Part shown: positions 1-64,000 of the stretch, piece after piece | Position numbering within the stretch: the stretch's first letter is position 1 | How the letters are laid out: every line of letters begins with the position of its first letter | Source: Isurus oxyrinchus | Taxonomy: Eukaryota | Length of the DNA: 64,000 nucleotides | Reading direction: 5' to 3' | NCBI GenBank assembly: GCA_026770705.1 | Contig: JANJGN010000031.1 | Coordinates: 806,001-870,000, forward strand | Translations under genes and position numbers: made by a program | Notes under the pieces: model-generated | Database searches by the model: none | What the model was told of the DNA's origin: nothing | The model's input: the letters and a program-made list of their open reading frames with translations, nothing else

Positions 1-1428
1 GGTGCAAAATGGCATTCACACACCCTGTCCCTTCCTTTCATTTTATGATAGCAATCAGCCTCATCAGTGACCTGCACTCTTACCCTCTCCTTAAACTTTG
101 ATTTTTTACATTTCCATGCACCTGAACAACCACCCCACCTATTTAGTTGAAAGCCCTATCTACAACCCTAGTTATGCAATTCGCCAGGACACTGGCCCCA
201 GTTTGATTCAAGTGGAGCCCGTCTGAGCGGAATAGCTCCCTCTTTCCCCAGTACTGGTGCCAATGTCCCATGAATTCAAACCCATTTCTCCTACACCAAT
301 CTTTGAGCCACGCATTTACCTCCTTAACCTTATTGATCCTGTGCTAATTGGCTCGTGGCTCAGATAGTAATCCGGAGATTATTACCTTTTTGGTTCTGCT
401 TTTTAATTTAGCCCCGAGCTGCCCATATTCCCTCAGCAGAACCTCTTTCCTCGTTCTACCTATATCGTTGATACCTACATAGACCATGACAACTGGATAT
501 TTCCCCTCCCACTCCAAGTTCCTCTGCAGCCCAGATGAGATATCCTTAACCCTGGCACCAGGTAGGCAACACAGCCTTCAGGACTCTCAATCCAGGCTAC
601 AGAGAACAGTATCTATTCCCCTAACTATACCATCCCCAATTACAACTACATTTCTCTTTTCTCCCCCCACTTGAATGGCTCCCTGTGCCACGGTGCTATG
701 ATCAGTTTGCTCATCCTCCTTACTGTCCCCGCTCTTGTCCACACAGGGAGCAAGAATCTCAAACCTGTTGCATAAGGGCAAGGGCTGAGGCTCCTACAGT
801 GCTACTTCCTGGATCCATCTACCTGCCTCACTCATAGTCACTCCTTCCTGTCCCGACCACTGGCTGAATTTAAGGTAGTTAATCTAAGGGGTGTGACTGT
901 CTCCTGAAACACAGCATTCAGGTAAATCTCCCCTCACTGATGTGTCACAGTGTTCGAAGCTCAGACTCCAGCTCATCAACTCTGAGCTGAAGTTCCTCGA
1001 ACATCCAAAATTTGCTACAGATGTGGTTACTGGGAACTACAATAGGGTCCACCAGCCCCCACATCATGCAGCTATAACACATCGCCTGGCCCTGCATCTC
1101 TATTTTATTTAATTAGTTTTTCAAATTGTTTTTAAATTTCCTGTTGATCTTTAGTTTATCAATCTGTAAAATATTTCTCCTATTTACCTTTAAGCTGAAA
1201 GCAAGTTCGAATAGAGATTCAAAATACACTTTTTAAAATCAATTGGAACTCACTCTCTCTGCTGACTTGAAACTGAAGTGTTAGGCCTCTGATCCTGGGC
1301 CCCAGTAGTCACCTTTAATCTGAAATCAACTTAAAATAGGTAGTTCAAACTAGCAGTTACTTACCAACTTACGGTTTTCCTGTGATATCACTCTGTTTTT
1401 TTTAACTCGGCGACAGTGACGGCAGAGG
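1..1428 (-). mobile_element. CR1-clade LINE, 5' UTR and ORF1 (zinc finger + SGNH esterase), degenerate; lies antisense in a C1s intron
   Basis: ORF 587..781(-) NRFEIL...VVVIGDGIVRGIDTVLC is the CR1 ORF1 esterase motif. A CCSC/HICSK zinc-finger remnant lies at ~1000-1090. Similar to the ORF1 copy at 27977-28931. Confidence 0.8.
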
Positions 1429-3324
1429 ACACTCTTCCCAGGCCATCCATAGAGGAGGTGGAGGCAGCCTGCTGACTGTGACACTTTGTCTGTGATGTCC
1501 TTGGCGGGCATCCTCTGAAGGGCCGAGACCTGGAGGGCCCCGGCTTGCTTTCGGGACCCTGCGGTGTGGCAGTGGCTCCGTCTTGGGCCTGTGGAGCTGA
1601 AGCTGCTGAAGTCATAAGGAGAGGAGATTCAGATGGGCTGGACACTCCTGCAGTCACCTGGATGGATGGTCCGGGAGTGTGCGCCTGCTGATCCTCCTCC
1701 CTATGGGTACCCGAGACCCCCCAGGCTGACTCCTTGAGGAGAAGGGTTACCTGGAGTGAGATAGAGCTGCCCGGCATCCCTCTCACATACAAACTATTGG
1801 AGGCCAACTATGGTATCAGTGATGGGGTTGAACCTGCATAGCACTGCAGGAGTGATGTCATGGACCAAGGTTTCCATGGCGGCCACTATCCTGCCAGGGT
1901 TGACCTCAGTGCATTGCAATGTCGGCGCTATTATCTCAGCCTGAAGACAGACAGACTCCTGCATCATCCTTTGCAATCTGAGGAGTGACCCTTTCTGATA
2001 TTCTCGAGCTTGCTTTTGCAGCTCCAGCAATTGTGAAATGACCAAGTCCAGAGGCTCCTCAGCTAACTCGGACTCAGTGAATTTCTGGCCTCCAGTAGCC
2101 CTCCAAGTGCCGGACACCTGGGAAGTCCCTGACACTGCCTGCTGTGGGTCAGACAGTGTTATATGTTCACCAGTTTGTGACCCTGAAGCTATTCTAAAAC
2201 TAGGTCCCACCGAGGTGTGTGTCTGTACGCTGGTGGAGGGTTTGGGTGAACGCTGTGACGGGACTTCAGGAAGCCTTCAGATTCCTCTTCATAGGTTTCT
2301 TTGGGGCTTGATTGGAGGCCCTGGGTCATGGACTCTGTTGGCTGTTTCCCAGATGTGGCCTGTGAAACAGGATACATCACTCACAGTATGGTTGTCATAT
2401 GGATGTTGCATCGTTGAATCCTCACATGGTAGAGGACTGGTGGCCTCACTGTCAGCACCGGAATGGTCCAGATTGTCACCAGTCAGCTGGGTGACTCTGT
2501 TTTCAAAGGCTGTGAACAGGTCGATTTCAGTCATTCCTCCACCGGTCTGTGACCTCTTCCTCTTGTTGTGTGCCAGCTTGTTCTGCATGAATAGAACTGG
2601 AGAGAGTATAAGCAGGATGCCTGCCAGACTGAATGATAAGTGTGCCTGGCATGTGTGGGTGGTGAGTGGTCCCAGGGATGGGATGAGGACAATGAAGGTG
2701 TGTATGAGAGAGTGAATGGTGATGACCCTTGAACCTTCAGTGAATGAGGGCCATGTGGATGTGTGATGGGTTTGAGAGAGTGTGAGTTGAGAGTGATGAG
2801 ATGAGTGACTTACCTTGGTGGAATTGAGGAGATCATTCATCCTCTTGCGGCACTGGGTGGCTGTCCTCTTTTGAAAGGCATTGACACTGATCACCACTGC
2901 TACCGCCTCCCAAGCCTGGTTGGTGACATGCATTTCCCATCCTGCAGCTGGAGCCGGGGTAGTGGACATCGCAGCAAGCCTCCACGGCATCTAAAAGGCA
3001 TTCCAGTGACCCGTCACTAAGCCTGGGGGCTGAAGACTTCTTGCCTTTTGTGGACATCTTCCCTGCAGAAACATGAGCTGGAAGCACTGAGTTGTCTGTG
3101 CGTGGCTGAACTTTAAATATGGCATGATGATTCAGCAAGGTGATGGCGTGGCGGGTGAATGAGTGCCTGCCTGCCATGGAAATGATATGTTTCCCGGGAA
3201 TGCATAAATAATGTGGCAGGTTTGGGACGATATGGCAGGAAAACCCACCATCACGGTCGGCGGGTAACAGGTCATTTTACCCACCTGCTATCACACTTAG
3301 CGCAAAACTGGAATGATTCCACCC
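1429..3324 (-). mobile_element. PIF/Harbinger DNA transposon fragment carrying the spliced Myb/SANT (NAIF1-like) gene, with one terminus
   Basis: ORFs read APRLSDGSLECLLDAV, AWEAVAVVIS..KRTATQCRKRMNDL and NKRKRSQTGGG (Harbinger Myb/SANT protein). Terminus GGAATGATTCCACCC at 3310-3324 matches the ends at 19827 and 27521. Confidence 0.8.
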
Positions 3325-4150
3325 ATTCACAGCTAAAATGAGTGGGCAAGAAGATGGCAGATGGAACATAATGTGGGGAAGTTTGAGGTTATTCACTTTG
3401 GTCGTTAGAATAGAAAAGCAGAATAATTTTTAAAAGGGTGAAACTTGTAAATGTTAATGTTTGGAGAGATTTGCATATATTTGTACAAGGATTGCAAAAA
3501 GCTAGCATGCAGGTACAGCAAGTGATTAGGAAAGCAAATGGCATTTTGACCCTCATTGCAAAGGGATTGGTATACCAGAATAAGTCTTGATCCAGTTGTA
3601 TGGGGCTTTGGTGAGGCCTAACCTGGAATATTTAGTGCAATTTTGGTCTCTACATTTAATGAAAGATGTACTTGCATTCGAGGCAGTACAATGAAGGTTC
3701 ACAAGACTGACCGCTGGGATCAGAGGGTTGTCCTGTGATGAGAGGTTGAGTAATTGGGTCTATATTCTGTGGAAGAAAGAGCTGAGCTCATTGAAACATA
3801 CAAGATTCTGAAGTGGTTTGACAGGGTAGATTGTTTCCCCTTCTCGGGAATCCAGAACATGGGGGTCCAGTCTGAGGATAAGAAGCCAATCGTTTAGGAC
3901 TGAGATGAGGAAAAATTTCTTCACTCAAAGGTTGTGAGTCTTTGGAATTCTCTACCCCAGAGAGTTGTGGATGTGCCATCATTGAATATATTTAAGGCTG
4001 GTATTGATAGATCTTTGGTCTCTCAGGGAATCAAGGGATTTGGGGAGCAGACAGGGAGGTGGAGTTGAATCCCAGTATCAGCCATGATCAAGTTCGTCGG
4101 CAGAGCAGGCTCGATGGGCCATACAACCTTATGCACTCATGTTCTTATCG
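3325..4150 (+). mobile_element. CR1 LINE 3' fragment (RT C-terminus and 3' UTR), degenerate
   Basis: Degenerate WQME.NVGK, LVRP.LEY..QFWS and RKNFFTQRVVSLWNSL motifs followed by the CR1 3' UTR. Confidence 0.8.
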
Positions 4151-4507
4151 AAACATCCAGTGAGAGGCTATTTTAGACCTGGTCATTAGTAACACAGCAG
4201 AATTAATTCATGATCTCCCAGTAAAGGATCCTCTAGGGAAGAGAGATTATAACATGATGGAATTTCACAATTAGTTTGGGAGTATGAAACCTGGAGTTTG
4301 AGCCTAGTGTGTTAATCTTAATAAAAGGTAATTACAAAGTTATGAAGACAGTGTTGGCTAAAGCAGTCTGGGAAAATAGGTTAAAAGGCCATTTTAATAA
4401 CTATAACTAAATATATGGAAGTATATAGAAATTGTTATTATATTAATGAGCTTTGAAAGGTGCATCTCATACCTGTGGCTTATGAAAAAATGACCTTCCT
4501 TTCACAG

Positions 4508-4627
4508 CTGTGGACTGCGGACCTCCCACAAAACTGATGAACGGACATGAGAACTTCATAAGCACAGTTTACACATCCCAGAACCAGTACAGTTGTGAAG
4601 AGCCATACTATAAACTTGAAGGAAACG
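4508..4627 (+). CDS. C1S: C1s-like complement serine protease, exon encoding first half of CCP2 (sushi) domain
   Basis: ttcacAG|..|GTgagg, phase 1/1, 120 nt. Translates (x)VDCGPPTKLMNGHENFISTVYTSQNQYSCEEPYYKLEGN. VDCG..P and CEEPYY match the C1s CCP2 pattern. Not in the ORF track. Confidence 0.88.
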
Positions 4628-4984
4628 GTGAGGCCCATTATGCCTGCGTCAGTTGACAAGTAGCCATTCAGCCTAATCCCACTTTCCAATTCTTGGTCCA
4701 TAGCCGTGTATGTTGTGGCACTTCAAATATTTATCTAAATATTAAATGTTATGAGAGTGTTTGCCTCTATTACACTTCTAGGCAGTGAGTTCCAGATCTC
4801 CACCACATTCTGGGTAAATAAAGTTCTCCTTCAGGTCCCTCTAAACCTCCAATCACCTACCCTAAATCTATGCCTCCTGGTTATGGTTCTTTAACCAAGG
4901 GGATATAGGGGCTTCCTATCCTCCCTATCTAGACCCTTCATAAATTCATACAATTCAGTTAGGTCTCCCCTACTTCTCCTCTCA

Positions 4985-7049
4985 CAGAATCACAGTGCAG
5001 AAGAAGCCCTTCGACCCATCGAGTCTGCACCTACACATGAGAAACACCTGACCTACCTACCTAATCCCATTTACCAGCACTTGGCCCATAGCCTTGATTG
5101 TTATGACGTGCCAAATGCTCATGCAGGTACTTTTTAAAGGATGTGAGGCAACTGGCATCCACCACCCTCCCAGGCAGTGCATTCCAGACCATCACCACCC
5201 TCTGGGTAATAAGTTTTTCCTCACATCTCCCCTAAACCTCCTGACCCTCACCTTGAACTTATGTCCCCTTGGGAATGACCCTTCAACTAAGGGGAACAAC
5301 TGCTCCTATCCACCCTGTCCATGCCCCTCATAATCTTGTACACCTCGATCAGGTCGCTGCTCAGTCTTCCCTGCTCCAACGAAAACAACCCAAGTCTATC
5401 CAACCTCTCTTCATAACTTAAATGTTTCATCCCAGGCAACATCCTGGTGAATCTCCTCTGCACCCCCTCCAGTGCAATCGCATCCTTCCTACTATGTGGT
5501 GACCAGAACTGCACACAGTACTCCAGCTGTGGCCTCACCAAGGTTCTATACAACTCCAACATGACTTCCCTGCTTTTGTAATCTATGCCTCGATTGATAA
5601 AGGCAAGTATTCCATATGCCTTTTTCACCACCCACTAACATGCCCCTCTGCCTTCAGAGATCTATGGACACACACACCAAGGTCCCTTTGTTCCTCAGAA
5701 CTTCCTAGTGTCATGCCATTCATTGAATACTTCCTTGTCAAATTACTCCTTCCAAAGTGTATCATCTCACAATTTTCAGGGTTAAATTCCATCTGCCACT
5801 TATCTGCCCATTTGACCATCCCGTCTATATCTTCCTGTAGCCCAAGACACTCAACCTCACTGTTAACCACCCGGCCAATCTTTGTGTCATCCGCAAACTT
5901 ACTAATCCTACCCCCAATATAGTCATCTATGTCCTTTATATAAATGACTAATAATAGGGGACCGAGCACAGATCCCTGTGGTACGCCACTGGACACTGGC
6001 TTCCAGTCACTAAAGCATCCTTCTGTCATCACCCTCTGTCTCCTACAACTAAGTCAATTTTGAATCCACCTTATCAAATTATTCTGTATCCCATGTGCAT
6101 TTGCCTTCTTTATAAGTCTCCCATGTGGGACCTTGTCAAAGGCTTTGCTGAAATCCATATAAACTACATCAACTGCACTAACCTCATCTACACACCTGGT
6201 CACTTCCTCAAAAGATTCACTCAAATTTGTTAGGCAAGACCTCCCTCTGACAAAGCCGTGCTGACTATCCCTGATCAAACTTTGCCTCTCCAAGTGGAGA
6301 TAGATTCTCTCCTTCAGAACTTTCTCCAATAGTTTCCCTACCACTGACGTGAGACTCACTGGCCTGTAATTCCCTGGCTTATCTCTACAACCCTTCTTAA
6401 ATAGCGGAACCACATTAGCTGTTCTCCAGTCCTCTGGCACCTCCCCTGTGGCCAGAGAGGAATTAAAAATTCAGGCCAGAGCCCCTGCGATCTCCTCCCT
6501 TGCCTCCCTCAGCCATCTGGGACACAAACCATCTGTCCTGGAGATTTGTCCACTTTTAAGCCTGCCAACACCTCCAATACCTTGTCACTTTCTATATCAA
6601 TTTGCTTAAGAACCTCGCAGTCTCTCTCCCCGAGCTCAATACCTTCATCCTCATTCTCTTGGGTGAAGACGGACGTGAAGTATTCATTCAACAATCTAGC
6701 GATGTCCTCTGGCTCCACCCATAAATTGCCCCCTTGGTCCCTTATGGGCCCTACTCTTTCCCTGGTTATCCTCTTACCACTGATATACTTATAGAATATC
6801 TTGGGATTTTCCCTACTTTTACCAGCCAGAGCTTTCTCATATCCCCTCTTTGCTCTCCTAATTGCTTTCTTGAGCTCCATACTGCACTGCCTGTACTCCA
6901 CTAATGCCTCAGCTGATCTGCTTCCCTTGTACCAACTAAAAGCCTTTCTTTTCATTCTCATTGTAACCTGAATATCTCTGGTCATCCATGGTTCTCTGGG
7001 CTTGTTACTCTTTCCTATCACCCTAGAAGGAATGTGTTGAGCCTGTATC
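4985..7049 (-). mobile_element. Young CR1 LINE, 5'-truncated ORF2 (RT) with 3' UTR/tail, inserted in an older CR1 fragment
   Basis: ORFs show [34 protein letters not shown] and KFADDTK. The tail TCACAGAATCACAG (reverse complement of CTGTGATTCTGTGA) is at ~4985. Confidence 0.93.
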
Positions 7050-7529
7050 CTCCCCATTTCTTCTGTTCCAAAGGAAACAACCCCAGCCTATCCAATCTTT
7101 GCTCATGAATTAAATTCTCCAGTCCAGGCAGCTTGCTCCTAAATCGCCTCTGTACCCTGTCTAGTACAATCACAAGGTGACCAGGACTGCACATGATACT
7201 CCAGCTATGGCTTGACACATTTAAAACAGTTCCAGTATAACCTCCCAGCTCTTATATTCTACACCTCAGTTAATAAAGGTAAGAGTAAATACTGGCTTCT
7301 TGACCAACTTACCTACCAATCCAGTCACTTTCCAGGTACCCCACATGTTCTCTGCAGTTTTCCTTTACAGCTATTTATCTAGTTCCTTTTGAATTTTGCT
7401 GAATATAATTTTAGCACCAGTGATGGTGTATAGCTGGGTGTTTCCCTCTTTCTATTACGCACTTCTCCCATCTGACTGAAGTGAGGGAGATAGAGAATCG
7501 AATGGGAGACATGACAAGTCACATCTCGG

Positions 7530-7690
7530 CTATTTTATACTTGCGGCCATTATTCCTCCTTCACCCTTCATGATCTCAGGTTATCCCAAATCACTTTAAA
7601 GCTGATGGTGCACTTTTTTTAGAAATTGCAGTCACCGTTATAATGTAGGGGGAAGCATACAGCAAGATCCCACAAACATTGGGTGCTGGT
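7530..7690 (-). mobile_element. Deu-type SINE 3' tail fragment
   Basis: cccaaatcacttta...tgcagtcaccgttataatgtagg...cagcaagatcccacaaaca resembles the tails at 49450-49620(+), 51310-51480(-) and 52020-52130(-). Confidence 0.55.
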
Positions 7691-7879
7691 GGGGATAAAA
7701 GTCAGATGGTTTGGAGGGTTGCTACTGAGGCTGGAAGTTAATGATTAGGATCTCAAAAGCAGGAGCAGAGGTGATTGGAATGGTAATTGCAGTAAGTAGT
7801 TACAGTCTGTTTAATGTAGGCAACCCCTAGAGTTTACTTCCCCATGTGCATTGCCTTATTTGCAAATAGAGATCAAGGA

Positions 7880-8160
7880 TGCCTCTTTTTAAACAGTGCA
7901 CTGCAGCAAACAGTTTACAGGGACATTTTATCAAGAGCTTCTACAACTACAGCAAGCAGAGTCTATTTAAATAGTACACCGCAGAAAACAGTCTACAGTG
8001 TCTATTTTTTTAAAGCTTCTATGAACTGTGAACAGAGTTTAGTTAAGCAATGTGCCACAGCAGACAGTCTATAGATACTGTTTATAAAGTGTTGCAATTA
8101 ATCTCGTAAGCTTCTATTTAACCTGCACACCTCAGCAAACGATCTACAGTTTAAGAAAGA
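7880..8160. repeat. Degenerate tandem repeat, period ~75-80 nt, about 4 copies
   Basis: A motif like 'a.tgcac.gcagcaaacagtctacag' recurs at ~7892, 7971, 8048 and 8121. Confidence 0.5.
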
Positions 8161-8417
8161 GTCTCTATGAACCACAGCAAACAGAACATGACTGAAACTA
8201 TAGCAATGTCTCTGAAGAGAAGCAGAAGCCAGCAAAATTGCAGTGAGCAGAGAATTGTAACAAAATATAAATGATGTGTGGTAAAATCAAGATCAGCCAT
8301 GATTGACAGGGGGAATGACCCAATCAGCTCCATTCTAGCTGGAATAAAGTTATGACTCTACATAGCCCTCTCTCTCTGAATGCTATCTTTCTCCATTTAT
8401 ATTCTTTTCCCAACCAG

Positions 8418-8495
8418 CTGTCTTTAACTGCTCGGAAGAAGCTGAATGGATAGATGCCACGAGTGGGCAACTGACCCTGCCAAAGTGCAAACCAG
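8418..8495 (+). CDS. C1S: C1s-like protease, exon encoding second half of CCP2
   Basis: ttcccaaccAG|..|GTaaat, phase 1/1, 78 nt. Translates (A)VFNCSEEAEWIDATSGQLTLPKCKP(V), the C-x5-W...LPKC.P CCP end. In frame with both neighbouring exons. Confidence 0.9.
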
Positions 8496-9425
8496 GTAAA
8501 TATTTACAGGAGTGTAATGAGTAGAAAAGTAGCATAAAACCATTTATTGATAGCTCACAGGAGGCCATTTGCCCCATTGTGCCTCTGCTGGTTCTTTGAT
8601 AGAGCTATCCAATTAATACGACTTGCCCCTGCACTTTCCCCACAGCCCTGCAAATTATTGTCCCTTTTAAGTATTTATCCAATTTTCTTCTGAAAGCTAT
8701 TACTGAATCTGCTTTTCTTCCACTGCTATTTCAAGCAGTGCATTGCAGATCATAATAACTCAACGGTGTTAAAAAACTGTTTTCTCACGTCAGCACTAGT
8801 TCTTTTCCCAATATCTTGAACTGTCTCCTCTGGTTGCCAACCTTCCTGCAAGAGCAAACAGTTTCTCCTTAGTTATCAAAATCCCTCTTCATTGTGAATA
8901 CCTCTATTGAATCTCCCCTTAACCTTCTCTGCTATACGGAGAACAGTCCCAGCTTCTCCAGTCCCTCCACAATGACTGAAGTCTCACATGCCAGGTACCA
9001 TTCTGCTAAATCTCCTCTTACACTTGCTCCAAGGCTTTGACCTCCTGAAAGTGTGGTGACCAGAATGGCCCACCATGCTCCAGCTTTGGTCTAGACAATA
9101 ACTTCAAAACAGATTATCAGCCATTCAGGGCTGCTTTCTTTCCTGAGAACTCTGTGGGGATTTTCCCTTCCTGATCACTAGTTATTTGACTGAGGGAGGG
9201 GGCGCACAATGGGCAATGTTGCAGATGACCTTTTTGGTTCCATGTCAATTCAATGCCCGACGAGCAGGGGGTGTAGCAGGCATTGTTGATGTAACACCAC
9301 CCCTCTGTGTGCTGTCTCCCAAATGAAATAGAGAGCAGGGCTCGTGTGTCTGGTGTTCATCAGTTCTGTCACGTTTAAGATGATCCGAGAACTTTTCAAC
9401 TCCTTTGATTTTCATCTCTCCCCAG

Positions 9426-10216
9426 TCTGTGGGAATTGCCTACTCTCCTCCAAAACTGGTCGCATTTTTGGTGGCCAGCAAGCAAAACTGGGCTATTTCC
9501 CCTGGCAACTGCGGTTGGTCACCACCAGGGGTGAGATGGGTGGCGGAGCCTTGATCTCTGACAGATGGGTGCTGACCGCCGCTCACCTCTTTGACAACTC
9601 GCTCCAGGTGGAAATCCACGGTGGATTGGTTGATCTAAGAGCAAGAACACCAGAAGGTGAGCTCCCCATGGAATTGGCCATCATCCATCCCGGCTACAGG
9701 AAGCAAGTTGAGGGTGGACAGCCTAATTTCAATCATGACATTGCACTAATCAAGCTCCGAGAGAAGGTCAAACTGAGATCCAATTTGTCCCCCGTGTGCC
9801 TGCCTGGACCAGGAGGGGCATCTCTGCCGGACGATGGTACATTGGGTTATATTTCAGGGTGGGGTAGGATGCAAAAGAGGAGACTTGCCGTGATTCTGCA
9901 GTATGCTGAGGTACCCATCGTTAGCATAGATGAGTGTAAGAATTCCAACTACGATGGACCGAAGCCTGTTTTCACCCCTAACATGATCTGCGCTGGACTA
10001 CCAGGCATTGACTCCTGCCAAGGGGACAGTGGGGGTCCCTATGTGTTCGTAGACCTTCAGAACCCCAGTCGCCACATTGTCAGGGGGATCGTGTCATTTG
10101 GACCCCAGGAATGCGGCAATTATGGGGTGTACACCCATGTGGGGAACTATGTGGACTGGATTGAGACAACCATGAAGGAACACGAGGACAGAGAGACCGA
10201 CTCGGAAGTCATATAA
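9426..10216 (+). CDS. C1S: C1s-like protease, terminal exon: activation linker plus intronless trypsin-like serine protease domain
   Basis: Acceptor ctctccccAG|TC TGT GGG (VCG), activation site R|IFGG at 9461-9466. Triad: His TAAH 9584, Asp HDIAL 9737, Ser GDSGG encoded by AGT at 10028. Asp189 present, His-loop cysteines absent (GGGALI/TAAHL), single-exon domain: AGY-type C1r/C1s/MASP2/MASP3 class. GYISGWGR, VFTPNMICAG and NYVDWIETTM resemble C1s most. The ORF-track start at 9344 is intronic. Confidence 0.85.
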
Positions 10217-10245
10217 CTGTATTAATACATTGTGATATTGGTCAC

Positions 10246-10251
10246 AATAAA
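10246..10251 (+). terminator. Candidate polyadenylation signal AATAAA of the C1s-like gene (alternative ATTAAA at 10446-10451)
   Basis: AATAAA 30 nt after the TAA stop. Confidence 0.6.
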
Positions 10252-10489
10252 ATATAATCTGCCTGTTTACCATATTCTCTCCTCTTTCTCCCTCTGCCCT
10301 GTTCCCCTCATTCTGAGAAGAATTATGTTTTGTTTCTTTCCCCCTCTATCCCAAATGTAAACTTGATTTAAAAGAGCTATGAAATATTCCTGTCTCTCCA
10401 TTTAAAATAATGACAAGACATTGCTGTGTGTACATGCTTTTATTTATTAAAGGTTTAAATAGAGAAGGAAAGCTGAATTGTTAACGAAT

Positions 10490-10984
10490 ATGAGACAGAT
10501 AGAGAGGGAGGTGCGCAGAGGGAGAGAGAGAGAGACTCAGAAAAACAGAGAAAGACACAGAGAAGGAGAGACACAGAGACTGACATAGAGGCAGAGAGAC
10601 ATACACAAAAGGGAAGCCAAAAGAAAGAGATGCAGAGAGACAGATAGGGGGAGAGACACAGAGACGGAGCGTAAGAACTGCACTGAGAGACACACACAGG
10701 CTCACACACAGACACATTAAGAGAGAGGCAGACAGAGATTTGGAGAGAGCGATAGAGAAAGGCACAGAGTGAGACAGAGACACACACACAGACATGCAGA
10801 AAAATACTTGCATACAGAGAGAAAGAAATAGAGAAAAAGAGAGAGGCAGACATACATAGATAGATAAGAGAGACAGAAAGACACAGTGAGGGAGCGAGAG
10901 AGAGATGTTCAGGCACGGGGAGGTACATAGGGAGAGAGACAAAGAATGCAAGACACACAAACAGAGAGAGAGAGAGAGGGACAG
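10490..10984. repeat. Degenerate (GA/GACA)n low-complexity tract, continuing at 12527-12720 and 13770-13893 around inserted elements
   Basis: Purine-rich AG/AC dinucleotide arrays; source of the spurious Ser/Leu/Cys/Val-rich minus-strand ORFs. Confidence 0.9.
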
Positions 10985-12526
10985 GTGTTGGCGGCTTAAA
11001 AGTGAACAAATCTCCAGGTCCAGATGATTTGTGTCCCAGGCTGCTGAGGGAGAAGATCGTAGGGGCTCTGACCCAAATTTTTAATTCCTCTGTGGGCACA
11101 GGGGAGGTGCTAGAGGACTGAAGAACAGCTAATGTGGTTCCGCTATTTAAGAAGGGTTGTAGGGATAAGCCAGGGAACTACAGACCAGTGAGTCTCATGT
11201 CAGTGGTAGGGAACCTATTGGAGAAAATTCTAAAGGAGAGAATCTATCTCCACTTGGAGAGGCAAGGTTTGATCAGTGATAGTCAGCATGGCTTTGTCAG
11301 AGGGAGGTCATGCCTAACAAATTTGATTGAACTTTTTGAGGGGGTGACCTGGTGTGTAGATGAGGGTAGTGCAGTTGATGTTGTTTATATGGATTTCAGC
11401 AAAGCCTTTGACAAGGTCCCACATGGGAGACTTATAAGGAAGGCACATGGGATTCAGGGTAATTTGAAAAGATGGATTCAAAATTGGCTTAGTTGCAGGA
11501 GACAGAGGGTGATGACAGAAGGATGCTTTTGTGACTGGACCGGGATCTGTCCTGGGTCCTCTATTATTCATCATTTATATAAACGACATAGAGGACTATG
11601 AGGGGGTAGTATCAGAATGTTTCCAGATGACACAAAGATTGGCTGGGTGGTTAACAGTGAGGTTGAGTGTCTTGGGCTACAAGAACATAGAGACAAGATG
11701 GTTAAATGGGCTAATAACTGGCAGATGGAATTTAACCCTGAAAAGTGTGAGGTGATACACTTTGGAAGGAGTAATATGACAAGGAAGTCTTCAATGAATG
11801 GCAAGACACTAGGAAGTCCTGAGGAACAAAGTGACCTTGGCGTTTGTGTCCATAGATCTCTGGAGGTGGAAGGGCATGTTAGTGGGGTGGTGAAAAAGAC
11901 ATATGGGAAACTTGCCTTTATCAATCATGGCATAGGTTACAAAAGTAAGGAGGTTATGTTGGAGTTTGTGAGGCCACAGCTGGAGTACAGTGTGTAGTTC
12001 TGGTCGCCACATTATAGGAAGGATGTGATTGCACTGGAGGGGGTGCAGAGGAGATTCACCAGGATGTTGCCTGGGATGAAGCATTTGTTATGAAGAGAGG
12101 TTGGATAGACTTAGGTTGTTTTTGTTGGAGCAGAGAAGACTGAGGGGCGACCTGATTGAGGTGAACAAGGTTATGAGGGGTATGGACAGGGTGGATAGGG
12201 AGCAGCTGTTCCCCTTAGTTGAAGGGTCAGTCACAAGGGGGCATAAGTTCAAGGTGAGGGGCAGGAGGTTTAGGGGGACTGTGAGGCAAACCCTTTTTGC
12301 CCAGAGGGTGGTGATGGTCTGGAATGCGCTGCCTGGGAGGGTGGGGGAGGCGGGTTGCCTCACATCCTTTAAAAAGTACCTGGATGAGCACTTGGGACAT
12401 CATAACATTCAAGGCTATAGGCCAAGTGCTGGTAAATGGGATTAGGTAGGTAGGTCAGGTGTTTCTCACATGTCGGTACAGACTTAATGGGCCGAAGGGC
12501 CTCTTCTGCACTGTGTGATTCTGTGA
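10985..12526 (+). mobile_element. Young CR1 LINE, 5'-truncated RT and 3' tail (same subfamily as 4985-7049 and 61210-63378)
   Basis: PGNYRPVSL, YMDFSKAFDKVPH and FPDDTK motifs. Ends in CTGTGTGATTCTGTGA. Confidence 0.93.
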
Positions 12527-13893
12527 CATAGGGAAAGACACAGAGACACAGGCACAGAGAGAGATAGGGAAAGACACACACACAGACAGAAAGAGTGAGA
12601 TACACAAGAGATGGAGAGACAGTGAGTCAGAGAGAGGGAAAGAGGCAGACAGGGAGGCAGATGCAGAGAGAGAGGTGTGGAGAGAGAAAGAGAGATAGAG
12701 AGAGAGAAGCAAAGACACTGTGCCCCTCTGTCTATCTCCCTCTGGAAAGAGCCCCAAAAACGGGAATCTTTACTTCGAAGGGTTGGTGCAGGAAGTAGTG
12801 AGGCCCACCATCCCTGGATGCAGATCAGAGGCAGCCACAGGGGCAGCCAAGTACTGAGGTGTGCTAGTTAATAGGTCCATCTCAGTTCTCTGGGACTTCA
12901 TCCCAGTTGTTTTGTTAAATATTAGGCCCTCTAAGTGTCAGCCATCAAACCCTCTCACCCCCGTTACCCACTCCTCATGTTCATACATGCCAACTCATGA
13001 CCTGCCCACCCACCCCCATGGCCCCTCATAGCCCCCAAGCCAACATAGTGCCAACTCATGACTTCTCACCCATCATATGGTCCCTTATAGCCCTTGTGCC
13101 AACTTACTACCAACTTATGCTCCCCACCACCATTTGCCCTTACACCCTCCATGCCAACTCACCCAGTATCCACCTTTGGCAGGCTTCAGGAGTGATGCTG
13201 AGCTGAAATGAAATAAAGTTATAAATATCTATTACTTCACTATATTCATTACTCCACATAACCCCTTTGACTGTCAAACTGTAAATTTACAACACCCTAC
13301 TGTGATAATGATAGGTTGTGGAAAGCAGTCAAGCAGCAATAATGCTATAATGATAATACTTAGTGTTATGTTGACAAACTGCTGTTGAAGCTGCTAGCAG
13401 AGATTTTCTTTCAACTCACAGGCACAACAACTTTTTTTTTCAATTTTGAAAGGGAAAGCTTTAAAATAACTTGACAGCTCCATAGGCCTTACTTGCCCTT
13501 CACATAATGTCTACCCTAAAAATTCTTAACTCACACACTGGGGATAAAGCCCATGCTGTAGAGAAAATGGGGCCTACTTGAACTCAGCACTGAGTTGAAA
13601 TGTCCCTGCTGAGTTTAGCCTTTCCTCATGTAAGTCACGGCCTGCCCCCTTTCCCCAAATGGAAAAAAATAGAATCTGTCTGAAATGGGGGTGCCCCTTC
13701 CGGATCTGGGTTCCGCCTGCCAAATTTATAGGGCCCCAGAGTCTCTGTGACTCTTTGAAAATTTAGGCTCAAGAGACAGACACATAGACTGATAGAGAGG
13801 GAGGGAGAGACAGAGAGAGAGAAAGAGAGAGAGAGACAGAGAGAGAGAAAGAGAGAGAGACACACACACACACACACACAGTCAGAGAGACAG

Positions 13894-16096
13894 TGTTGCA
13901 ACCAGGATGGGAGAAGTGAGCAGTTTATCCAGCACTATTATTCCAAGGTCACACCATTAGTTTAAACATTTAATTCACTCACCAAAATTATTTACCTTTG
14001 CTGCAGTTAGACCCAGAATAAAAAAGACTTTAACCAAATTTCATTCAATAAATTCAGAATGATTGTTTTATTATAAAACAAAACTTCTTTTTAAAAACAA
14101 GTTGCAATAACTGGTTTACACACAATTGCAATCTGTATCTATGCCTCGTAAATTGCCCCAACACACGCACAAACACAAGGACAAACAGATAGGGTCTCTG
14201 CAGAGATTGGCGGTTGAAGAAAAAGTTTTATAAAAAGGATAAAGTTTGCCAGTTTTTGGCATTGTTGATCCAGTGCTCTGGTGGAAGAAGAGCCACACAG
14301 ACTCAAAATGTTAAATCTGTTTCGTTCTCCACAGATGCTGTCAGACCTGCTGAATTTTTTCAGCATTTTCTGTTTTTATTCCAATTGTTTTAAATGATAT
14401 TTCCAAGTGTTGCGGTGAATCAATACATCATCCAAGTAAATCACACGGTTAGAAACACTAGTTACAACTTGATTCATTAGTCTCTGGAAAGTAGCTGCAG
14501 CATTTTTTAGCCTGAATGGCATTACTTGGCATTGGTAAAGCCTATTTGGTGTGAGCAAAGCCACTATCCCCTTAGCAAGTGATGTCCAATAAGTCTATCT
14601 TAAGGAATGTGGCACTGCCAACCCTGTCAATACAGTCCTCTAGTTGAGGGGTTGAGTAGAAATCCATTTTTGTTACTGCATTAGCCTTTCTTTAATCTAA
14701 GCAGAATCTGGTTGACCCATCAGGTTTAAGCAATAATTCTACTGAAGAACTCCAGCTGCATTGACTATGTTGAATTAGATGATTTTCTAACATACTTGAA
14801 TTTCTGCTTTCACTTGGGCTTGTTTCTCTGGACTTAAATGATAAGGATATTGTTTTATCGGAGAAGGTTCCCCTACATCCACATCATGCATGGTAAAGGT
14901 TGTACGTCCTGGTTTATCTGTACAGATTTCTTTACATTCTGTAAATAAGCTAACCAAATTCTCTCATCCTGCCTCTAAGTATGAGAACATGGTGTATAAC
15001 TGTTCTAATATTTCAGTGTTAGCTAACCGAATAGTAGGTTAGTTTGTGAACTGTCTAAGTCTCCTTCTGCCCCACTCTCGCTGTTTCTCCTGTCCTCCAC
15101 TGTGCTTACAACCTGACATACCTGCCCCTTCTTATCCTCCTCCTTACGATGGTATTGTTTTATCATATTGATATAACATAGCTAATTATTTTAACTGCAA
15201 TCTAGGGTGTCTATCAAATAATTTACTTTACCAACCCATTTAATTTCCTTGTATGGATCACTGAACCGTGCTTTCAGAGGTTCCCCCTGTAAAGGCAAAA
15301 ACACGAACACTTCATCCCCTGGTTGTAATGTTCAGCTCACAGGTTGTTTATCTGTCCATTTCTTCAGCGTTGAGAAAGCTTAAGATGCTCTTGAGCCACA
15401 TTGCAGGCTCTCATCAGCCGTTCCTAGAACACAGACACATAATCTAACATAGAGGATTCGTTCCTCTGTCCTAAAAGCTTTTTTTTTTTGATTAATTTAT
15501 TTCACATCCATCAATTAATTCAAAAGATCGAAAACTGGTAGATTCATTCCGTGAATCTTGGATGGCAAATAAAAGAACATTCAGTCCTTTGCCCCAATCA
15601 TGGGGATATTCAAGGTCATATGCTTTAATCATTTTTCTGAGAGCTTTATGGTACCTCTCTAAAACTCCCTGTGTCTGTGGATGATATGCTCTGGGTTTTA
15701 TACTCAAATTACTCAATTTAATGTTTTGAAAAATTTTAGACATGATATAGGAAACTTGCTCTGAATGGATCTCTATAAATCATCCATATCAAGTAATAAA
15801 TTGGGTTAACTTCTCTGCCACTACTTTAGCTGTCGTTGTTCTTAAAGGGATGACCTCCTGAAATTGTGTTGTCATATCCATGATTGTAAGGGTCTATTGG
15901 TGTTCTGCTTTCATTTTTGGTAACGGTCTCACACAGTCTACTAACACCCTACTAAACAGCTCTTCAAAAACCGCTATGGGAATTAAGGGTGCCTGTTTTA
16001 TTGTAGATTGTGTTTTTCCCATCATCTGGTAGGTAAGGCACATTTTACAGAACTGCACCATGCCCTTGTTAAGACCTGGCCAGTAAAACCGTCAGT
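13894..16096 (-). mobile_element. Gypsy LTR retrotransposon (Gmr1-like order), 3' part: integrase, then RT, then LTR-like end
   Basis: ORF 15492..15743 AYHPQTQGVLERYH (integrase core). FYWPGL..C..C zinc finger at ~16030-16090. ORF 14376..14564 MPFRLKNAAATFQRLM..YLDD (RT). Candidate LTR edge TGTTGCA at 13894. Confidence 0.85.
14283..14378 (+). mobile_element. Short Penelope-derived repeat fragment with degenerate hammerhead-like core
   Basis: gaagaagagccacacagactcaaaatgttaa...ccacagatgctgtcagacctgctg, same family as 31397, 39536 and 60705. Confidence 0.55.
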
Positions 16097-16789
16097 AAAG
16101 GGCATGTGAGGAGACAGGTGGCTACGTCAGAATGAGATGGAAGCCAAGATTTTCCATGCCCACTGACTTTGGGTGTGTTCGGTGGCGTGAGTTGACAAAA
16201 TGATGAAAAGCCCAAAAAACACTTTCATGACATCGTGAAACTAGGTTGCAATCATCTGCTCTGTCCATGGATGGTGCACCGCGTTCCCTGCCACTTGAAT
16301 GTTGGGAACCTCACTGTAATAAATCAACATATCATTATAAAGCCAGCCTGCCGGATTCATTCCCCCCGCTGGATCATCTGCCCATGTCAGCGGGAAAACA
16401 CGTCGGTGCAGAACACGTCCTGACAACTGTGACGGGCAGAAGTCGAGACTTACTGGCAGGGCCTTGCTCGCATCCTGGACATCCGAGGAGTAGAAAATGC
16501 TGGAGCTGGACAGCAACGGGGTCCTAGAGGAACGACCATGGCATGCTGGGTGATTCTCATGGACATGGCTCTGCTGCAAAGCAGCTTATGTAAGTTGGAA
16601 AGTCACCATTGATGGTCACAACAGATTGACCAAGAGAGGAAGAGGTCGGGGGGGATGTGGTTGGGAGGGGGTAATGAAGGTGTCTTTAGGATGAGGTTGG
16701 GAGGGAGGAGGGGCTATGGGAGAGCAGGTGGTAACGGGGACATGGCAACTGAGGAGGTAGGTTTAAGGGGGGGTGGAAGGTGTAAGGGA

Positions 16790-17260
16790 AGCTGGAATAA
16801 GTGGATTGTCTTATGAGGAAAGGTTGGGCAGACCTGGCTTGTTTCCACTGGAGTTTAGAAAAATGAGGTGTGATTTGATTGAAGTATACAAGATCCTGAA
16901 CGGTCTTGACAAGGTGGGTGTGGAAAGGATGTTTCCTCTTCTGGGTGAGTCCAGAACTATGCGGCACTGCCTTAAAATTAGGGGTCACCCTTTTAGGACA
17001 GAGAAGAGGAGAAATTTTTTCTCTCAGAGAGTTGTACAGCTTTGGAACTCTCTGCCTCAGAACGTGGTGGAGGCGGCGTCATTGAATATTTTTAAGGCAG
17101 AGGTAGATAGATTCTCATTAGGCAAGGGAATCAAAGGTTATTGGGGCTCGATAGGAATGTGGAAATCGAAACGCAAGATCAGCCATGATCATATTGAGTG
17201 GCAGAGCAGGCTCAAGGGGCTGAAAGGTCTACCCCTGTTCCTATTTCTTATGTTCTTATG
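16790..17260 (+). mobile_element. CR1 LINE 3' fragment
   Basis: ORF 16773..17261 GLSYEERL...RRNFFSQRVVQLWNSL followed by a TTCTTATG-type tail. Confidence 0.9.
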
Positions 17261-17269
17261 AGTTCAGGG

Positions 17270-17720
17270 GAGAAGGATTGCAGAGAGGGGAGGGAGACCA
17301 GGGTGGGGGGGGGGGGGTGGTTGTAAGGAAAGAGTTTGGAGGGGGAGGGAGTCCGGTTGTTGGGGGGGGGGGGGGGGAAGGAAGGAGTGCAGAAAGGGGA
17401 GGGAGTAAGGGTGGAGGAAGAAGTAAAGGTGTCTGAAGGGCTCAGGAAGAGGGAAGGAGTAAGGCTAGAGGAAGAAGTGTGGCTGGAGGAATAAGTAAGG
17501 CTGGAGGAAGCAGTCGAGAGCAGAGAAGGACTAAGGTGTGGAAGAAGTAAGGATGTCAGAGAGAGTCAGGAAAGGGGAGGGACTAAGCGTGGGTGTGGAG
17601 TCTGTGGGGTGGAAGGGCTAAGGGAGGGGAAGGGGTTCCGGCGAGAGAAAGTGTTCCAGGATGGGAAGGGGTTCTGGGGAGGAAAGGGATGTCCAGGTGA
17701 ATGTGCAAGGGAGTGGTCTG
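17270..17720 (+). repeat. G-rich / polypurine tract with long G runs (G-quadruplex-prone)
   Basis: Runs of >12 G at ~17305 and ~17362 and repeated GGAGGAAG/AGTAAGG units. Confidence 0.8.
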
Positions 17721-17899
17721 ATGGGAAGGCCAAATCTAGAAGAGGCTTGTCATCCCCAGCAGTCCTCTGAGTGACAGGGAGCTTGCATGAACCTGCCCGC
17801 TGCTGCTGCGGACATGTGTCCATGCGATGACCACCACATTGTGAACCCCAGCCTGCTGTAGATCTAAGTTCCCCCAAGGTGTGTGTTCCTGCTCTGGTT

Positions 17900-19298
17900 C
17901 AGGGTGTGGGTAAGTGCTGCGATGGGTCTTCCAGGCTTCTTATTCCCAGCTCTTCAATGGAGGAGGTGTCCTCTTTGCTGTAGGTGGGGATGTGAATGGA
18001 GCTGAGGGACTGGCTGGCTGAGGGTGTCGGTCGCTTGGCAGAGCTCCCTGTGAAACAAATTAGAGATAATTAGTGCTTGACAGAAGTCAAAATCGGGAGA
18101 GAGAGCACTCACTTTTGGGTTGAGGGAGAGATGATGTGGTGCAGGATCCTTAAGAGGGCGTCCACTTTTAACCTCACTTTCACTGCAGGTTTCCTCACCA
18201 GTCAGCACAATGGCATGGCAAGCTTCTTAAAGTGAGTGAGGGGCCTAATGTGGACCACTCCGCCCCTGGTCTGGGATCTCTCCCTGCTGATGAGAACAGG
18301 TTCCTCCTGCATGAAAACAGATAGAGAATGTATGAGCAGGGCATGGCACTGTTTGGAATGTTTGTGTGGTGAACATGGACAGGATGAGGATGCGAGCTGC
18401 AGAGGGTATGAGGCTGATGGAGATGTGAGGGTGTGTGTGAGAGGTCGTGATGTTGTTCTTTGAGGTGTGGGATCCCTGTGGATGTGTGACGGGTTTTGAG
18501 TGTGTGAGTTGAGAGTGATGAGAAGATGAATTGGCAGAGCAGAGAAGACCACTCATCCTGCAGCGGCACAGAGTTTTCTGCCCTCTTTTGCAGGGCAATG
18601 GCGCTGACCACCATTGCCACCACCTCCCAAGCTGGATTAGTGAGGTTGCTGCCCATTGCACAGCCAGAGAGAGGCAGAGGAAACATAGAAAAATGGGCTT
18701 GAAGTTTTAGCTCGGTGGGCACGATTGGCGGGTCCAGGATTGGCCGGGAAATGGACCTGCAACGCGATCTGCATGTGAAAATGATTTCTCGCTGGCTGGC
18801 CATTAGTTGGACAGCCAGCGTGAAATGCATACTGAAAAGTTCAGTGTTACCGGGGTTGAGGTGGGAAGCGGGCGGGTGATAATGTCAATGTGGGTGCAAG
18901 CGAGCACTGAGGGAAACTTCCGTGAATGCAGAGAGCTGCCTCAGGGAGCTGCAGACCTGAAAACCATCAATAAAATTACAAAAAGCCTGAAAAAGATGTC
19001 CAAACATTAGAATTAGGCACCTGAAAATATAGAGGATAAAACTACTGGCCACAGGATTTTATTTTGAATCTATTTCATAACAGAAACCTCATCCCACTCT
19101 TGGATGAGGTTTCATGAAAAATGTGAAGGCCACCTGGCTGATTCTCTCACCCGCCAACTGTAAGGTTGGGCAGATCAAGAAAAAATCAGAGTCAATTGCT
19201 TGGGTTTAATAGGCAACACGCACCCGCCGACATCTTGTGCGATTTCACGTCTGATCAGGTTGGGTGTGTGCCCACCTGGTCAGTGTAAAATTCTACCC
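17900..19298 (-). mobile_element. Second Harbinger subfamily: Myb/SANT gene remnant with its own terminus
   Basis: AWEVVAMVVSAIALQKR and ERSQTRGG homologous to the Myb gene at 1429-3324. End GTAAAATTCTACCC at 19285-19298. Confidence 0.65.
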
Positions 19299-21339
19299 TA
19301 TATGCAGAAGCAGGAGTAGGTCACTTGGCCCTTTGAGCCTGCTCTGTCATTCAGTATGATCATGGCTGAGCATTTATCTGAATGCCATAGTCCTGCCCTT
19401 TCCCCATACCCCTTAATGCCTTCAGAGCCTGGAAATCTATCTATTTCCTTCATAAATATAATCAATGGCTCAGCCTCCACAGCCTCTGTGGTAGAGAATT
19501 CCACAGGTTTACCACCCTCTGAGTGAAGAAGTTTCTCCTCATCTCAGTCTTAAATGGCCCACCCTTTATCCTAAGGTTGCGACCGCTTATTGTAGACCCC
19601 AGCAGCCAGAGGGAACATCATCCCTGCATCCAGTCTTCCCAGACGTGTCAGAATTTTATACGTTTCAATGAGATTCCCTCTCATTCTTCTAAGCTCCAGT
19701 GAATACAGGCCTAGTCGGCCCAATCTCTCCTCTCACGACAATCCTGCCATCCCAGGAATCAGTCTGGTGAACCTTTGCTGCACTCCCTCTATGGCAAGTA
19801 TGTCCCTTCTTGGGTAAAGGGACCAAGGATGGAATTTTCCCAAATTTGCACTAAGTGCAGTAGCGGGTGGGTAAAACGACCCTGTGTTGCAAGAGGGTGA
19901 ATCATCTCCTCCATTCCGCCAGCTATGTCACTCATCTCATCACTCAAAACACGCACTCACAAACCCATCACACATCCACAGGGCCCACACTCACTGCCGG
20001 TTCTAGGGACATCACACTCACCGTCATTGCCCTCATCCCTTCCATGTACCCACTCAACACCCACACAGGCCAGGCATACTTATCATTTGGCCTGGCAGGG
20101 GGCCTGCTTACAATTTCTCCATCTCCATCCATGCAGGATAAGCTGGCATACAACAACAAAGAGAGGTCGCAGACCGGTGGCTGAATGCTGGAGATCAAGG
20201 TCCTCACTGGCTTTGAAAACAGAGCAATCCAATTGGCCAGCATGGATCTGGACTGGTCCTGTGCTGATGGTGAGCTTGGTGCTGCTCTACCAACTGAAGA
20301 TCCAGCAGCACAACATCCATCAGATAACCATGCTGTGAGTGATGTGTCCTCTTTCACAGGCCATTGCTATGCACTAATTATCTCCCCTTGCTTTTGCAGG
20401 CACATCTGCCAAACAGCTGACAGAGTCCATGACCCAGGGCCTCCAATCAAGCCCCGAAGGAACCTCTGAAGTGGAATCAGGAGGCAATCTCCCTGAAGTC
20501 CCATCACAGCGCTCACCATACCCTTCACCAGCGCAGAGACACAAGCCTCTGTGGGACCTAGCTTTAGAGTAGTCCAGGATCAGAATCTGGTGAGCACATC
20601 ACACTTTCTGATCCACATCAGATGGCAGCAGTGACTTCCCAGGTGCCCAGCACTCGGAGGACTGCTGGAGGCCAGAACATTGCTGATTTAGAGTCAGATG
20701 ATGGACCCCTGGACTCAGTCATGTCACAGTTGCTGGAGCTGCAAAGGCAAGGTCGGAAACATCAGGAAAGGATGTCTGCTGCACTCCTCAGATTGCAACG
20801 CACGGTGGAGGATTCCGTCTGCCTTCAGGCTGAAGTGATAGCGTTGGCATTGCAACACACTGAGGTGGACACTCGTAGGGTGGCAACCGCCATGGAGACC
20901 TTGGTCCAGGACTTCGCTCCTGTACTGCTGTGCAGATTGCACTCCATCACTGATGCCATAGTTGACCTCCAATAGTGTGTACACGAGAGGGGGGCTGGGC
21001 AGCTCGATCTCACTCTAGCTACCCCTTCTTCTCAAGGAATCAGCCTAGGGCCCCTGGGCATCCATAGGAAAGAGGATCCACAGGTGCACACTCCAGGCCC
21101 ATCCATCCAGGTGACTCCAGGAGTGTCCGATCCATCCGAACCCCCTCTTCCTGTGACCTCAGCAACTCTAGCTTCACAGGCCAAGGAATGCACCACTGCC
21201 ACACCGCAGAAGCAGGCCAGGGCCCTCCAAGGCTCTGCCCTCCAGAGGGAACCCACCAAAGTCATCATAGACAGGCAGCCAGCAAGCTGCCTCCACCTCT
21301 GCTCTGTGTCTGGAGCACTCCCTGGAAAGGATGTACCTA

Positions 21340-23480
21340 TAGTAATTTTCTAGGAATCCTTAGATTGTAGAAAAGTCCCAGAGGATTGGAAAACTACCAA
21401 TGCAACACTCTTATTCAAAAGGGGGGTGGGGATGGGGGGAAACTAAAAACAGGTAACTATCAGCCAGTCAGCTTAACATATGCCATTGTGAAAATGTTGG
21501 AGTCTATTATAAAGGATGTAATAACAGAGCATTTAGAAATGCAAAATATAATCAAGCAGAGTCAGCATGGCTTTATGAAGGGGAAATCACGCCTCACAAA
21601 TTTATTAGAATTGTTTGAGGAGGTAACAAGAAGGATAGATAAAGGGGATCTAGTAGATGTAATACATTTGGATTTCCAAAAGGCTACTTATTAAGATGAG
21701 CCCATAGAGTTGGGAGTAGCATATTAGTATGGGAGGACTGGCTAACTAATAGAAGACAGAGATTTGAGATATTTTCAGGCTGGCAACCTGTAACTAGTGG
21801 GGTGCCACAGGGATCAGTGCTGGGGCCTCAAATATTTACAATATATGTTAATGACATGGATGAGGGAAGTGAATTTACTATGGCCAAGTTTGAGGGAGAT
21901 ACAAGAATAGGTGGGAAGGCAAGTAGTGAGGATGACACAAAGAGTCTATAGAGGGATATAGACAGGTTAAGTAATAGTGCAAAGACATGGCAGATGGAAT
22001 ATCATGTGGGAAAGTGTGAGGTTATGCACTTTGGCATGAAGGATAGAGGAGCTAAATATTACTTAAGTAGAGAACGACTGAAGACAGCTGCAGCACAGAG
22101 GGATTTGGCAGTCCTTGTGCATGAATCCCAAAAAAGCTAGCATACAGGTTCAGCAGGTAATGGGTAAGGCAAATGGAATGCTGGACTTTATTTCAAAGGG
22201 AATGCTGTATACTCAGGAGGTGGTGGTTTAGCAGCATTGTCACTAGATTGCCGAATCCAGAGACCCAGGGCAATATTTTGGGAACCTGGGTTCAAATCTC
22301 ATCATGGCAGGTAGAATTTGATTTCAATAAAAAATCTGGAATTAAAAGTCTAATGATGACAATTAAACCATGGTTCATTGTTATAAAACTCAGCTGGTTC
22401 ACTGATGTCCTTTATGGGGGGAAATCTGCTATCCTTACCTGGTCTAGCCTACACTTGACTCCAGACCCACAGCAATGTGGTTGACTCTTAAATGCCCTCA
22501 AGGGCAATGGGATGGGTAATAAATGCTGGCCAAGCCAGCGATGCCCACATCCCTAGAACAAATAAAATTAGGGAAGTCTTGCTAAAACTATACAAGGCAC
22601 TAGATAGACCATATAGAGTGGACGTGGGGAAGATGTTTCCATTATTAGGAGAGACTAGGACCCGAGGGCACAGCCTCAGAGTAAAGGGAAGGCCTTTTAG
22701 AACAGAGATGAGGAGAAACTTCTTTAGCCAGAGAGTGGTGAATCTATGTAACTCATTGCCACAGAAGGCTGTGGAGGCCAGGTCATTGAGTGTATTTAAG
22801 ACCGAGATAGATAGGTTCTTGATTGGTAAGGGGATCAAAGGTTATGGGGAGAAGGCGGGAGAATGGGGTTGAGAAACTTATCAGCCATGATTGAATGGCG
22901 GAGCAGACTCGATGGGCCGAATGGCCTAATTTCTGCTCCTATGTCTTATGGTCTTATGGCATTGGAGGCAGCCTAGAGAAGGTTCACCAGGTTGATCATG
23001 GGGATGGAGGGATTTTCTTCTGAGGAGAGGTTGAGTAGGTTGGGCCTCTAATCCTTGGCATTTAGAAGAATGAGAAGTGACCTTATTGAAGCATAAAAGA
23101 TTCTGAGGGGGCTTGACAGGGAAGATGCTGAGAGGTTGCTTCCCCTTGTGGGAGAGTCTAGGACCAGAGCACATAATCTCAGAGTAAGGGGGTGCCTATT
23201 TAAAACAGAGATGAGGAGGAATTTCTTCTCTCTGAGGGTAGTCAATCTGTGGAATTCTTTACCACAGAGGCTGTAGAGGCTGTAGAGGCTAGGTTATTAA
23301 GTGTATTCAAGGCTGAGATGGACAGATGTTTAATCAGTCCGGGAATCACGAGGTTATGGGGAAAAGGCAGGAAAGTGGCGTTTGGGATTATCAGATCAGC
23401 CATGATCTCATTGAATGGTGGAGCAGACTCGATGGGCCAAATGGCCTACTTCTGCCCCTACATCTTATGGTCTTATTATG
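21340..23480 (+). mobile_element. CR1 LINE RT and 3' UTR inserted in the inner Harbinger; contains a SINE and a second CR1 3' fragment (22612-22957)
   Basis: GNYQPVSLT, SQHGFMKGKS and LDFQKA motifs. Two CR1 3' tails (TCTTATGG) at ~22950 and ~23470. Confidence 0.88.
22217..22568 (+). mobile_element. tRNA-headed SINE (LF-SINE-like) with LINE-derived 3' tail
   Basis: A-box-like GGTGGTTTAGCAG, B-box GGTTCAAATC. Tail AATAAATGCTGGCC..GCCAGCGATGCCCACATCCC..AATAAAA. Confidence 0.8.
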
Positions 23481-26400
23481 AACTCCTCAGCCTCATCCCC
23501 ATCAGTGGCCTTCACATCGGAGGAGATGTGCAGCTCCTCCATCTCCTCCTCAGCCAGCTCGTCTCCCCATTCGAGCGCCAGGTTGTAAAGGGTACAGCAG
23601 TTAATGACGATGCATCATGACACCTTCTGCAGACTGTATTGCAGGGCTTCACCAGACTGGTCCAGGCATCGGAATCTCATCTTCAGCATCCCGGTGGTTT
23701 GCTCCACCAAGTTGCGAGTTGCAGCATGAGCCTCATTACTGTATCGCTCTGCTGCAGCCTGAGGCCACTGTACGGGTGTCATCAGCCACGGTCGGTATGG
23801 GTAGCCCCTGTCCCTGAGGAGCCATCCCTGCAGCCTCTGTGGATTCGGGACGATTCCAAGAATCTGTGACCGACTGAGGATTTAGGAGTTGTGCACACTC
23901 CCTGGACACTGTGTGCACTCCTGCAGGATGCATTTCTGGTGGTCGCACACTAGCTGCACATTCAGCGAATGGAAGCCCTTGCGGTTGACGTAGTTAACTG
24001 GGTGTTGCAACAGAGATCTGAGCGCCACCTGAGTGTAGGCAATTGCACCCTGCACCTGTGGGAAAACCGAGATATGGGAGAATCGCATTGCTCTTGCATC
24101 CTGGCTGTCCTGGCCCCCGGCAAAATGCATAAAGTTATGTACCCTTATGAAGATGGCGTCTGTGACCTCATGAATGCATTTGTGATTGGAGGCTTGAGAG
24201 ATCCCACAGAGGTCACCTATGGCACTCTGAAAGGAGCCACTGACATAGAAGTTGAGCGCCGCTGTCACCTTCACAGCCATCTGCACTGGATGTCCTCCAT
24301 GTCCCTGTGGCGCTAAATGCTGCCGTAAATGGCAGATGTGAGCGACCTGTTCCCTAGACAAGTGCAGTTCTTGGTCATCTGCAGGAATGAAAGATGGTGC
24401 CTATAGACCCTGGGTGTCACTAGGCACTGACCAGCGATGGTTGTGTCTCTTGTGTGGTGTGTGCGGAACACCAGCTGCCCCTTCTTCCTGAGGTTGCTGC
24501 TCCTGCCTCTGTACAGCCAGGACCCTCAGTCACACTGTCCTCCATCTTCTTCGTGCTCTCTAGACTATCAGACCTAGTTCACCAGGCTCCATGATCTTGA
24601 TGTACTGCTCCTGCAGGATGAAAGAGAGAGACACGTGGTTACCATGGGTGTACTGAGAACCTGTCCTGTGTGACGGCCCCTTAATGCTTCCTGGAGAGAG
24701 CTGGCCACTACTTGGATGGCCAGAGATTAGTGCGCTGCATGGCTGCCCTGTTAGCTTGAACAATATGGGAGACTGGTCCAAACTGGGATGCTGATGCTGC
24801 AAGAGGGTGTGAGTGCCTCCAGCAGTGACTGGTCAGCTTTAGTGAGGAGATTGTACAACGTGCACAGTCCAACTGCTCTGCAGCCCACTAAAGTGCTCAT
24901 GAATTTTTAGTTTGTGCCAAGGGTGGAGGAGATGGGGTGGGATTGTGCTGGGGGGGGGGGGGGGCTCTGCAGAACTTAGTGACACTTTGATGCCTCTGCA
25001 TTGCTTGAGTGGGCAGATAAGTTAGGAGCCTGACACAATCACATCAATGTGGCTATGCCTGAATTGCCTCAGTTGCAAAGGAATGGTCACTTTCTACAGG
25101 TTTCCCAAGTGTGTGGCCACTTCCCTCACCCACTCCGAATGCTTGTTGTGCTATATTGAACGGCAAGGCTGCATTTGCTTCCTGCTCCCCCTCACCTTCA
25201 AAAGTTACCTCCGAGGTAGGGCGGCAATTAAGCCCGACCCCCTGGCACCCCGTAAGCCTGCAAAGCAACAGGCAGCCATGGCGAGCTCTGCAGAATGTTA
25301 CTGTGCACTCACCTGCAGTTCACCCAAAGTGCAGACCACCAAGTGCACATCGCCTCTGTGCTGTTGTGAAACACGTCGTTGTACTTTCCTGCCGACATGA
25401 ACGGATGATCCAGTGAGGGTGCAAGAGCATGGTTGGATGGAGTGACAATGATATGCTGATTTATTACAATGAGGTTCCCGATGGCCAATGGCAGGAAATG
25501 CAGTCTGCCATTAATGGGCTCAGTGGACAATCGCGACCTGCCTTCTTGATGTCTTGAAACTGATCATGCCATATTGTCCACTAATGCCACCTATTATATC
25601 TGCCACCAGCAGGCATGGAAAATTGTGCCCCTAAACTGCACACAATACTCCAGGCATGGCCCCACCTGTATAGTTACAGTAAGACACCCTTACTCCTGCA
25701 CTCAGTCCTCTCGCAATGATGGCCAACTTACCATTTGCCTCCTTAACTGCTTGCTGCACCTGCATGTTTGCTTTCAGTGATTGGTGTAGAAGGACACCAA
25801 GGTCCCTTTGTACATCAACATTTCCCAATCTATCATCATTTAAATAATACCATTCTGTTTTTCTTGCCAAAGTGGATAAGTTCACACTTATCCACGTTAT
25901 ACTGCATCTGCCATGCATTTTCCCATTCACTCAACTTGTCCAAATTGCCTTGGAGCCTCCTAACATCCTCCTCACCACTCATATTCCCACCTAGTTTTGT
26001 GTCATCAGTAAACTTGGAAATATTACATATGGTTCCTTCATCCAATTCATTGATATATATTGTAACCCACTAGTCACCACCTGCCATTCTGAAAAGGACC
26101 CATTTACTCCTACTCTGTTTCCTGCTGTTAACGAATTCTCATTCCATACCAATATATTACCCCCAATCCCATGTGCTTTAATTTTACACACTAATCTCTT
26201 ATGTGCGACTGTGTCAAAAGTTTTCTGAAAATCCAAATACACCACATGCATTGTGGTGTATTCTCTCTTATCTATTCTGCTAGTTTTGTCCTCAAAAAAA
26301 CTTCAGTAGGTTTGTGAAACATGATTTCCCTTTCATAAATCCATGTTGACTTTGTGTAATCCTGTTGATATTTTCTAAGTGTCCTGTTATCACATCCTTT

Positions 26401-27521
26401 ATAATAGGCTCTAGCATTTTCCCTACTACTGATATTAGGCTAACCTGTCTGTCATTCCCTGTGTTGTCCCTCCCTCCTTTTTTTAAATAGTGGGGTTACA
26501 TTTGCCACCCTCCAATCTGCTGGGACTGTTCCAGAGTTTAGAGGATTTTGGAAGATGACAACCAATGTATCCACCATTTCCATAGCCACCTCCTTCAGTG
26601 CCCTGGGATGTAGATTATCAGGCTCAAGGGATTTATAGGCTTTCAGTCCCATTAATATATCCAGCACTGTTTTTTTAGTAATACTAATTTCCTTCAATTC
26701 CTCCTCCTCACTGGACTTTTGGTTCCGTAGTATTTCTGGGAAGTTATTTGTATCTTCCTCCATGAAGACAGGACTAAAGTAATTGTTTAATTGCTCTGCC
26801 ATGTCATTGTTCTGCATTATAAATTCTCCTGTTTTGGACTATAAGGGAGTTATGTCATATATTACCTATTTCAAATATTAGTCTTCCCTAATATTTTTCC
26901 TTTTACATACTTACCAAAGTTCTTACAGTTGTCTTTCATGTTCCGTGCAAGTTTACTCTCCTACTCTATTTTTCTCCTCTTAATCAATTTCTTGATCCTC
27001 CTTTGCTGAATTCTATTGTGCTCCCAATCCTCAGGCTTGCTACTTTTTCTAGCAACTTTATATGACTCCTCTTCGGATCTAACACTAAACTTAATTTCTT
27101 TTGTTAACCATGGTTGGGCCACTTTTGCTGTTGTGTTTTTGTGCAAGAAAAGAATATATAATTGTTGCGAGCATCCAAAACACACTCGAGGGACATGTCA
27201 TTGAATCTGGGAGCTGCAGTCTTTTTGCCTTTCAGGGCTGTGTCTTCTTTCCAGCTGTTGTGGGCTGGAAGCACTGAGAGGTGTGCGCATGGCTGGACTT
27301 TAAATATGGTGCCCTGCGCAATGAAGCAGCGAGGCGATGGCATAGCTGGTGAAGGAAATGCCGCCTACATGGAAACGGTGTGTTTCTCTGGAATGCATAA
27401 TTAAGGTGGTGGATTTGGGATGCTAATGTGTGAAAATCTGCTATTGCGGCTGGTGGGTAAAATGAACGTTGGTTTACCTGTCTGTTAGCGCACTTATTGC
27501 AAGTCTGTGACAGTTCCGCCT

Positions 27522-30500
27522 AGAGACTGAGTGAGTAGCGAATTAGGTTCACGTGTTAAGTATTGCTAAGTCCTTTTCAGGTTTTAATTATAGATTAAGA
27601 ATCAAGATCTGGCAAAGTACTAACATTAAAGTAAGTTAGGCTAGCTTGTAAACAGAGAACTGATTGGAGTGGCAGTTATCTGTCAACCACCTGAAAGCAG
27701 TGGGTTAAAGTGCCATTAATTGCTGTAGCAGGACACTGAACTAGCTAGTGACTCATCAGAGGGTCTATAAAAGAGACAGGCTTTTCAAACTGCACGGTCA
27801 GTAAGGGGTGCGTGAGGAGACAGGTGACTACACCAGAGTAAGATGGAGACTGAGTGAGCAGTAAATTAAGTACACACGGGAATTCAGTGCATGGGGTAAA
27901 GAGGTGTGCCACATGTAGTAATTATTCTAAGTTAATTAAGTAAGTAATTAAATTAAGTTAACAATAATGCAAGTAACAATGGCAAGGCAAGTGTTATGCT
28001 GCAGCTGTGGAATGTAGGTCTTTTGTACTCCAAGGCAATCCATGGCAAACACATCTGCAGAAAGTGTACGCAGCTAGAGGAATTCCAGATCAGTTTTATT
28101 GATCTGGAAGCTAAACTGCAGATACTGCACACCATAAAAGATGGGGAGAAATACCTGGGCACTTTGTTCCAGAAAACAGTCATGCCTCTTAGAATAGCAT
28201 GGTCTGTTTTGATCAGCAGTGAAGGAAAAGAGAATGTGACCATCAGTGAGACTGAGCAGATCAGTAGTGGAGGGGCATTAGACTTTGCAGTTGTCAAACA
28301 AGTTTTAGGTGCTCAAACCTGTGTGGATGAAAGCAAGGTCTGCAAGGTGGGTGAGCAGGCTGGCCATGGCACCATGGTATAGGAAGCTGTTCAAGTGGGG
28401 GGAGCCAACAGGAATGTAGTGGTAGTGGGGACCGTATAGTGAGGGGGGATTGACACCGTTCTCTACAGCGAAGAATGAAAGTTTAGAAGACTATGTTGCC
28501 TGCCCGCTGCCATAGTTTGGAACATCTATTCAGGGCTGGAAAGGAATTTGCAGTGAGAGGGGAAGGATCAAGTCATCATGGTCCCACACAGTTACCCTTG
28601 TTTAAGTTTACGGCTTAGGCTGGTCAAGGAAAGAGGTTCTGCATAGTCAGTATGAGAAGCTAGGCACCAAATTAAGAAGCAGAACCTCAAAGGTAAAAAT
28701 TCTGTATTATTATCTGAGCCATGTGCAAATTGGCATAGGCAAAATATGATTAGAGAGATAGATGTGTGGTCAAAGACTGGTATGGGAGAAGGAGTTTCCA
28801 GTTCATGGGGACTGGCAGCAATATTGAGGAAAGTGGGGGTGTACTGTTGGGATGGTCTACATCTGAACCATGCCAGGATGTGTTTTCTTGTGAATTGCAT
28901 AACTAGGGGAGTAGAGAAGACTTTAAACTAAATGAGGGGTGAGGGATCAAGCTTGGGTAGATGTGACAAATCAAGAGGTAGATTCAAAGCAGGAGACTGT
29001 AATAGTAACATGGAAATGAAGGTCATAGAATAGCAGGAAGGGACACAGAGATAAACCCTTAAGAATGCATCGATAGTCAAAACTAAATGTTACAAAGATA
29101 ACAAAAAGACAAAACTAAAGGCTCTGTACCTGAATGTGTGTTGCATTCATAACAAAGTAAATTAATTAATAATGCACATTGAAGTAAAGAAATATGATCC
29201 GATAGCCATGACAGAGATATGGCTGCCAAGTGACAAGGATTGTGTCCTGAATATGAAGGAGTGTATGACAGTCAAGAAGAATAGGAAGCTTGGTAAAGGT
29301 GGAGGGGTAGCGCTGTTGATAAATGAGTGCATTGGTGCAATAGCTAAAGATAACCTTGGCTCAGGAGATCAGAATGCAAAATCAGTTTGGGTGGAGATGA
29401 GGAATAGTAGAGGCAAAAAGTCACTAGTGGGCATGGTCTACAGGGTCTCTTAGAGTAACCACAGAGTATGCAAGAAGAAATATTGGGTATTTGTGATAAA
29501 GAGACAACAATAATCATGGGTGATTTTAATCTACATATATACTGGAAAAATCAGACTGGCAGTTGTAGTCTGGATGAGGAATTAATTAAATGCTTTTGAG
29601 ATAGTTTCCTGGAGCAGCACGTTTTGGGATCCATCAGAGAACAGGTTATATTAGACTTGGCATTATGTAATGTGCCAGGATTAATTAATGACCTCTGAGT
29701 GAAGGCATCCCTATTGACCACACTATCATCGAATTTTACTTTGAGCTTGAAATGGAGAAGAGTAGGTCTAAGACTAGTATTTTAAACTTAAACAAGGGCA
29801 ACTGTGTGGGCATGGAAGCTGAGCAAGCTGAAGTGAACTGGGATACAAGGCTACGGGATAGATCATTAGAGAAGCAGTGGCAGACACTTAAGGGGATATT
29901 TTAGAATACTCAGAATAAGTGCATATTACTACTATAAAGACAAATTTTAAGAGGAGGACCCACCATCCGTGGTTAACTAAAAAAGTTAACAAAAGCGTCA
30001 AACTTAAGGAAGAAAATACTATAATGTGCAAGAATGAGCGCCAGGTCAGATGATTGGTCAGAATATAAAGAATGGCAGATAATGACTAAAATGTTAATCA
30101 GGAGAAAGAAATTAGAGTATAAGAGGAAGCTGGCTAGAAAAGTAAAAATGGATAGCAAGAGTTTCTACAGGTATTTAAAAAGGAAAGGAGTAAGTAAAGT
30201 GAATGTTGGTCCTCCAGAAAGTGACGGTGGGGAGTTAATAGTAGATAATGTAGAAATGGCATGTGAAATGAACAAATATTTCACTTCTATATTCACTATA
30301 GAGGATAAAAAAATATTAAAGTAATAGCTGTAAATCAGGAAGTGGAAGGGTGAGGGGAACTTGATGAAATAACAATCACTAGAGAAGCAGCATTAAGCAA
30401 ACTGATGAAGCTGTGGGCTGACAAGTCTCCAGGTCCTGATGGACTTCATCCTAGAGCCTTAAAAGAGGTGGCTAATAAGGTAGTGGATGCGTTGGTGTTA

Positions 30501-32150
30501 ATTTTCTAAAACTCATTACATTCTGGAAAGGTTCCATCAGACTGGAAAATAGCAAATATAACCCCTGTATTCAAGAAGGGAGGGAGGCAGAAAACAAGAA
30601 ACTATAGGCCCGTTAGCTTGATGTCCGTTGTGGGGAATGTGTTAGAATCGATTATTTAGGAGGTTTTGGCTGGGCACATAGAGACACTCAAGGTCATTGG
30701 GAAGAGAGAGCATGGTTTTGTGAAAGGGAAATCATTTTAACCAATTTATTGGAGTTTTTTGAAGGAGTTATATGGGCTGTCGATAAAGAGAGCCTATCAA
30801 TGTGCAGGATTTGGATTTCTAGAAGGTACTTGATAAGGTGCCACATCAAAGGTTATTACTCGAGGTATAGGTGGTAATATATTATCATAGATAGAAGATT
30901 GTCTGGCTGGCAGAAAGCAAAACGTATGCATAAATGGGTCTTTTTCGGATCAACAGGATGTGACAAGTGGAGTCCCAAAAGGTCTGTACTGGGGCCTCAA
31001 CTTCTTACAATTTACATCAATAACTTAGATGAGGGGAGTGAAGACATGGTAGCTAAATTTGCAGATGACACAAAGATAGGCAGGAAAGTATGTTGTGAAG
31101 AGGACATTAGGAGGTTGCAGATGGATATTGATAGGTTGAGTGGCTGGGAAAAAATCCCACAGATGGTGTATAATGTATGGAAAATGTAAAGTTGTTCACT
31201 CTGGCAGGATGGATGAAAAGGTAGAAATTACTTAAATGGAGAACGGCTGCAGAATTCGGAGGTGCTTAGGGATCTGGATGTTCCAGTGCATGAGTTACAA
31301 AAAGTTAGTGTGCAGATACAGCAAGTAATTAAGGAGGCTAATGGATTGCTATCCTTTATAATGAGAGGAATCAAACATAAAAGCAAGCATACAGCCTGAA
31401 GAAAGAGTCACACAGACTCAAAACATTAACTCTGTTTCTCTCTCCACAGTTGCTCTCAGACCTGCTGAGATTTTGCAGCATTTTCTGTTTCTACTTCAGA
31501 TTTCCAGCCTCTGCAGTATTTTGTTTTTATAAAATTAAGGATGTTATGCTTCAGTTATACAGGCCATTGGTGAGGTCACATCTCAAATTTTGTGTACAGT
31601 TTTGGTCTCCATATTTAAGGAAGGATGTAAATGTGTTGGAGGTGGCTCAGAGGAGGTTTACTAGATTGATACCTGGAATGAGTGGGCAATCTTATGAGTG
31701 AAGGTTAGACATACAGGACTTGTATCCACTGGAGCTTAGAAGAGTGAGAGGTGACTTAATTAATGTATATAAGATCCTGAATGGTGTTGACAAGGTGAAT
31801 GCAGGAAGGATGTTTCTTTTTGTGGATGAGTCCAGAGCTAGGGGGCACTGCTTTCAAATTAGGCATTGCCACTTTAGGACAGTGATAAGGAGAAACTTTT
31901 TCTCTCAGAGGTTTGTGCAACTATTGAACTCTCTGTCCCCAAAGGCAGTGAAGGTGGGGGTCACTGAATATTTTGAAGGCAGAAGTAGATAGATCCTTGT
32001 TGAGATAGGAATCAAAGGCTACCAGGGCTAGATGAGAATGTGGAATCCAAAACACAAAGAGATCAGCCAAGACCTTATTGAATGGCAGAACAGGCTCGAG
32101 GGGCTGAATGGCTTACTTCTGCTCCTACTTTGTATGTTTGTATGTTCATA
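27522..32150 (+). mobile_element. Near full-length CR1 LINE (5' UTR begins at ~16093, displaced by the Harbinger unit): ORF1 zinc finger/esterase and ORF2 endonuclease-RT, many stops
   Basis: ORF1 HICRKC..., WDGLHLN. Endonuclease YDPIAMTEIW..RKLGKGGGVAL. RT KFADDTK. Tail TGTATGTTTGTATGTT at ~32135. Confidence 0.9.
31397..31530 (+). mobile_element. Penelope-derived short repeat inserted in CR1
   Basis: ctgaagaaagagtcacacagactcaaaacattaactc...gacctgctgag...gatttccagcctctgcagtatttt. Confidence 0.6.
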
Positions 32151-33520
32151 CAGTTTACCTAAGCATCAGTCTTCCGTACCCCTACATGCCCTACTATAGG
32201 ATTTTAATGTGTTATCCTTAATAGCTCTATACGATACCTAGGTGCTACATTACCTGATGAATAACCGTCCACTCCTCATCTGCAGGTCTGTGAGGAGGTC
32301 TCCACTTTCTCATTAGCATCCCATTTTTAATTAATAACATTCTGGAACTTCCTCAACTTCAGCTTCTGTTTGGGCTGATCCCGCTATCTTACTTAACTCT
32401 TGGTCCGCTTGCTGAGCCAGAATTAGAGAGGATTTATTAAAAATCTCTTTTGGATTATCTAAGTCTTAAAAGATAGTTTCAGCCAGCCAAATATGATTTT
32501 GACTTCTGATGATGAACTTTGCTTAGCCATTGCTCGGGTCATCACACAAGAAAAAATTCATGGAACTTCATCCTGTTCCTGCTTCATTTTTTTAATCTCA
32601 CTTGAGCTTTCTGTAATTAAGGGAGAAGTCACTACCTTCGCTCTGGCTAAATCATTTCCAAGGAGTAAGTCAACTCTGTCTGCAGGTAACTTCTGGACAA
32701 CCCCCTACTGTCACTGTTCCACACATTAGCTCACACTCCACGTACAGCCAGTACAAAGGTATGGGTATATACTCCCCGCCAATGCCATTAATTAAAAGTT
32801 TGGCTGTGGTAAAGTTATGCATTTCCCCAGAAAAAGTGTTTGGGTGGCTCCCATATCCCTTAATATATCTATAATAGGTTTAGCAGTCTCATTTGAGGGA
32901 TAAGAGGTTACTTTCCATCTTGACAAAAACTCTTTGTAATGCTCATGTATCTTATTCACCTCTTCTGAACTCATAGCAATGTTCACACTCAGTTTCATAG
33001 CTGTAGTTAACTCTTGAGCTTGACATGTTGTATTTTCAGTCCTTTTCCAGACTCATCCTTACATACCCCAATAATACCCACGGATTTCCTCCGTAACTTG
33101 CAGCATTCTGCACGAACATGCCCTAACTTGTTATAATGGAAACACTTCCGAATATGGCTTCCACCCTCAGCACCTTGCTTTACAGTCTGAGTAGGAATTT
33201 CTGGGTTATTCACAGCTGTGCCTTCTCTTCCCTGGCTACTTGCCTTCCTTTCACCCTCCCATCTTCTATTCTTCTCGTGTTTGTCGGGTAGATGGAAAAA
33301 GGGATTGGGTTTATGAACCAGCTGAAGACCACCAGCCATTGTTACTGCCTGTCTAGCTGTTGCAATCCTCTAATTACTGGAAGAAGTGAATTTTTTAATT
33401 CTTCCAGGAGAGTTATTTCCCTAAGGTCTTCATATCGGATATCAGATAGTTTATTCTAGTTTTTTTTGTGTGAACCGATGAGGGTTAAAATCTATAGAAA
33501 AGTCTTAGCAGCATGTAAAT
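32151..33520 (-). mobile_element. Gypsy (Gmr1-like) 5' part: gag zinc knuckle, aspartic protease, start of integrase
   Basis: KCFHYNKLGHVRAEC knuckle; ILRDMGATQT and DLLLGNDLA (protease). GHVGVRKT at ~32160-32195 continues in frame into FYWPG at 16096. Confidence 0.82.
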
Positions 33521-33524
33521 CCAT

Positions 33525-33990
33525 TTTGGGACTGACATATGAGCAGAGATTGAGTTGAATAGGATTATATTCGCTGGAGTTCAGAAGAATGAGGGTGGAT
33601 CTCATAGAAAACTATGAAATTCTAACAGGACTAGACAGGGTAGATGCAGGAAGGATGTTCCCGATGGTGGGGGAGTCCAGAACCAGGGGTCACAGACAAA
33701 GGATATGGGGTAGACCATTTAGGACTGAGATGAAGAGAAATTTCTTCACCCAGAGAGTGGTGAGCCTGTGGAATTCGCTACAACAGAAAGTAGTTGAGAT
33801 CAAAACATTGTATGCTTTCAAGGAGGAGTTACATATAACTCTTGAGGAAAAAGAATCAAAGGATATGGGGAGAAAGCGAGAGCAGGCTATTGAGTTGGAT
33901 GATCAGCCATGATCATAATGAATGGTGGAGCAGACTTGATGGGCCAAATATCATACTCCTGTTCCTATTTTCTATGTTTCTATGTACAGT
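33525..33990 (+). mobile_element. CR1 3' fragment
   Basis: ORF 33589..33912 DLIENYEILTGLDRVDAGRMFP..RNFFTQRVV plus TTTCTATG tail. Confidence 0.9.
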
Positions 33991-34559
33991 GACTTTAGAC
34001 TTGTCTTTGTACACATCTTATTTGGTACTATGGCCTTATCTGCTACTGGCCCTTTTCCACTTTTGTTTTTTACTTTTCTGTTCTTCATTTATATCTTTAT
34101 TTTCCTCTTTTGTGACTCCTGACTCAGGTTCCCATTCCCCTGCTAGTCTAGTTTAAACCCTCCCCCACAGTACTAGCGAATACCCCTGTGAGGATATTGG
34201 TCCTGGTCCTGCTGAGGTGCAACCCAACTCCTCAACTCAGATCTGAAACTCCTTGAGCTGCAAACACTTACTACAGATATGTTCGCTCTGGTGTCCAGCA
34301 GAGCCGACATGCTGCAGCAGCAACACATTACCTGTCCTGCTATCACTACTTTGTTATATAATTAATTAATTAATTACTCTAATATCCCTGCGCTTTACAC
34401 TTGAAGAATCCCTCGCTCTTTACACTTTATTGGAATTTTTTTTTACACCAGAATTGATCTTATACTTAAGCTAACTTCAAGAAAAGGGGAGAAAAAAGAC
34501 AAGAGACCGAAACACAAACTTAAGACCTTACTTTTACTTGAAAGACTAGAAATACTTCT

Positions 34560-34850
34560 TATTATACCTTCATGGGATTTGGTTTTCACTGGCGAGGCCA
34601 GCATTTATTGAGCATTCCTAATTTCCCCTGATCAGAGAGCATGTTGGCCAGACCAGGTAAGGGAAACAAGATTTCCTTCTCTCATAGATATTAGTGAGCC
34701 AGATGGGTTTTTACAGCAATCGACAATGGTTTCATTGTTTTACACTTTTAATTCCAGATTTTTATTGAATTCAAATTCTATTGTCTGCTATGGTGTGAAC
34801 CCAGGTCCCTAGACAATTACTTAGACTAGCGACAACACCACTATGCCACC
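34560..34850 (-). mobile_element. tRNA-headed SINE, same family as 22217-22568
   Basis: Reverse complement of ggccagcatttatt, ccaggtaaggg, ttaattccagattttt..attgaattcaaattc and the head. Confidence 0.75.
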
Positions 34851-35477
34851 ACCCACCAATCAGGTGTTGCCCCTGCATTTGTGTCACATTTTGGTTTGCG
34901 CCATCTCTCCGCCGCTGGTCTCACTGCAGCCAGGCCTCTCAATCTGTGCCTTTTATCCTCTCCAGCTCATCTCTCATTCAGAATACACTATTTTGTGCCC
35001 TTGGAATAGAATAAACTTTAATCATTGAACAGATTCTCACCAATTAACCAGCTTCTTCTCCTGCAGCAGAGCAAGAATCAATTCCTCGAGGCTGAAAATG
35101 TTTAGGCAAAAGCAACCAAACACTTAACTCCCTGAAGTGCTCAACTCTGGCACTCTATTGTAAATCACACAAAGTTGGCTCCTAGGACAAAAGGCCGAGC
35201 TGAGTCACTTAATATGGATCCAGTTTCAGCTGGTCCTTATTTCAGCTGCGCTTTCACTGGAAAACTTGAAAAAACCCTACTTAAGGCTGGCAACTACAGA
35301 ATTAATGCTGCCAATTTCAGTTTAATGCCAATTACAAACTAAATTAGGTTTGCACAAAATAAAACTGTAGACCTTCTTACCTAAAAACTGCACACACTCA
35401 TTCCTAGGTTAAACTGAATTTGCCAGCTAAATTTATATGCTCCTAACACACTGACACTGAACTCTGCCCAGAGACCA

Positions 35478-36140
35478 TGTGATATGGTTGCAATGTGGAA
35501 AGGCACCAAGGTCAAAATCTATAGGAACTCAAGTGCCAGTTTTGAGACCTTGACACATAAGAGGGGCAGCTGGTCTTTCTGGACACAGGCTCTTGAAGAG
35601 AGAGACAGAGCGATGTGCTGCTGGGTGATGAAGCAGAAAAGCTATTGCTGCAAGAGGAGGGTGTTTGTAAGAAAACTGTTTTTCTATTTGAAGAAATAGG
35701 GCTTGTAGAGTTTTAAGGACCAAGGAGGCACCAGAGTGGACCTTGAGGCTGTAAGTCAGTTTGAGAATACTCAGGACATTGGATGAAGACACTTTGAAAG
35801 GACACTGGAAGACTCACCTGGTGTGGCAGTGAGAAGGGAGCCTGTTGAAAGGTCAGAAGGAGCTTGAGGCTTGATCTACCAGGCTACATATCTGCTGAGA
35901 GCATGGCATAATGTATAAACACTGTAAAGCTTTTTTAGATATGTTAATTAGTTAATGAGGAAGGGCTATTTCTCCAGTTTTGTTTATTAGTGCTCTAATA
36001 AGTAAACTTTATTCGAAGTTGACTTTAGTTCTTTCGTTGCCATAAAATCTTAAAACATGAAATATTGTCATGTGATTGTTAGTCACCAGGAAACCCATAT
36101 CTCCTTTTAAAAATAATTGGTCTCCATGGGGTTTGTAACA
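35478..36140 (+). mobile_element. Possible solo LTR
   Basis: TGTGATA...TGTAACA termini and an AT-rich U5-like region, but no matching target-site duplication. Confidence 0.4.
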
Positions 36141-36269
36141 TTAGATCACCCCTCAAACTTCTAAATGTGACAGCTTACAGCCTGTGCAAGCAATCCAGGG
36201 AGTATATAGAGCTGATATGGGAGAGATTTATAAGGAAATACCTTTCAGAATACATTTAAGAAACAGAAG

Positions 36270-38000
36270 TAGGAACATACATGTATACATACAAATTAGG
36301 AGCAGTAGACCATTCAACCCTTTGTGCCTGCTCTGCCCTTCAATAAGATCATGGTTAATCTGATTATGGCCCGAATGCCACTATCATTCCAACTCCCAAT
36401 ATCCTTTGATTCCCTTGTTAATTAAGAATCTATCTACCTCTGCCTCAGAAATGACCTTCCGTCTAACAGTATCTCAACAAACTCAGGGCCCTCAGGAAAA
36501 AGTTCTCCCCATCTTGGTCTTTGATAGGAGAGCCCTTATTTTTAAACTGTGACCCCTAGTTCTGGTCTGTCCTGCAAGGGCAAATATCCTTTCAGCATCA
36601 ACTCAGGCAAGTCTCCTCAGGATCCTATACCTTTCATTAAGATCACGTCTCATTCTTCTAAACTACAATAGCTATCAGCCCAACCTGTCCAAATTTTCTT
36701 CATAAAATATTCCCCTGAGTCCTATGCCAGGGATCAGTTGAGTAAACTTCCTTTGAACTGCTTCGAATGCAATTATGCCTTCTCTTAAATAAGGAGACCA
36801 AAATTGTCCCGAACACTCCAGATGTGGTCTCACCAATGCCCTGCACAACTGTAGCAAACATCCCTATTTCCATTTCCCATTTCCCTTTCAATAAACAACA
36901 ACATTTAAGGTGCCCTCATAATCACTTGTACCAGTATACTACCTTTTTTGAGATTCATGTACCAGGACAACCTCATCCCACTGTACCTCAGAGGTCTGCA
37001 AACCCTCTTCATTTAGATAATATGCTGCTTTTTTTTATTCTTCCTGACAAAGTGGACAAGTTCACATTTTCCCACATTAAACTCCATCTGCCATTTTTTT
37101 GAGCATTCAGTAACCAATCTATATGACTTTACAGACTCCTTCCGTCCTCTGAACAATTGACTTTCTGACCTATCTTTGTGTCATCAGCAAATTAGCAACT
37201 ATACATTCGGCCTCTTCTTCCAAATCATTGATATAGATTGTAAATAGTTGAGGCCCCAGCACTGATCCCTGTAGCATTCGTTACATCTTTCCAACCCAAA
37301 GATCACCCGTTTATGCCTACTCTTGGTTTCCTGTTAGCTAACTGATCCTTTATCCATGCTAATATGTTACCCCTACACCATAGACACTTACTTTGTATGT
37401 GGCACTTTTCAAATGCCTTCTGAATTTAAGTACACAAGTCCACAAGTTCCCCTTTATCCACATTGCTACTTACTTCCTCTAAGAGCTCTAGTAAATTAGT
37501 CGAACATAATTTCCTTTACACAAAAAACACGTTGACTCTGCCTGCTGTAGAGGAATTAATAGGATTTAAGAAAGTAAATAACAATAAATGATCAGCAAGA
37601 AAAACAGGAAGAAAGCCCCTTGACTGTTCTGCCATTCAATAAGATCATAGTTGATTTAATCATGACCTTAACTCCACATTCCCGGCTGCAGCCCCTCTCC
37701 CTCCACCCATCAACGTTGAATCTGCTACAGTTCAAAAGTCTGTCTAACTTTGTCTTGAATATGTTCAATGACGCAGTCTCTACTGCATTCTGGGGTAGAA
37801 AATTCCAAAGATTACAGACCCTCAGAAGGAAGAAATGTCTCCTTATTCCCATCTTAAATGGGAGGCTCATTTTGATAATATCCACCCGGTCCTAGATTCC
37901 CCCAGCCCCCGGTTGCACATTCCCCACGACAGGAACATCGTCTCAGCATCCAAACGATCAGGCCCCCTCAGAATATTGTGTTTCATTAAGATCACCTGCG
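36270..38000 (-). mobile_element. Two adjacent degenerate CR1 RT/3' UTR fragments (36270-37545 and 37590-38000)
   Basis: LQLCRALVRPHLECSGQFWSP; RRHFFLLRVCNLWNFL. Confidence 0.85.
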
Positions 38001-38240
38001 ATTGTTTGTACATTTGATATTAGGAGTTTCCCAGTATGTTGTAGACGTCTCCCGTCAGCATCAAACATCCTCTGGTGTTTGTTTCCATTTTGAACAATTG
38101 ATTGAGCCACCCCTCACTATTCTAAATTCAGGGGAACGCAGCAAGATTTCTGCAGCCTGTCGTCTTAATTTACCCCAGGAAACCCCGGTTTTGTTCTGGT
38201 GAATCTGAGTTGTGACCCCTCCTGTTTTGCCCAGTCCACA

Positions 38241-38400
38241 AACCGCACCCCACCCACGTGCAACTTCCTGCTGCCCGCAGCTCCACATAATCCAAGCAGG
38301 GAGTGAGGGGCGGGGCTGAAACGGGAAAGGGCGGGGCTCAGTCTGAAAGGGAGGGGCTGGGCTGTCAATCAGAGTGAGGAGGAGGAACATTGTATTTGCA
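38241..38400 (+). promoter_or_regulatory. V-a promoter: Runx (AACCGCA), Ets (ACTTCCTG 38263), GC boxes (38307, 38329), CTGTCAATCA (38362-38371)
   Basis: Motif cluster 50-210 nt upstream of the leader ATG; similar clusters precede V-b, V-c and V-f. Confidence 0.55.
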
Positions 38401-38452
38401 GTGTTTTCTTACCAAGGATAAAGATTGGTTCAAAGGGAACCTGAGGTGGAAG

Positions 38453-38941
38453 ATGTACTGTTGCTGGCTCCGTTAATCATGTTTCACTGTAAGGAACTTT
38501 CCAGACAACAATTCCTATTCAGCATCCAGCTTTCCGCTCCACTTTCTGACCTTCCCTTGCTCTCTCTCCTTCTGGTCTTTCTTTCTATTTCTCTACGTTT
38601 ATCTATCTCCTTCATTTCCCCAACACCCAATTTACCCTCTTTACTGACGGCTTCCGCTCTCCTTTCCTTCCCATGTGTGAACTCACAGACTATCCGCCAG
38701 ACTCCCGCTGCTGTCTCCAGATTTCCCGGGGATGAAATGGAACTGGAGTACACTGTGGAGGGGAGCAGTAACCCTGACATGTTCTGGTACAGACAGGACC
38801 CAGGGAAGGAGCTGCAGTTTCTATTTTACTCCAGAGGCACCAATGTTATAAATCCAGAGACCCAATGGCTCTGAGTTCAAGCTGGAGTCCCTCATCCTGC
38901 GGCCGGATCACTCGGCCGTGTATTACTGAGCCTGGAGTCCG
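38453..38941 (+). pseudogene. TCR beta V pseudogene V-a (TRBV30-like)
   Basis: Leader 38453-38488 is 1 nt short of V-b's, GTAAGG donor. Acceptor AG>AT at 38673-74. V exon SQTIRQTP..ELEYTVEGSSNPDMFWYRQDPGKELQFLFYS with Cys23>Tyr (38749), a 29-nt FR3 deletion and Cys104>TGA (38927), followed by AWS. Confidence 0.92.
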
Positions 38942-38978
38942 AACAGTGACTCAGAGTTGGAGCAGCTCAACAAAACCC
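38942..38978 (+). other. Defective RSS of V-a: AACAGTG - 21 nt - ACAAAACCC
   Basis: Heptamer with first C>A. Spacer nearly identical to V-b's. Confidence 0.85.
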
Positions 38979-39535
38979 CAAAGGCGACAGGAAACAGCTG
39001 TGAGCGGTAACACTGCGCGCTGGCTGGACCTGCTGCATTTTGTTCTCGCAGAGCCAACGTGGTTTTTGACAATGAGAGAAAATGAAAGTGAGGGATTAGA
39101 TTGAGAAGCACTGGAGAAAGTGAAAAGGAAAATTAACGAGGTTAGCAGGGAAGGATTGGCATATGCATTTCTATTGGAACAAGACTTTTGAGATATATTC
39201 ATGATAGAGGAATTTTAAATTGTGCAAGTTGTTTGATAGGAAAGAAAGCGAACATATTTCCACTTTCTAGGAAGATCAAAACGATTAGGAGACTTAATCA
39301 GTAATACAATTAATTGGGAATCCAAGAGAAACTAACCCAGAGGGTGGTGAGAATGTGGTTGGGGCAGGGATGTCCTTAAGGAGGAACTAGACAAACACGT
39401 GAGGGAGAAATAAATAGATTCAACTAAGTTATGTTAAGAAAAGTAAGGCAAGAGGGAAATGACGGTAGAAAGGGAGAGGGAAGGGGAGAGAAGGAAGAAC
39501 AATAGAAGAGAGAGAGGGTGAGTGAAATGCCTAAG

Positions 39536-39830
39536 ATAAAAGCAAAATGCTGCAGATGCTGGAAATCTGAAACAAAGACAGAAAGTTCTAGAAAAACTCA
39601 ACAGTCCTAGCAGCATATTTGGAGAGAAAGAGTTAACGCTTTGAGTCCGTATGATTCTTCTTCAGAGCTGAAGAGAAGTGGAGATGTGATGAAATTTATA
39701 CTGTTTAAGGGGGGTGGGCAGGTCGATCTGGATAGAAAGCCAGCGATAGGTGGAGGCAAAGGAGAGATTGACAAAGATGTCATGAACTAAAGGACAAAGG
39801 GAGTGTTAATGTTAGTGGTTACCACTACCC
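39536..39830 (-). mobile_element. Penelope-derived repeat fragment
   Basis: aaaagcaaaatgctgcagatgctggaaatctgaa...gagtccgtatgattcttcttcagag is the reverse complement of the family at 31397 and 60809. Confidence 0.65.
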
Positions 39831-39839
39831 CGCCAGCAG

Positions 39840-40570
39840 TATATTGTATCTCCAACTGACCACCTCGAATTCACGTTTCTCGGCACACTGTCCCTACAAA
39901 AATCCATCAATCTCAGTTTTGAAATTTAATGTTAACCCCCCCCCCCCCATTAACCTTTTGCTGGGAAACGTGACCAAATTTCCACAACCATTTGTCAAAG
40001 GAAATATTTCCTCACATCACCCTGAAAGACCTGTCTCTAATTGTGAAGTTATACTATTTTTGTTTGTGTGGGAATCTAGAACACAAGGCACCTATAGCCT
40101 GCGATAACTCCTTCCGCAATCCATGAAAAAACCTCAAATGTTCCCGTGGGTCTATCATGCTGAAGGTCAGACAGACAAGATTATGCAACCTGTCCTCATG
40201 ATTTAACCCCTTAAACCAAGGTATAATTCTGTTGCAACAGCGTTGAACTCCCTCCAGATCCAAATGATCCTTCCTGAGGTGACTGCCCCGAATGGAAAGA
40301 AGGATTCTCGGAGGGGTTTGTTCTGAGTTCCTTACAATGAGCCAGAACTTCCTCCGTTTCGCATTCTAGTTCCCTTCAAGTAAAAATTCGATTGGACTGT
40401 ATGATTCTTCCTTGTTCAACGAGACAAGTAAATTCCTTTGCAGCTCCAGAGTTCCTCCCTTCCGCCAGTTAGAAAGTATCCTGCTCCCTCTTTCTTAGGT
40501 CGACCCTGGATGTCCTGAGAATGGTTCACATCAAAATGCATCTGCCGCTTCTTTGCCCACTCTGTCCCCT
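39840..40570 (-). mobile_element. Old degenerate CR1 3' fragment
   Basis: LEGVQRCCNRIIPWFKGLNHEDRL (ORF 40054..40263). Confidence 0.7.
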
Positions 40571-40771
40571 TTGAAACGTCCTGTTCCACCCAATAATAAG
40601 GGTGGGGCTTTCAATCAAATGGGGCGGGGTCTGACCATTCACTCCTACATCACTTCCTTAAGCTCTTCATGTTTTCCTCAATGATTTTAAACAAGCAGGT
40701 CGGTTTCCAACAATACTCAACGCCCTTGGTTCAGCTCATTTGCCTATTACAGGAAAAGTTTACCGGTCAAC

Positions 40772-41275
40772 ATGTACGTGGTTTTGAGTTTCCTGATCTT
40801 ATTTCAATGTAAGTGATGTTTTTTTATGCAATAACCTTTTAAACAACAATCCTTTATATTTCCTTTCCTTCATTATTCCTCTCCTCCCCCTTCCTTCCTT
40901 TCTTTCTTTCCCTCCTTCCTTCTCCACCTCTAAGATTTCTCCGGTTCTGACCTCCTTCTCTTCCTGCCTCTTCCCCAGACGTGAACTCGCCAACGATCCG
41001 CTAGACTCCCGCCGCTGTCTTCAAATTTCCCGGGCAGGCGGTGGAACTGAACTGCGATGTGGAGGGCAGCAGTAACCCTGTTATTTACTGGTACAGACAA
41101 TACCCGGGGAGAGAGCCCCAAATAATGTTTTACTCCACTACTATCAAGCATGTTTAGTCCAGAGGGGCCGGTGGACGGTTTCATCGCCCGGAGACCGAGT
41201 AACGCTCAGTTCATTTTGAAGTCCCCCAGCCTGCGGGCGAATCACTCGGCCGTGTATTACTGCACCTGGAGTCTT
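40772..41275 (+). pseudogene. TCR beta V pseudogene V-b (TRBV30-like)
   Basis: Intact leader 40772-40808 MYVVLSFLILFQ with GTAAGT. Acceptor ccccAG 40977-78. V exon YVNSPTIR*TPAAVFKFPGQAVELNCDVEGSSNPVIYWYRQYPGREPQIMFYSTTIKHV-(+1 nt)-SPEGPVDGFIARRPSNAQFILKSPSLRANHSAVYYCTWS. Lesions: CAG>TAG at 41002 and a +1 frameshift at ~41155. Confidence 0.93.
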
Positions 41276-41312
41276 CACAGTGACTCAGAGATGGAGCAGC
41301 TCAACAAAAACC
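41276..41312 (+). other. RSS of V-b: CACAGTG - 21 nt - ACAAAAACC
   Basis: Perfect heptamer (41276-82) and nonamer (41304-12); spacer counted as 21 nt. Confidence 0.9.
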
Positions 41313-42189
41313 CCAAAGGAGGCAGCAAACAGCTGTGAATGAGGAAACCAGGCGCTGTCGCAAAGAAAACTTGGGTTTAATTTGCAGAATGAATGTCTTT
41401 TTGACAAGAATAAGAGACAAGAAGGTACATCGGGAATATAGAGAGTAAGGAAGGAAAGATAGGAGGAGAGAATTTGTTTTTAATCGAGAACTGAAGCTTT
41501 GTTGCATTTCTCCACAAATATAGCTGAGGACTCTCTATGACCACGAAACAGCCGACTGAAATTGTTTGATATGGCACAGCAGAATCCCATTCAGCTCCCT
41601 CGAGCTTGTTAAGTATAAGCAGGAGGTCAATTGCCCCTGAACAGACCGGTTATATAGCTGCAGGAAGCGGCCATTTAAACGCCTCTCGAGCCTGTTACAC
41701 AGAAACAGCACGAGACCCATTCACTTTCTTTGGCTTGTTACACAGGAAAGACAGGAGGCATTTAAGCTCTTTGAATTTGTTACATAGAAGTGGATGAAGT
41801 CATCCATGTCCTCGACGCTGTTAAACATGAACATGGCGAATTCATTCATTTACCCAAACTGTTTGCCTTTCGATTAGATCATGGTTCAAATGTGTCTTAA
41901 CTGTATCTAACTGCCTTTGTTCCATATGTTTCTCTTGAAAGCTCAATTTCATCCTTAACTCCAAGAAGCTCATCGGTGATACGAAGGAATGGAACAGGAC
42001 ATCTGAAAATACCTAACTTTAATTTCAGTGCTTTGCCATCTTGTCTGGATTCAGCCACCACAGAGAACTGTTTCTCTTTCTCAAATGCATCAACCCTTTT
42101 TAACATTTTTCTAATGCTCAGTTAGCTGACCACTAAATGTATTGTACTCAAGGGAATAGAGACCAAGTCTATGCAACTCTAACAACTCC

Positions 42190-42850
42190 CAATGGCATTA
42201 CGTTCGCTGAATGCCCCATCATCGATGTCCTAGGGATTATCATTGACCAGAAACTTAACTAATGGGCTGAAAAAGCAAGTGAGAGGTTGGGTTTGCTGTG
42301 GAAAGTAATTCACTTCCTGACTCCCCAAGACCTGTCCACAGTCTACAAGGCACAAGTCAGGAGTGTGATGGAATACTATCCATTTGCCTGGATGAGTGTG
42401 GCTCCCACAAAACTCGAAGCTAATCACTTTCCAGGAAAAAGCAGGCTGCTGGGTGGCACCGCATCCACAACAATTCACTCCCTCCACTGCCAACGTATAG
42501 TAGCACAGTGTGTACCATCTACAAGATGTACTGCAAGAATTTACCAAGATTTCTTTAGCAATATGATCCAAACCCGCGACACTTACACCTGAGAGAGGGA
42601 CAGCAGAGAGATGGGAACACCACCACCTGCAAACTCCCCTCCAAATCACACACCATTCGGACTGGGAAATACTTAACTGTTCCTTCACAGTCACTGGGTG
42701 TAAATACTAGAACATCCTCCCTAACAGCACAGTGGGTGTACCCACACTCCATGGACTGCAGCCATTTAAAGAGGTGGCTCACCATGATTTCTCAAGGCTC
42801 AGTAATAAATGTTGGTCTTGTCATGCTGACATCATGAGAATGAATGAAAA
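42190..42850 (+). mobile_element. 3' end of a CR1/L2-related LINE whose tail is shared with the SINE at 22217
   Basis: LSTVYKAQVRSVMEY..AWMS (ORF 42287). Tail ctcaagg...aataaatgttgg...atgagaatgaatgaaaa. Confidence 0.75.
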
Positions 42851-43194
42851 GGAATCCACCCTCTTAATTTAACACCTCATCCCCGGTTTCAGTCTGGTGA
42901 ACTCATCTTGCATATCCTGAATGCCAGCAAGGAGAACAAGTTATATTTGTATGGCGTCTTTAATGTAGTGACTCTTCTCCTGGCTATTATAAAACCTACT
43001 TTGACACAGCCCGGAAAGAATATATTAGGGTAGATGGCCAAGAATTTACTTGAAGAGGTAGGTTTTCAGGAGTGCCTTAAAGTAGGAGATAGAGATTGAG
43101 AGGCAGAGAGATGTAGCGAAGAAAACCCAGTCCTTTGGGGTTGATCGCTGCTAATAACAGTGCAATTCAAATCGAGCATATCCCAGAAGACAGA

Positions 43195-43400
43195 ATTAGG
43201 ACAGTTGCAGATCCGGGAGGGTTTTGTGACTGGAGCTGGTTACATAGACATGGAGGGGTTGGAGGAGGTTACAGAGCTAGGAAGGGTTTTAGGAGCTGGC
43301 AGAGATTACAGATATAGGGAGGCTTGTATGGACTGGTAGAAATTATAGAGATAGGGAGAGTTGTATGTGCTGGAGATTGTTACAGAGAAAGGGAATGTGT
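43195..43400. repeat. Degenerate ~34-nt minisatellite (gggagg.ttgtagg.ctggag.aggttacagagata-like)
   Basis: ggttaca.agagataggg units repeated about 5-6 times. Confidence 0.6.
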
Positions 43401-43829
43401 GTGACCATGGTGGGATTTGAAAACAAGGTTAATAGTTCTAAAGTATAGTTCTAATACTTAAGTATGAAAGTAGAGAAGTCTTGGTACAACTATACAGCGA
43501 ATTGGTGAGGTAATGGGTTCCATTTTGGTCATCTTATTTAAGGTGGGATATACTTGCATTGGAAAGAGTTGAGAGACGGTTCACTAGGCCGATTCCTGGG
43601 ATGAACTGAATGTCATATGAGGAAAGGCTGCGCAAGTTGGAATGTACAGATTGAAATTCAGAAGAATGAGAGGTGATCTTAATGAAAGAGAAACAAACCT
43701 GACAGGACTAAATCGGGTTGTTCCTGAAAGGGTGCTTCCACTCGTCAGAGAATTCGGAACTAGGGGATAGAGTTTCAAGATAAAGGGCTCTTATTTAAGA
43801 CGGAGATGATGAGGAATTTCTCAGGAAGA

Positions 43830-45250
43830 AAAGGAGCTGTTGACGAGGTGGAAAAGCCAAGCCTCAAAGAAGATATAGAAGAGTACAGGTGACATAAAGG
43901 AATGTGAAGGAAATGATTGCTAGAGAAAAATCCTAGCCATTGAAGAAACATATGAAAGTCTGGGCACCAACAAGGAACAAAATGTTGCATTTTCCATATA
44001 ATTTGTTTATCTATCTCAAGAAGTTGTTATTAGAAAGTTATGTACAGTGAAGAACACAGGCTGCAGTAACCTCAGTGAAAGGAGATGAAATCAAAGCAAG
44101 GCGGCGAAAACACTCTAACCAGCTTATGAGTGAAGAAAACTCAGAAGAAATGAAGACAGAAGAGGCCACTGTAAATTAAGGAATGAGAGTGAGTATCCAT
44201 CTGGAAAGTGCTGAAAGGAAGGAAAATCGGCTGATAAGAAAAGCCGGATGAGATACGGGCAGAGGGACGCACCTGGATAGGAGAATCCGGCTCTAGCTCC
44301 TGAACAAGCTGCTCAATGATGTTACAATAGAGAATATTCCCAGAGCATTGCAGGCAAAACATTGGTGCCAATTTCAAAAGAAAGGGAGAGACTCAAATCT
44401 ACCGAGGAATTAAACTCCTATCTTTAAGATATGGGAGAAAGTCATGGATCAGAGACTGTGAACAATGATGGAAACCTGATTTTGCGCTAATGAAGCCCCG
44501 CCCAATGCTTATCATTTGGAGAAAACATATCGAGAAATATCGGGGAGCCCAAAGCAACAGAGTGTATTCACCGATCTAAAGAGGCCTTATGACTGGGTAT
44601 CTAGGAGGAAGGTCTGCAGATGTGTTAGAATTCACGGAGAATCGGACAAGTGCTTACGATTATTACAGGACATGTACAAATAGTGCCAGACAAGAGTAAG
44701 AATCAGGGTCTGGGAGAATGAGAGTTTCAAAGTCAAAGCTGGATAATACCAAGGGTCGGCACTGAGCCCCTTCCTCTTCCTGATTGTCATGGATATTCAA
44801 ATTGAGCAAGTGAGACAGGATCAATGATATCTGCAGCTGGCATTGAGCTATGTGGTGGGAATGATGAGAATATGATTGAGTGCCTGGAGAACTGGAGAAA
44901 AGCTCTGGAAAACAGGGGAATTAAAATCAGTAGACCAAAGACCCAATAAATGGACAGTTGATTTGAGTCTATGGAAGAGGACCAGAATGAAATGTAAAGG
45001 TTATGGGTGAAGCCTTGAAGAAAATGAGTAGACTTAATTACCTGGGGGTCAGTGTGTTGGAAGAAGGGAGTTTGGGAATGTAAATCAGGCAGCAGATTAG
45101 CTCTGGTTGGGGTAATTGGAAAAAGTGCAGTGGCGTGTTCTGTGATAGGTAAGGTACCACTGAAACCGAAAGGAAGAATCCACAAGAACAGCTGTGAGCG
45201 CGGCCTAGTTATAAAGGGCAGAAACTTCAACCACATCAAGAAGAGAAGGA
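43830..45250 (+). mobile_element. RTE-clade LINE RT fragment, degenerate
   Basis: Pieces translate YRGIKLLS, KIWEKVMDQRL, VFTDLKRPYDWVSR and QGSALSPFLFLIVMD, typical RTE RT motifs and unlike CR1 QGSVLGP. Confidence 0.75.
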
Positions 45251-46194
45251 CAAGGGCTGGAGAGGAACTCAGCTCAGGAGAGGTAGAAATGGTATCGGCA
45301 CCTGTTCCAGAGAGAGAGAGAGGAAATGTGGTGAGGTGAGAGATGGAGATGTGACTGTCGGGAAGAAGGGGAGAAGGAGGGTCTATCACCAGATGGAAAA
45401 ATCTGGTGGAGAGCGTGGGGCTGAAAGAGGAACGGATGACCAAGAAGAGGAGATGGAGAAAGTAATCACCCAGGCTTTTTGAAACCGCAAGTAAGATGGG
45501 GAAGTCGAAAGAAGGAAAATAAAGACTAAGAGGTGCGGGGGCTGGGATATCTTCTTTCAGAGAGTTGCCCGCGTTTGACATTCTCTTCCCCAGCGAGAAG
45601 TGCAGGGCTGGGACACTGAATATATTCAAGCATGAGTCAGACCGAGTTTTGAACGACAAAGGATTCCAGGGTAAAGGTGACGGGCAGGAAAGCGGAGTGA
45701 AGGCCACAATCCTGATCTTATTGAGTGGCGGAGCCGGCTCGAGGGGCCGAAAGGCCTCCTCCTGTTCCCACTTCTTATCTTATTTGAATCGAGTGCCAGT
45801 GTAGGTCAGCAAGGACACAGAGTTGTGTTGCCCAGAATTGGGTTCGGCATTCTTGTGGGGCCTGACCAATGTTCTATACAACAGGAGTATATCTACTTCC
45901 GTTTGTAAACCTTCAGATGAAGAGCAAAAACCCTTTAATGTTGTAATCTCCTCTTGACACCTGTCCACCGATTTTGAATCATTTGTTCATGTGGACACAT
46001 ATTCCTTTTCTCTATCTCCGGCTCTATTTTCTCTCCATTTAGAAAGTACTAGCATTAGAAACTAGCTACCAGAAAGTATCATTCTTAGGTCGAAAGTGGA
46101 TGACCGCACATTACATTGTATCAGGCCCTGCTTTGCCCACTCAGTTAATCTGCCTATGAGCTCTTAGGTGCTCTGGCACCATGTGCTCTCCTTA

Positions 46195-46260
46195 CAGCCA
46201 ATCAGGTGGTCAGGAGCTGTCAATCAGGGATGGAGGGCGGGATATTGTGGTTTCACTGCT
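46195..46260 (+). promoter_or_regulatory. V-c promoter: CCAAT (46198), CTGTCAATCA (46217-46226), GC box (46235), Runx TGTGGTT (46246)
   Basis: Motifs clustered 120-180 nt upstream of the leader ATG. Confidence 0.55.
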
Positions 46261-46376
46261 CTCTTCTAATTCAGTTGGTTTTGTTGACACTTCCAGTTCG
46301 GGCCTCCCGAGCAAAAGTCTGACAGGCCGGGCCTCTGGCTTTGGTTACTCCACCCTCAGAGCCTGTGGCCCGAACC

Positions 46377-46425
46377 ATGCGGATTTCCTTTCTGTCCTGC
46401 GTGTTGTCGCTGATCCTGTTGGCGG
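46377..46425 (+). CDS. TCR beta V segment V-c, leader exon
   Basis: accATG; MRISFLSCVLSLILLA(G), hydrophobic signal peptide, phase-1 GTAAGT donor. Confidence 0.92.
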
Positions 46426-46711
46426 GTAAGTAAAGCGGGTGCCCGGAGCCACATCGAGGTCTTTGGAGTTTGGAGTAGGAATGTGTCAAATAGTCTGCAA
46501 AGCACGTATTCAATCAGAAGAGAGGCAGAGAGAGAGAAGGAATGGATGAATGAAACAGTGAGCGAGCGAACGAGATAATGATGGAAGGAGATAGTGAGCG
46601 AGTGACAGAAGAGTATCAGTCACAGAACAATTCACGATTAAGCAGGTTCATGTGTCATATTTCTGGGAAAGTTGAAGTCTCCAGTTTTAATTATCCCTGT
46701 TTTATTTCAAG

Positions 46712-47011
46712 GTCCTGGTGCGCCTCAGAAGATTGTGCAGCTCCAGCAGTTTGTGTCGGTGAGACAGGGCGAGTCGGTGACTATCCCGTGTACCCAGCAC
46801 GGGAATCATGGTTACATGTACTGGTATCGCCAGCTCCCGGGCCAGGGGCTCCGGAACCTCTTGTACGCAGTGCAGGAAGGGGATCCAACCAGGTCGGAAG
46901 GGATCACCGAGAGATTTTTCGCCAAGAAGACAACAAACGGCAACTTCGACCTGAAGATAGGGACAGTGGAGCGGGCCGACGCGGCTCGATATTTCTGTGC
47001 TTGCAGTGATG
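46712..47011 (+). CDS. TCR beta V segment V-c, V exon (apparently functional)
   Basis: tttcaAG acceptor. Open frame GPGAPQKIVQ..VTIPCTQHGNHGYMYWYRQLPGQGL..FDLKIGTVERADAARYFCACSD with Cys23, Trp41 and Cys104. Confidence 0.93.
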
Positions 47012-47050
47012 CACAGAGACATAGTCAGGCTGAACCATGTTACAAAAACC
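47012..47050 (+). other. 23-RSS of V-c: CACAGAG - 23 nt - ACAAAAACC
   Basis: CAC intact, spacer 47019-47041 = 23 nt, consensus nonamer. Confidence 0.95.
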
Positions 47051-47179
47051 TGCCCGTCTCAGGCACTATAAACCCATGAGTTCTAATGTTATATCGGACA
47101 GGATTCAAGGGGGAGAGATCCGTGTGTCAGAGAGAAAGTTCTCTGTCCACTCTCTAATATCTACCTCAAAGTTATTCGC

Positions 47180-47320
47180 CATTTGTCTGTCTATCTGACT
47201 GCCTGTCTATCTGCTTGTCTGTCTATCTGTCTGCCTGTCTATTTACGACATATCTACCCACCTATCTTTTTAGCTATCGGTCTATTTATTCCTCCATCTA
47301 TCCTTCATTTATCTATCTGC
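47180..47320. repeat. Degenerate (TCTG/TCTA)n microsatellite
   Basis: tgtctgtctatctg... array. Confidence 0.75.
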
Positions 47321-48401
47321 CTAAGTTTAATTGATTACAATTGCACTAACTGATGAAGAAAAATCTATCACCGGATATAATGTTCTGCTTTTAAGATACC
47401 AGCTAAATTTTAACTATCACAATGCGTTATTGTGATAAACGTCTTAACACTTCACGAGGGATACGCAGATTTTGATAGGATCATAGAATGATTTAGCACG
47501 AAAAGAGGCCATTCTACCCACCGTGTCCGTCCTAGCCTTGTTAAGGAATGATCCAATTGCTCCTTGTTCAGTCTGCTTACACCATTCTTCCAGATAAGTC
47601 TTCCAGAACATAGCTGACTGAAGAAAGCAATTCTAATTCCTGCCCCTAGTCAGCTTAAAACATCGTTCATCTGTTCCGAATCACTGGAAACAGTTTCTCC
47701 CTATTCACTCTATCAAAAACCTTCATGGGTCTGGATGCTTCTATCTAATCTCCGCTGTGGTGGAGAATCCTGGCTACTCCAGTCTCTCTAAACAATCTGA
47801 AAAACCCTAGGAAGCCCTCACCCTTTCCCCATTCTGCCAAGTCTTGGCCCAGTCATCTCATCTCTAAGGAGAATACCCCACACAAATAGGAAATAAGTCA
47901 TTTCGGAACCTTTAAACGCCTCTGATGGTTCACACTGTACAAGGTGTATTCAACAGCGGGACACCTGCCCCCTGACAGCGGTTTCAGAATCTGCTGAAAA
48001 CCGTTAACTCACTTCTCTCAGATTCAAGGCCGCTTTTCAGGTGTTTATGAAATAATCTGTGAATTATTGCCGGCAAAGAATTTAACCCTTTGGTTAATGC
48101 AGTGCAGGTGCCTGTTCCGATATGTTAAAAGAGAATTAAAGAACAGAAGAAAGCCATTCCTCCTATCGAGCCTGTGCTAGCTCTGTGTGAAATCTGTCCA
48201 ATTAGACATCTCAGACCCATCAACCAGCGCAACAGCAGATCGCACTATTTCTTTCTCCCTGTTTGCTCCTGCAGCTTCATCACAAATGCTCCTGAATACC
48301 CGAGTGGATTTATTACTGTCTTATAGTTATGGTCTCGGGTTTGGTCTGTCCATTAATTTCCCGCCTCCCCTTGTTATTTTCCCAGAGCATCCATTTATTG
48401 A

Positions 48402-49073
48402 CCTTTGAGTCTGCTCCGCAATTCATTATCATCATGGCTGACCATCCAACTCAATGCTCCTTCTTGTTGTTCCCTTTCACCCCAAGAGCTATATCTATTT
48501 CCTTCTTGAAAACATACAATATTTTGGAGTCAACTACTTTCTGTGGGAACGAATTCCACAAGCTCATCACTCTCTGGGTGATGAAATTTCTCCTCATCTC
48601 AGCCCGAAATGGTCTCCCACGTATCGTCAGGCTGTGACCCCTGGTTCTGGACTCCCCCACCATTGGTAACATCCTTCTTGCATCCACCCTGTCTAGTCCT
48701 GTTATACTTTTATAGGTTTCTATGAGATCCACGCTCATTCTTCTGAAGTCCAGCGAATATAATCCTAACCTCCTCAATCCTTCCTCATATGTCAGCCCTG
48801 TCATCCCAGGAGTCACTCTGGTAAACCGTCGTTGCGCTCCCTCTATAGCAAGAACGTCCTTCCTCAGGGAAGGAAGACAAAACTGCACACAATATTCCAC
48901 GTGTGGTCCCACCAAGGCCCTTTTTAATTGCAGCAACTCATCCCTGTTCCTGTATTCGAATCCTCTGGCTATGAAGGCCAACATACCACTTGTCCTCTTT
49001 ACCGCCTACTGCACCTGCATGCTTACCTTCAGCGACTGGTGTATGAGGACACCCAGGTCTCATTGCACATTCC
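48402..49073 (-). mobile_element. CR1 3' fragment ending ~20 nt upstream of the V-d start codon
   Basis: ORF 48451..48984 LAFIARGFEYRNRDELLQL..RNFITQRVMSLWNS. Confidence 0.9.
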
Positions 49074-49092
49074 CCTCAGCGAGGCAGCCACC

Positions 49093-49984
49093 ATGTTGCT
49101 TGAAGTTCATTGTCGATCATTGATGGTGTCACTAATTCCACGTAAGTCAAAGTAACAAACTTTTGGACATGTCTTTGTAGCGTTTTGCAGTAGAATGCCG
49201 ATTGTCGTCGAGCTGGTAGTAATTTTGCCTCTGGTGCTTGGGCCGAGACTTTCTCTTGAGATTTGAGCGCTGATCCAAGGTGACACTCCCGAGACCAATG
49301 CAGTGCCTGTTCGGCACTTTCAGATAAGGCATTAAACTGATCGGCCCTCTCAGGTGGTTGGAAGTGATCCCTGCGCCAAATTGGTGTGTACTGAGTGCTG
49401 AGTGTACTGAGCCAGCGTGTATCTCAGAACCGAAACCAAAAAAGGCCTTGATGCCCTGGTCATTTGTTCATTGCAGTTAACGGGAGATGGTTATGCTCAA
49501 ACTCGCCCCCACGCTTTCCCCATCACAACAATGACTAGATTTAAATGAACCCTTGGTGGTAAAAAGATTTGGGATTTCAGAGGTCGGGAACAATCTTTAT
49601 GAATGGATGCCATTACTTTCTCTATATATCGTATCTGTCCTAATCGATTGTTGACTAAAATGAGAATCCAATGGATTTTCTATACATTAGGAATACTCGC
49701 CTCTCACGTGGAGCAGTCGGTTTCTCTGCTATTGATTACAGCAGGGAAAGTCACCCACATTCTGTTGCACGCTGATGAATATCGGCTATCCCATATGTTC
49801 TGGTACAGACAACAACCAGTTCGTGCATTTGAAGCTCTTTTCTCTCTTGCTGGAGCAGGGATTGTCACCAGTTACACCTCCGAGTCGTTTGGGGCAGTCA
49901 GGACCAGAAAAACACTGTTTAGTCTGGAACTGAGAGACGCCGCTGCATCTCACACTGGTGTCTACACCTGTCCTTGTAGCTTCG
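49093..49984 (+). pseudogene. TCR beta V segment V-d (open frame but lacks Cys23; probable ORF-class pseudogene)
   Basis: Kozak gccaccATG leader 49093-49141 MLLEVHCRSLMVSLIP(R) with GTAAGT. Acceptor ttAG 49689-90. V exon ILASHVEQ..MFWYRQQP..FSLELRDAAASHTGVYTCPCSF. Cys23 present only in the +1 frame between 49747 and 49792. Confidence 0.85.
49255..49620 (+). mobile_element. Deu-type SINE (SacSINE1/AmnSINE1-like) in the V-d leader intron
   Basis: ctttcagataaggcattaaac..ccctctcaggtgg core and acaacaatgact...tttgggatttcagagg tail. Confidence 0.6.
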
Positions 49985-50023
49985 CACATCGTTCGAGAAG
50001 GCGGATCTGCTGTTAGAAAAAAC
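49985..50023 (+). other. Degenerate 23-RSS of V-d: CACATCG - 23 nt - AGAAAAAAC
   Basis: CAC at the coding end and an A-tract nonamer at 23-nt spacing. Confidence 0.75.
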
Positions 50024-50083
50024 CCCGCATCCAGCGCTCATTTTCCACCACCTGGCGGCATCATTCGATAATTTTCTGTCACC

Positions 50084-50960
50084 TGTGATGAAAGTGTTAT
50101 AATTTTCATAATATTTTTTGAAGCAGGTTTATGGGGGTAAGTACAATTGAGCATCCGGGAGATTTAATTATATTTGGGGTTAAGTAGACTGCACGTTTGA
50201 AATCATCAAAAGAAGCTAGGTGCTTGACATGCTAATGAGTAAACATGGATGTAAGGTGTGAAGGGAATTTGCATTTTTAGTTAAATGAAGAGATATGGAT
50301 TTCAAAGGGAGCTTACTCTATTTACATCTAGCCAGATAAGCAAAGCTAAGGAGTATGTTTATTTTTCCCAAGGATTACTGAAAATGTATTGACAAAATGA
50401 TGGTTTTATATTATGAGTAAAATGCAGTTTCGAAGGCATATGGAGCAATGTAATTTACAAATTAAAAAGAGAGGAACAGATATAAAGGAGAATAAAAGGT
50501 TAAGTGTCAGAAGGCCATTTAAGACCTAACAGGAGTGTGTGAAACAACTTTTGTACATAGGTCTGAGAGATAACGAAATTCAAGTTGGGGAAAAGCCATT
50601 TGGAACTCCACTGTCAAGTGGGGCATTGTGTTAACTTGATGATTCTGTTTTAAATCTAAAATCTATCTTGGAATGTTGCCTTAAAAGGAGTGTAACTGGG
50701 GGTCAGGGTGATTAGGAATTTTAGGATTTATTATAGAAGTCAGTAACTGTAGTCTTATGCATGTGCTTGTAATCTTTTATATTTTGTTAATAAATATTTT
50801 AGTTTTTTTTATCTCTAAGGGCCTTGGTGGTCTCATTACTTCTGAATTCAGTGCACACATCTCGTAATAAATATGAATCACAAAACTGTTGTGATAGTGT
50901 GACGAAGTTTCCCTTGTGGATTTGGTCCACCTGGCACACGTCTTTTGCTACATCATAACA
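50084..50960 (+). mobile_element. Solo LTR (~877 bp)
   Basis: Inverted termini TGTGATGA...TCATAACA, 4-bp TSD CACC/GACC (one mismatch), AATAAA at ~50789 and ~50865. Confidence 0.7.
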
Positions 50961-51624
50961 GACCATGGGATGAGGTGGACAGCAGGAGTTGTTTCTGCCC
51001 ATGTAGCTGAGTGTGACCCATGTTCAAAGAACTATTCATTCACCAGGTACCAGGGAAGTACAGTGCTTCCATCAATCCAACCACAAGTTAGCTCCTTGAT
51101 TGATTATCGATAACAGGTTAAACAGGTACTGATTTTTCACCACATGGTGTCACAGTTGGTTCAGTCAGTGGCTCTCTTACATCCGAGTCAGAAAGTTTAA
51201 GTCTCAGGCCCCCACTCTAGAGAGTTCACCAATCTAGGCTGGCACTTCAGTGTGAATAGTGAGGGAGTGCTGCAAGTTTATTATCTGTCCTCATAGGTGG
51301 ACATAAGGAAGAGACACTTGTATTTAATTACCACCTCAAAGACCCTCAGAACTTCCCAAAACATTTTACAACAACTGAATATTTTGAATTGTAGTCACTG
51401 GTCTAATGTAACGAAGTAGATAGCCTATTTAGGTATAAAACCTCCAAAAACACAACTTACAAACTGACAGGTGTCCTGTATCAGTGATATTGGTAGAAGA
51501 ACAAATATTTGCCCATGACACCGCCTAACCACCCTCTTTTCGCCTTGTGGCAGCATGAGTGGAAATTATTTCATCGACAGTGAGTGCAGTTGTGAATCGG
51601 TTTAATACATTATTCAAAAGCCAG

Positions 51625-51952
51625 CACCTCCGACATTGTAGCTGTTCCTTAGTACAAACCCTCCCACAGTGCAGGATCCTCTCAGCACTGACTCTCTGAC
51701 AGTGCAGCACTCCCTCAACACTGGTCCTCCGACAGTGTGGCACTCCCTCAGTACTGATCCCTAATAGTTCAACAGCCCCTCAGCACTGACCCCATCACTG
51801 TGTGGTACTCCCTCAGTACTGACCCTCCGACAGCGCTGTAATCCCTCAGCACCACTCCCTGACTGCGACTCGCCCTCACTACTGACCCTCGGACAGTGCA
51901 GCACTCTTTCACTACTGACACCCCAACATGGCGGCTGTCCCTCACTACTGAC
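51625..51952. repeat. ~33-nt minisatellite (CCTCCGACAGTGCAGCACTCCCTCAGTACTGAC-like, ~10 copies) grown from a Deu-SINE core; adjoining SINE pieces at 51148-51620
   Basis: Repeat units visible. Their reverse complement (gtgagggagtgctgca) occurs in the SINE head at 51258-51274. Confidence 0.85.
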
Positions 51953-52530
51953 AGTTAAAGTCTAAAGTCCGCCTAACTCTGTTTCAACTTTCATCCCTGC
52001 AGCGCATTCCATGACCACAGGGCGCCCAAAAAATGCTTCACAACTTTTGAAATATTACAATGTATTTAAGGGCGACAATCATCTTCTGCACAGCAAGATC
52101 ACAGAAAGAGCAACACGGTGACAAACAGGTGATTTCGACATTTTTCTTAATGTTGGTTGTGGTGCAGATCGCGACCCAGGACATTAGATTTTGCAGTCTC
52201 CCCGAGTGTGAATGTGTCGCTGCCACATGCATTTGCCCAACTAGCGGACGTCCTGCCAATTTTCCGACGCTCTGACCATAGACTTTTGCAGCACTGAAGG
52301 AAGCCATTCGGCCCGTCGTGCGCGTGCCGGCCCTCTGCGGAAGTTAGCCCCACTTCTCCGCCTTTACCCCGTAGCCCTGCAATCCCTTTCTCTCCAGGTC
52401 TTATCCAATTCCCTTTGGAAAGACACTATCGAATGCCCCTCCATCACGCTGTCCGGCAGCGTATTCCAGATCGCAACTGTCCTCAACAACTCACTACCAT
52501 TTAACAAATCCTCACAATTCTCTCCGTCAG

Positions 52531-52916
52531 CCGCATTCAGATGTCCTATGGTGCGCCAGCGGCGAAGGTGGTTGTTCCAAAGGGTTAAGCGGCGGCAAGG
52601 CAATGTTTCCAAACATGTAGCAGTAATGATTATATGTAGCAGTAATACATGTAGCAGTAATGAATACATGTAGCAGTAATACATGTAGCAGTAATGATTA
52701 CATGTAGCAGTAATACATGTAGCAGTAATGAATACATGTATTGTTACGAGCAGCTGAGAGACCCGGCCTGAAAGTCACAGTGACCTCCGTGTTCTTTATC
52801 GCGCTAATGCACGAGGAAGATTTCAAGAAAAGGCTTGAAGTCAGGAGGCCTATCTGAAGTCCTGCGGCCTGCAAACACTGAGCGTGGAGCAGACTGACAC
52901 GGTGACCTATTATTGT
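52531..52916 (+). pseudogene. TCR beta V pseudogene V-e (V-f family), no leader found, minisatellite inside CDR1
   Basis: Acceptor tctccgtcAG 52529-30. Pieces read KVVVPKG*AAARQCFQTCSSNDY / YMYCYEQ / GLKVTVTSVF..HEEDFKKRLEVRRP / LKSCGLQTLSVEQTDTVTYYC, aligning to V-f LNKGEPAELNCYQ..MLWYRQ..YEENFKNAVEIVR..KTCTLKIFKVKTADSAVYYC. Not in the ORF track. Confidence 0.85.
52613..52740. repeat. Higher-order minisatellite: alternating 19-nt ACATGTAGCAGTAATGA(T/A)T and 15-nt ACATGTAGCAGTAAT units
   Basis: Units 19,15,19,15,19,15,19 plus a final ACATGTA, read directly. Confidence 0.95.
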
Positions 52917-53139
52917 TGAACAGCAAATGCAGACCCAGTCCAAAAACTCACTGGGTCACCAAACGGAAAAATTCCAGGGACTCCCAGACCTAGCGTCGCA
53001 TAGCAACACGTACGAAATTCCTCCATCTGCTTTGTGTTGCCTCTGTTAATTTCCTCTCGAAAACAGACAGAAGCATATCGGGCTAGACGAGTTCGCCCAT
53101 ACCTGCGCTGTTTTCATTCAATGCATCAATAGAAGTTAA

Positions 53140-56100
53140 AAATAAAATGAAATTGCAGGTTCTTTATCTGAAAGCACGAAGCAGCTGAAATTAGATGGAT
53201 GAATTAGTGGCACAAATATAAGCACACGATTTATATGTAATCAGCATGTCAAAAACATGGTGATCAAGGGAATTACGTATTAGCGGGTACACAATATGTC
53301 GGAAAGTAAACATAATGTCAAAGGGGGTGTGTAGCCCTGACAGTAAAGGGAGACATAAAGACATTAATGAGAAAGGATCTGGAGCCTGAAGGTCATGAAG
53401 TAGAATCCGTGTGGGTGGAAATAGCAAAAGTCAGAAAATACTGGTGGGACCAGTTTCCCGGCCCCCCTCACAGTAATGATACCATTGGGTACAACATTTA
53501 ACAGGAAATTATTGGAGTTTGTTACGAAATCAATGTAATAATTGTTGGGGACTTTAACATTCGTAAAGACTGAGGCAATCAAATTGGTAAGAATGGCTCA
53601 GATGTGTTTGGAGAATGTTTCCGTGACAGGCTCTTGGATCAGTACGTACTGGATCCGACCAAGGATAAAGCTAACTGAGGTCAAGTTTTTTGTCATTCTT
53701 TCATGGGATATGGGTGGCGCTGACATGGCCAGCAATTGATCATTTGTGTAATAGAGCAGGGTTAACTCACAATGTCATAGCAAAAGATCCAATGGGAAAG
53801 AGCCATACAGTTATAATAATAATAGTAATAATGCCGTACAGTTTCATGTTAAGTTTGAAAGTGACATATTCCAATCGCAAACAAGAACCTTAACCTTAAA
53901 CAAAGCCAATCACACAGATATGAGGTGACAACTGGCTAAGGGTAGTTGGGTAAATAGACTAAATGTTGAGTCTGTAAACGAACAGAAACAATTCAACATG
54001 TTCAACCAAAATGCATTCCACTGAAGAGCAAAAACTCAGCGAGGAAGGCCCACCCGTGGCATACTCAAAAGTTAAGATGGCATTAGATTAAAAGCAGAGG
54101 CTTATAATGTTTCAACAAAAAAAAAACTATAGCAAACTATAGATTTAAGGCGAGAGGAGAAAACTTTAGAGGAGATGTGCCGGGCAATTTTTTTACGCAG
54201 AGGATTGTGAGTGTCTGTAGTTCGCTGCCAAAAGAGGTGGTGGAAGCAGGTATGATAGTGGTGTTTAAGAGGCAGCTTGACAAATACATGAATAGAATGG
54301 GAATAGAAGGATACGGACCCTGGAAGTGCAAAATGTTTTAGTCTGACAGGCAATATGATCGGCTCAGGCTTGGAGGGCCGAAGGGTCTGCTCCTGTGCTG
54401 TACTTTTCTTTGTTGTTCTTTGAGGATTGGGAGTGTTTCAGGAACCAGAAAAGGGCTACCAAAAAGTTGATAAAAAGGAGGAAGAACAAAATATGAGAAT
54501 AAACTATCCAGAAATATAAAAACAAATTGCAAGAGCTTTTATAAGTGTATGAAAAGGAAGGAGGTAGCTAAAGTAAACGTTGGCCCCTTGGGGAAATTAT
54601 CATTGGGAACGAGCAAGTGGCAAATATATTCCGTCTGTCTTCAGAGTAGAATGCATAACTCCCATGTAAGAAATGGAAGGTGACCTGGGTCTAAAAGGGT
54701 GAGGAAATTAAGGAAATTAATATCAGCAGAGGAAAAGTATTGCAGAAAGATAAGGGACTAAAATGCAGCAAAGCCCTAACGTCAGATGGCTACATCCTGG
54801 GCTTATAAGAGAATTAGTTGCAGCGATAGTGGATGTGCTGGCTATGATCTTCCAAAATTCCTTATCTTCAGAAATGCTCCCACTAGATTGGAAGTTGGCA
54901 AAAGTTGCATCACTTTTCAAGAAAGGAGGAAGAGTGATAACAATGAACTAACCAATGCTGGTTAGACTAAAATTAATTGCTGGCAAAATGCTGTAATCTA
55001 TTACTGAGGAAGTCTTAATGCACTTACAGAAGTAATTAGAACCAGTCAGCATGGTTTTATTGAAGAGGAATCAGTAATTTATTGAAGCTTTTTGAGGATA
55101 GAGTTAATAGGGCTGATAAAAGGGAACCAGTAGATGTAGTATATCTGGATTTCCAAAACAGGTTCTGTAAGGTGTCACAAAAAATTTTAATAGGCAAAAT
55201 AAGGGCTCATAGTTTTGAGAGAATTAAATTAGAATAGTTGGAAGATTGGTTAATAGATTTAGCAAACATAGATTGGGCATAACGGAGGCTTCTTCAAGTT
55301 GGCAAGCAATAAATAGTGGAGTGTGCTAGGATCAGTGCTGGGGCCTTAGCTATTTGCAATCTGTATTAATGACTTAGATGAAGGTAGAGAGTAATATATT
55401 TAAGTTTGCTGATGTTACAAAGCTAGGTGGGAAGGTAAGCTGTGGGGAGGACACAGAGAGGCTGCAAAGAAATACAGACAGGTTATGTGAGTGGGCAACA
55501 AGATGGCAGATGGAATATAAAACAGGGAAATGTGAATTATTCATTTTGGCGAGAGGAATAAAATACCAGATTACATTTTGAAAGGTGAAAAAATTGAAAG
55601 TGTTGATGTTCAAAGAGATTTGGTTGTGTTGGTGCAAGGGAAAGTTAACATGCAGGTTCAACAAGCAATCGGGGAGGCAAGTGGCATGCTGGCCTTTATT
55701 GCAAGGGGATTGGAGAACAAGAATAAAGAAGTCTTCCTGCAGTTGTATAGGATTTTGATCTGGAGTACTGTGTCTCGATCTCCTCATAACAAGGATTCAC
55801 TAAATTAGTCTCTGGGATCAGGTGACTGTCTTATGAGAAGAGGCTGAGCAAATTGGGTTTATATCCTCAGGAGTTTAGAAGAATGAAAGGCGATCTCATT
55901 GAAACCTATAACATTCTGTTGGGGCTTGATAGGGCGGGCCATGAGAGATTGCTTTTATTGGCTGGGGAATCTAAGATACGGTGGCACAGCTTCAGGATAA
56001 GGATCCGGTCCTTTAGGACTGAGGTGAATAGAAATTTCTTTATTCAAAGGGCTGTGGATCTTTGGGACCCTCTATCCCAGGTTATCGTGCTTGCCCCATT

Positions 56101-56290
56101 GTTGATTACAAGTTAGCTGGGATTGACTGATTTTTGGTCTCTCAGGGAATTAAGTGATACAGGGAGCTGGTGGAGAAATGGAATTAAAGCCCAAGGTGAA
56201 TAATTATGGAATTGAATGACGGAGCAGGTTCGATTGGCATGTGGTTTTACTCCTGCTACTACTTTTTATGTTGTTATGTTCCTATGTCTA
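53140..56290 (+). mobile_element. Degenerate CR1 ORF2 (endonuclease to 3' UTR) with a nested CR1 3' fragment (~54125-54420)
   Basis: PLDWKLAKVASLFKKG, YLDFQ, KFADVTK and RNFFIQRAVDLW motifs. Confidence 0.85.
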
Positions 56291-57689
56291 CCACCCCTAG
56301 GAGGAGCTCTCTGAGCAGGACTGTGAATTTTGCAGATTCAATGAAGCTGGAGTGGACCATTAAGTCCCCCGAGTCTGTTACATCGGAATGAAAAAAGAAG
56401 CATTCAGCGACTGGAAACAGTTTCCCCAAACCGTTAGGTCATGACCGATCTGTACCATAACTGATCCTGTCTCTTTTGTTTTTGCGCTGCTTAATACCAT
56501 TTCCTGCCAATGAAAAATCTACTCATCGCAGGGGGCATCGATTTAAAGTAATTGGTGGAAGGATCAGAGGGTAGTTGGATAGGATTTGTTTTATCCAGCT
56601 GGTGGTGGCGGTCTAGATTGCACTGGGTGAGAGGGTGGTAGAGGCAAAAACATACACTTGGATATACACTCGAGCCTTTATGACCTTCTGGGTGGCAGGA
56701 CAAGGACTGAAAGGTGGAATGAGACAGGAGAGCTTTTCTTCTACTGAAACGAATGCGATGGGTTGAATGGCCTCCTTCGGTGTCCTAAACCTTCTCATGA
56801 AATGTTGATTTTTTTTTTCAATTTACACCCCCCGCAGGCTCAAACACTTTTTAGGGAAGGGAGTGGCAGATTTTCACTATAGTTTGTGAGAAGATGTGCT
56901 TCCTGACATCGCCCCTAAACAGCCTCGTACCAATTTTAAGATTATGCACCCCTAGTTCAGGACGCCATACCAGAACAGATCATTTTTCGCCATCAACCCT
57001 ATGGGATCCATTCATTAAGCCCGTGTATTATTAAAATATAATAATTATTAAAATATTAAAAATCTCAATTTTATCTGGGGAAAAGTTAGGTAACGATCAA
57101 CGGCTATAATGGGGATCGACGCAATTATCAATTAAGCTGAAATAAATTGTTGAATCATCTTTCTTTTTATTCATTCTTGGGAATGTGAACGTCGATGAAG
57201 AGAGTGGGCATTTGCTGACAATGCATAGCTGCCCCTTGAAATTGTTCTGGCTATCCATTTTCTTGAACACCTACAGGCTTCCTATGGTGAAGGTGGGGTT
57301 ACAGTGCTCATAGGGCGCGAGTTCTAAGATTTTGACACAATGTTCATGAAGGACCGATCAAATCGGGATGGGAACGGGATTCTTGGATTCTCATTGAACT
57401 TGATGTTCTGTTGGCTTAACGACGTTTATGTTGGTTAATCTTATGTTGAGTTCTTAAGGTAGGACAAACTCACTCTAAGATACTTACTAGGCCAAGCCAT
57501 TTCTAATCAGAGAGCTAGCAGGAAAACATACATTTTTAACAAATTAGTCCATTTGCTTGGCCCTCCGCGTAAAAACAAATAATCCCAACTCGCCCTGTAC
57601 CGTGATAATTCAATCTCGCAACCTCCTCAATGTGTACAAGATGGAAGGGCCCCTCGAGTTATAAGCAGCTCCCGGAACGCGAACTTAAT

Positions 57690-57860
57690 AATAACCGGGG
57701 GCGGGGGGAGGGCAGGCAACCGAACCAGTCAGACATCTGGGCCCATCCACCGCCAATCAGACACCGACAATGAGGCCCGGATACAGGTGAGAAACTATTT
57801 AATTATCGCACTGTATTCTGCCCGAGTGTCTGAACAGGACCTCATAGAGGAAGTGAAGAG
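57690..57860 (+). promoter_or_regulatory. V-f promoter: GC box (~57697), CCAATCAG (57753), Ets GAGGAAGTG (57847)
   Basis: Motifs 70-230 nt upstream of the leader ATG. Confidence 0.5.
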
Positions 57861-57925
57861 CAGGGCCCCTCCCGAAGTCACGTTGAAATTTCTCCATTCA
57901 CAGATTCAGGCCCCAAGCCTGTAGC

Positions 57926-57971
57926 ATGCACTTACCGTGTCTCGCCATTATCCTCTGCCCTCTGTTTCCAA
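57926..57971 (+). CDS. TCR beta V segment V-f, leader exon
   Basis: MHLPCLAIILCPLFP(S), phase-1 GTAAGT donor at 57972. Confidence 0.9.
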
Positions 57972-58346
57972 GTAAGTATTCTAGATTTATGACAATACTG
58001 GCGCTAACATTACGTCGACGTTGTCATTAACTAATAACCTTTATCGAACTAGATTTGGAAGATAAGCGTCATTTTTGAATGACTACTTAATCTGTGTAGA
58101 ACAGGATAATTGATCGAAAGTTTTTGGTGAATAATTTTAGCTCATAATTTTCTTTTAAATAAATAACCAATACACGGATTATCTTAACTTTATTAATGCT
58201 TATCGAACAGATTTTCCCGAATTACTGGCCATTTTTCTACATGATGTCACTTTCTATCTATCTAATGCATAAATATCCATCTATTTTGTATGTATTTTAT
58301 CTCTCTCTACCTATGTATCAGTTTGTCTATCCATCTTTTATTTAGC

Positions 58347-58347
58347 G

Positions 58348-58386
<39 letters not shown>
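58347..58386. repeat. (TCTA)n microsatellite in the V-f leader intron
   Basis: About 9-10 perfect TCTA units within a longer degenerate tract. Confidence 0.95.
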
Positions 58387-58543
58387 CATTCATCCTTCCA
58401 ATCATCCATTTTCCCTTTATCTGTTCATGATCTATCTATAATGTCTATCTACTATCTATTAATGTATCTGTCCATCTAGTTAAAATAGTCAACATGGTTG
58501 AATGATGCGCTGAATTTTGTAAATATTCTCCTTATTTCTCCAG

Positions 58544-58845
58544 GTAAAACGCTGGCAGAGATTATTTACCAATGGCCAAGTGGGTTGACGTTGAACAAAG
58601 GCGAGCCAGCGGAATTGAACTGCTACCAGAATGACACCAGCAAGAACGTTATGCTGTGGTACCGGCAGTACGCCGGGCAGGGTCCCAGCCTAATCGGTTA
58701 CTCTCGCACTGGAATTGCATCCACTTACGAAGAAAACTTTAAGAACGCGGTCGAGATTGTAAGGGCGGGGGACAAAACATGCACCTTGAAGATCTTCAAG
58801 GTTAAGACGGCAGACTCGGCGGTCTATTACTGTGCCAGCAGTGAG
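58544..58845 (+). CDS. TCR beta V segment V-f, V exon (apparently functional)
   Basis: tttctccAG acceptor. SKTLAEIIYQWP..ELNCYQNDTSKNVMLWYRQYAGQG..TLKIFKVKTADSAVYYCASSE; CASS is the TRBV signature. Confidence 0.95.
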
Positions 58846-58884
58846 CACACCGATGATAACTGCGCTGGTACCAGCACAAAAACC
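58846..58884 (+). other. 23-RSS of V-f: CACACCG - 23 nt - ACAAAAACC
   Basis: Spacer 58853-58875 = 23 nt, consensus nonamer. Confidence 0.93.
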
Positions 58885-60704
58885 AACAGGATGAACACCA
58901 GAACTGACTGCAAGGTACAAGCCTTGAAAACAACTCATGTCTTCCCGCTTCACGGGCCGCTTTTAACAGGTTGAGTGACACCATCAGTCAGGTGTGAATG
59001 ACAGGGAATATTAGAAGGTTCTAGGAAATGAGGGAGAGAGATAGAGAAGGGGGAAAAGAGATGCCCCGGATTCTCATGTTCATTGTCTTCGTTATTTTCA
59101 TGTATATGTTAACATTCAACTCCAGACATTGTTCTGGACTTCATCAATTAAATAGAATATTTAGTGATTTAAATAATGAAATATTTAAACCTCACCGCGG
59201 TAAAGTGTTGAAGAGGCAAACAATGATTCAACATACGATTTTCGAAGCTTTAATTTATTCATTCTGGACAATAAGTATCAAATATATTATCTTAGCCTTT
59301 TGAAAATTCGCATTCAGATTCCGTTTTGTAGACCTCGCGATTCTATATCACAGTCGCATTGTCCCGGGTTCTTGAGTGAAATTAGAATTTTTATTTCCAT
59401 GGATAATTCAGCACTTCTCCAACATCAATCGTCGCAAAATCTATATAATGTCCCTAAATGATTTCAGCCCAGTTCCTGTGTTCAGGGCGTTCCTGGAGCA
59501 ATGAGGTTCAAAAAATGGCGCGGCGCTACTGAGCGAGGAGGCACCGACTGACCTGCCACCAGAACAGAAAACTTGCCAATAACATGTTGTGATACGGTCG
59601 GGCCGCCGAAGAGGCGCCGCCTTAACCCGTTCGAAACATTTCAGGAGGCGAAGCTCCGTATTTTGAGGGTTTTGAGAACGGGTTTTGTATAACTAAACTA
59701 TTGGGACGGAAGAAGGTCCATCCTGACAATGAAGAGAGATTAGCCTACCTTCATCGCCACTTATTTTTGAGAAGCTCAGCGGGTGGTGATGGAGAAGCGG
59801 CAATGTCACTGGACTGGTAATCTCGAGAGCCAGCTAATGCTCTGGGGACACCGGTTCAAATGCCCCTATCTGGGTACACTAATGCCCGTTTGGGGAAGGA
59901 AATCTGCCGTCCAGGTAATGGCCTGGCCACCAAGTGTCTCCAGACCTGCAGCAATGTGGCTGAAGCTTTGCTGCCCTCTGAAATGGCGCAGCAAGCTACT
60001 CAGTTGTATCAACATTCTGGAAGTAATAAAACTGGGCGGACCACCCGGCATCGACCTAAGCACCATAAATAGCAGCGGCAAATCCAGCTCTATCGACAGT
60101 GCAAAGTAGTTCCCACTAACATCTGAGGACTTGTGCCGAAAGCTACAATCTGACATAGACATACTCATGAATTATTGACTTCCTGTGTCCCAGATATTGT
60201 CATCATCACCTTTGGGTATGTCCTAACCCATTGGCAGGACATGACCACCAGAGGTTGGCACAAGCTCAGAGGGGGGGCGCCCATTTAAAACAGAGATGAG
60301 GAGGAATTTCTTCTCTCAGAGGGTAGTTAATCTGTGGAATTCTTTACCGCAGCGGGCTGTAGAGATTGGGCCGTTAAGTGTATTCAAGGCTGAGACAGAC
60401 AGATTTTTAATCAGTAAGGGAATCAGAGGTTGTGGGGAAAGGCAGGAAAGTGGATTTGAGGAATATCAGATCAACCATGATCTCATTGAATGGCGGAGCA
60501 GACTCGCAGGGCCGAATGACCCACTGCTGCTCCTGCTCCTCATAGTCTTGGTGGTGTGTGGAGTTGCCCTGGGTCTCCTCAACATTGACTCCTAACCTCA
60601 CGCAATCTCATGGAATCAGCTGAAATATGGGCAAGGGAACGTCCTGATCATTACCACCCATCGACTCCCATCCCTTTTCAGCTGATGCATCTTTTTCCGT
60701 GTGG

Positions 60705-60940
60705 AAAAAAAGACAGAAAATGCTGGAAAAACTCCGCAGATCCGACGGCATCTGTAGAGTAAGAACCAGTGTTAACATTTCGAGTCCGTGTGAGTCTTCC
60801 TCAGAGATCTGAAGAAGGGTCATACAGACTTGAAATGTTAACACTTTCTCACTCCACAGATGCTGTCAGGCCTGCTGAGTTTTTCCAGCACTTTGTCTTT
60901 ATTTCAGGTTTCCAGCATTCGCTGTGTTTTGCTTTTATTT
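60705..60940. mobile_element. Palindromic (head-to-head) Penelope-derived element with hammerhead-like cores on both strands
   Basis: Arms of ~100 nt inverted around AGATCT at ~60805. CTGAAGA..GAAA on + (60809-60835) and CTGAGGA..GAAA on -. Confidence 0.65.
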
Positions 60941-61209
60941 CCTTCATGTTGAACACTGACTGAGGAGGTACTGAAGGTTACAAGGACACAGAATGTACTA
61001 TGGGTGAGGGACTCGGCAGTAACACTGCTGACTGAGCTGGCCCAGACCTGGAGGACAAACCTGTTGGACCACATCTGTGGTAGGTGGTGAGTGAACCAAC
61101 AAGAGGGAAAAACATTTTTTACTCTGTCCACATCAATGTACCTGTCACAGATGCATCTGTCACGACACTATTAGTAGGAATGATGACGTCACAGTCCTTG
61201 TGGAGACGA

Positions 61210-63378
61210 GGTTTGGGGGAGAGCGGATTTTAGTCAAATAAGGCAGGATCCGGCCAAGGTAGACTGGGAACAGCTACTTGTGGGGAAATCTACAGAGGAG
61301 AAGTGGGGAGCGTACAAAAAGGGAAGGGGGAGGGTACAGGCTCAAAATATTCCCTCTAGGGTGATAGGAAGAAGTAACAAGCCCAGAGAACCATGGATGA
61401 CCAGAGATATTTAGGACACGATCAGAAGGAAAAGAGAGGCTTTTAGCAAGTACAAAGGGAGAAAATCAGCGGAGGCATTAATGGAGTACAGCAAGTGCAG
61501 GGTGGAACTTAAGAAAGCTATTAGGAGAGCAAAGACGGAATATAAGAAAGCTCTCTGGCTGGTAAAAATAGGGAAAATTCCAACATATTCTATAAGTATA
61601 TCAATGGGAAGAGGATAACCAGGGAAAGAATAAGCTCCATTAGGGACCAAGGGGGCAATCTATGGGTGGAGCCAGAGGACATCAGTAGAGTGTTGAACTA
61701 ATTCTTCACATCCATCTGGACCCAAGAGAATGAGGATGAAGGTGTGGAGCTCGGGGATAGAGACTGCAGGGTTCTTAAGCAAATTGATACGGGGAGTGAC
61801 AAGATATTGGAGGTGTTGGCAGGCTTAGAATTAGACAAACCTCCAGGTCCAGATGATTTCTGTCCCAGGCAGCTGAGGGAGGCAAGGGAGCAGATCGCAG
61901 GAACTCTGACCCAAATTTATAATTGCTCTCTGGCCAAGGCGGATGGGCCAGAGAACTGGAGAATAGCTAATGTGGTTCAGCCATTTAAGAAGGGTTGTAG
62001 AGATAAGCCATGGAACTACAAGCCACTGAGTCTCACGTCAGTGGCAGGGAAACTACTGGAGAAAATTTTAAAGGAGAGAATCTATCTCCACTTGGAGAGG
62101 CAATGTCTGATCAGTGATAGTCAGCATGGCCTTGTCAAAGGGAGGCCATGCCTAACAAATTTTATTTTTGAGGATGTGACCAGGTGTATAGATGAGGGTA
62201 GTGCAGTTGATGTAGTTTATATGGATTTCAGCAGAGCCTTTGACAAGGTCCCACATGGGAGACTTACAAAGGTGGCACATGCACATGGGATACAGGGTAA
62301 TTTAATAAGTTGGATGGAAATTTGGCTTTTTTGGAGGAGATGGAGGGTGATAACAGAAGGATGCTTCAGTGACTGGAAGCCAGTGTCCAGTGGTGTGCCA
62401 CAGGGATCTGTGCTGGGTCCTGTATCATTTGTCATTTACATAAATGACATAGATGACTATGTTGGGTGTAGGATTGGTAAGTTTGCGGATGACACAAAGA
62501 TTGGCCAGGTGGTTAGTAGAGAAGTTGTGTGTCTTGGGCTACAGGAAATTATAGACGGGATGGTCAAATGGGCAGATAAGTAACCCTGAAAAGTGTGAGG
62601 TGATGCACTTTGGAAGGAGTAAATTGACAAGGAAGTATTCAATGAATGGCATGACACTAGGAAGTTCTGAGGAACAAAGGGACCTTGGCATTTGTTTCCA
62701 TAGGCCTCTGATGGCAGAGGGGCATGTGAGTGGTGTGGTGAAAAAGGCATATGAGACACTTGCCTTTATCAATCGAGGCATAGATTACAAAAGTAGGGAG
62801 TTCGTGTTGGAATAATATAGAACCTTGGTGAGGCCACAGCTGGAGCACTGTGTGCAGTTCTGGTCGCCACATTAGAGGAAGGATATGATTGCACTGGAGG
62901 GGGTGCAGAGGAGATTCACCAGGCTGTTGCTTGGGATGAAACATTAAAGTTATGGAGAGAGGTTGGACAGATTTGGATTGTTTTCGCTGGAGCAGAGAAG
63001 ACTGAGCAGTGACCTGATCGAAGTGTACAAGATTATGAGGGGCGGAGGCAGGGTGGATAGGGAGCAGCTGTTCCCCTTTATTTGAAGGGTCCGTCACCAG
63101 GGGCCATATGCTCAAGTTGAAGGGCAGAAGGTTTAGGGGGATATGAGGAAAAACTTTTTACCCAGAGGGTGGTGACGTTCTGGAATGCGCTGCCGCGGAG
63201 GGAAGTTGCCTCACATCCTTTAAAAAGTACCTGGATGAGCTCTTGGCCCGTCATAACATTCAAGGTTATGGGCCAAGTGCTGGTAAATGGGATTAGGTAG
63301 GTAGGTCAGTTGTTTCCCACGTGTCGGTGCAGACCCGATGAGCCGAAAGACCTCTTCTACACTGAGTGATTCTGTGAT
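61210..63378 (+). mobile_element. Young CR1 LINE, 5'-truncated ORF2 with 3' tail
   Basis: ORF 61744..62583 with [23 protein letters not shown] and KFADDTK. Tail GTGATTCTGTGA. Confidence 0.93.
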
Positions 63379-64000
63379 CTGTGGTTCTGAGGTCCTGCCT
63401 TCACATTGAAGATACCCTCCATCGTGTTGTGTGCCATTCCCACCTTGCTAAACGGGATAGATTTCAAACTGATCAAGCAGCTGAAAACTGGGCATCCATG
63501 AGACACTGTGGGATATCATTAATAGAATTGAATGTAACCACAGCCTGTAACTTCATGGCCCAACATATCCCCCACACTACCATTGCCACTAATGCAGCCA
63601 ATCAACCCTGGTTCAATGAAGAGTACAGGAGGGCATGCCAGGAGCAGCACCGGACATACCTAAAAATTAAGAGTTAACCTGGTGAAGCTACAACACAGGA
63701 CCACTTGCATGCCAAACAACGGTACAGCTTGCTATAAACTGAGCTGGGCAATCCCACAGGCAACTGGTCAGATCTAAACTCTAGAGTTCGGGAATGGTGA
63801 TGGACAATTGCACAACTAAAAGGAGGAGGAGGTTCCACAAATATTCCCAACACATCAGTGCAAAGGACAAGGCTGAAGGAAAAACAACCATCTTTGGACA
63901 GAAGTGCAGAGTGGGTGATCCATCCCACCCTCCTCCGGAGGTCACCAGCATCACAGAGGCCAGTCTTCAGCTAATCCGATTAACTCCAAGTGATATTAAG

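What the first reader, a model, noticed from the sequence alone, without database searches (positions are those of the whole stretch)
4508..58884. A complement C1s-like gene directly borders a TCR-beta V cluster
Seen: the C1s-like gene ends at 10216 and the first V leader starts at 38453, same strand, with only TEs between; no trypsinogen, MOXD2 or EPHB6 exons were recognised. Established: tetrapod TRB loci are flanked by MOXD2/trypsinogens and EPHB6, and human C1S/C1R (12p13) and TRB (7q34) are on different chromosomes. From memory, both regions share a chromosome in mouse and chicken. Inference: this could be an ancestral jawed-vertebrate arrangement joining an innate effector (classical-pathway protease) to a rearranging receptor locus, or a lineage-specific translocated V block.
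Basis: partly seen in the sequence, partly recalled or inferred. Interest (0 to 1): 0.7.

Follow-up and report, generated by a model that had tools for sequence, protein, structure and literature searches.

The report
Shark C1s borders mirror-duplicated TCR-beta locus
In this shark a working complement C1s gene sits directly beside a complete, mirror-duplicated T-cell receptor beta locus that lacks the neighbours it has in land vertebrates, likely a shark-lineage rearrangement of an old chromosomal linkage rather than a functional partnership.

Summary
Confirmed. An intact, spliced C1s gene ends 28 kb before the first V-beta leader, with only repeats between. The Vs are not orphons. A gap-free 944 kb stretch runs BLOC1S3, NKPD1-like, C1s, V array, D-J-C-beta, inverted Vs, C1s pseudogene, mirror-image D-J-C-beta; more Vs and galectins lie further on. 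No trypsinogen or Eph exon was found in it; no MOXD match lies on this scaffold. A 20 kb, 84%-identical inverted copy of the C1s tail lies beside the same V family. C1s and TRBC share a contig in white and zebra sharks, so misassembly is unlikely. A third D-J-C-beta (52% identical) lies on an unplaced scaffold, likely a second TRB locus. Best reading: C1s is a bystander. Chromosome-level C1S-TRB linkage is probably old (recalled), but direct adjacency is shown only in this genome and is likely a shark rearrangement. Ancestral adjacency is not excluded. I found no paper describing it (ten searches; two key papers not held) and no earlier scan finding.

The parts
4508..4627 (+). C1s exon, first half of CCP2 (seven earlier coding exons lie upstream of the window, C31:734,100-797,251)
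   Evidence: spliced in RNA contigs
8418..8495 (+). C1s exon, second half of CCP2
9426..10216 (+). C1s last exon: activation site R-IFGG and intronless serine protease domain with His, Asp and Ser (AGT codon)
7749..27830 (+). Block (last two C1s exons plus 17.6 kb of repeat stack) that recurs inverted at C31:1,257,800-1,278,350, between the two D-J-C units; 20.5 kb aligned at 83.8%
10217..38452 (.). Repeat stack between C1s and the first V; no host gene recognised
38453..38975 (+). V1, V-beta pseudogene (frameshifts, both cysteines lost, decayed signal); 92% DNA identity to the outermost V of the mirror unit at C31:1,601 kb
40772..41314 (+). V2, V-beta pseudogene (in-frame stop, frameshift), CACAGTG heptamer kept
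46378..47050 (+). V3, open V-beta: leader, V exon and 23-spacer signal (CACAGAG-23-ACAAAAACC); 65% to a catshark protein named TCR-beta-like
49693..49990 (+). V4, degenerate V-beta (first cysteine lost, no canonical heptamer); family of a nurse shark TCR-beta cDNA
52740..52920 (+). V5, relic of a V 3' end
   Evidence: by eye
57927..58884 (+). V6, open V-beta: leader, V exon and 23-spacer signal (CACACCG-23-ACAAAAACC)

Best explanation
The window is the 5' edge of a complete shark TCR-beta locus whose outer neighbour is an intact, spliced C1s gene; the adjacency is likely a passive result of a shark-lineage rearrangement that brought C1s and one TRB copy together inside a human-19q13-type gene block. 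Shown: gene order, D-J-C linkage, mirror duplication, C1s pseudogene at the axis. Inferred: the open window Vs (23-spacer) would join the D-J-C 330 kb downstream by deletion, which spares C1s because it lies outside V1, and C1s would work as an ordinary secreted classical-pathway protease from its own promoter 110 kb upstream of V1. Inferred history: C1S and TRB shared a chromosome early (recalled for chicken, mouse and frog). A rearrangement then put them side by side, and a later inverted duplication (about 84% identity today) doubled D-J-C and copied the C1s tail.
For: No N in C31:406,001-1,350,000. D with 12/23 signals, nine J motifs, C exon and Lys-only transmembrane exon at 1,182-1,203 kb, and a mirror unit at 1,330-1,348 kb. 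The two units align at mostly 77-86%, the C1s tail copy at 83.8%. Flanks are BLOC1S3 (E 1e-61), a KAP-NTPase gene and galectins. White shark C1s (XP_041035058) and TRBC (XP_041035061, 96% to this C-beta) share a 30,049,857-base contig; zebra shark C1s and TRBC share a 26,235,440-base contig, while its other C1s paralogue is on a 15,889,016-base one. Tetrapod TRB flanks are MOXD2/DBHL and EPHB5/6 (PMC11754216, PMC12698447, passages). The genome's C1r, EMG1 and TPI1 are on other, unplaced scaffolds.
Against: A shared contig length shows linkage, not adjacency, and close accession numbers are only a hint. Those unplaced scaffolds (and one with a MOXD-like gene) could belong to the same chromosome as the window, which would make this an inversion within an ancestral chromosome and weaken 'moved into a new block'. 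In horn shark, C1s and TRBC are on different unplaced scaffolds (2.15 Mb vs 1.57 and 1.99 Mb). No ray or chimaera pair could be compared. The assignment of BLOC1S3/NKPD1 to human 19q13 is recalled, and the galectin is not diagnostic (best hits galectin-8/9).
Confidence: 0.62

Rival explanations
1. Direct C1s-TRB adjacency is the ancestral jawed-vertebrate state, kept in cartilaginous fish and replaced by MOXD2/trypsinogen/EPHB6 flanks in the bony lineage.
For: The window gene lies in a chondrichthyan C1s clade that includes chimaera and ray (UFBoot 100) and groups, weakly, with bony-vertebrate C1s (58-63) rather than with the other shark C1s paralogues. Contig-level linkage spans two shark orders. 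Human 12p13 and 7q34-35 genes share a chromosome in chicken, mouse and frog (recalled).
Against: No chimaera, ray or bony-fish adjacency was seen. C1r and EMG1, neighbours of C1S in tetrapods (recalled), are not next to this gene, so this C1s has left its own ancestral cluster. A second TRB unit exists elsewhere and may be the one with the classic flanks.
Confidence: 0.15
2. C1s and TRB were never close. A TRB copy landed beside C1s by an unrelated duplication or transposition in sharks, and the shared chromosome in other vertebrates is a coincidence.
For: TRB units are mobile. Squamate TRE is proposed to be a translocated TRB duplicate (PMC11754216, passages). This genome has a third D-J-C on an unplaced scaffold. 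A catshark TRB-like C only 30-33% identical lies on a 226 Mb contig, while catshark C1s is on a 24 Mb one.
Against: It needs two genes from the same ancestral chromosome (recalled) to meet by chance in a third block.
Confidence: 0.15
3. The junction is an assembly error across the repeat stack.
For: No long read spanning the stack was available. Short-read contigs could not bridge it. Window 27.8-38.0 kb has no collinear match in the paralogous block.
Against: No gap marks in 944 kb. An old, 84%-identical C1s tail also lies next to Vs of the V1 family (81% to V1). An independent white shark assembly has both genes on one contig.
Confidence: 0.04
4. The linkage is kept by selection because C1s shares regulatory elements with TRB or is co-expressed in T cells.
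For: Same strand, and linkage seen in more than one shark order.
Against: The V genes nearest C1s are dead, the C1s copy inside the locus is a two-exon pseudogene, 28 kb of repeats intervene, and tetrapods do without the adjacency.
Confidence: 0.04

Closest known systems
Tetrapod TRB locus (MOXD2/DBHL - V - PRSS - D-J-C - inverted V - EPHB6/EPHB5-like; PMC11754216, PMC12529555, PMC12698447)
   Same: 23-spacer Vs, 12/23 D with GGGACAGGGG core, FGxG Js, Lys-only transmembrane exon, inverted Vs 3' of C, and a serine protease gene in or beside the locus.
   Different: The protease is complement C1s, not trypsinogen. No Eph or trypsinogen exon in 944 kb, and no MOXD match on this scaffold. The D-J-C units face each other rather than lying in tandem. 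A C1s pseudogene sits at the axis and two C-beta relics lie within the V array.
Squamate TRE (TCR-epsilon), a translocated duplicate of TRB V-D-J-C (PMC11754216)
   Same: A TRB-type unit living outside the classic flanks, alongside another TRB unit in the same genome.
   Different: The shark unit is large (about 0.76 Mb of V-D-J-C), doubled, and its C is within the range of other shark TRBC (46-96%). Which shark locus is the 'classic' one is unresolved.
Complement C1s of jawed vertebrates, including Squalus 'complement protein 1S' and human C1S
   Same: CUB-EGF-CUB-CCP-CCP-protease order, intronless protease exon, intact triad; 92% to basking shark C1s-like.
   Different: Not in tandem with C1r here; sharks carry two further C1s-like lineages on another chromosome.

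Membership tests
Complement C1s | CUB-EGF-CUB-CCP-CCP-serine protease domain order | tested here: met
   All ten coding exons of the basking shark C1s-like protein found in order on one strand, C31:734,100-816,216.
Complement C1s | Intronless protease exon, AGY serine codon, no histidine-loop cysteines (recalled features of C1r/C1s/MASP2) | tested here: met
   Single exon 9426-10216, GAC AGT GGG, GGGALI and TAAHL.
Complement C1s | Groups with C1s, not C1r, MASP or haptoglobin | tested here: met
   PDB best hits: C1s 202 bits, MASP2 172, C1r 160. Tree of 56 domains: chondrichthyan C1s clade UFBoot 100; all-C1s clade 87, excluding C1r, MASP and haptoglobin-like rows.
Complement C1s | One-to-one orthology with human C1S (versus the other shark C1s-like lineages) | tested here: inconclusive
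   Grouping with bony-vertebrate C1s has UFBoot 58-63; a paralogue on C33 scores as well against human C1s (214 bits).
Complement C1s | Cleaves C4 and C2 within a C1 complex | not testable with these tools
   Needs an enzyme assay.
TRB locus | V segments with 23-spacer signals | tested here: met
   V3 and V6 in the window and most open Vs downstream.
TRB locus | D flanked by 12- and 23-spacer signals with the conserved TRBD1 sequence GGGACAGGGGGC (PMC11754216) | tested here: met
   GGGACAGGGGGGA in both units.
TRB locus | J cluster and C-beta with a lysine-only transmembrane segment | tested here: met
   Nine and seven FGxG motifs. C exon 58-67% to proteins named TCR-beta-like from other sharks. 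Transmembrane exon KLTYLILICKSIFY.
TRB locus | Tetrapod flanks MOXD2, trypsinogens and EPHB6 | tested here: not met
   No Eph or extra trypsin-like match in 406-1,350 kb or 1,585-1,785 kb. No Eph or Cu-monooxygenase match on C31. 1,350-1,585 kb was read only in two 10 kb samples. This is a synteny feature, not a functional one.
TRB locus | Rearranged V-D-J-C transcripts from this locus | not tested
   No thymus or spleen reads were laid on the V or C exons.

The most novel reading that the evidence does not exclude
Sharks carry two separate, anciently diverged TCR-beta loci, and the C1s-bounded one preserves the original jawed-vertebrate neighbourhood, in which the classical-pathway protease was the direct boundary of a rearranging T-cell receptor locus before the MOXD2/trypsinogen/EPHB6 flanks arose.
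Probability: 0.13. Interest if true: 0.75.

Novelty: new variant of a known kind. Interest (0 to 1): 0.5.

Why it matters
The MOXD2/EPHB6 frame of TRB is treated as a deeply conserved landmark and is used to find the locus in new genomes. This shark shows a full TRB locus without it, bounded by C1s, built as a mirror image, and accompanied by a second, 52%-diverged D-J-C unit. That gives comparative immunologists a map for annotating shark TRB (one RefSeq model of this C is named 'kappa light chain-like'). It also gives a marker pair, C1s-TRB, for testing how the 12p13, 7q34 and 19q13 immune regions were arranged in early jawed vertebrates. No new molecular mechanism is implied.

Tried and rejected
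Short-read contigs laid on window 19,501-39,400 could not test continuity: no piece spanned the stretch and repeats swamped it. No RNA holder was listed for window 29,001-39,000. A Pfam C1-set search of the genome was saturated by immunoglobulins and missed C-beta. PDB searches with V and C domains did not tell the chain type. The idea that C33 is the 12p13/7q34 chromosome was dropped: its Eph exon could not be assigned and is followed by an actin-related gene, which fits EPHB4/ACTL6B (that human order is recalled). EPHB6 was not located, and CLSTN3 was not found. A weak monooxygenase hit beside the third C-beta (E 0.013) was rejected as chance. A proposed mirror unit around the C-beta relic at 912 kb found homology only at the C exon and its flanks (66-73%), with no D or J relic. 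A C-beta tree was unresolved and its outgroup was mistranslated, so only its identity table is used. The first protease tree had one row in the wrong frame; it was rebuilt without it, leaving out four redundant proteins (Genypterus, Umbra, Solea, one unnamed). Ten literature searches listed nothing on a shark C1s-TRB link. Two recalled papers (Ohta 2019 on the primordial immune complex; Ott 2021 on shark Ig/TCR loci) were not held and may cover shark TRB linkage.
Full report
Setting. The window is G000:C31:806,001-870,000, near one end of a 25.2 Mb scaffold. The organism is a shark, probably lamniform: the protease is 92% identical to basking shark C1s-like and the C-beta is 96% identical to a white shark protein.

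The protease. The window holds the last three exons of a gene whose seven earlier coding exons lie at C31:734,100-797,251, in CUB-EGF-CUB-CCP-CCP-protease order. The protease domain is one exon with an R-I activation site and an intact His-Asp-Ser triad. RNA contigs from one sample join the three window exons at GT..AG without mismatch (the tool marks the runs as RNA by guess). Best solved-structure hits are human C1s (202 bits), then MASP2 (172) and C1r (160). In a 56-row protease tree it falls in a cartilaginous-fish C1s clade with chimaera and ray (UFBoot 100), inside an all-C1s clade (87) that excludes C1r, MASP and haptoglobin-like rows. Its tie to bony-vertebrate C1s over two other shark C1s-like lineages on C33 is weak (58-63), so strict orthology is open. 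The genome's C1r-like gene is on small unplaced scaffolds.

The gap and the Vs. From the stop at 10216 to the first leader at 38453 there are 28,236 bases, 74% multi-copy within the fetched DNA. Of 134 low-copy open frames, 129 were scanned and none matched a host gene family above cutoff. The window has six V-like segments: V3 and V6 are open with 23-spacer signals, while V1, V2, V4 and a relic are broken.

They belong to a full TRB locus. C31:406,001-1,350,000 contains no N; gaps elsewhere in this assembly are marked by 100 N. A tblastn inventory found 46 V-like segments there, 13 of them open. A D at about 1,182,590 (12-spacer, GGGACAGGGGGGA, 23-spacer) matches the conserved TRBD1 given in PMC11754216 (passages read). 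Nine J motifs surround it, followed by a C exon at 1,200,283 and a lysine-only transmembrane exon at about 1,202,650. A mirror-image D-J-C lies on the minus strand at 1,347,500-1,329,770; the two units align at mostly 77-86% and the C exons at 96%. Minus-strand Vs continue to 1,601 kb; I read 1,350-1,585 kb only in two 10 kb samples. Each unit has inverted Vs 3' of its C, as tetrapod TRB does. Two broken C-beta exons without D or J lie in the V array at 912 and 1,099 kb.

The C1s-V junction is old and probably real. Window 7,749-27,830 recurs inverted at C31:1,257,800-1,278,350, 20.5 kb aligned at 83.8%, as a two-exon C1s pseudogene between the two D-J-C units. It too is followed, in the same direction, by Vs of the V1 family (81% to V1). 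The match does not cover window 27.8-38.0 kb, and V1's closest relative is the outermost V of the mirror unit (92%), beyond which no C1s was found. The duplication history is therefore not a single clean event. In public annotations, white shark C1s-like and TRBC share a 30,049,857-base contig with accession numbers three apart. Zebra shark C1s-like and TRBC share a 26,235,440-base contig, while the other zebra shark C1s paralogue is on a 15,889,016-base contig. These are 2 of the 3 species where this C1s and an ordinary TRBC both had a contig length; in horn shark they are on different unplaced scaffolds. Brownbanded bamboo shark records came from differing assemblies, and catshark offered only a divergent TRB-like C on another contig. 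No ray or chimaera pair could be compared. Short-read contigs could not bridge the stack.

The flanks. Upstream of C1s are a KAP-NTPase (NKPD1-like) gene at about 636-658 kb and BLOC1S3 at 601 kb, neighbours on human 19q13.32 (recalled). Beyond the far end the first host-gene hits are tandem-type galectin exons at 1.87-1.90 Mb; only the longest low-copy frames were scanned, so small exons may be missed. No Eph or Cu-monooxygenase match lies on C31, and no trypsin-like match other than C1s and its pseudogene lies in 406-1,350 kb. Tetrapod TRB is flanked by MOXD2/DBHL and EPHB5/6 in skink and tuatara (PMC11754216, passages). In frog and axolotl it carries trypsin clusters, with Eph and DBH-like flanks in frog and TRPV in axolotl (PMC12529555, section 2.2 read). 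In newt it has TRPV6/EPHB5 on one side with MOXD2 24 Mb away (PMC12698447, passages). EMG1, TPI1, ERCC1, C1r and one MOXD-like gene are all on unplaced scaffolds here, so the chromosome-level picture is incomplete.

A second TRB. A third C-beta, 52% identical, lies on unplaced C2826 with a 12/23 D, six J motifs and a transmembrane exon. The satellite upstream of that D is about 94% identical to the one that ends a large V array on unplaced C163. These are likely two halves of a separate locus (inferred). Its flanks are satellites and its position is unknown.

How it works. Shown: gene order, signals and splicing. Inferred from the 12/23 rule: open window Vs would join D-J-C 1 by deletion, leaving C1s intact outside V1, and Vs facing the other way would join by inversion or use D-J-C 2. 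C1s would act as an ordinary secreted protease. Dead Vs at the border, the dead internal C1s copy and the repeat stack give no sign of shared control. Likely history (0.62): old chromosome-level linkage of C1S and TRB (recalled for chicken, mouse and frog; not tested), a shark rearrangement making them adjacent, then an inverted duplication. Rivals: ancestral adjacency 0.15, chance landing of a TRB copy 0.15, misassembly 0.04, selected co-regulation 0.04.

Prior description. Ten full-text searches listed nothing on a shark C1s-TRB link. Term look-ups in PMC10768021 found no C1s, C1r, synteny or TCR-beta mention (section 3.1 part 1 read). Passages of PMC13433984 and PMC10620051 added nothing. 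Two recalled papers that may treat shark TRB linkage were not held, and no supplements were read. Five look-ups of earlier scan findings showed no report of this arrangement.

Verdict. Real and apparently undescribed in the papers I could search: a new variant of a known locus, of interest to comparative immunogenomics, with no new mechanism. Interest 0.5.

Noticed in passing
G000:C2826:19,000-35,500 (L162-L164) and C163:291,000-1,003,000: A separate TRB unit (D, six J motifs, C-beta 52% identical to the C31 ones, transmembrane exon) and a large V array on another unplaced scaffold share a satellite at their facing ends; likely a second TRB locus broken at the satellite.
   Followed up: partly
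G000:C33:9.95-10.13 Mb (L063-L068, L150): Three tandem pairs of C1s-like proteases: one type with an intact triad, one lacking the catalytic His and Ser (TSASC, GDGGG). Both lineages occur across sharks and rays. They lie next to a BIR-NACHT-LRR (NAIP/NLRC4-like) gene. They could be a retained ohnologue of the C1r/C1s/MASP family (speculation).
   Followed up: partly
G000:C19:16,687,776-16,688,555 (L070): Intronless C1r/MASP-like protease exon with GDTGG in place of GDSGG, probably inactive, on a large chromosome.
   Followed up: no
G000:C31:912,019-912,331 and 1,099,296-1,099,574 (minus strand): Two broken C-beta exons (73% to the live ones) inside the V array, each about 3.5 kb downstream of a minus-strand V with no D or J between; the V at 1,103 kb is open with a 23-spacer signal.
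   Followed up: partly
G000:C31:1,182,154 (L004): One J motif lies upstream of the D in unit 1, which would allow only direct V-J joining or be unused.
   Followed up: no
P0001 (catshark, 226 Mb contig): A TRB-like protein whose V is 65% identical to window V3 but whose C is only 30-33% identical to this genome's C-betas; possibly yet another TRB-type locus in catshark, with no close match found here.
   Followed up: partly
G000:C31:844-1,072 kb: The window's V1-V2-V3-V4-V6 cassette recurs in tandem (V3 at 852, 901, 971, 1,059 kb; V6 at 864, 983, 1,072 kb); copies compared range from about 81% to 97% identical.
   Followed up: partly
P0233-P0237, P0399-P0411: Catshark, bamboo shark and sawshark have several annotated copies of this C1s, suggesting repeated duplication of the gene in other sharks.
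   Followed up: no
L119:5483-5794 (C31 about 591.5 kb) and L110:7694-8071 (about 503.7 kb): A histone-fold (CENP-T-like) exon and a weak PH-domain exon upstream of BLOC1S3; genes not identified.
   Followed up: no
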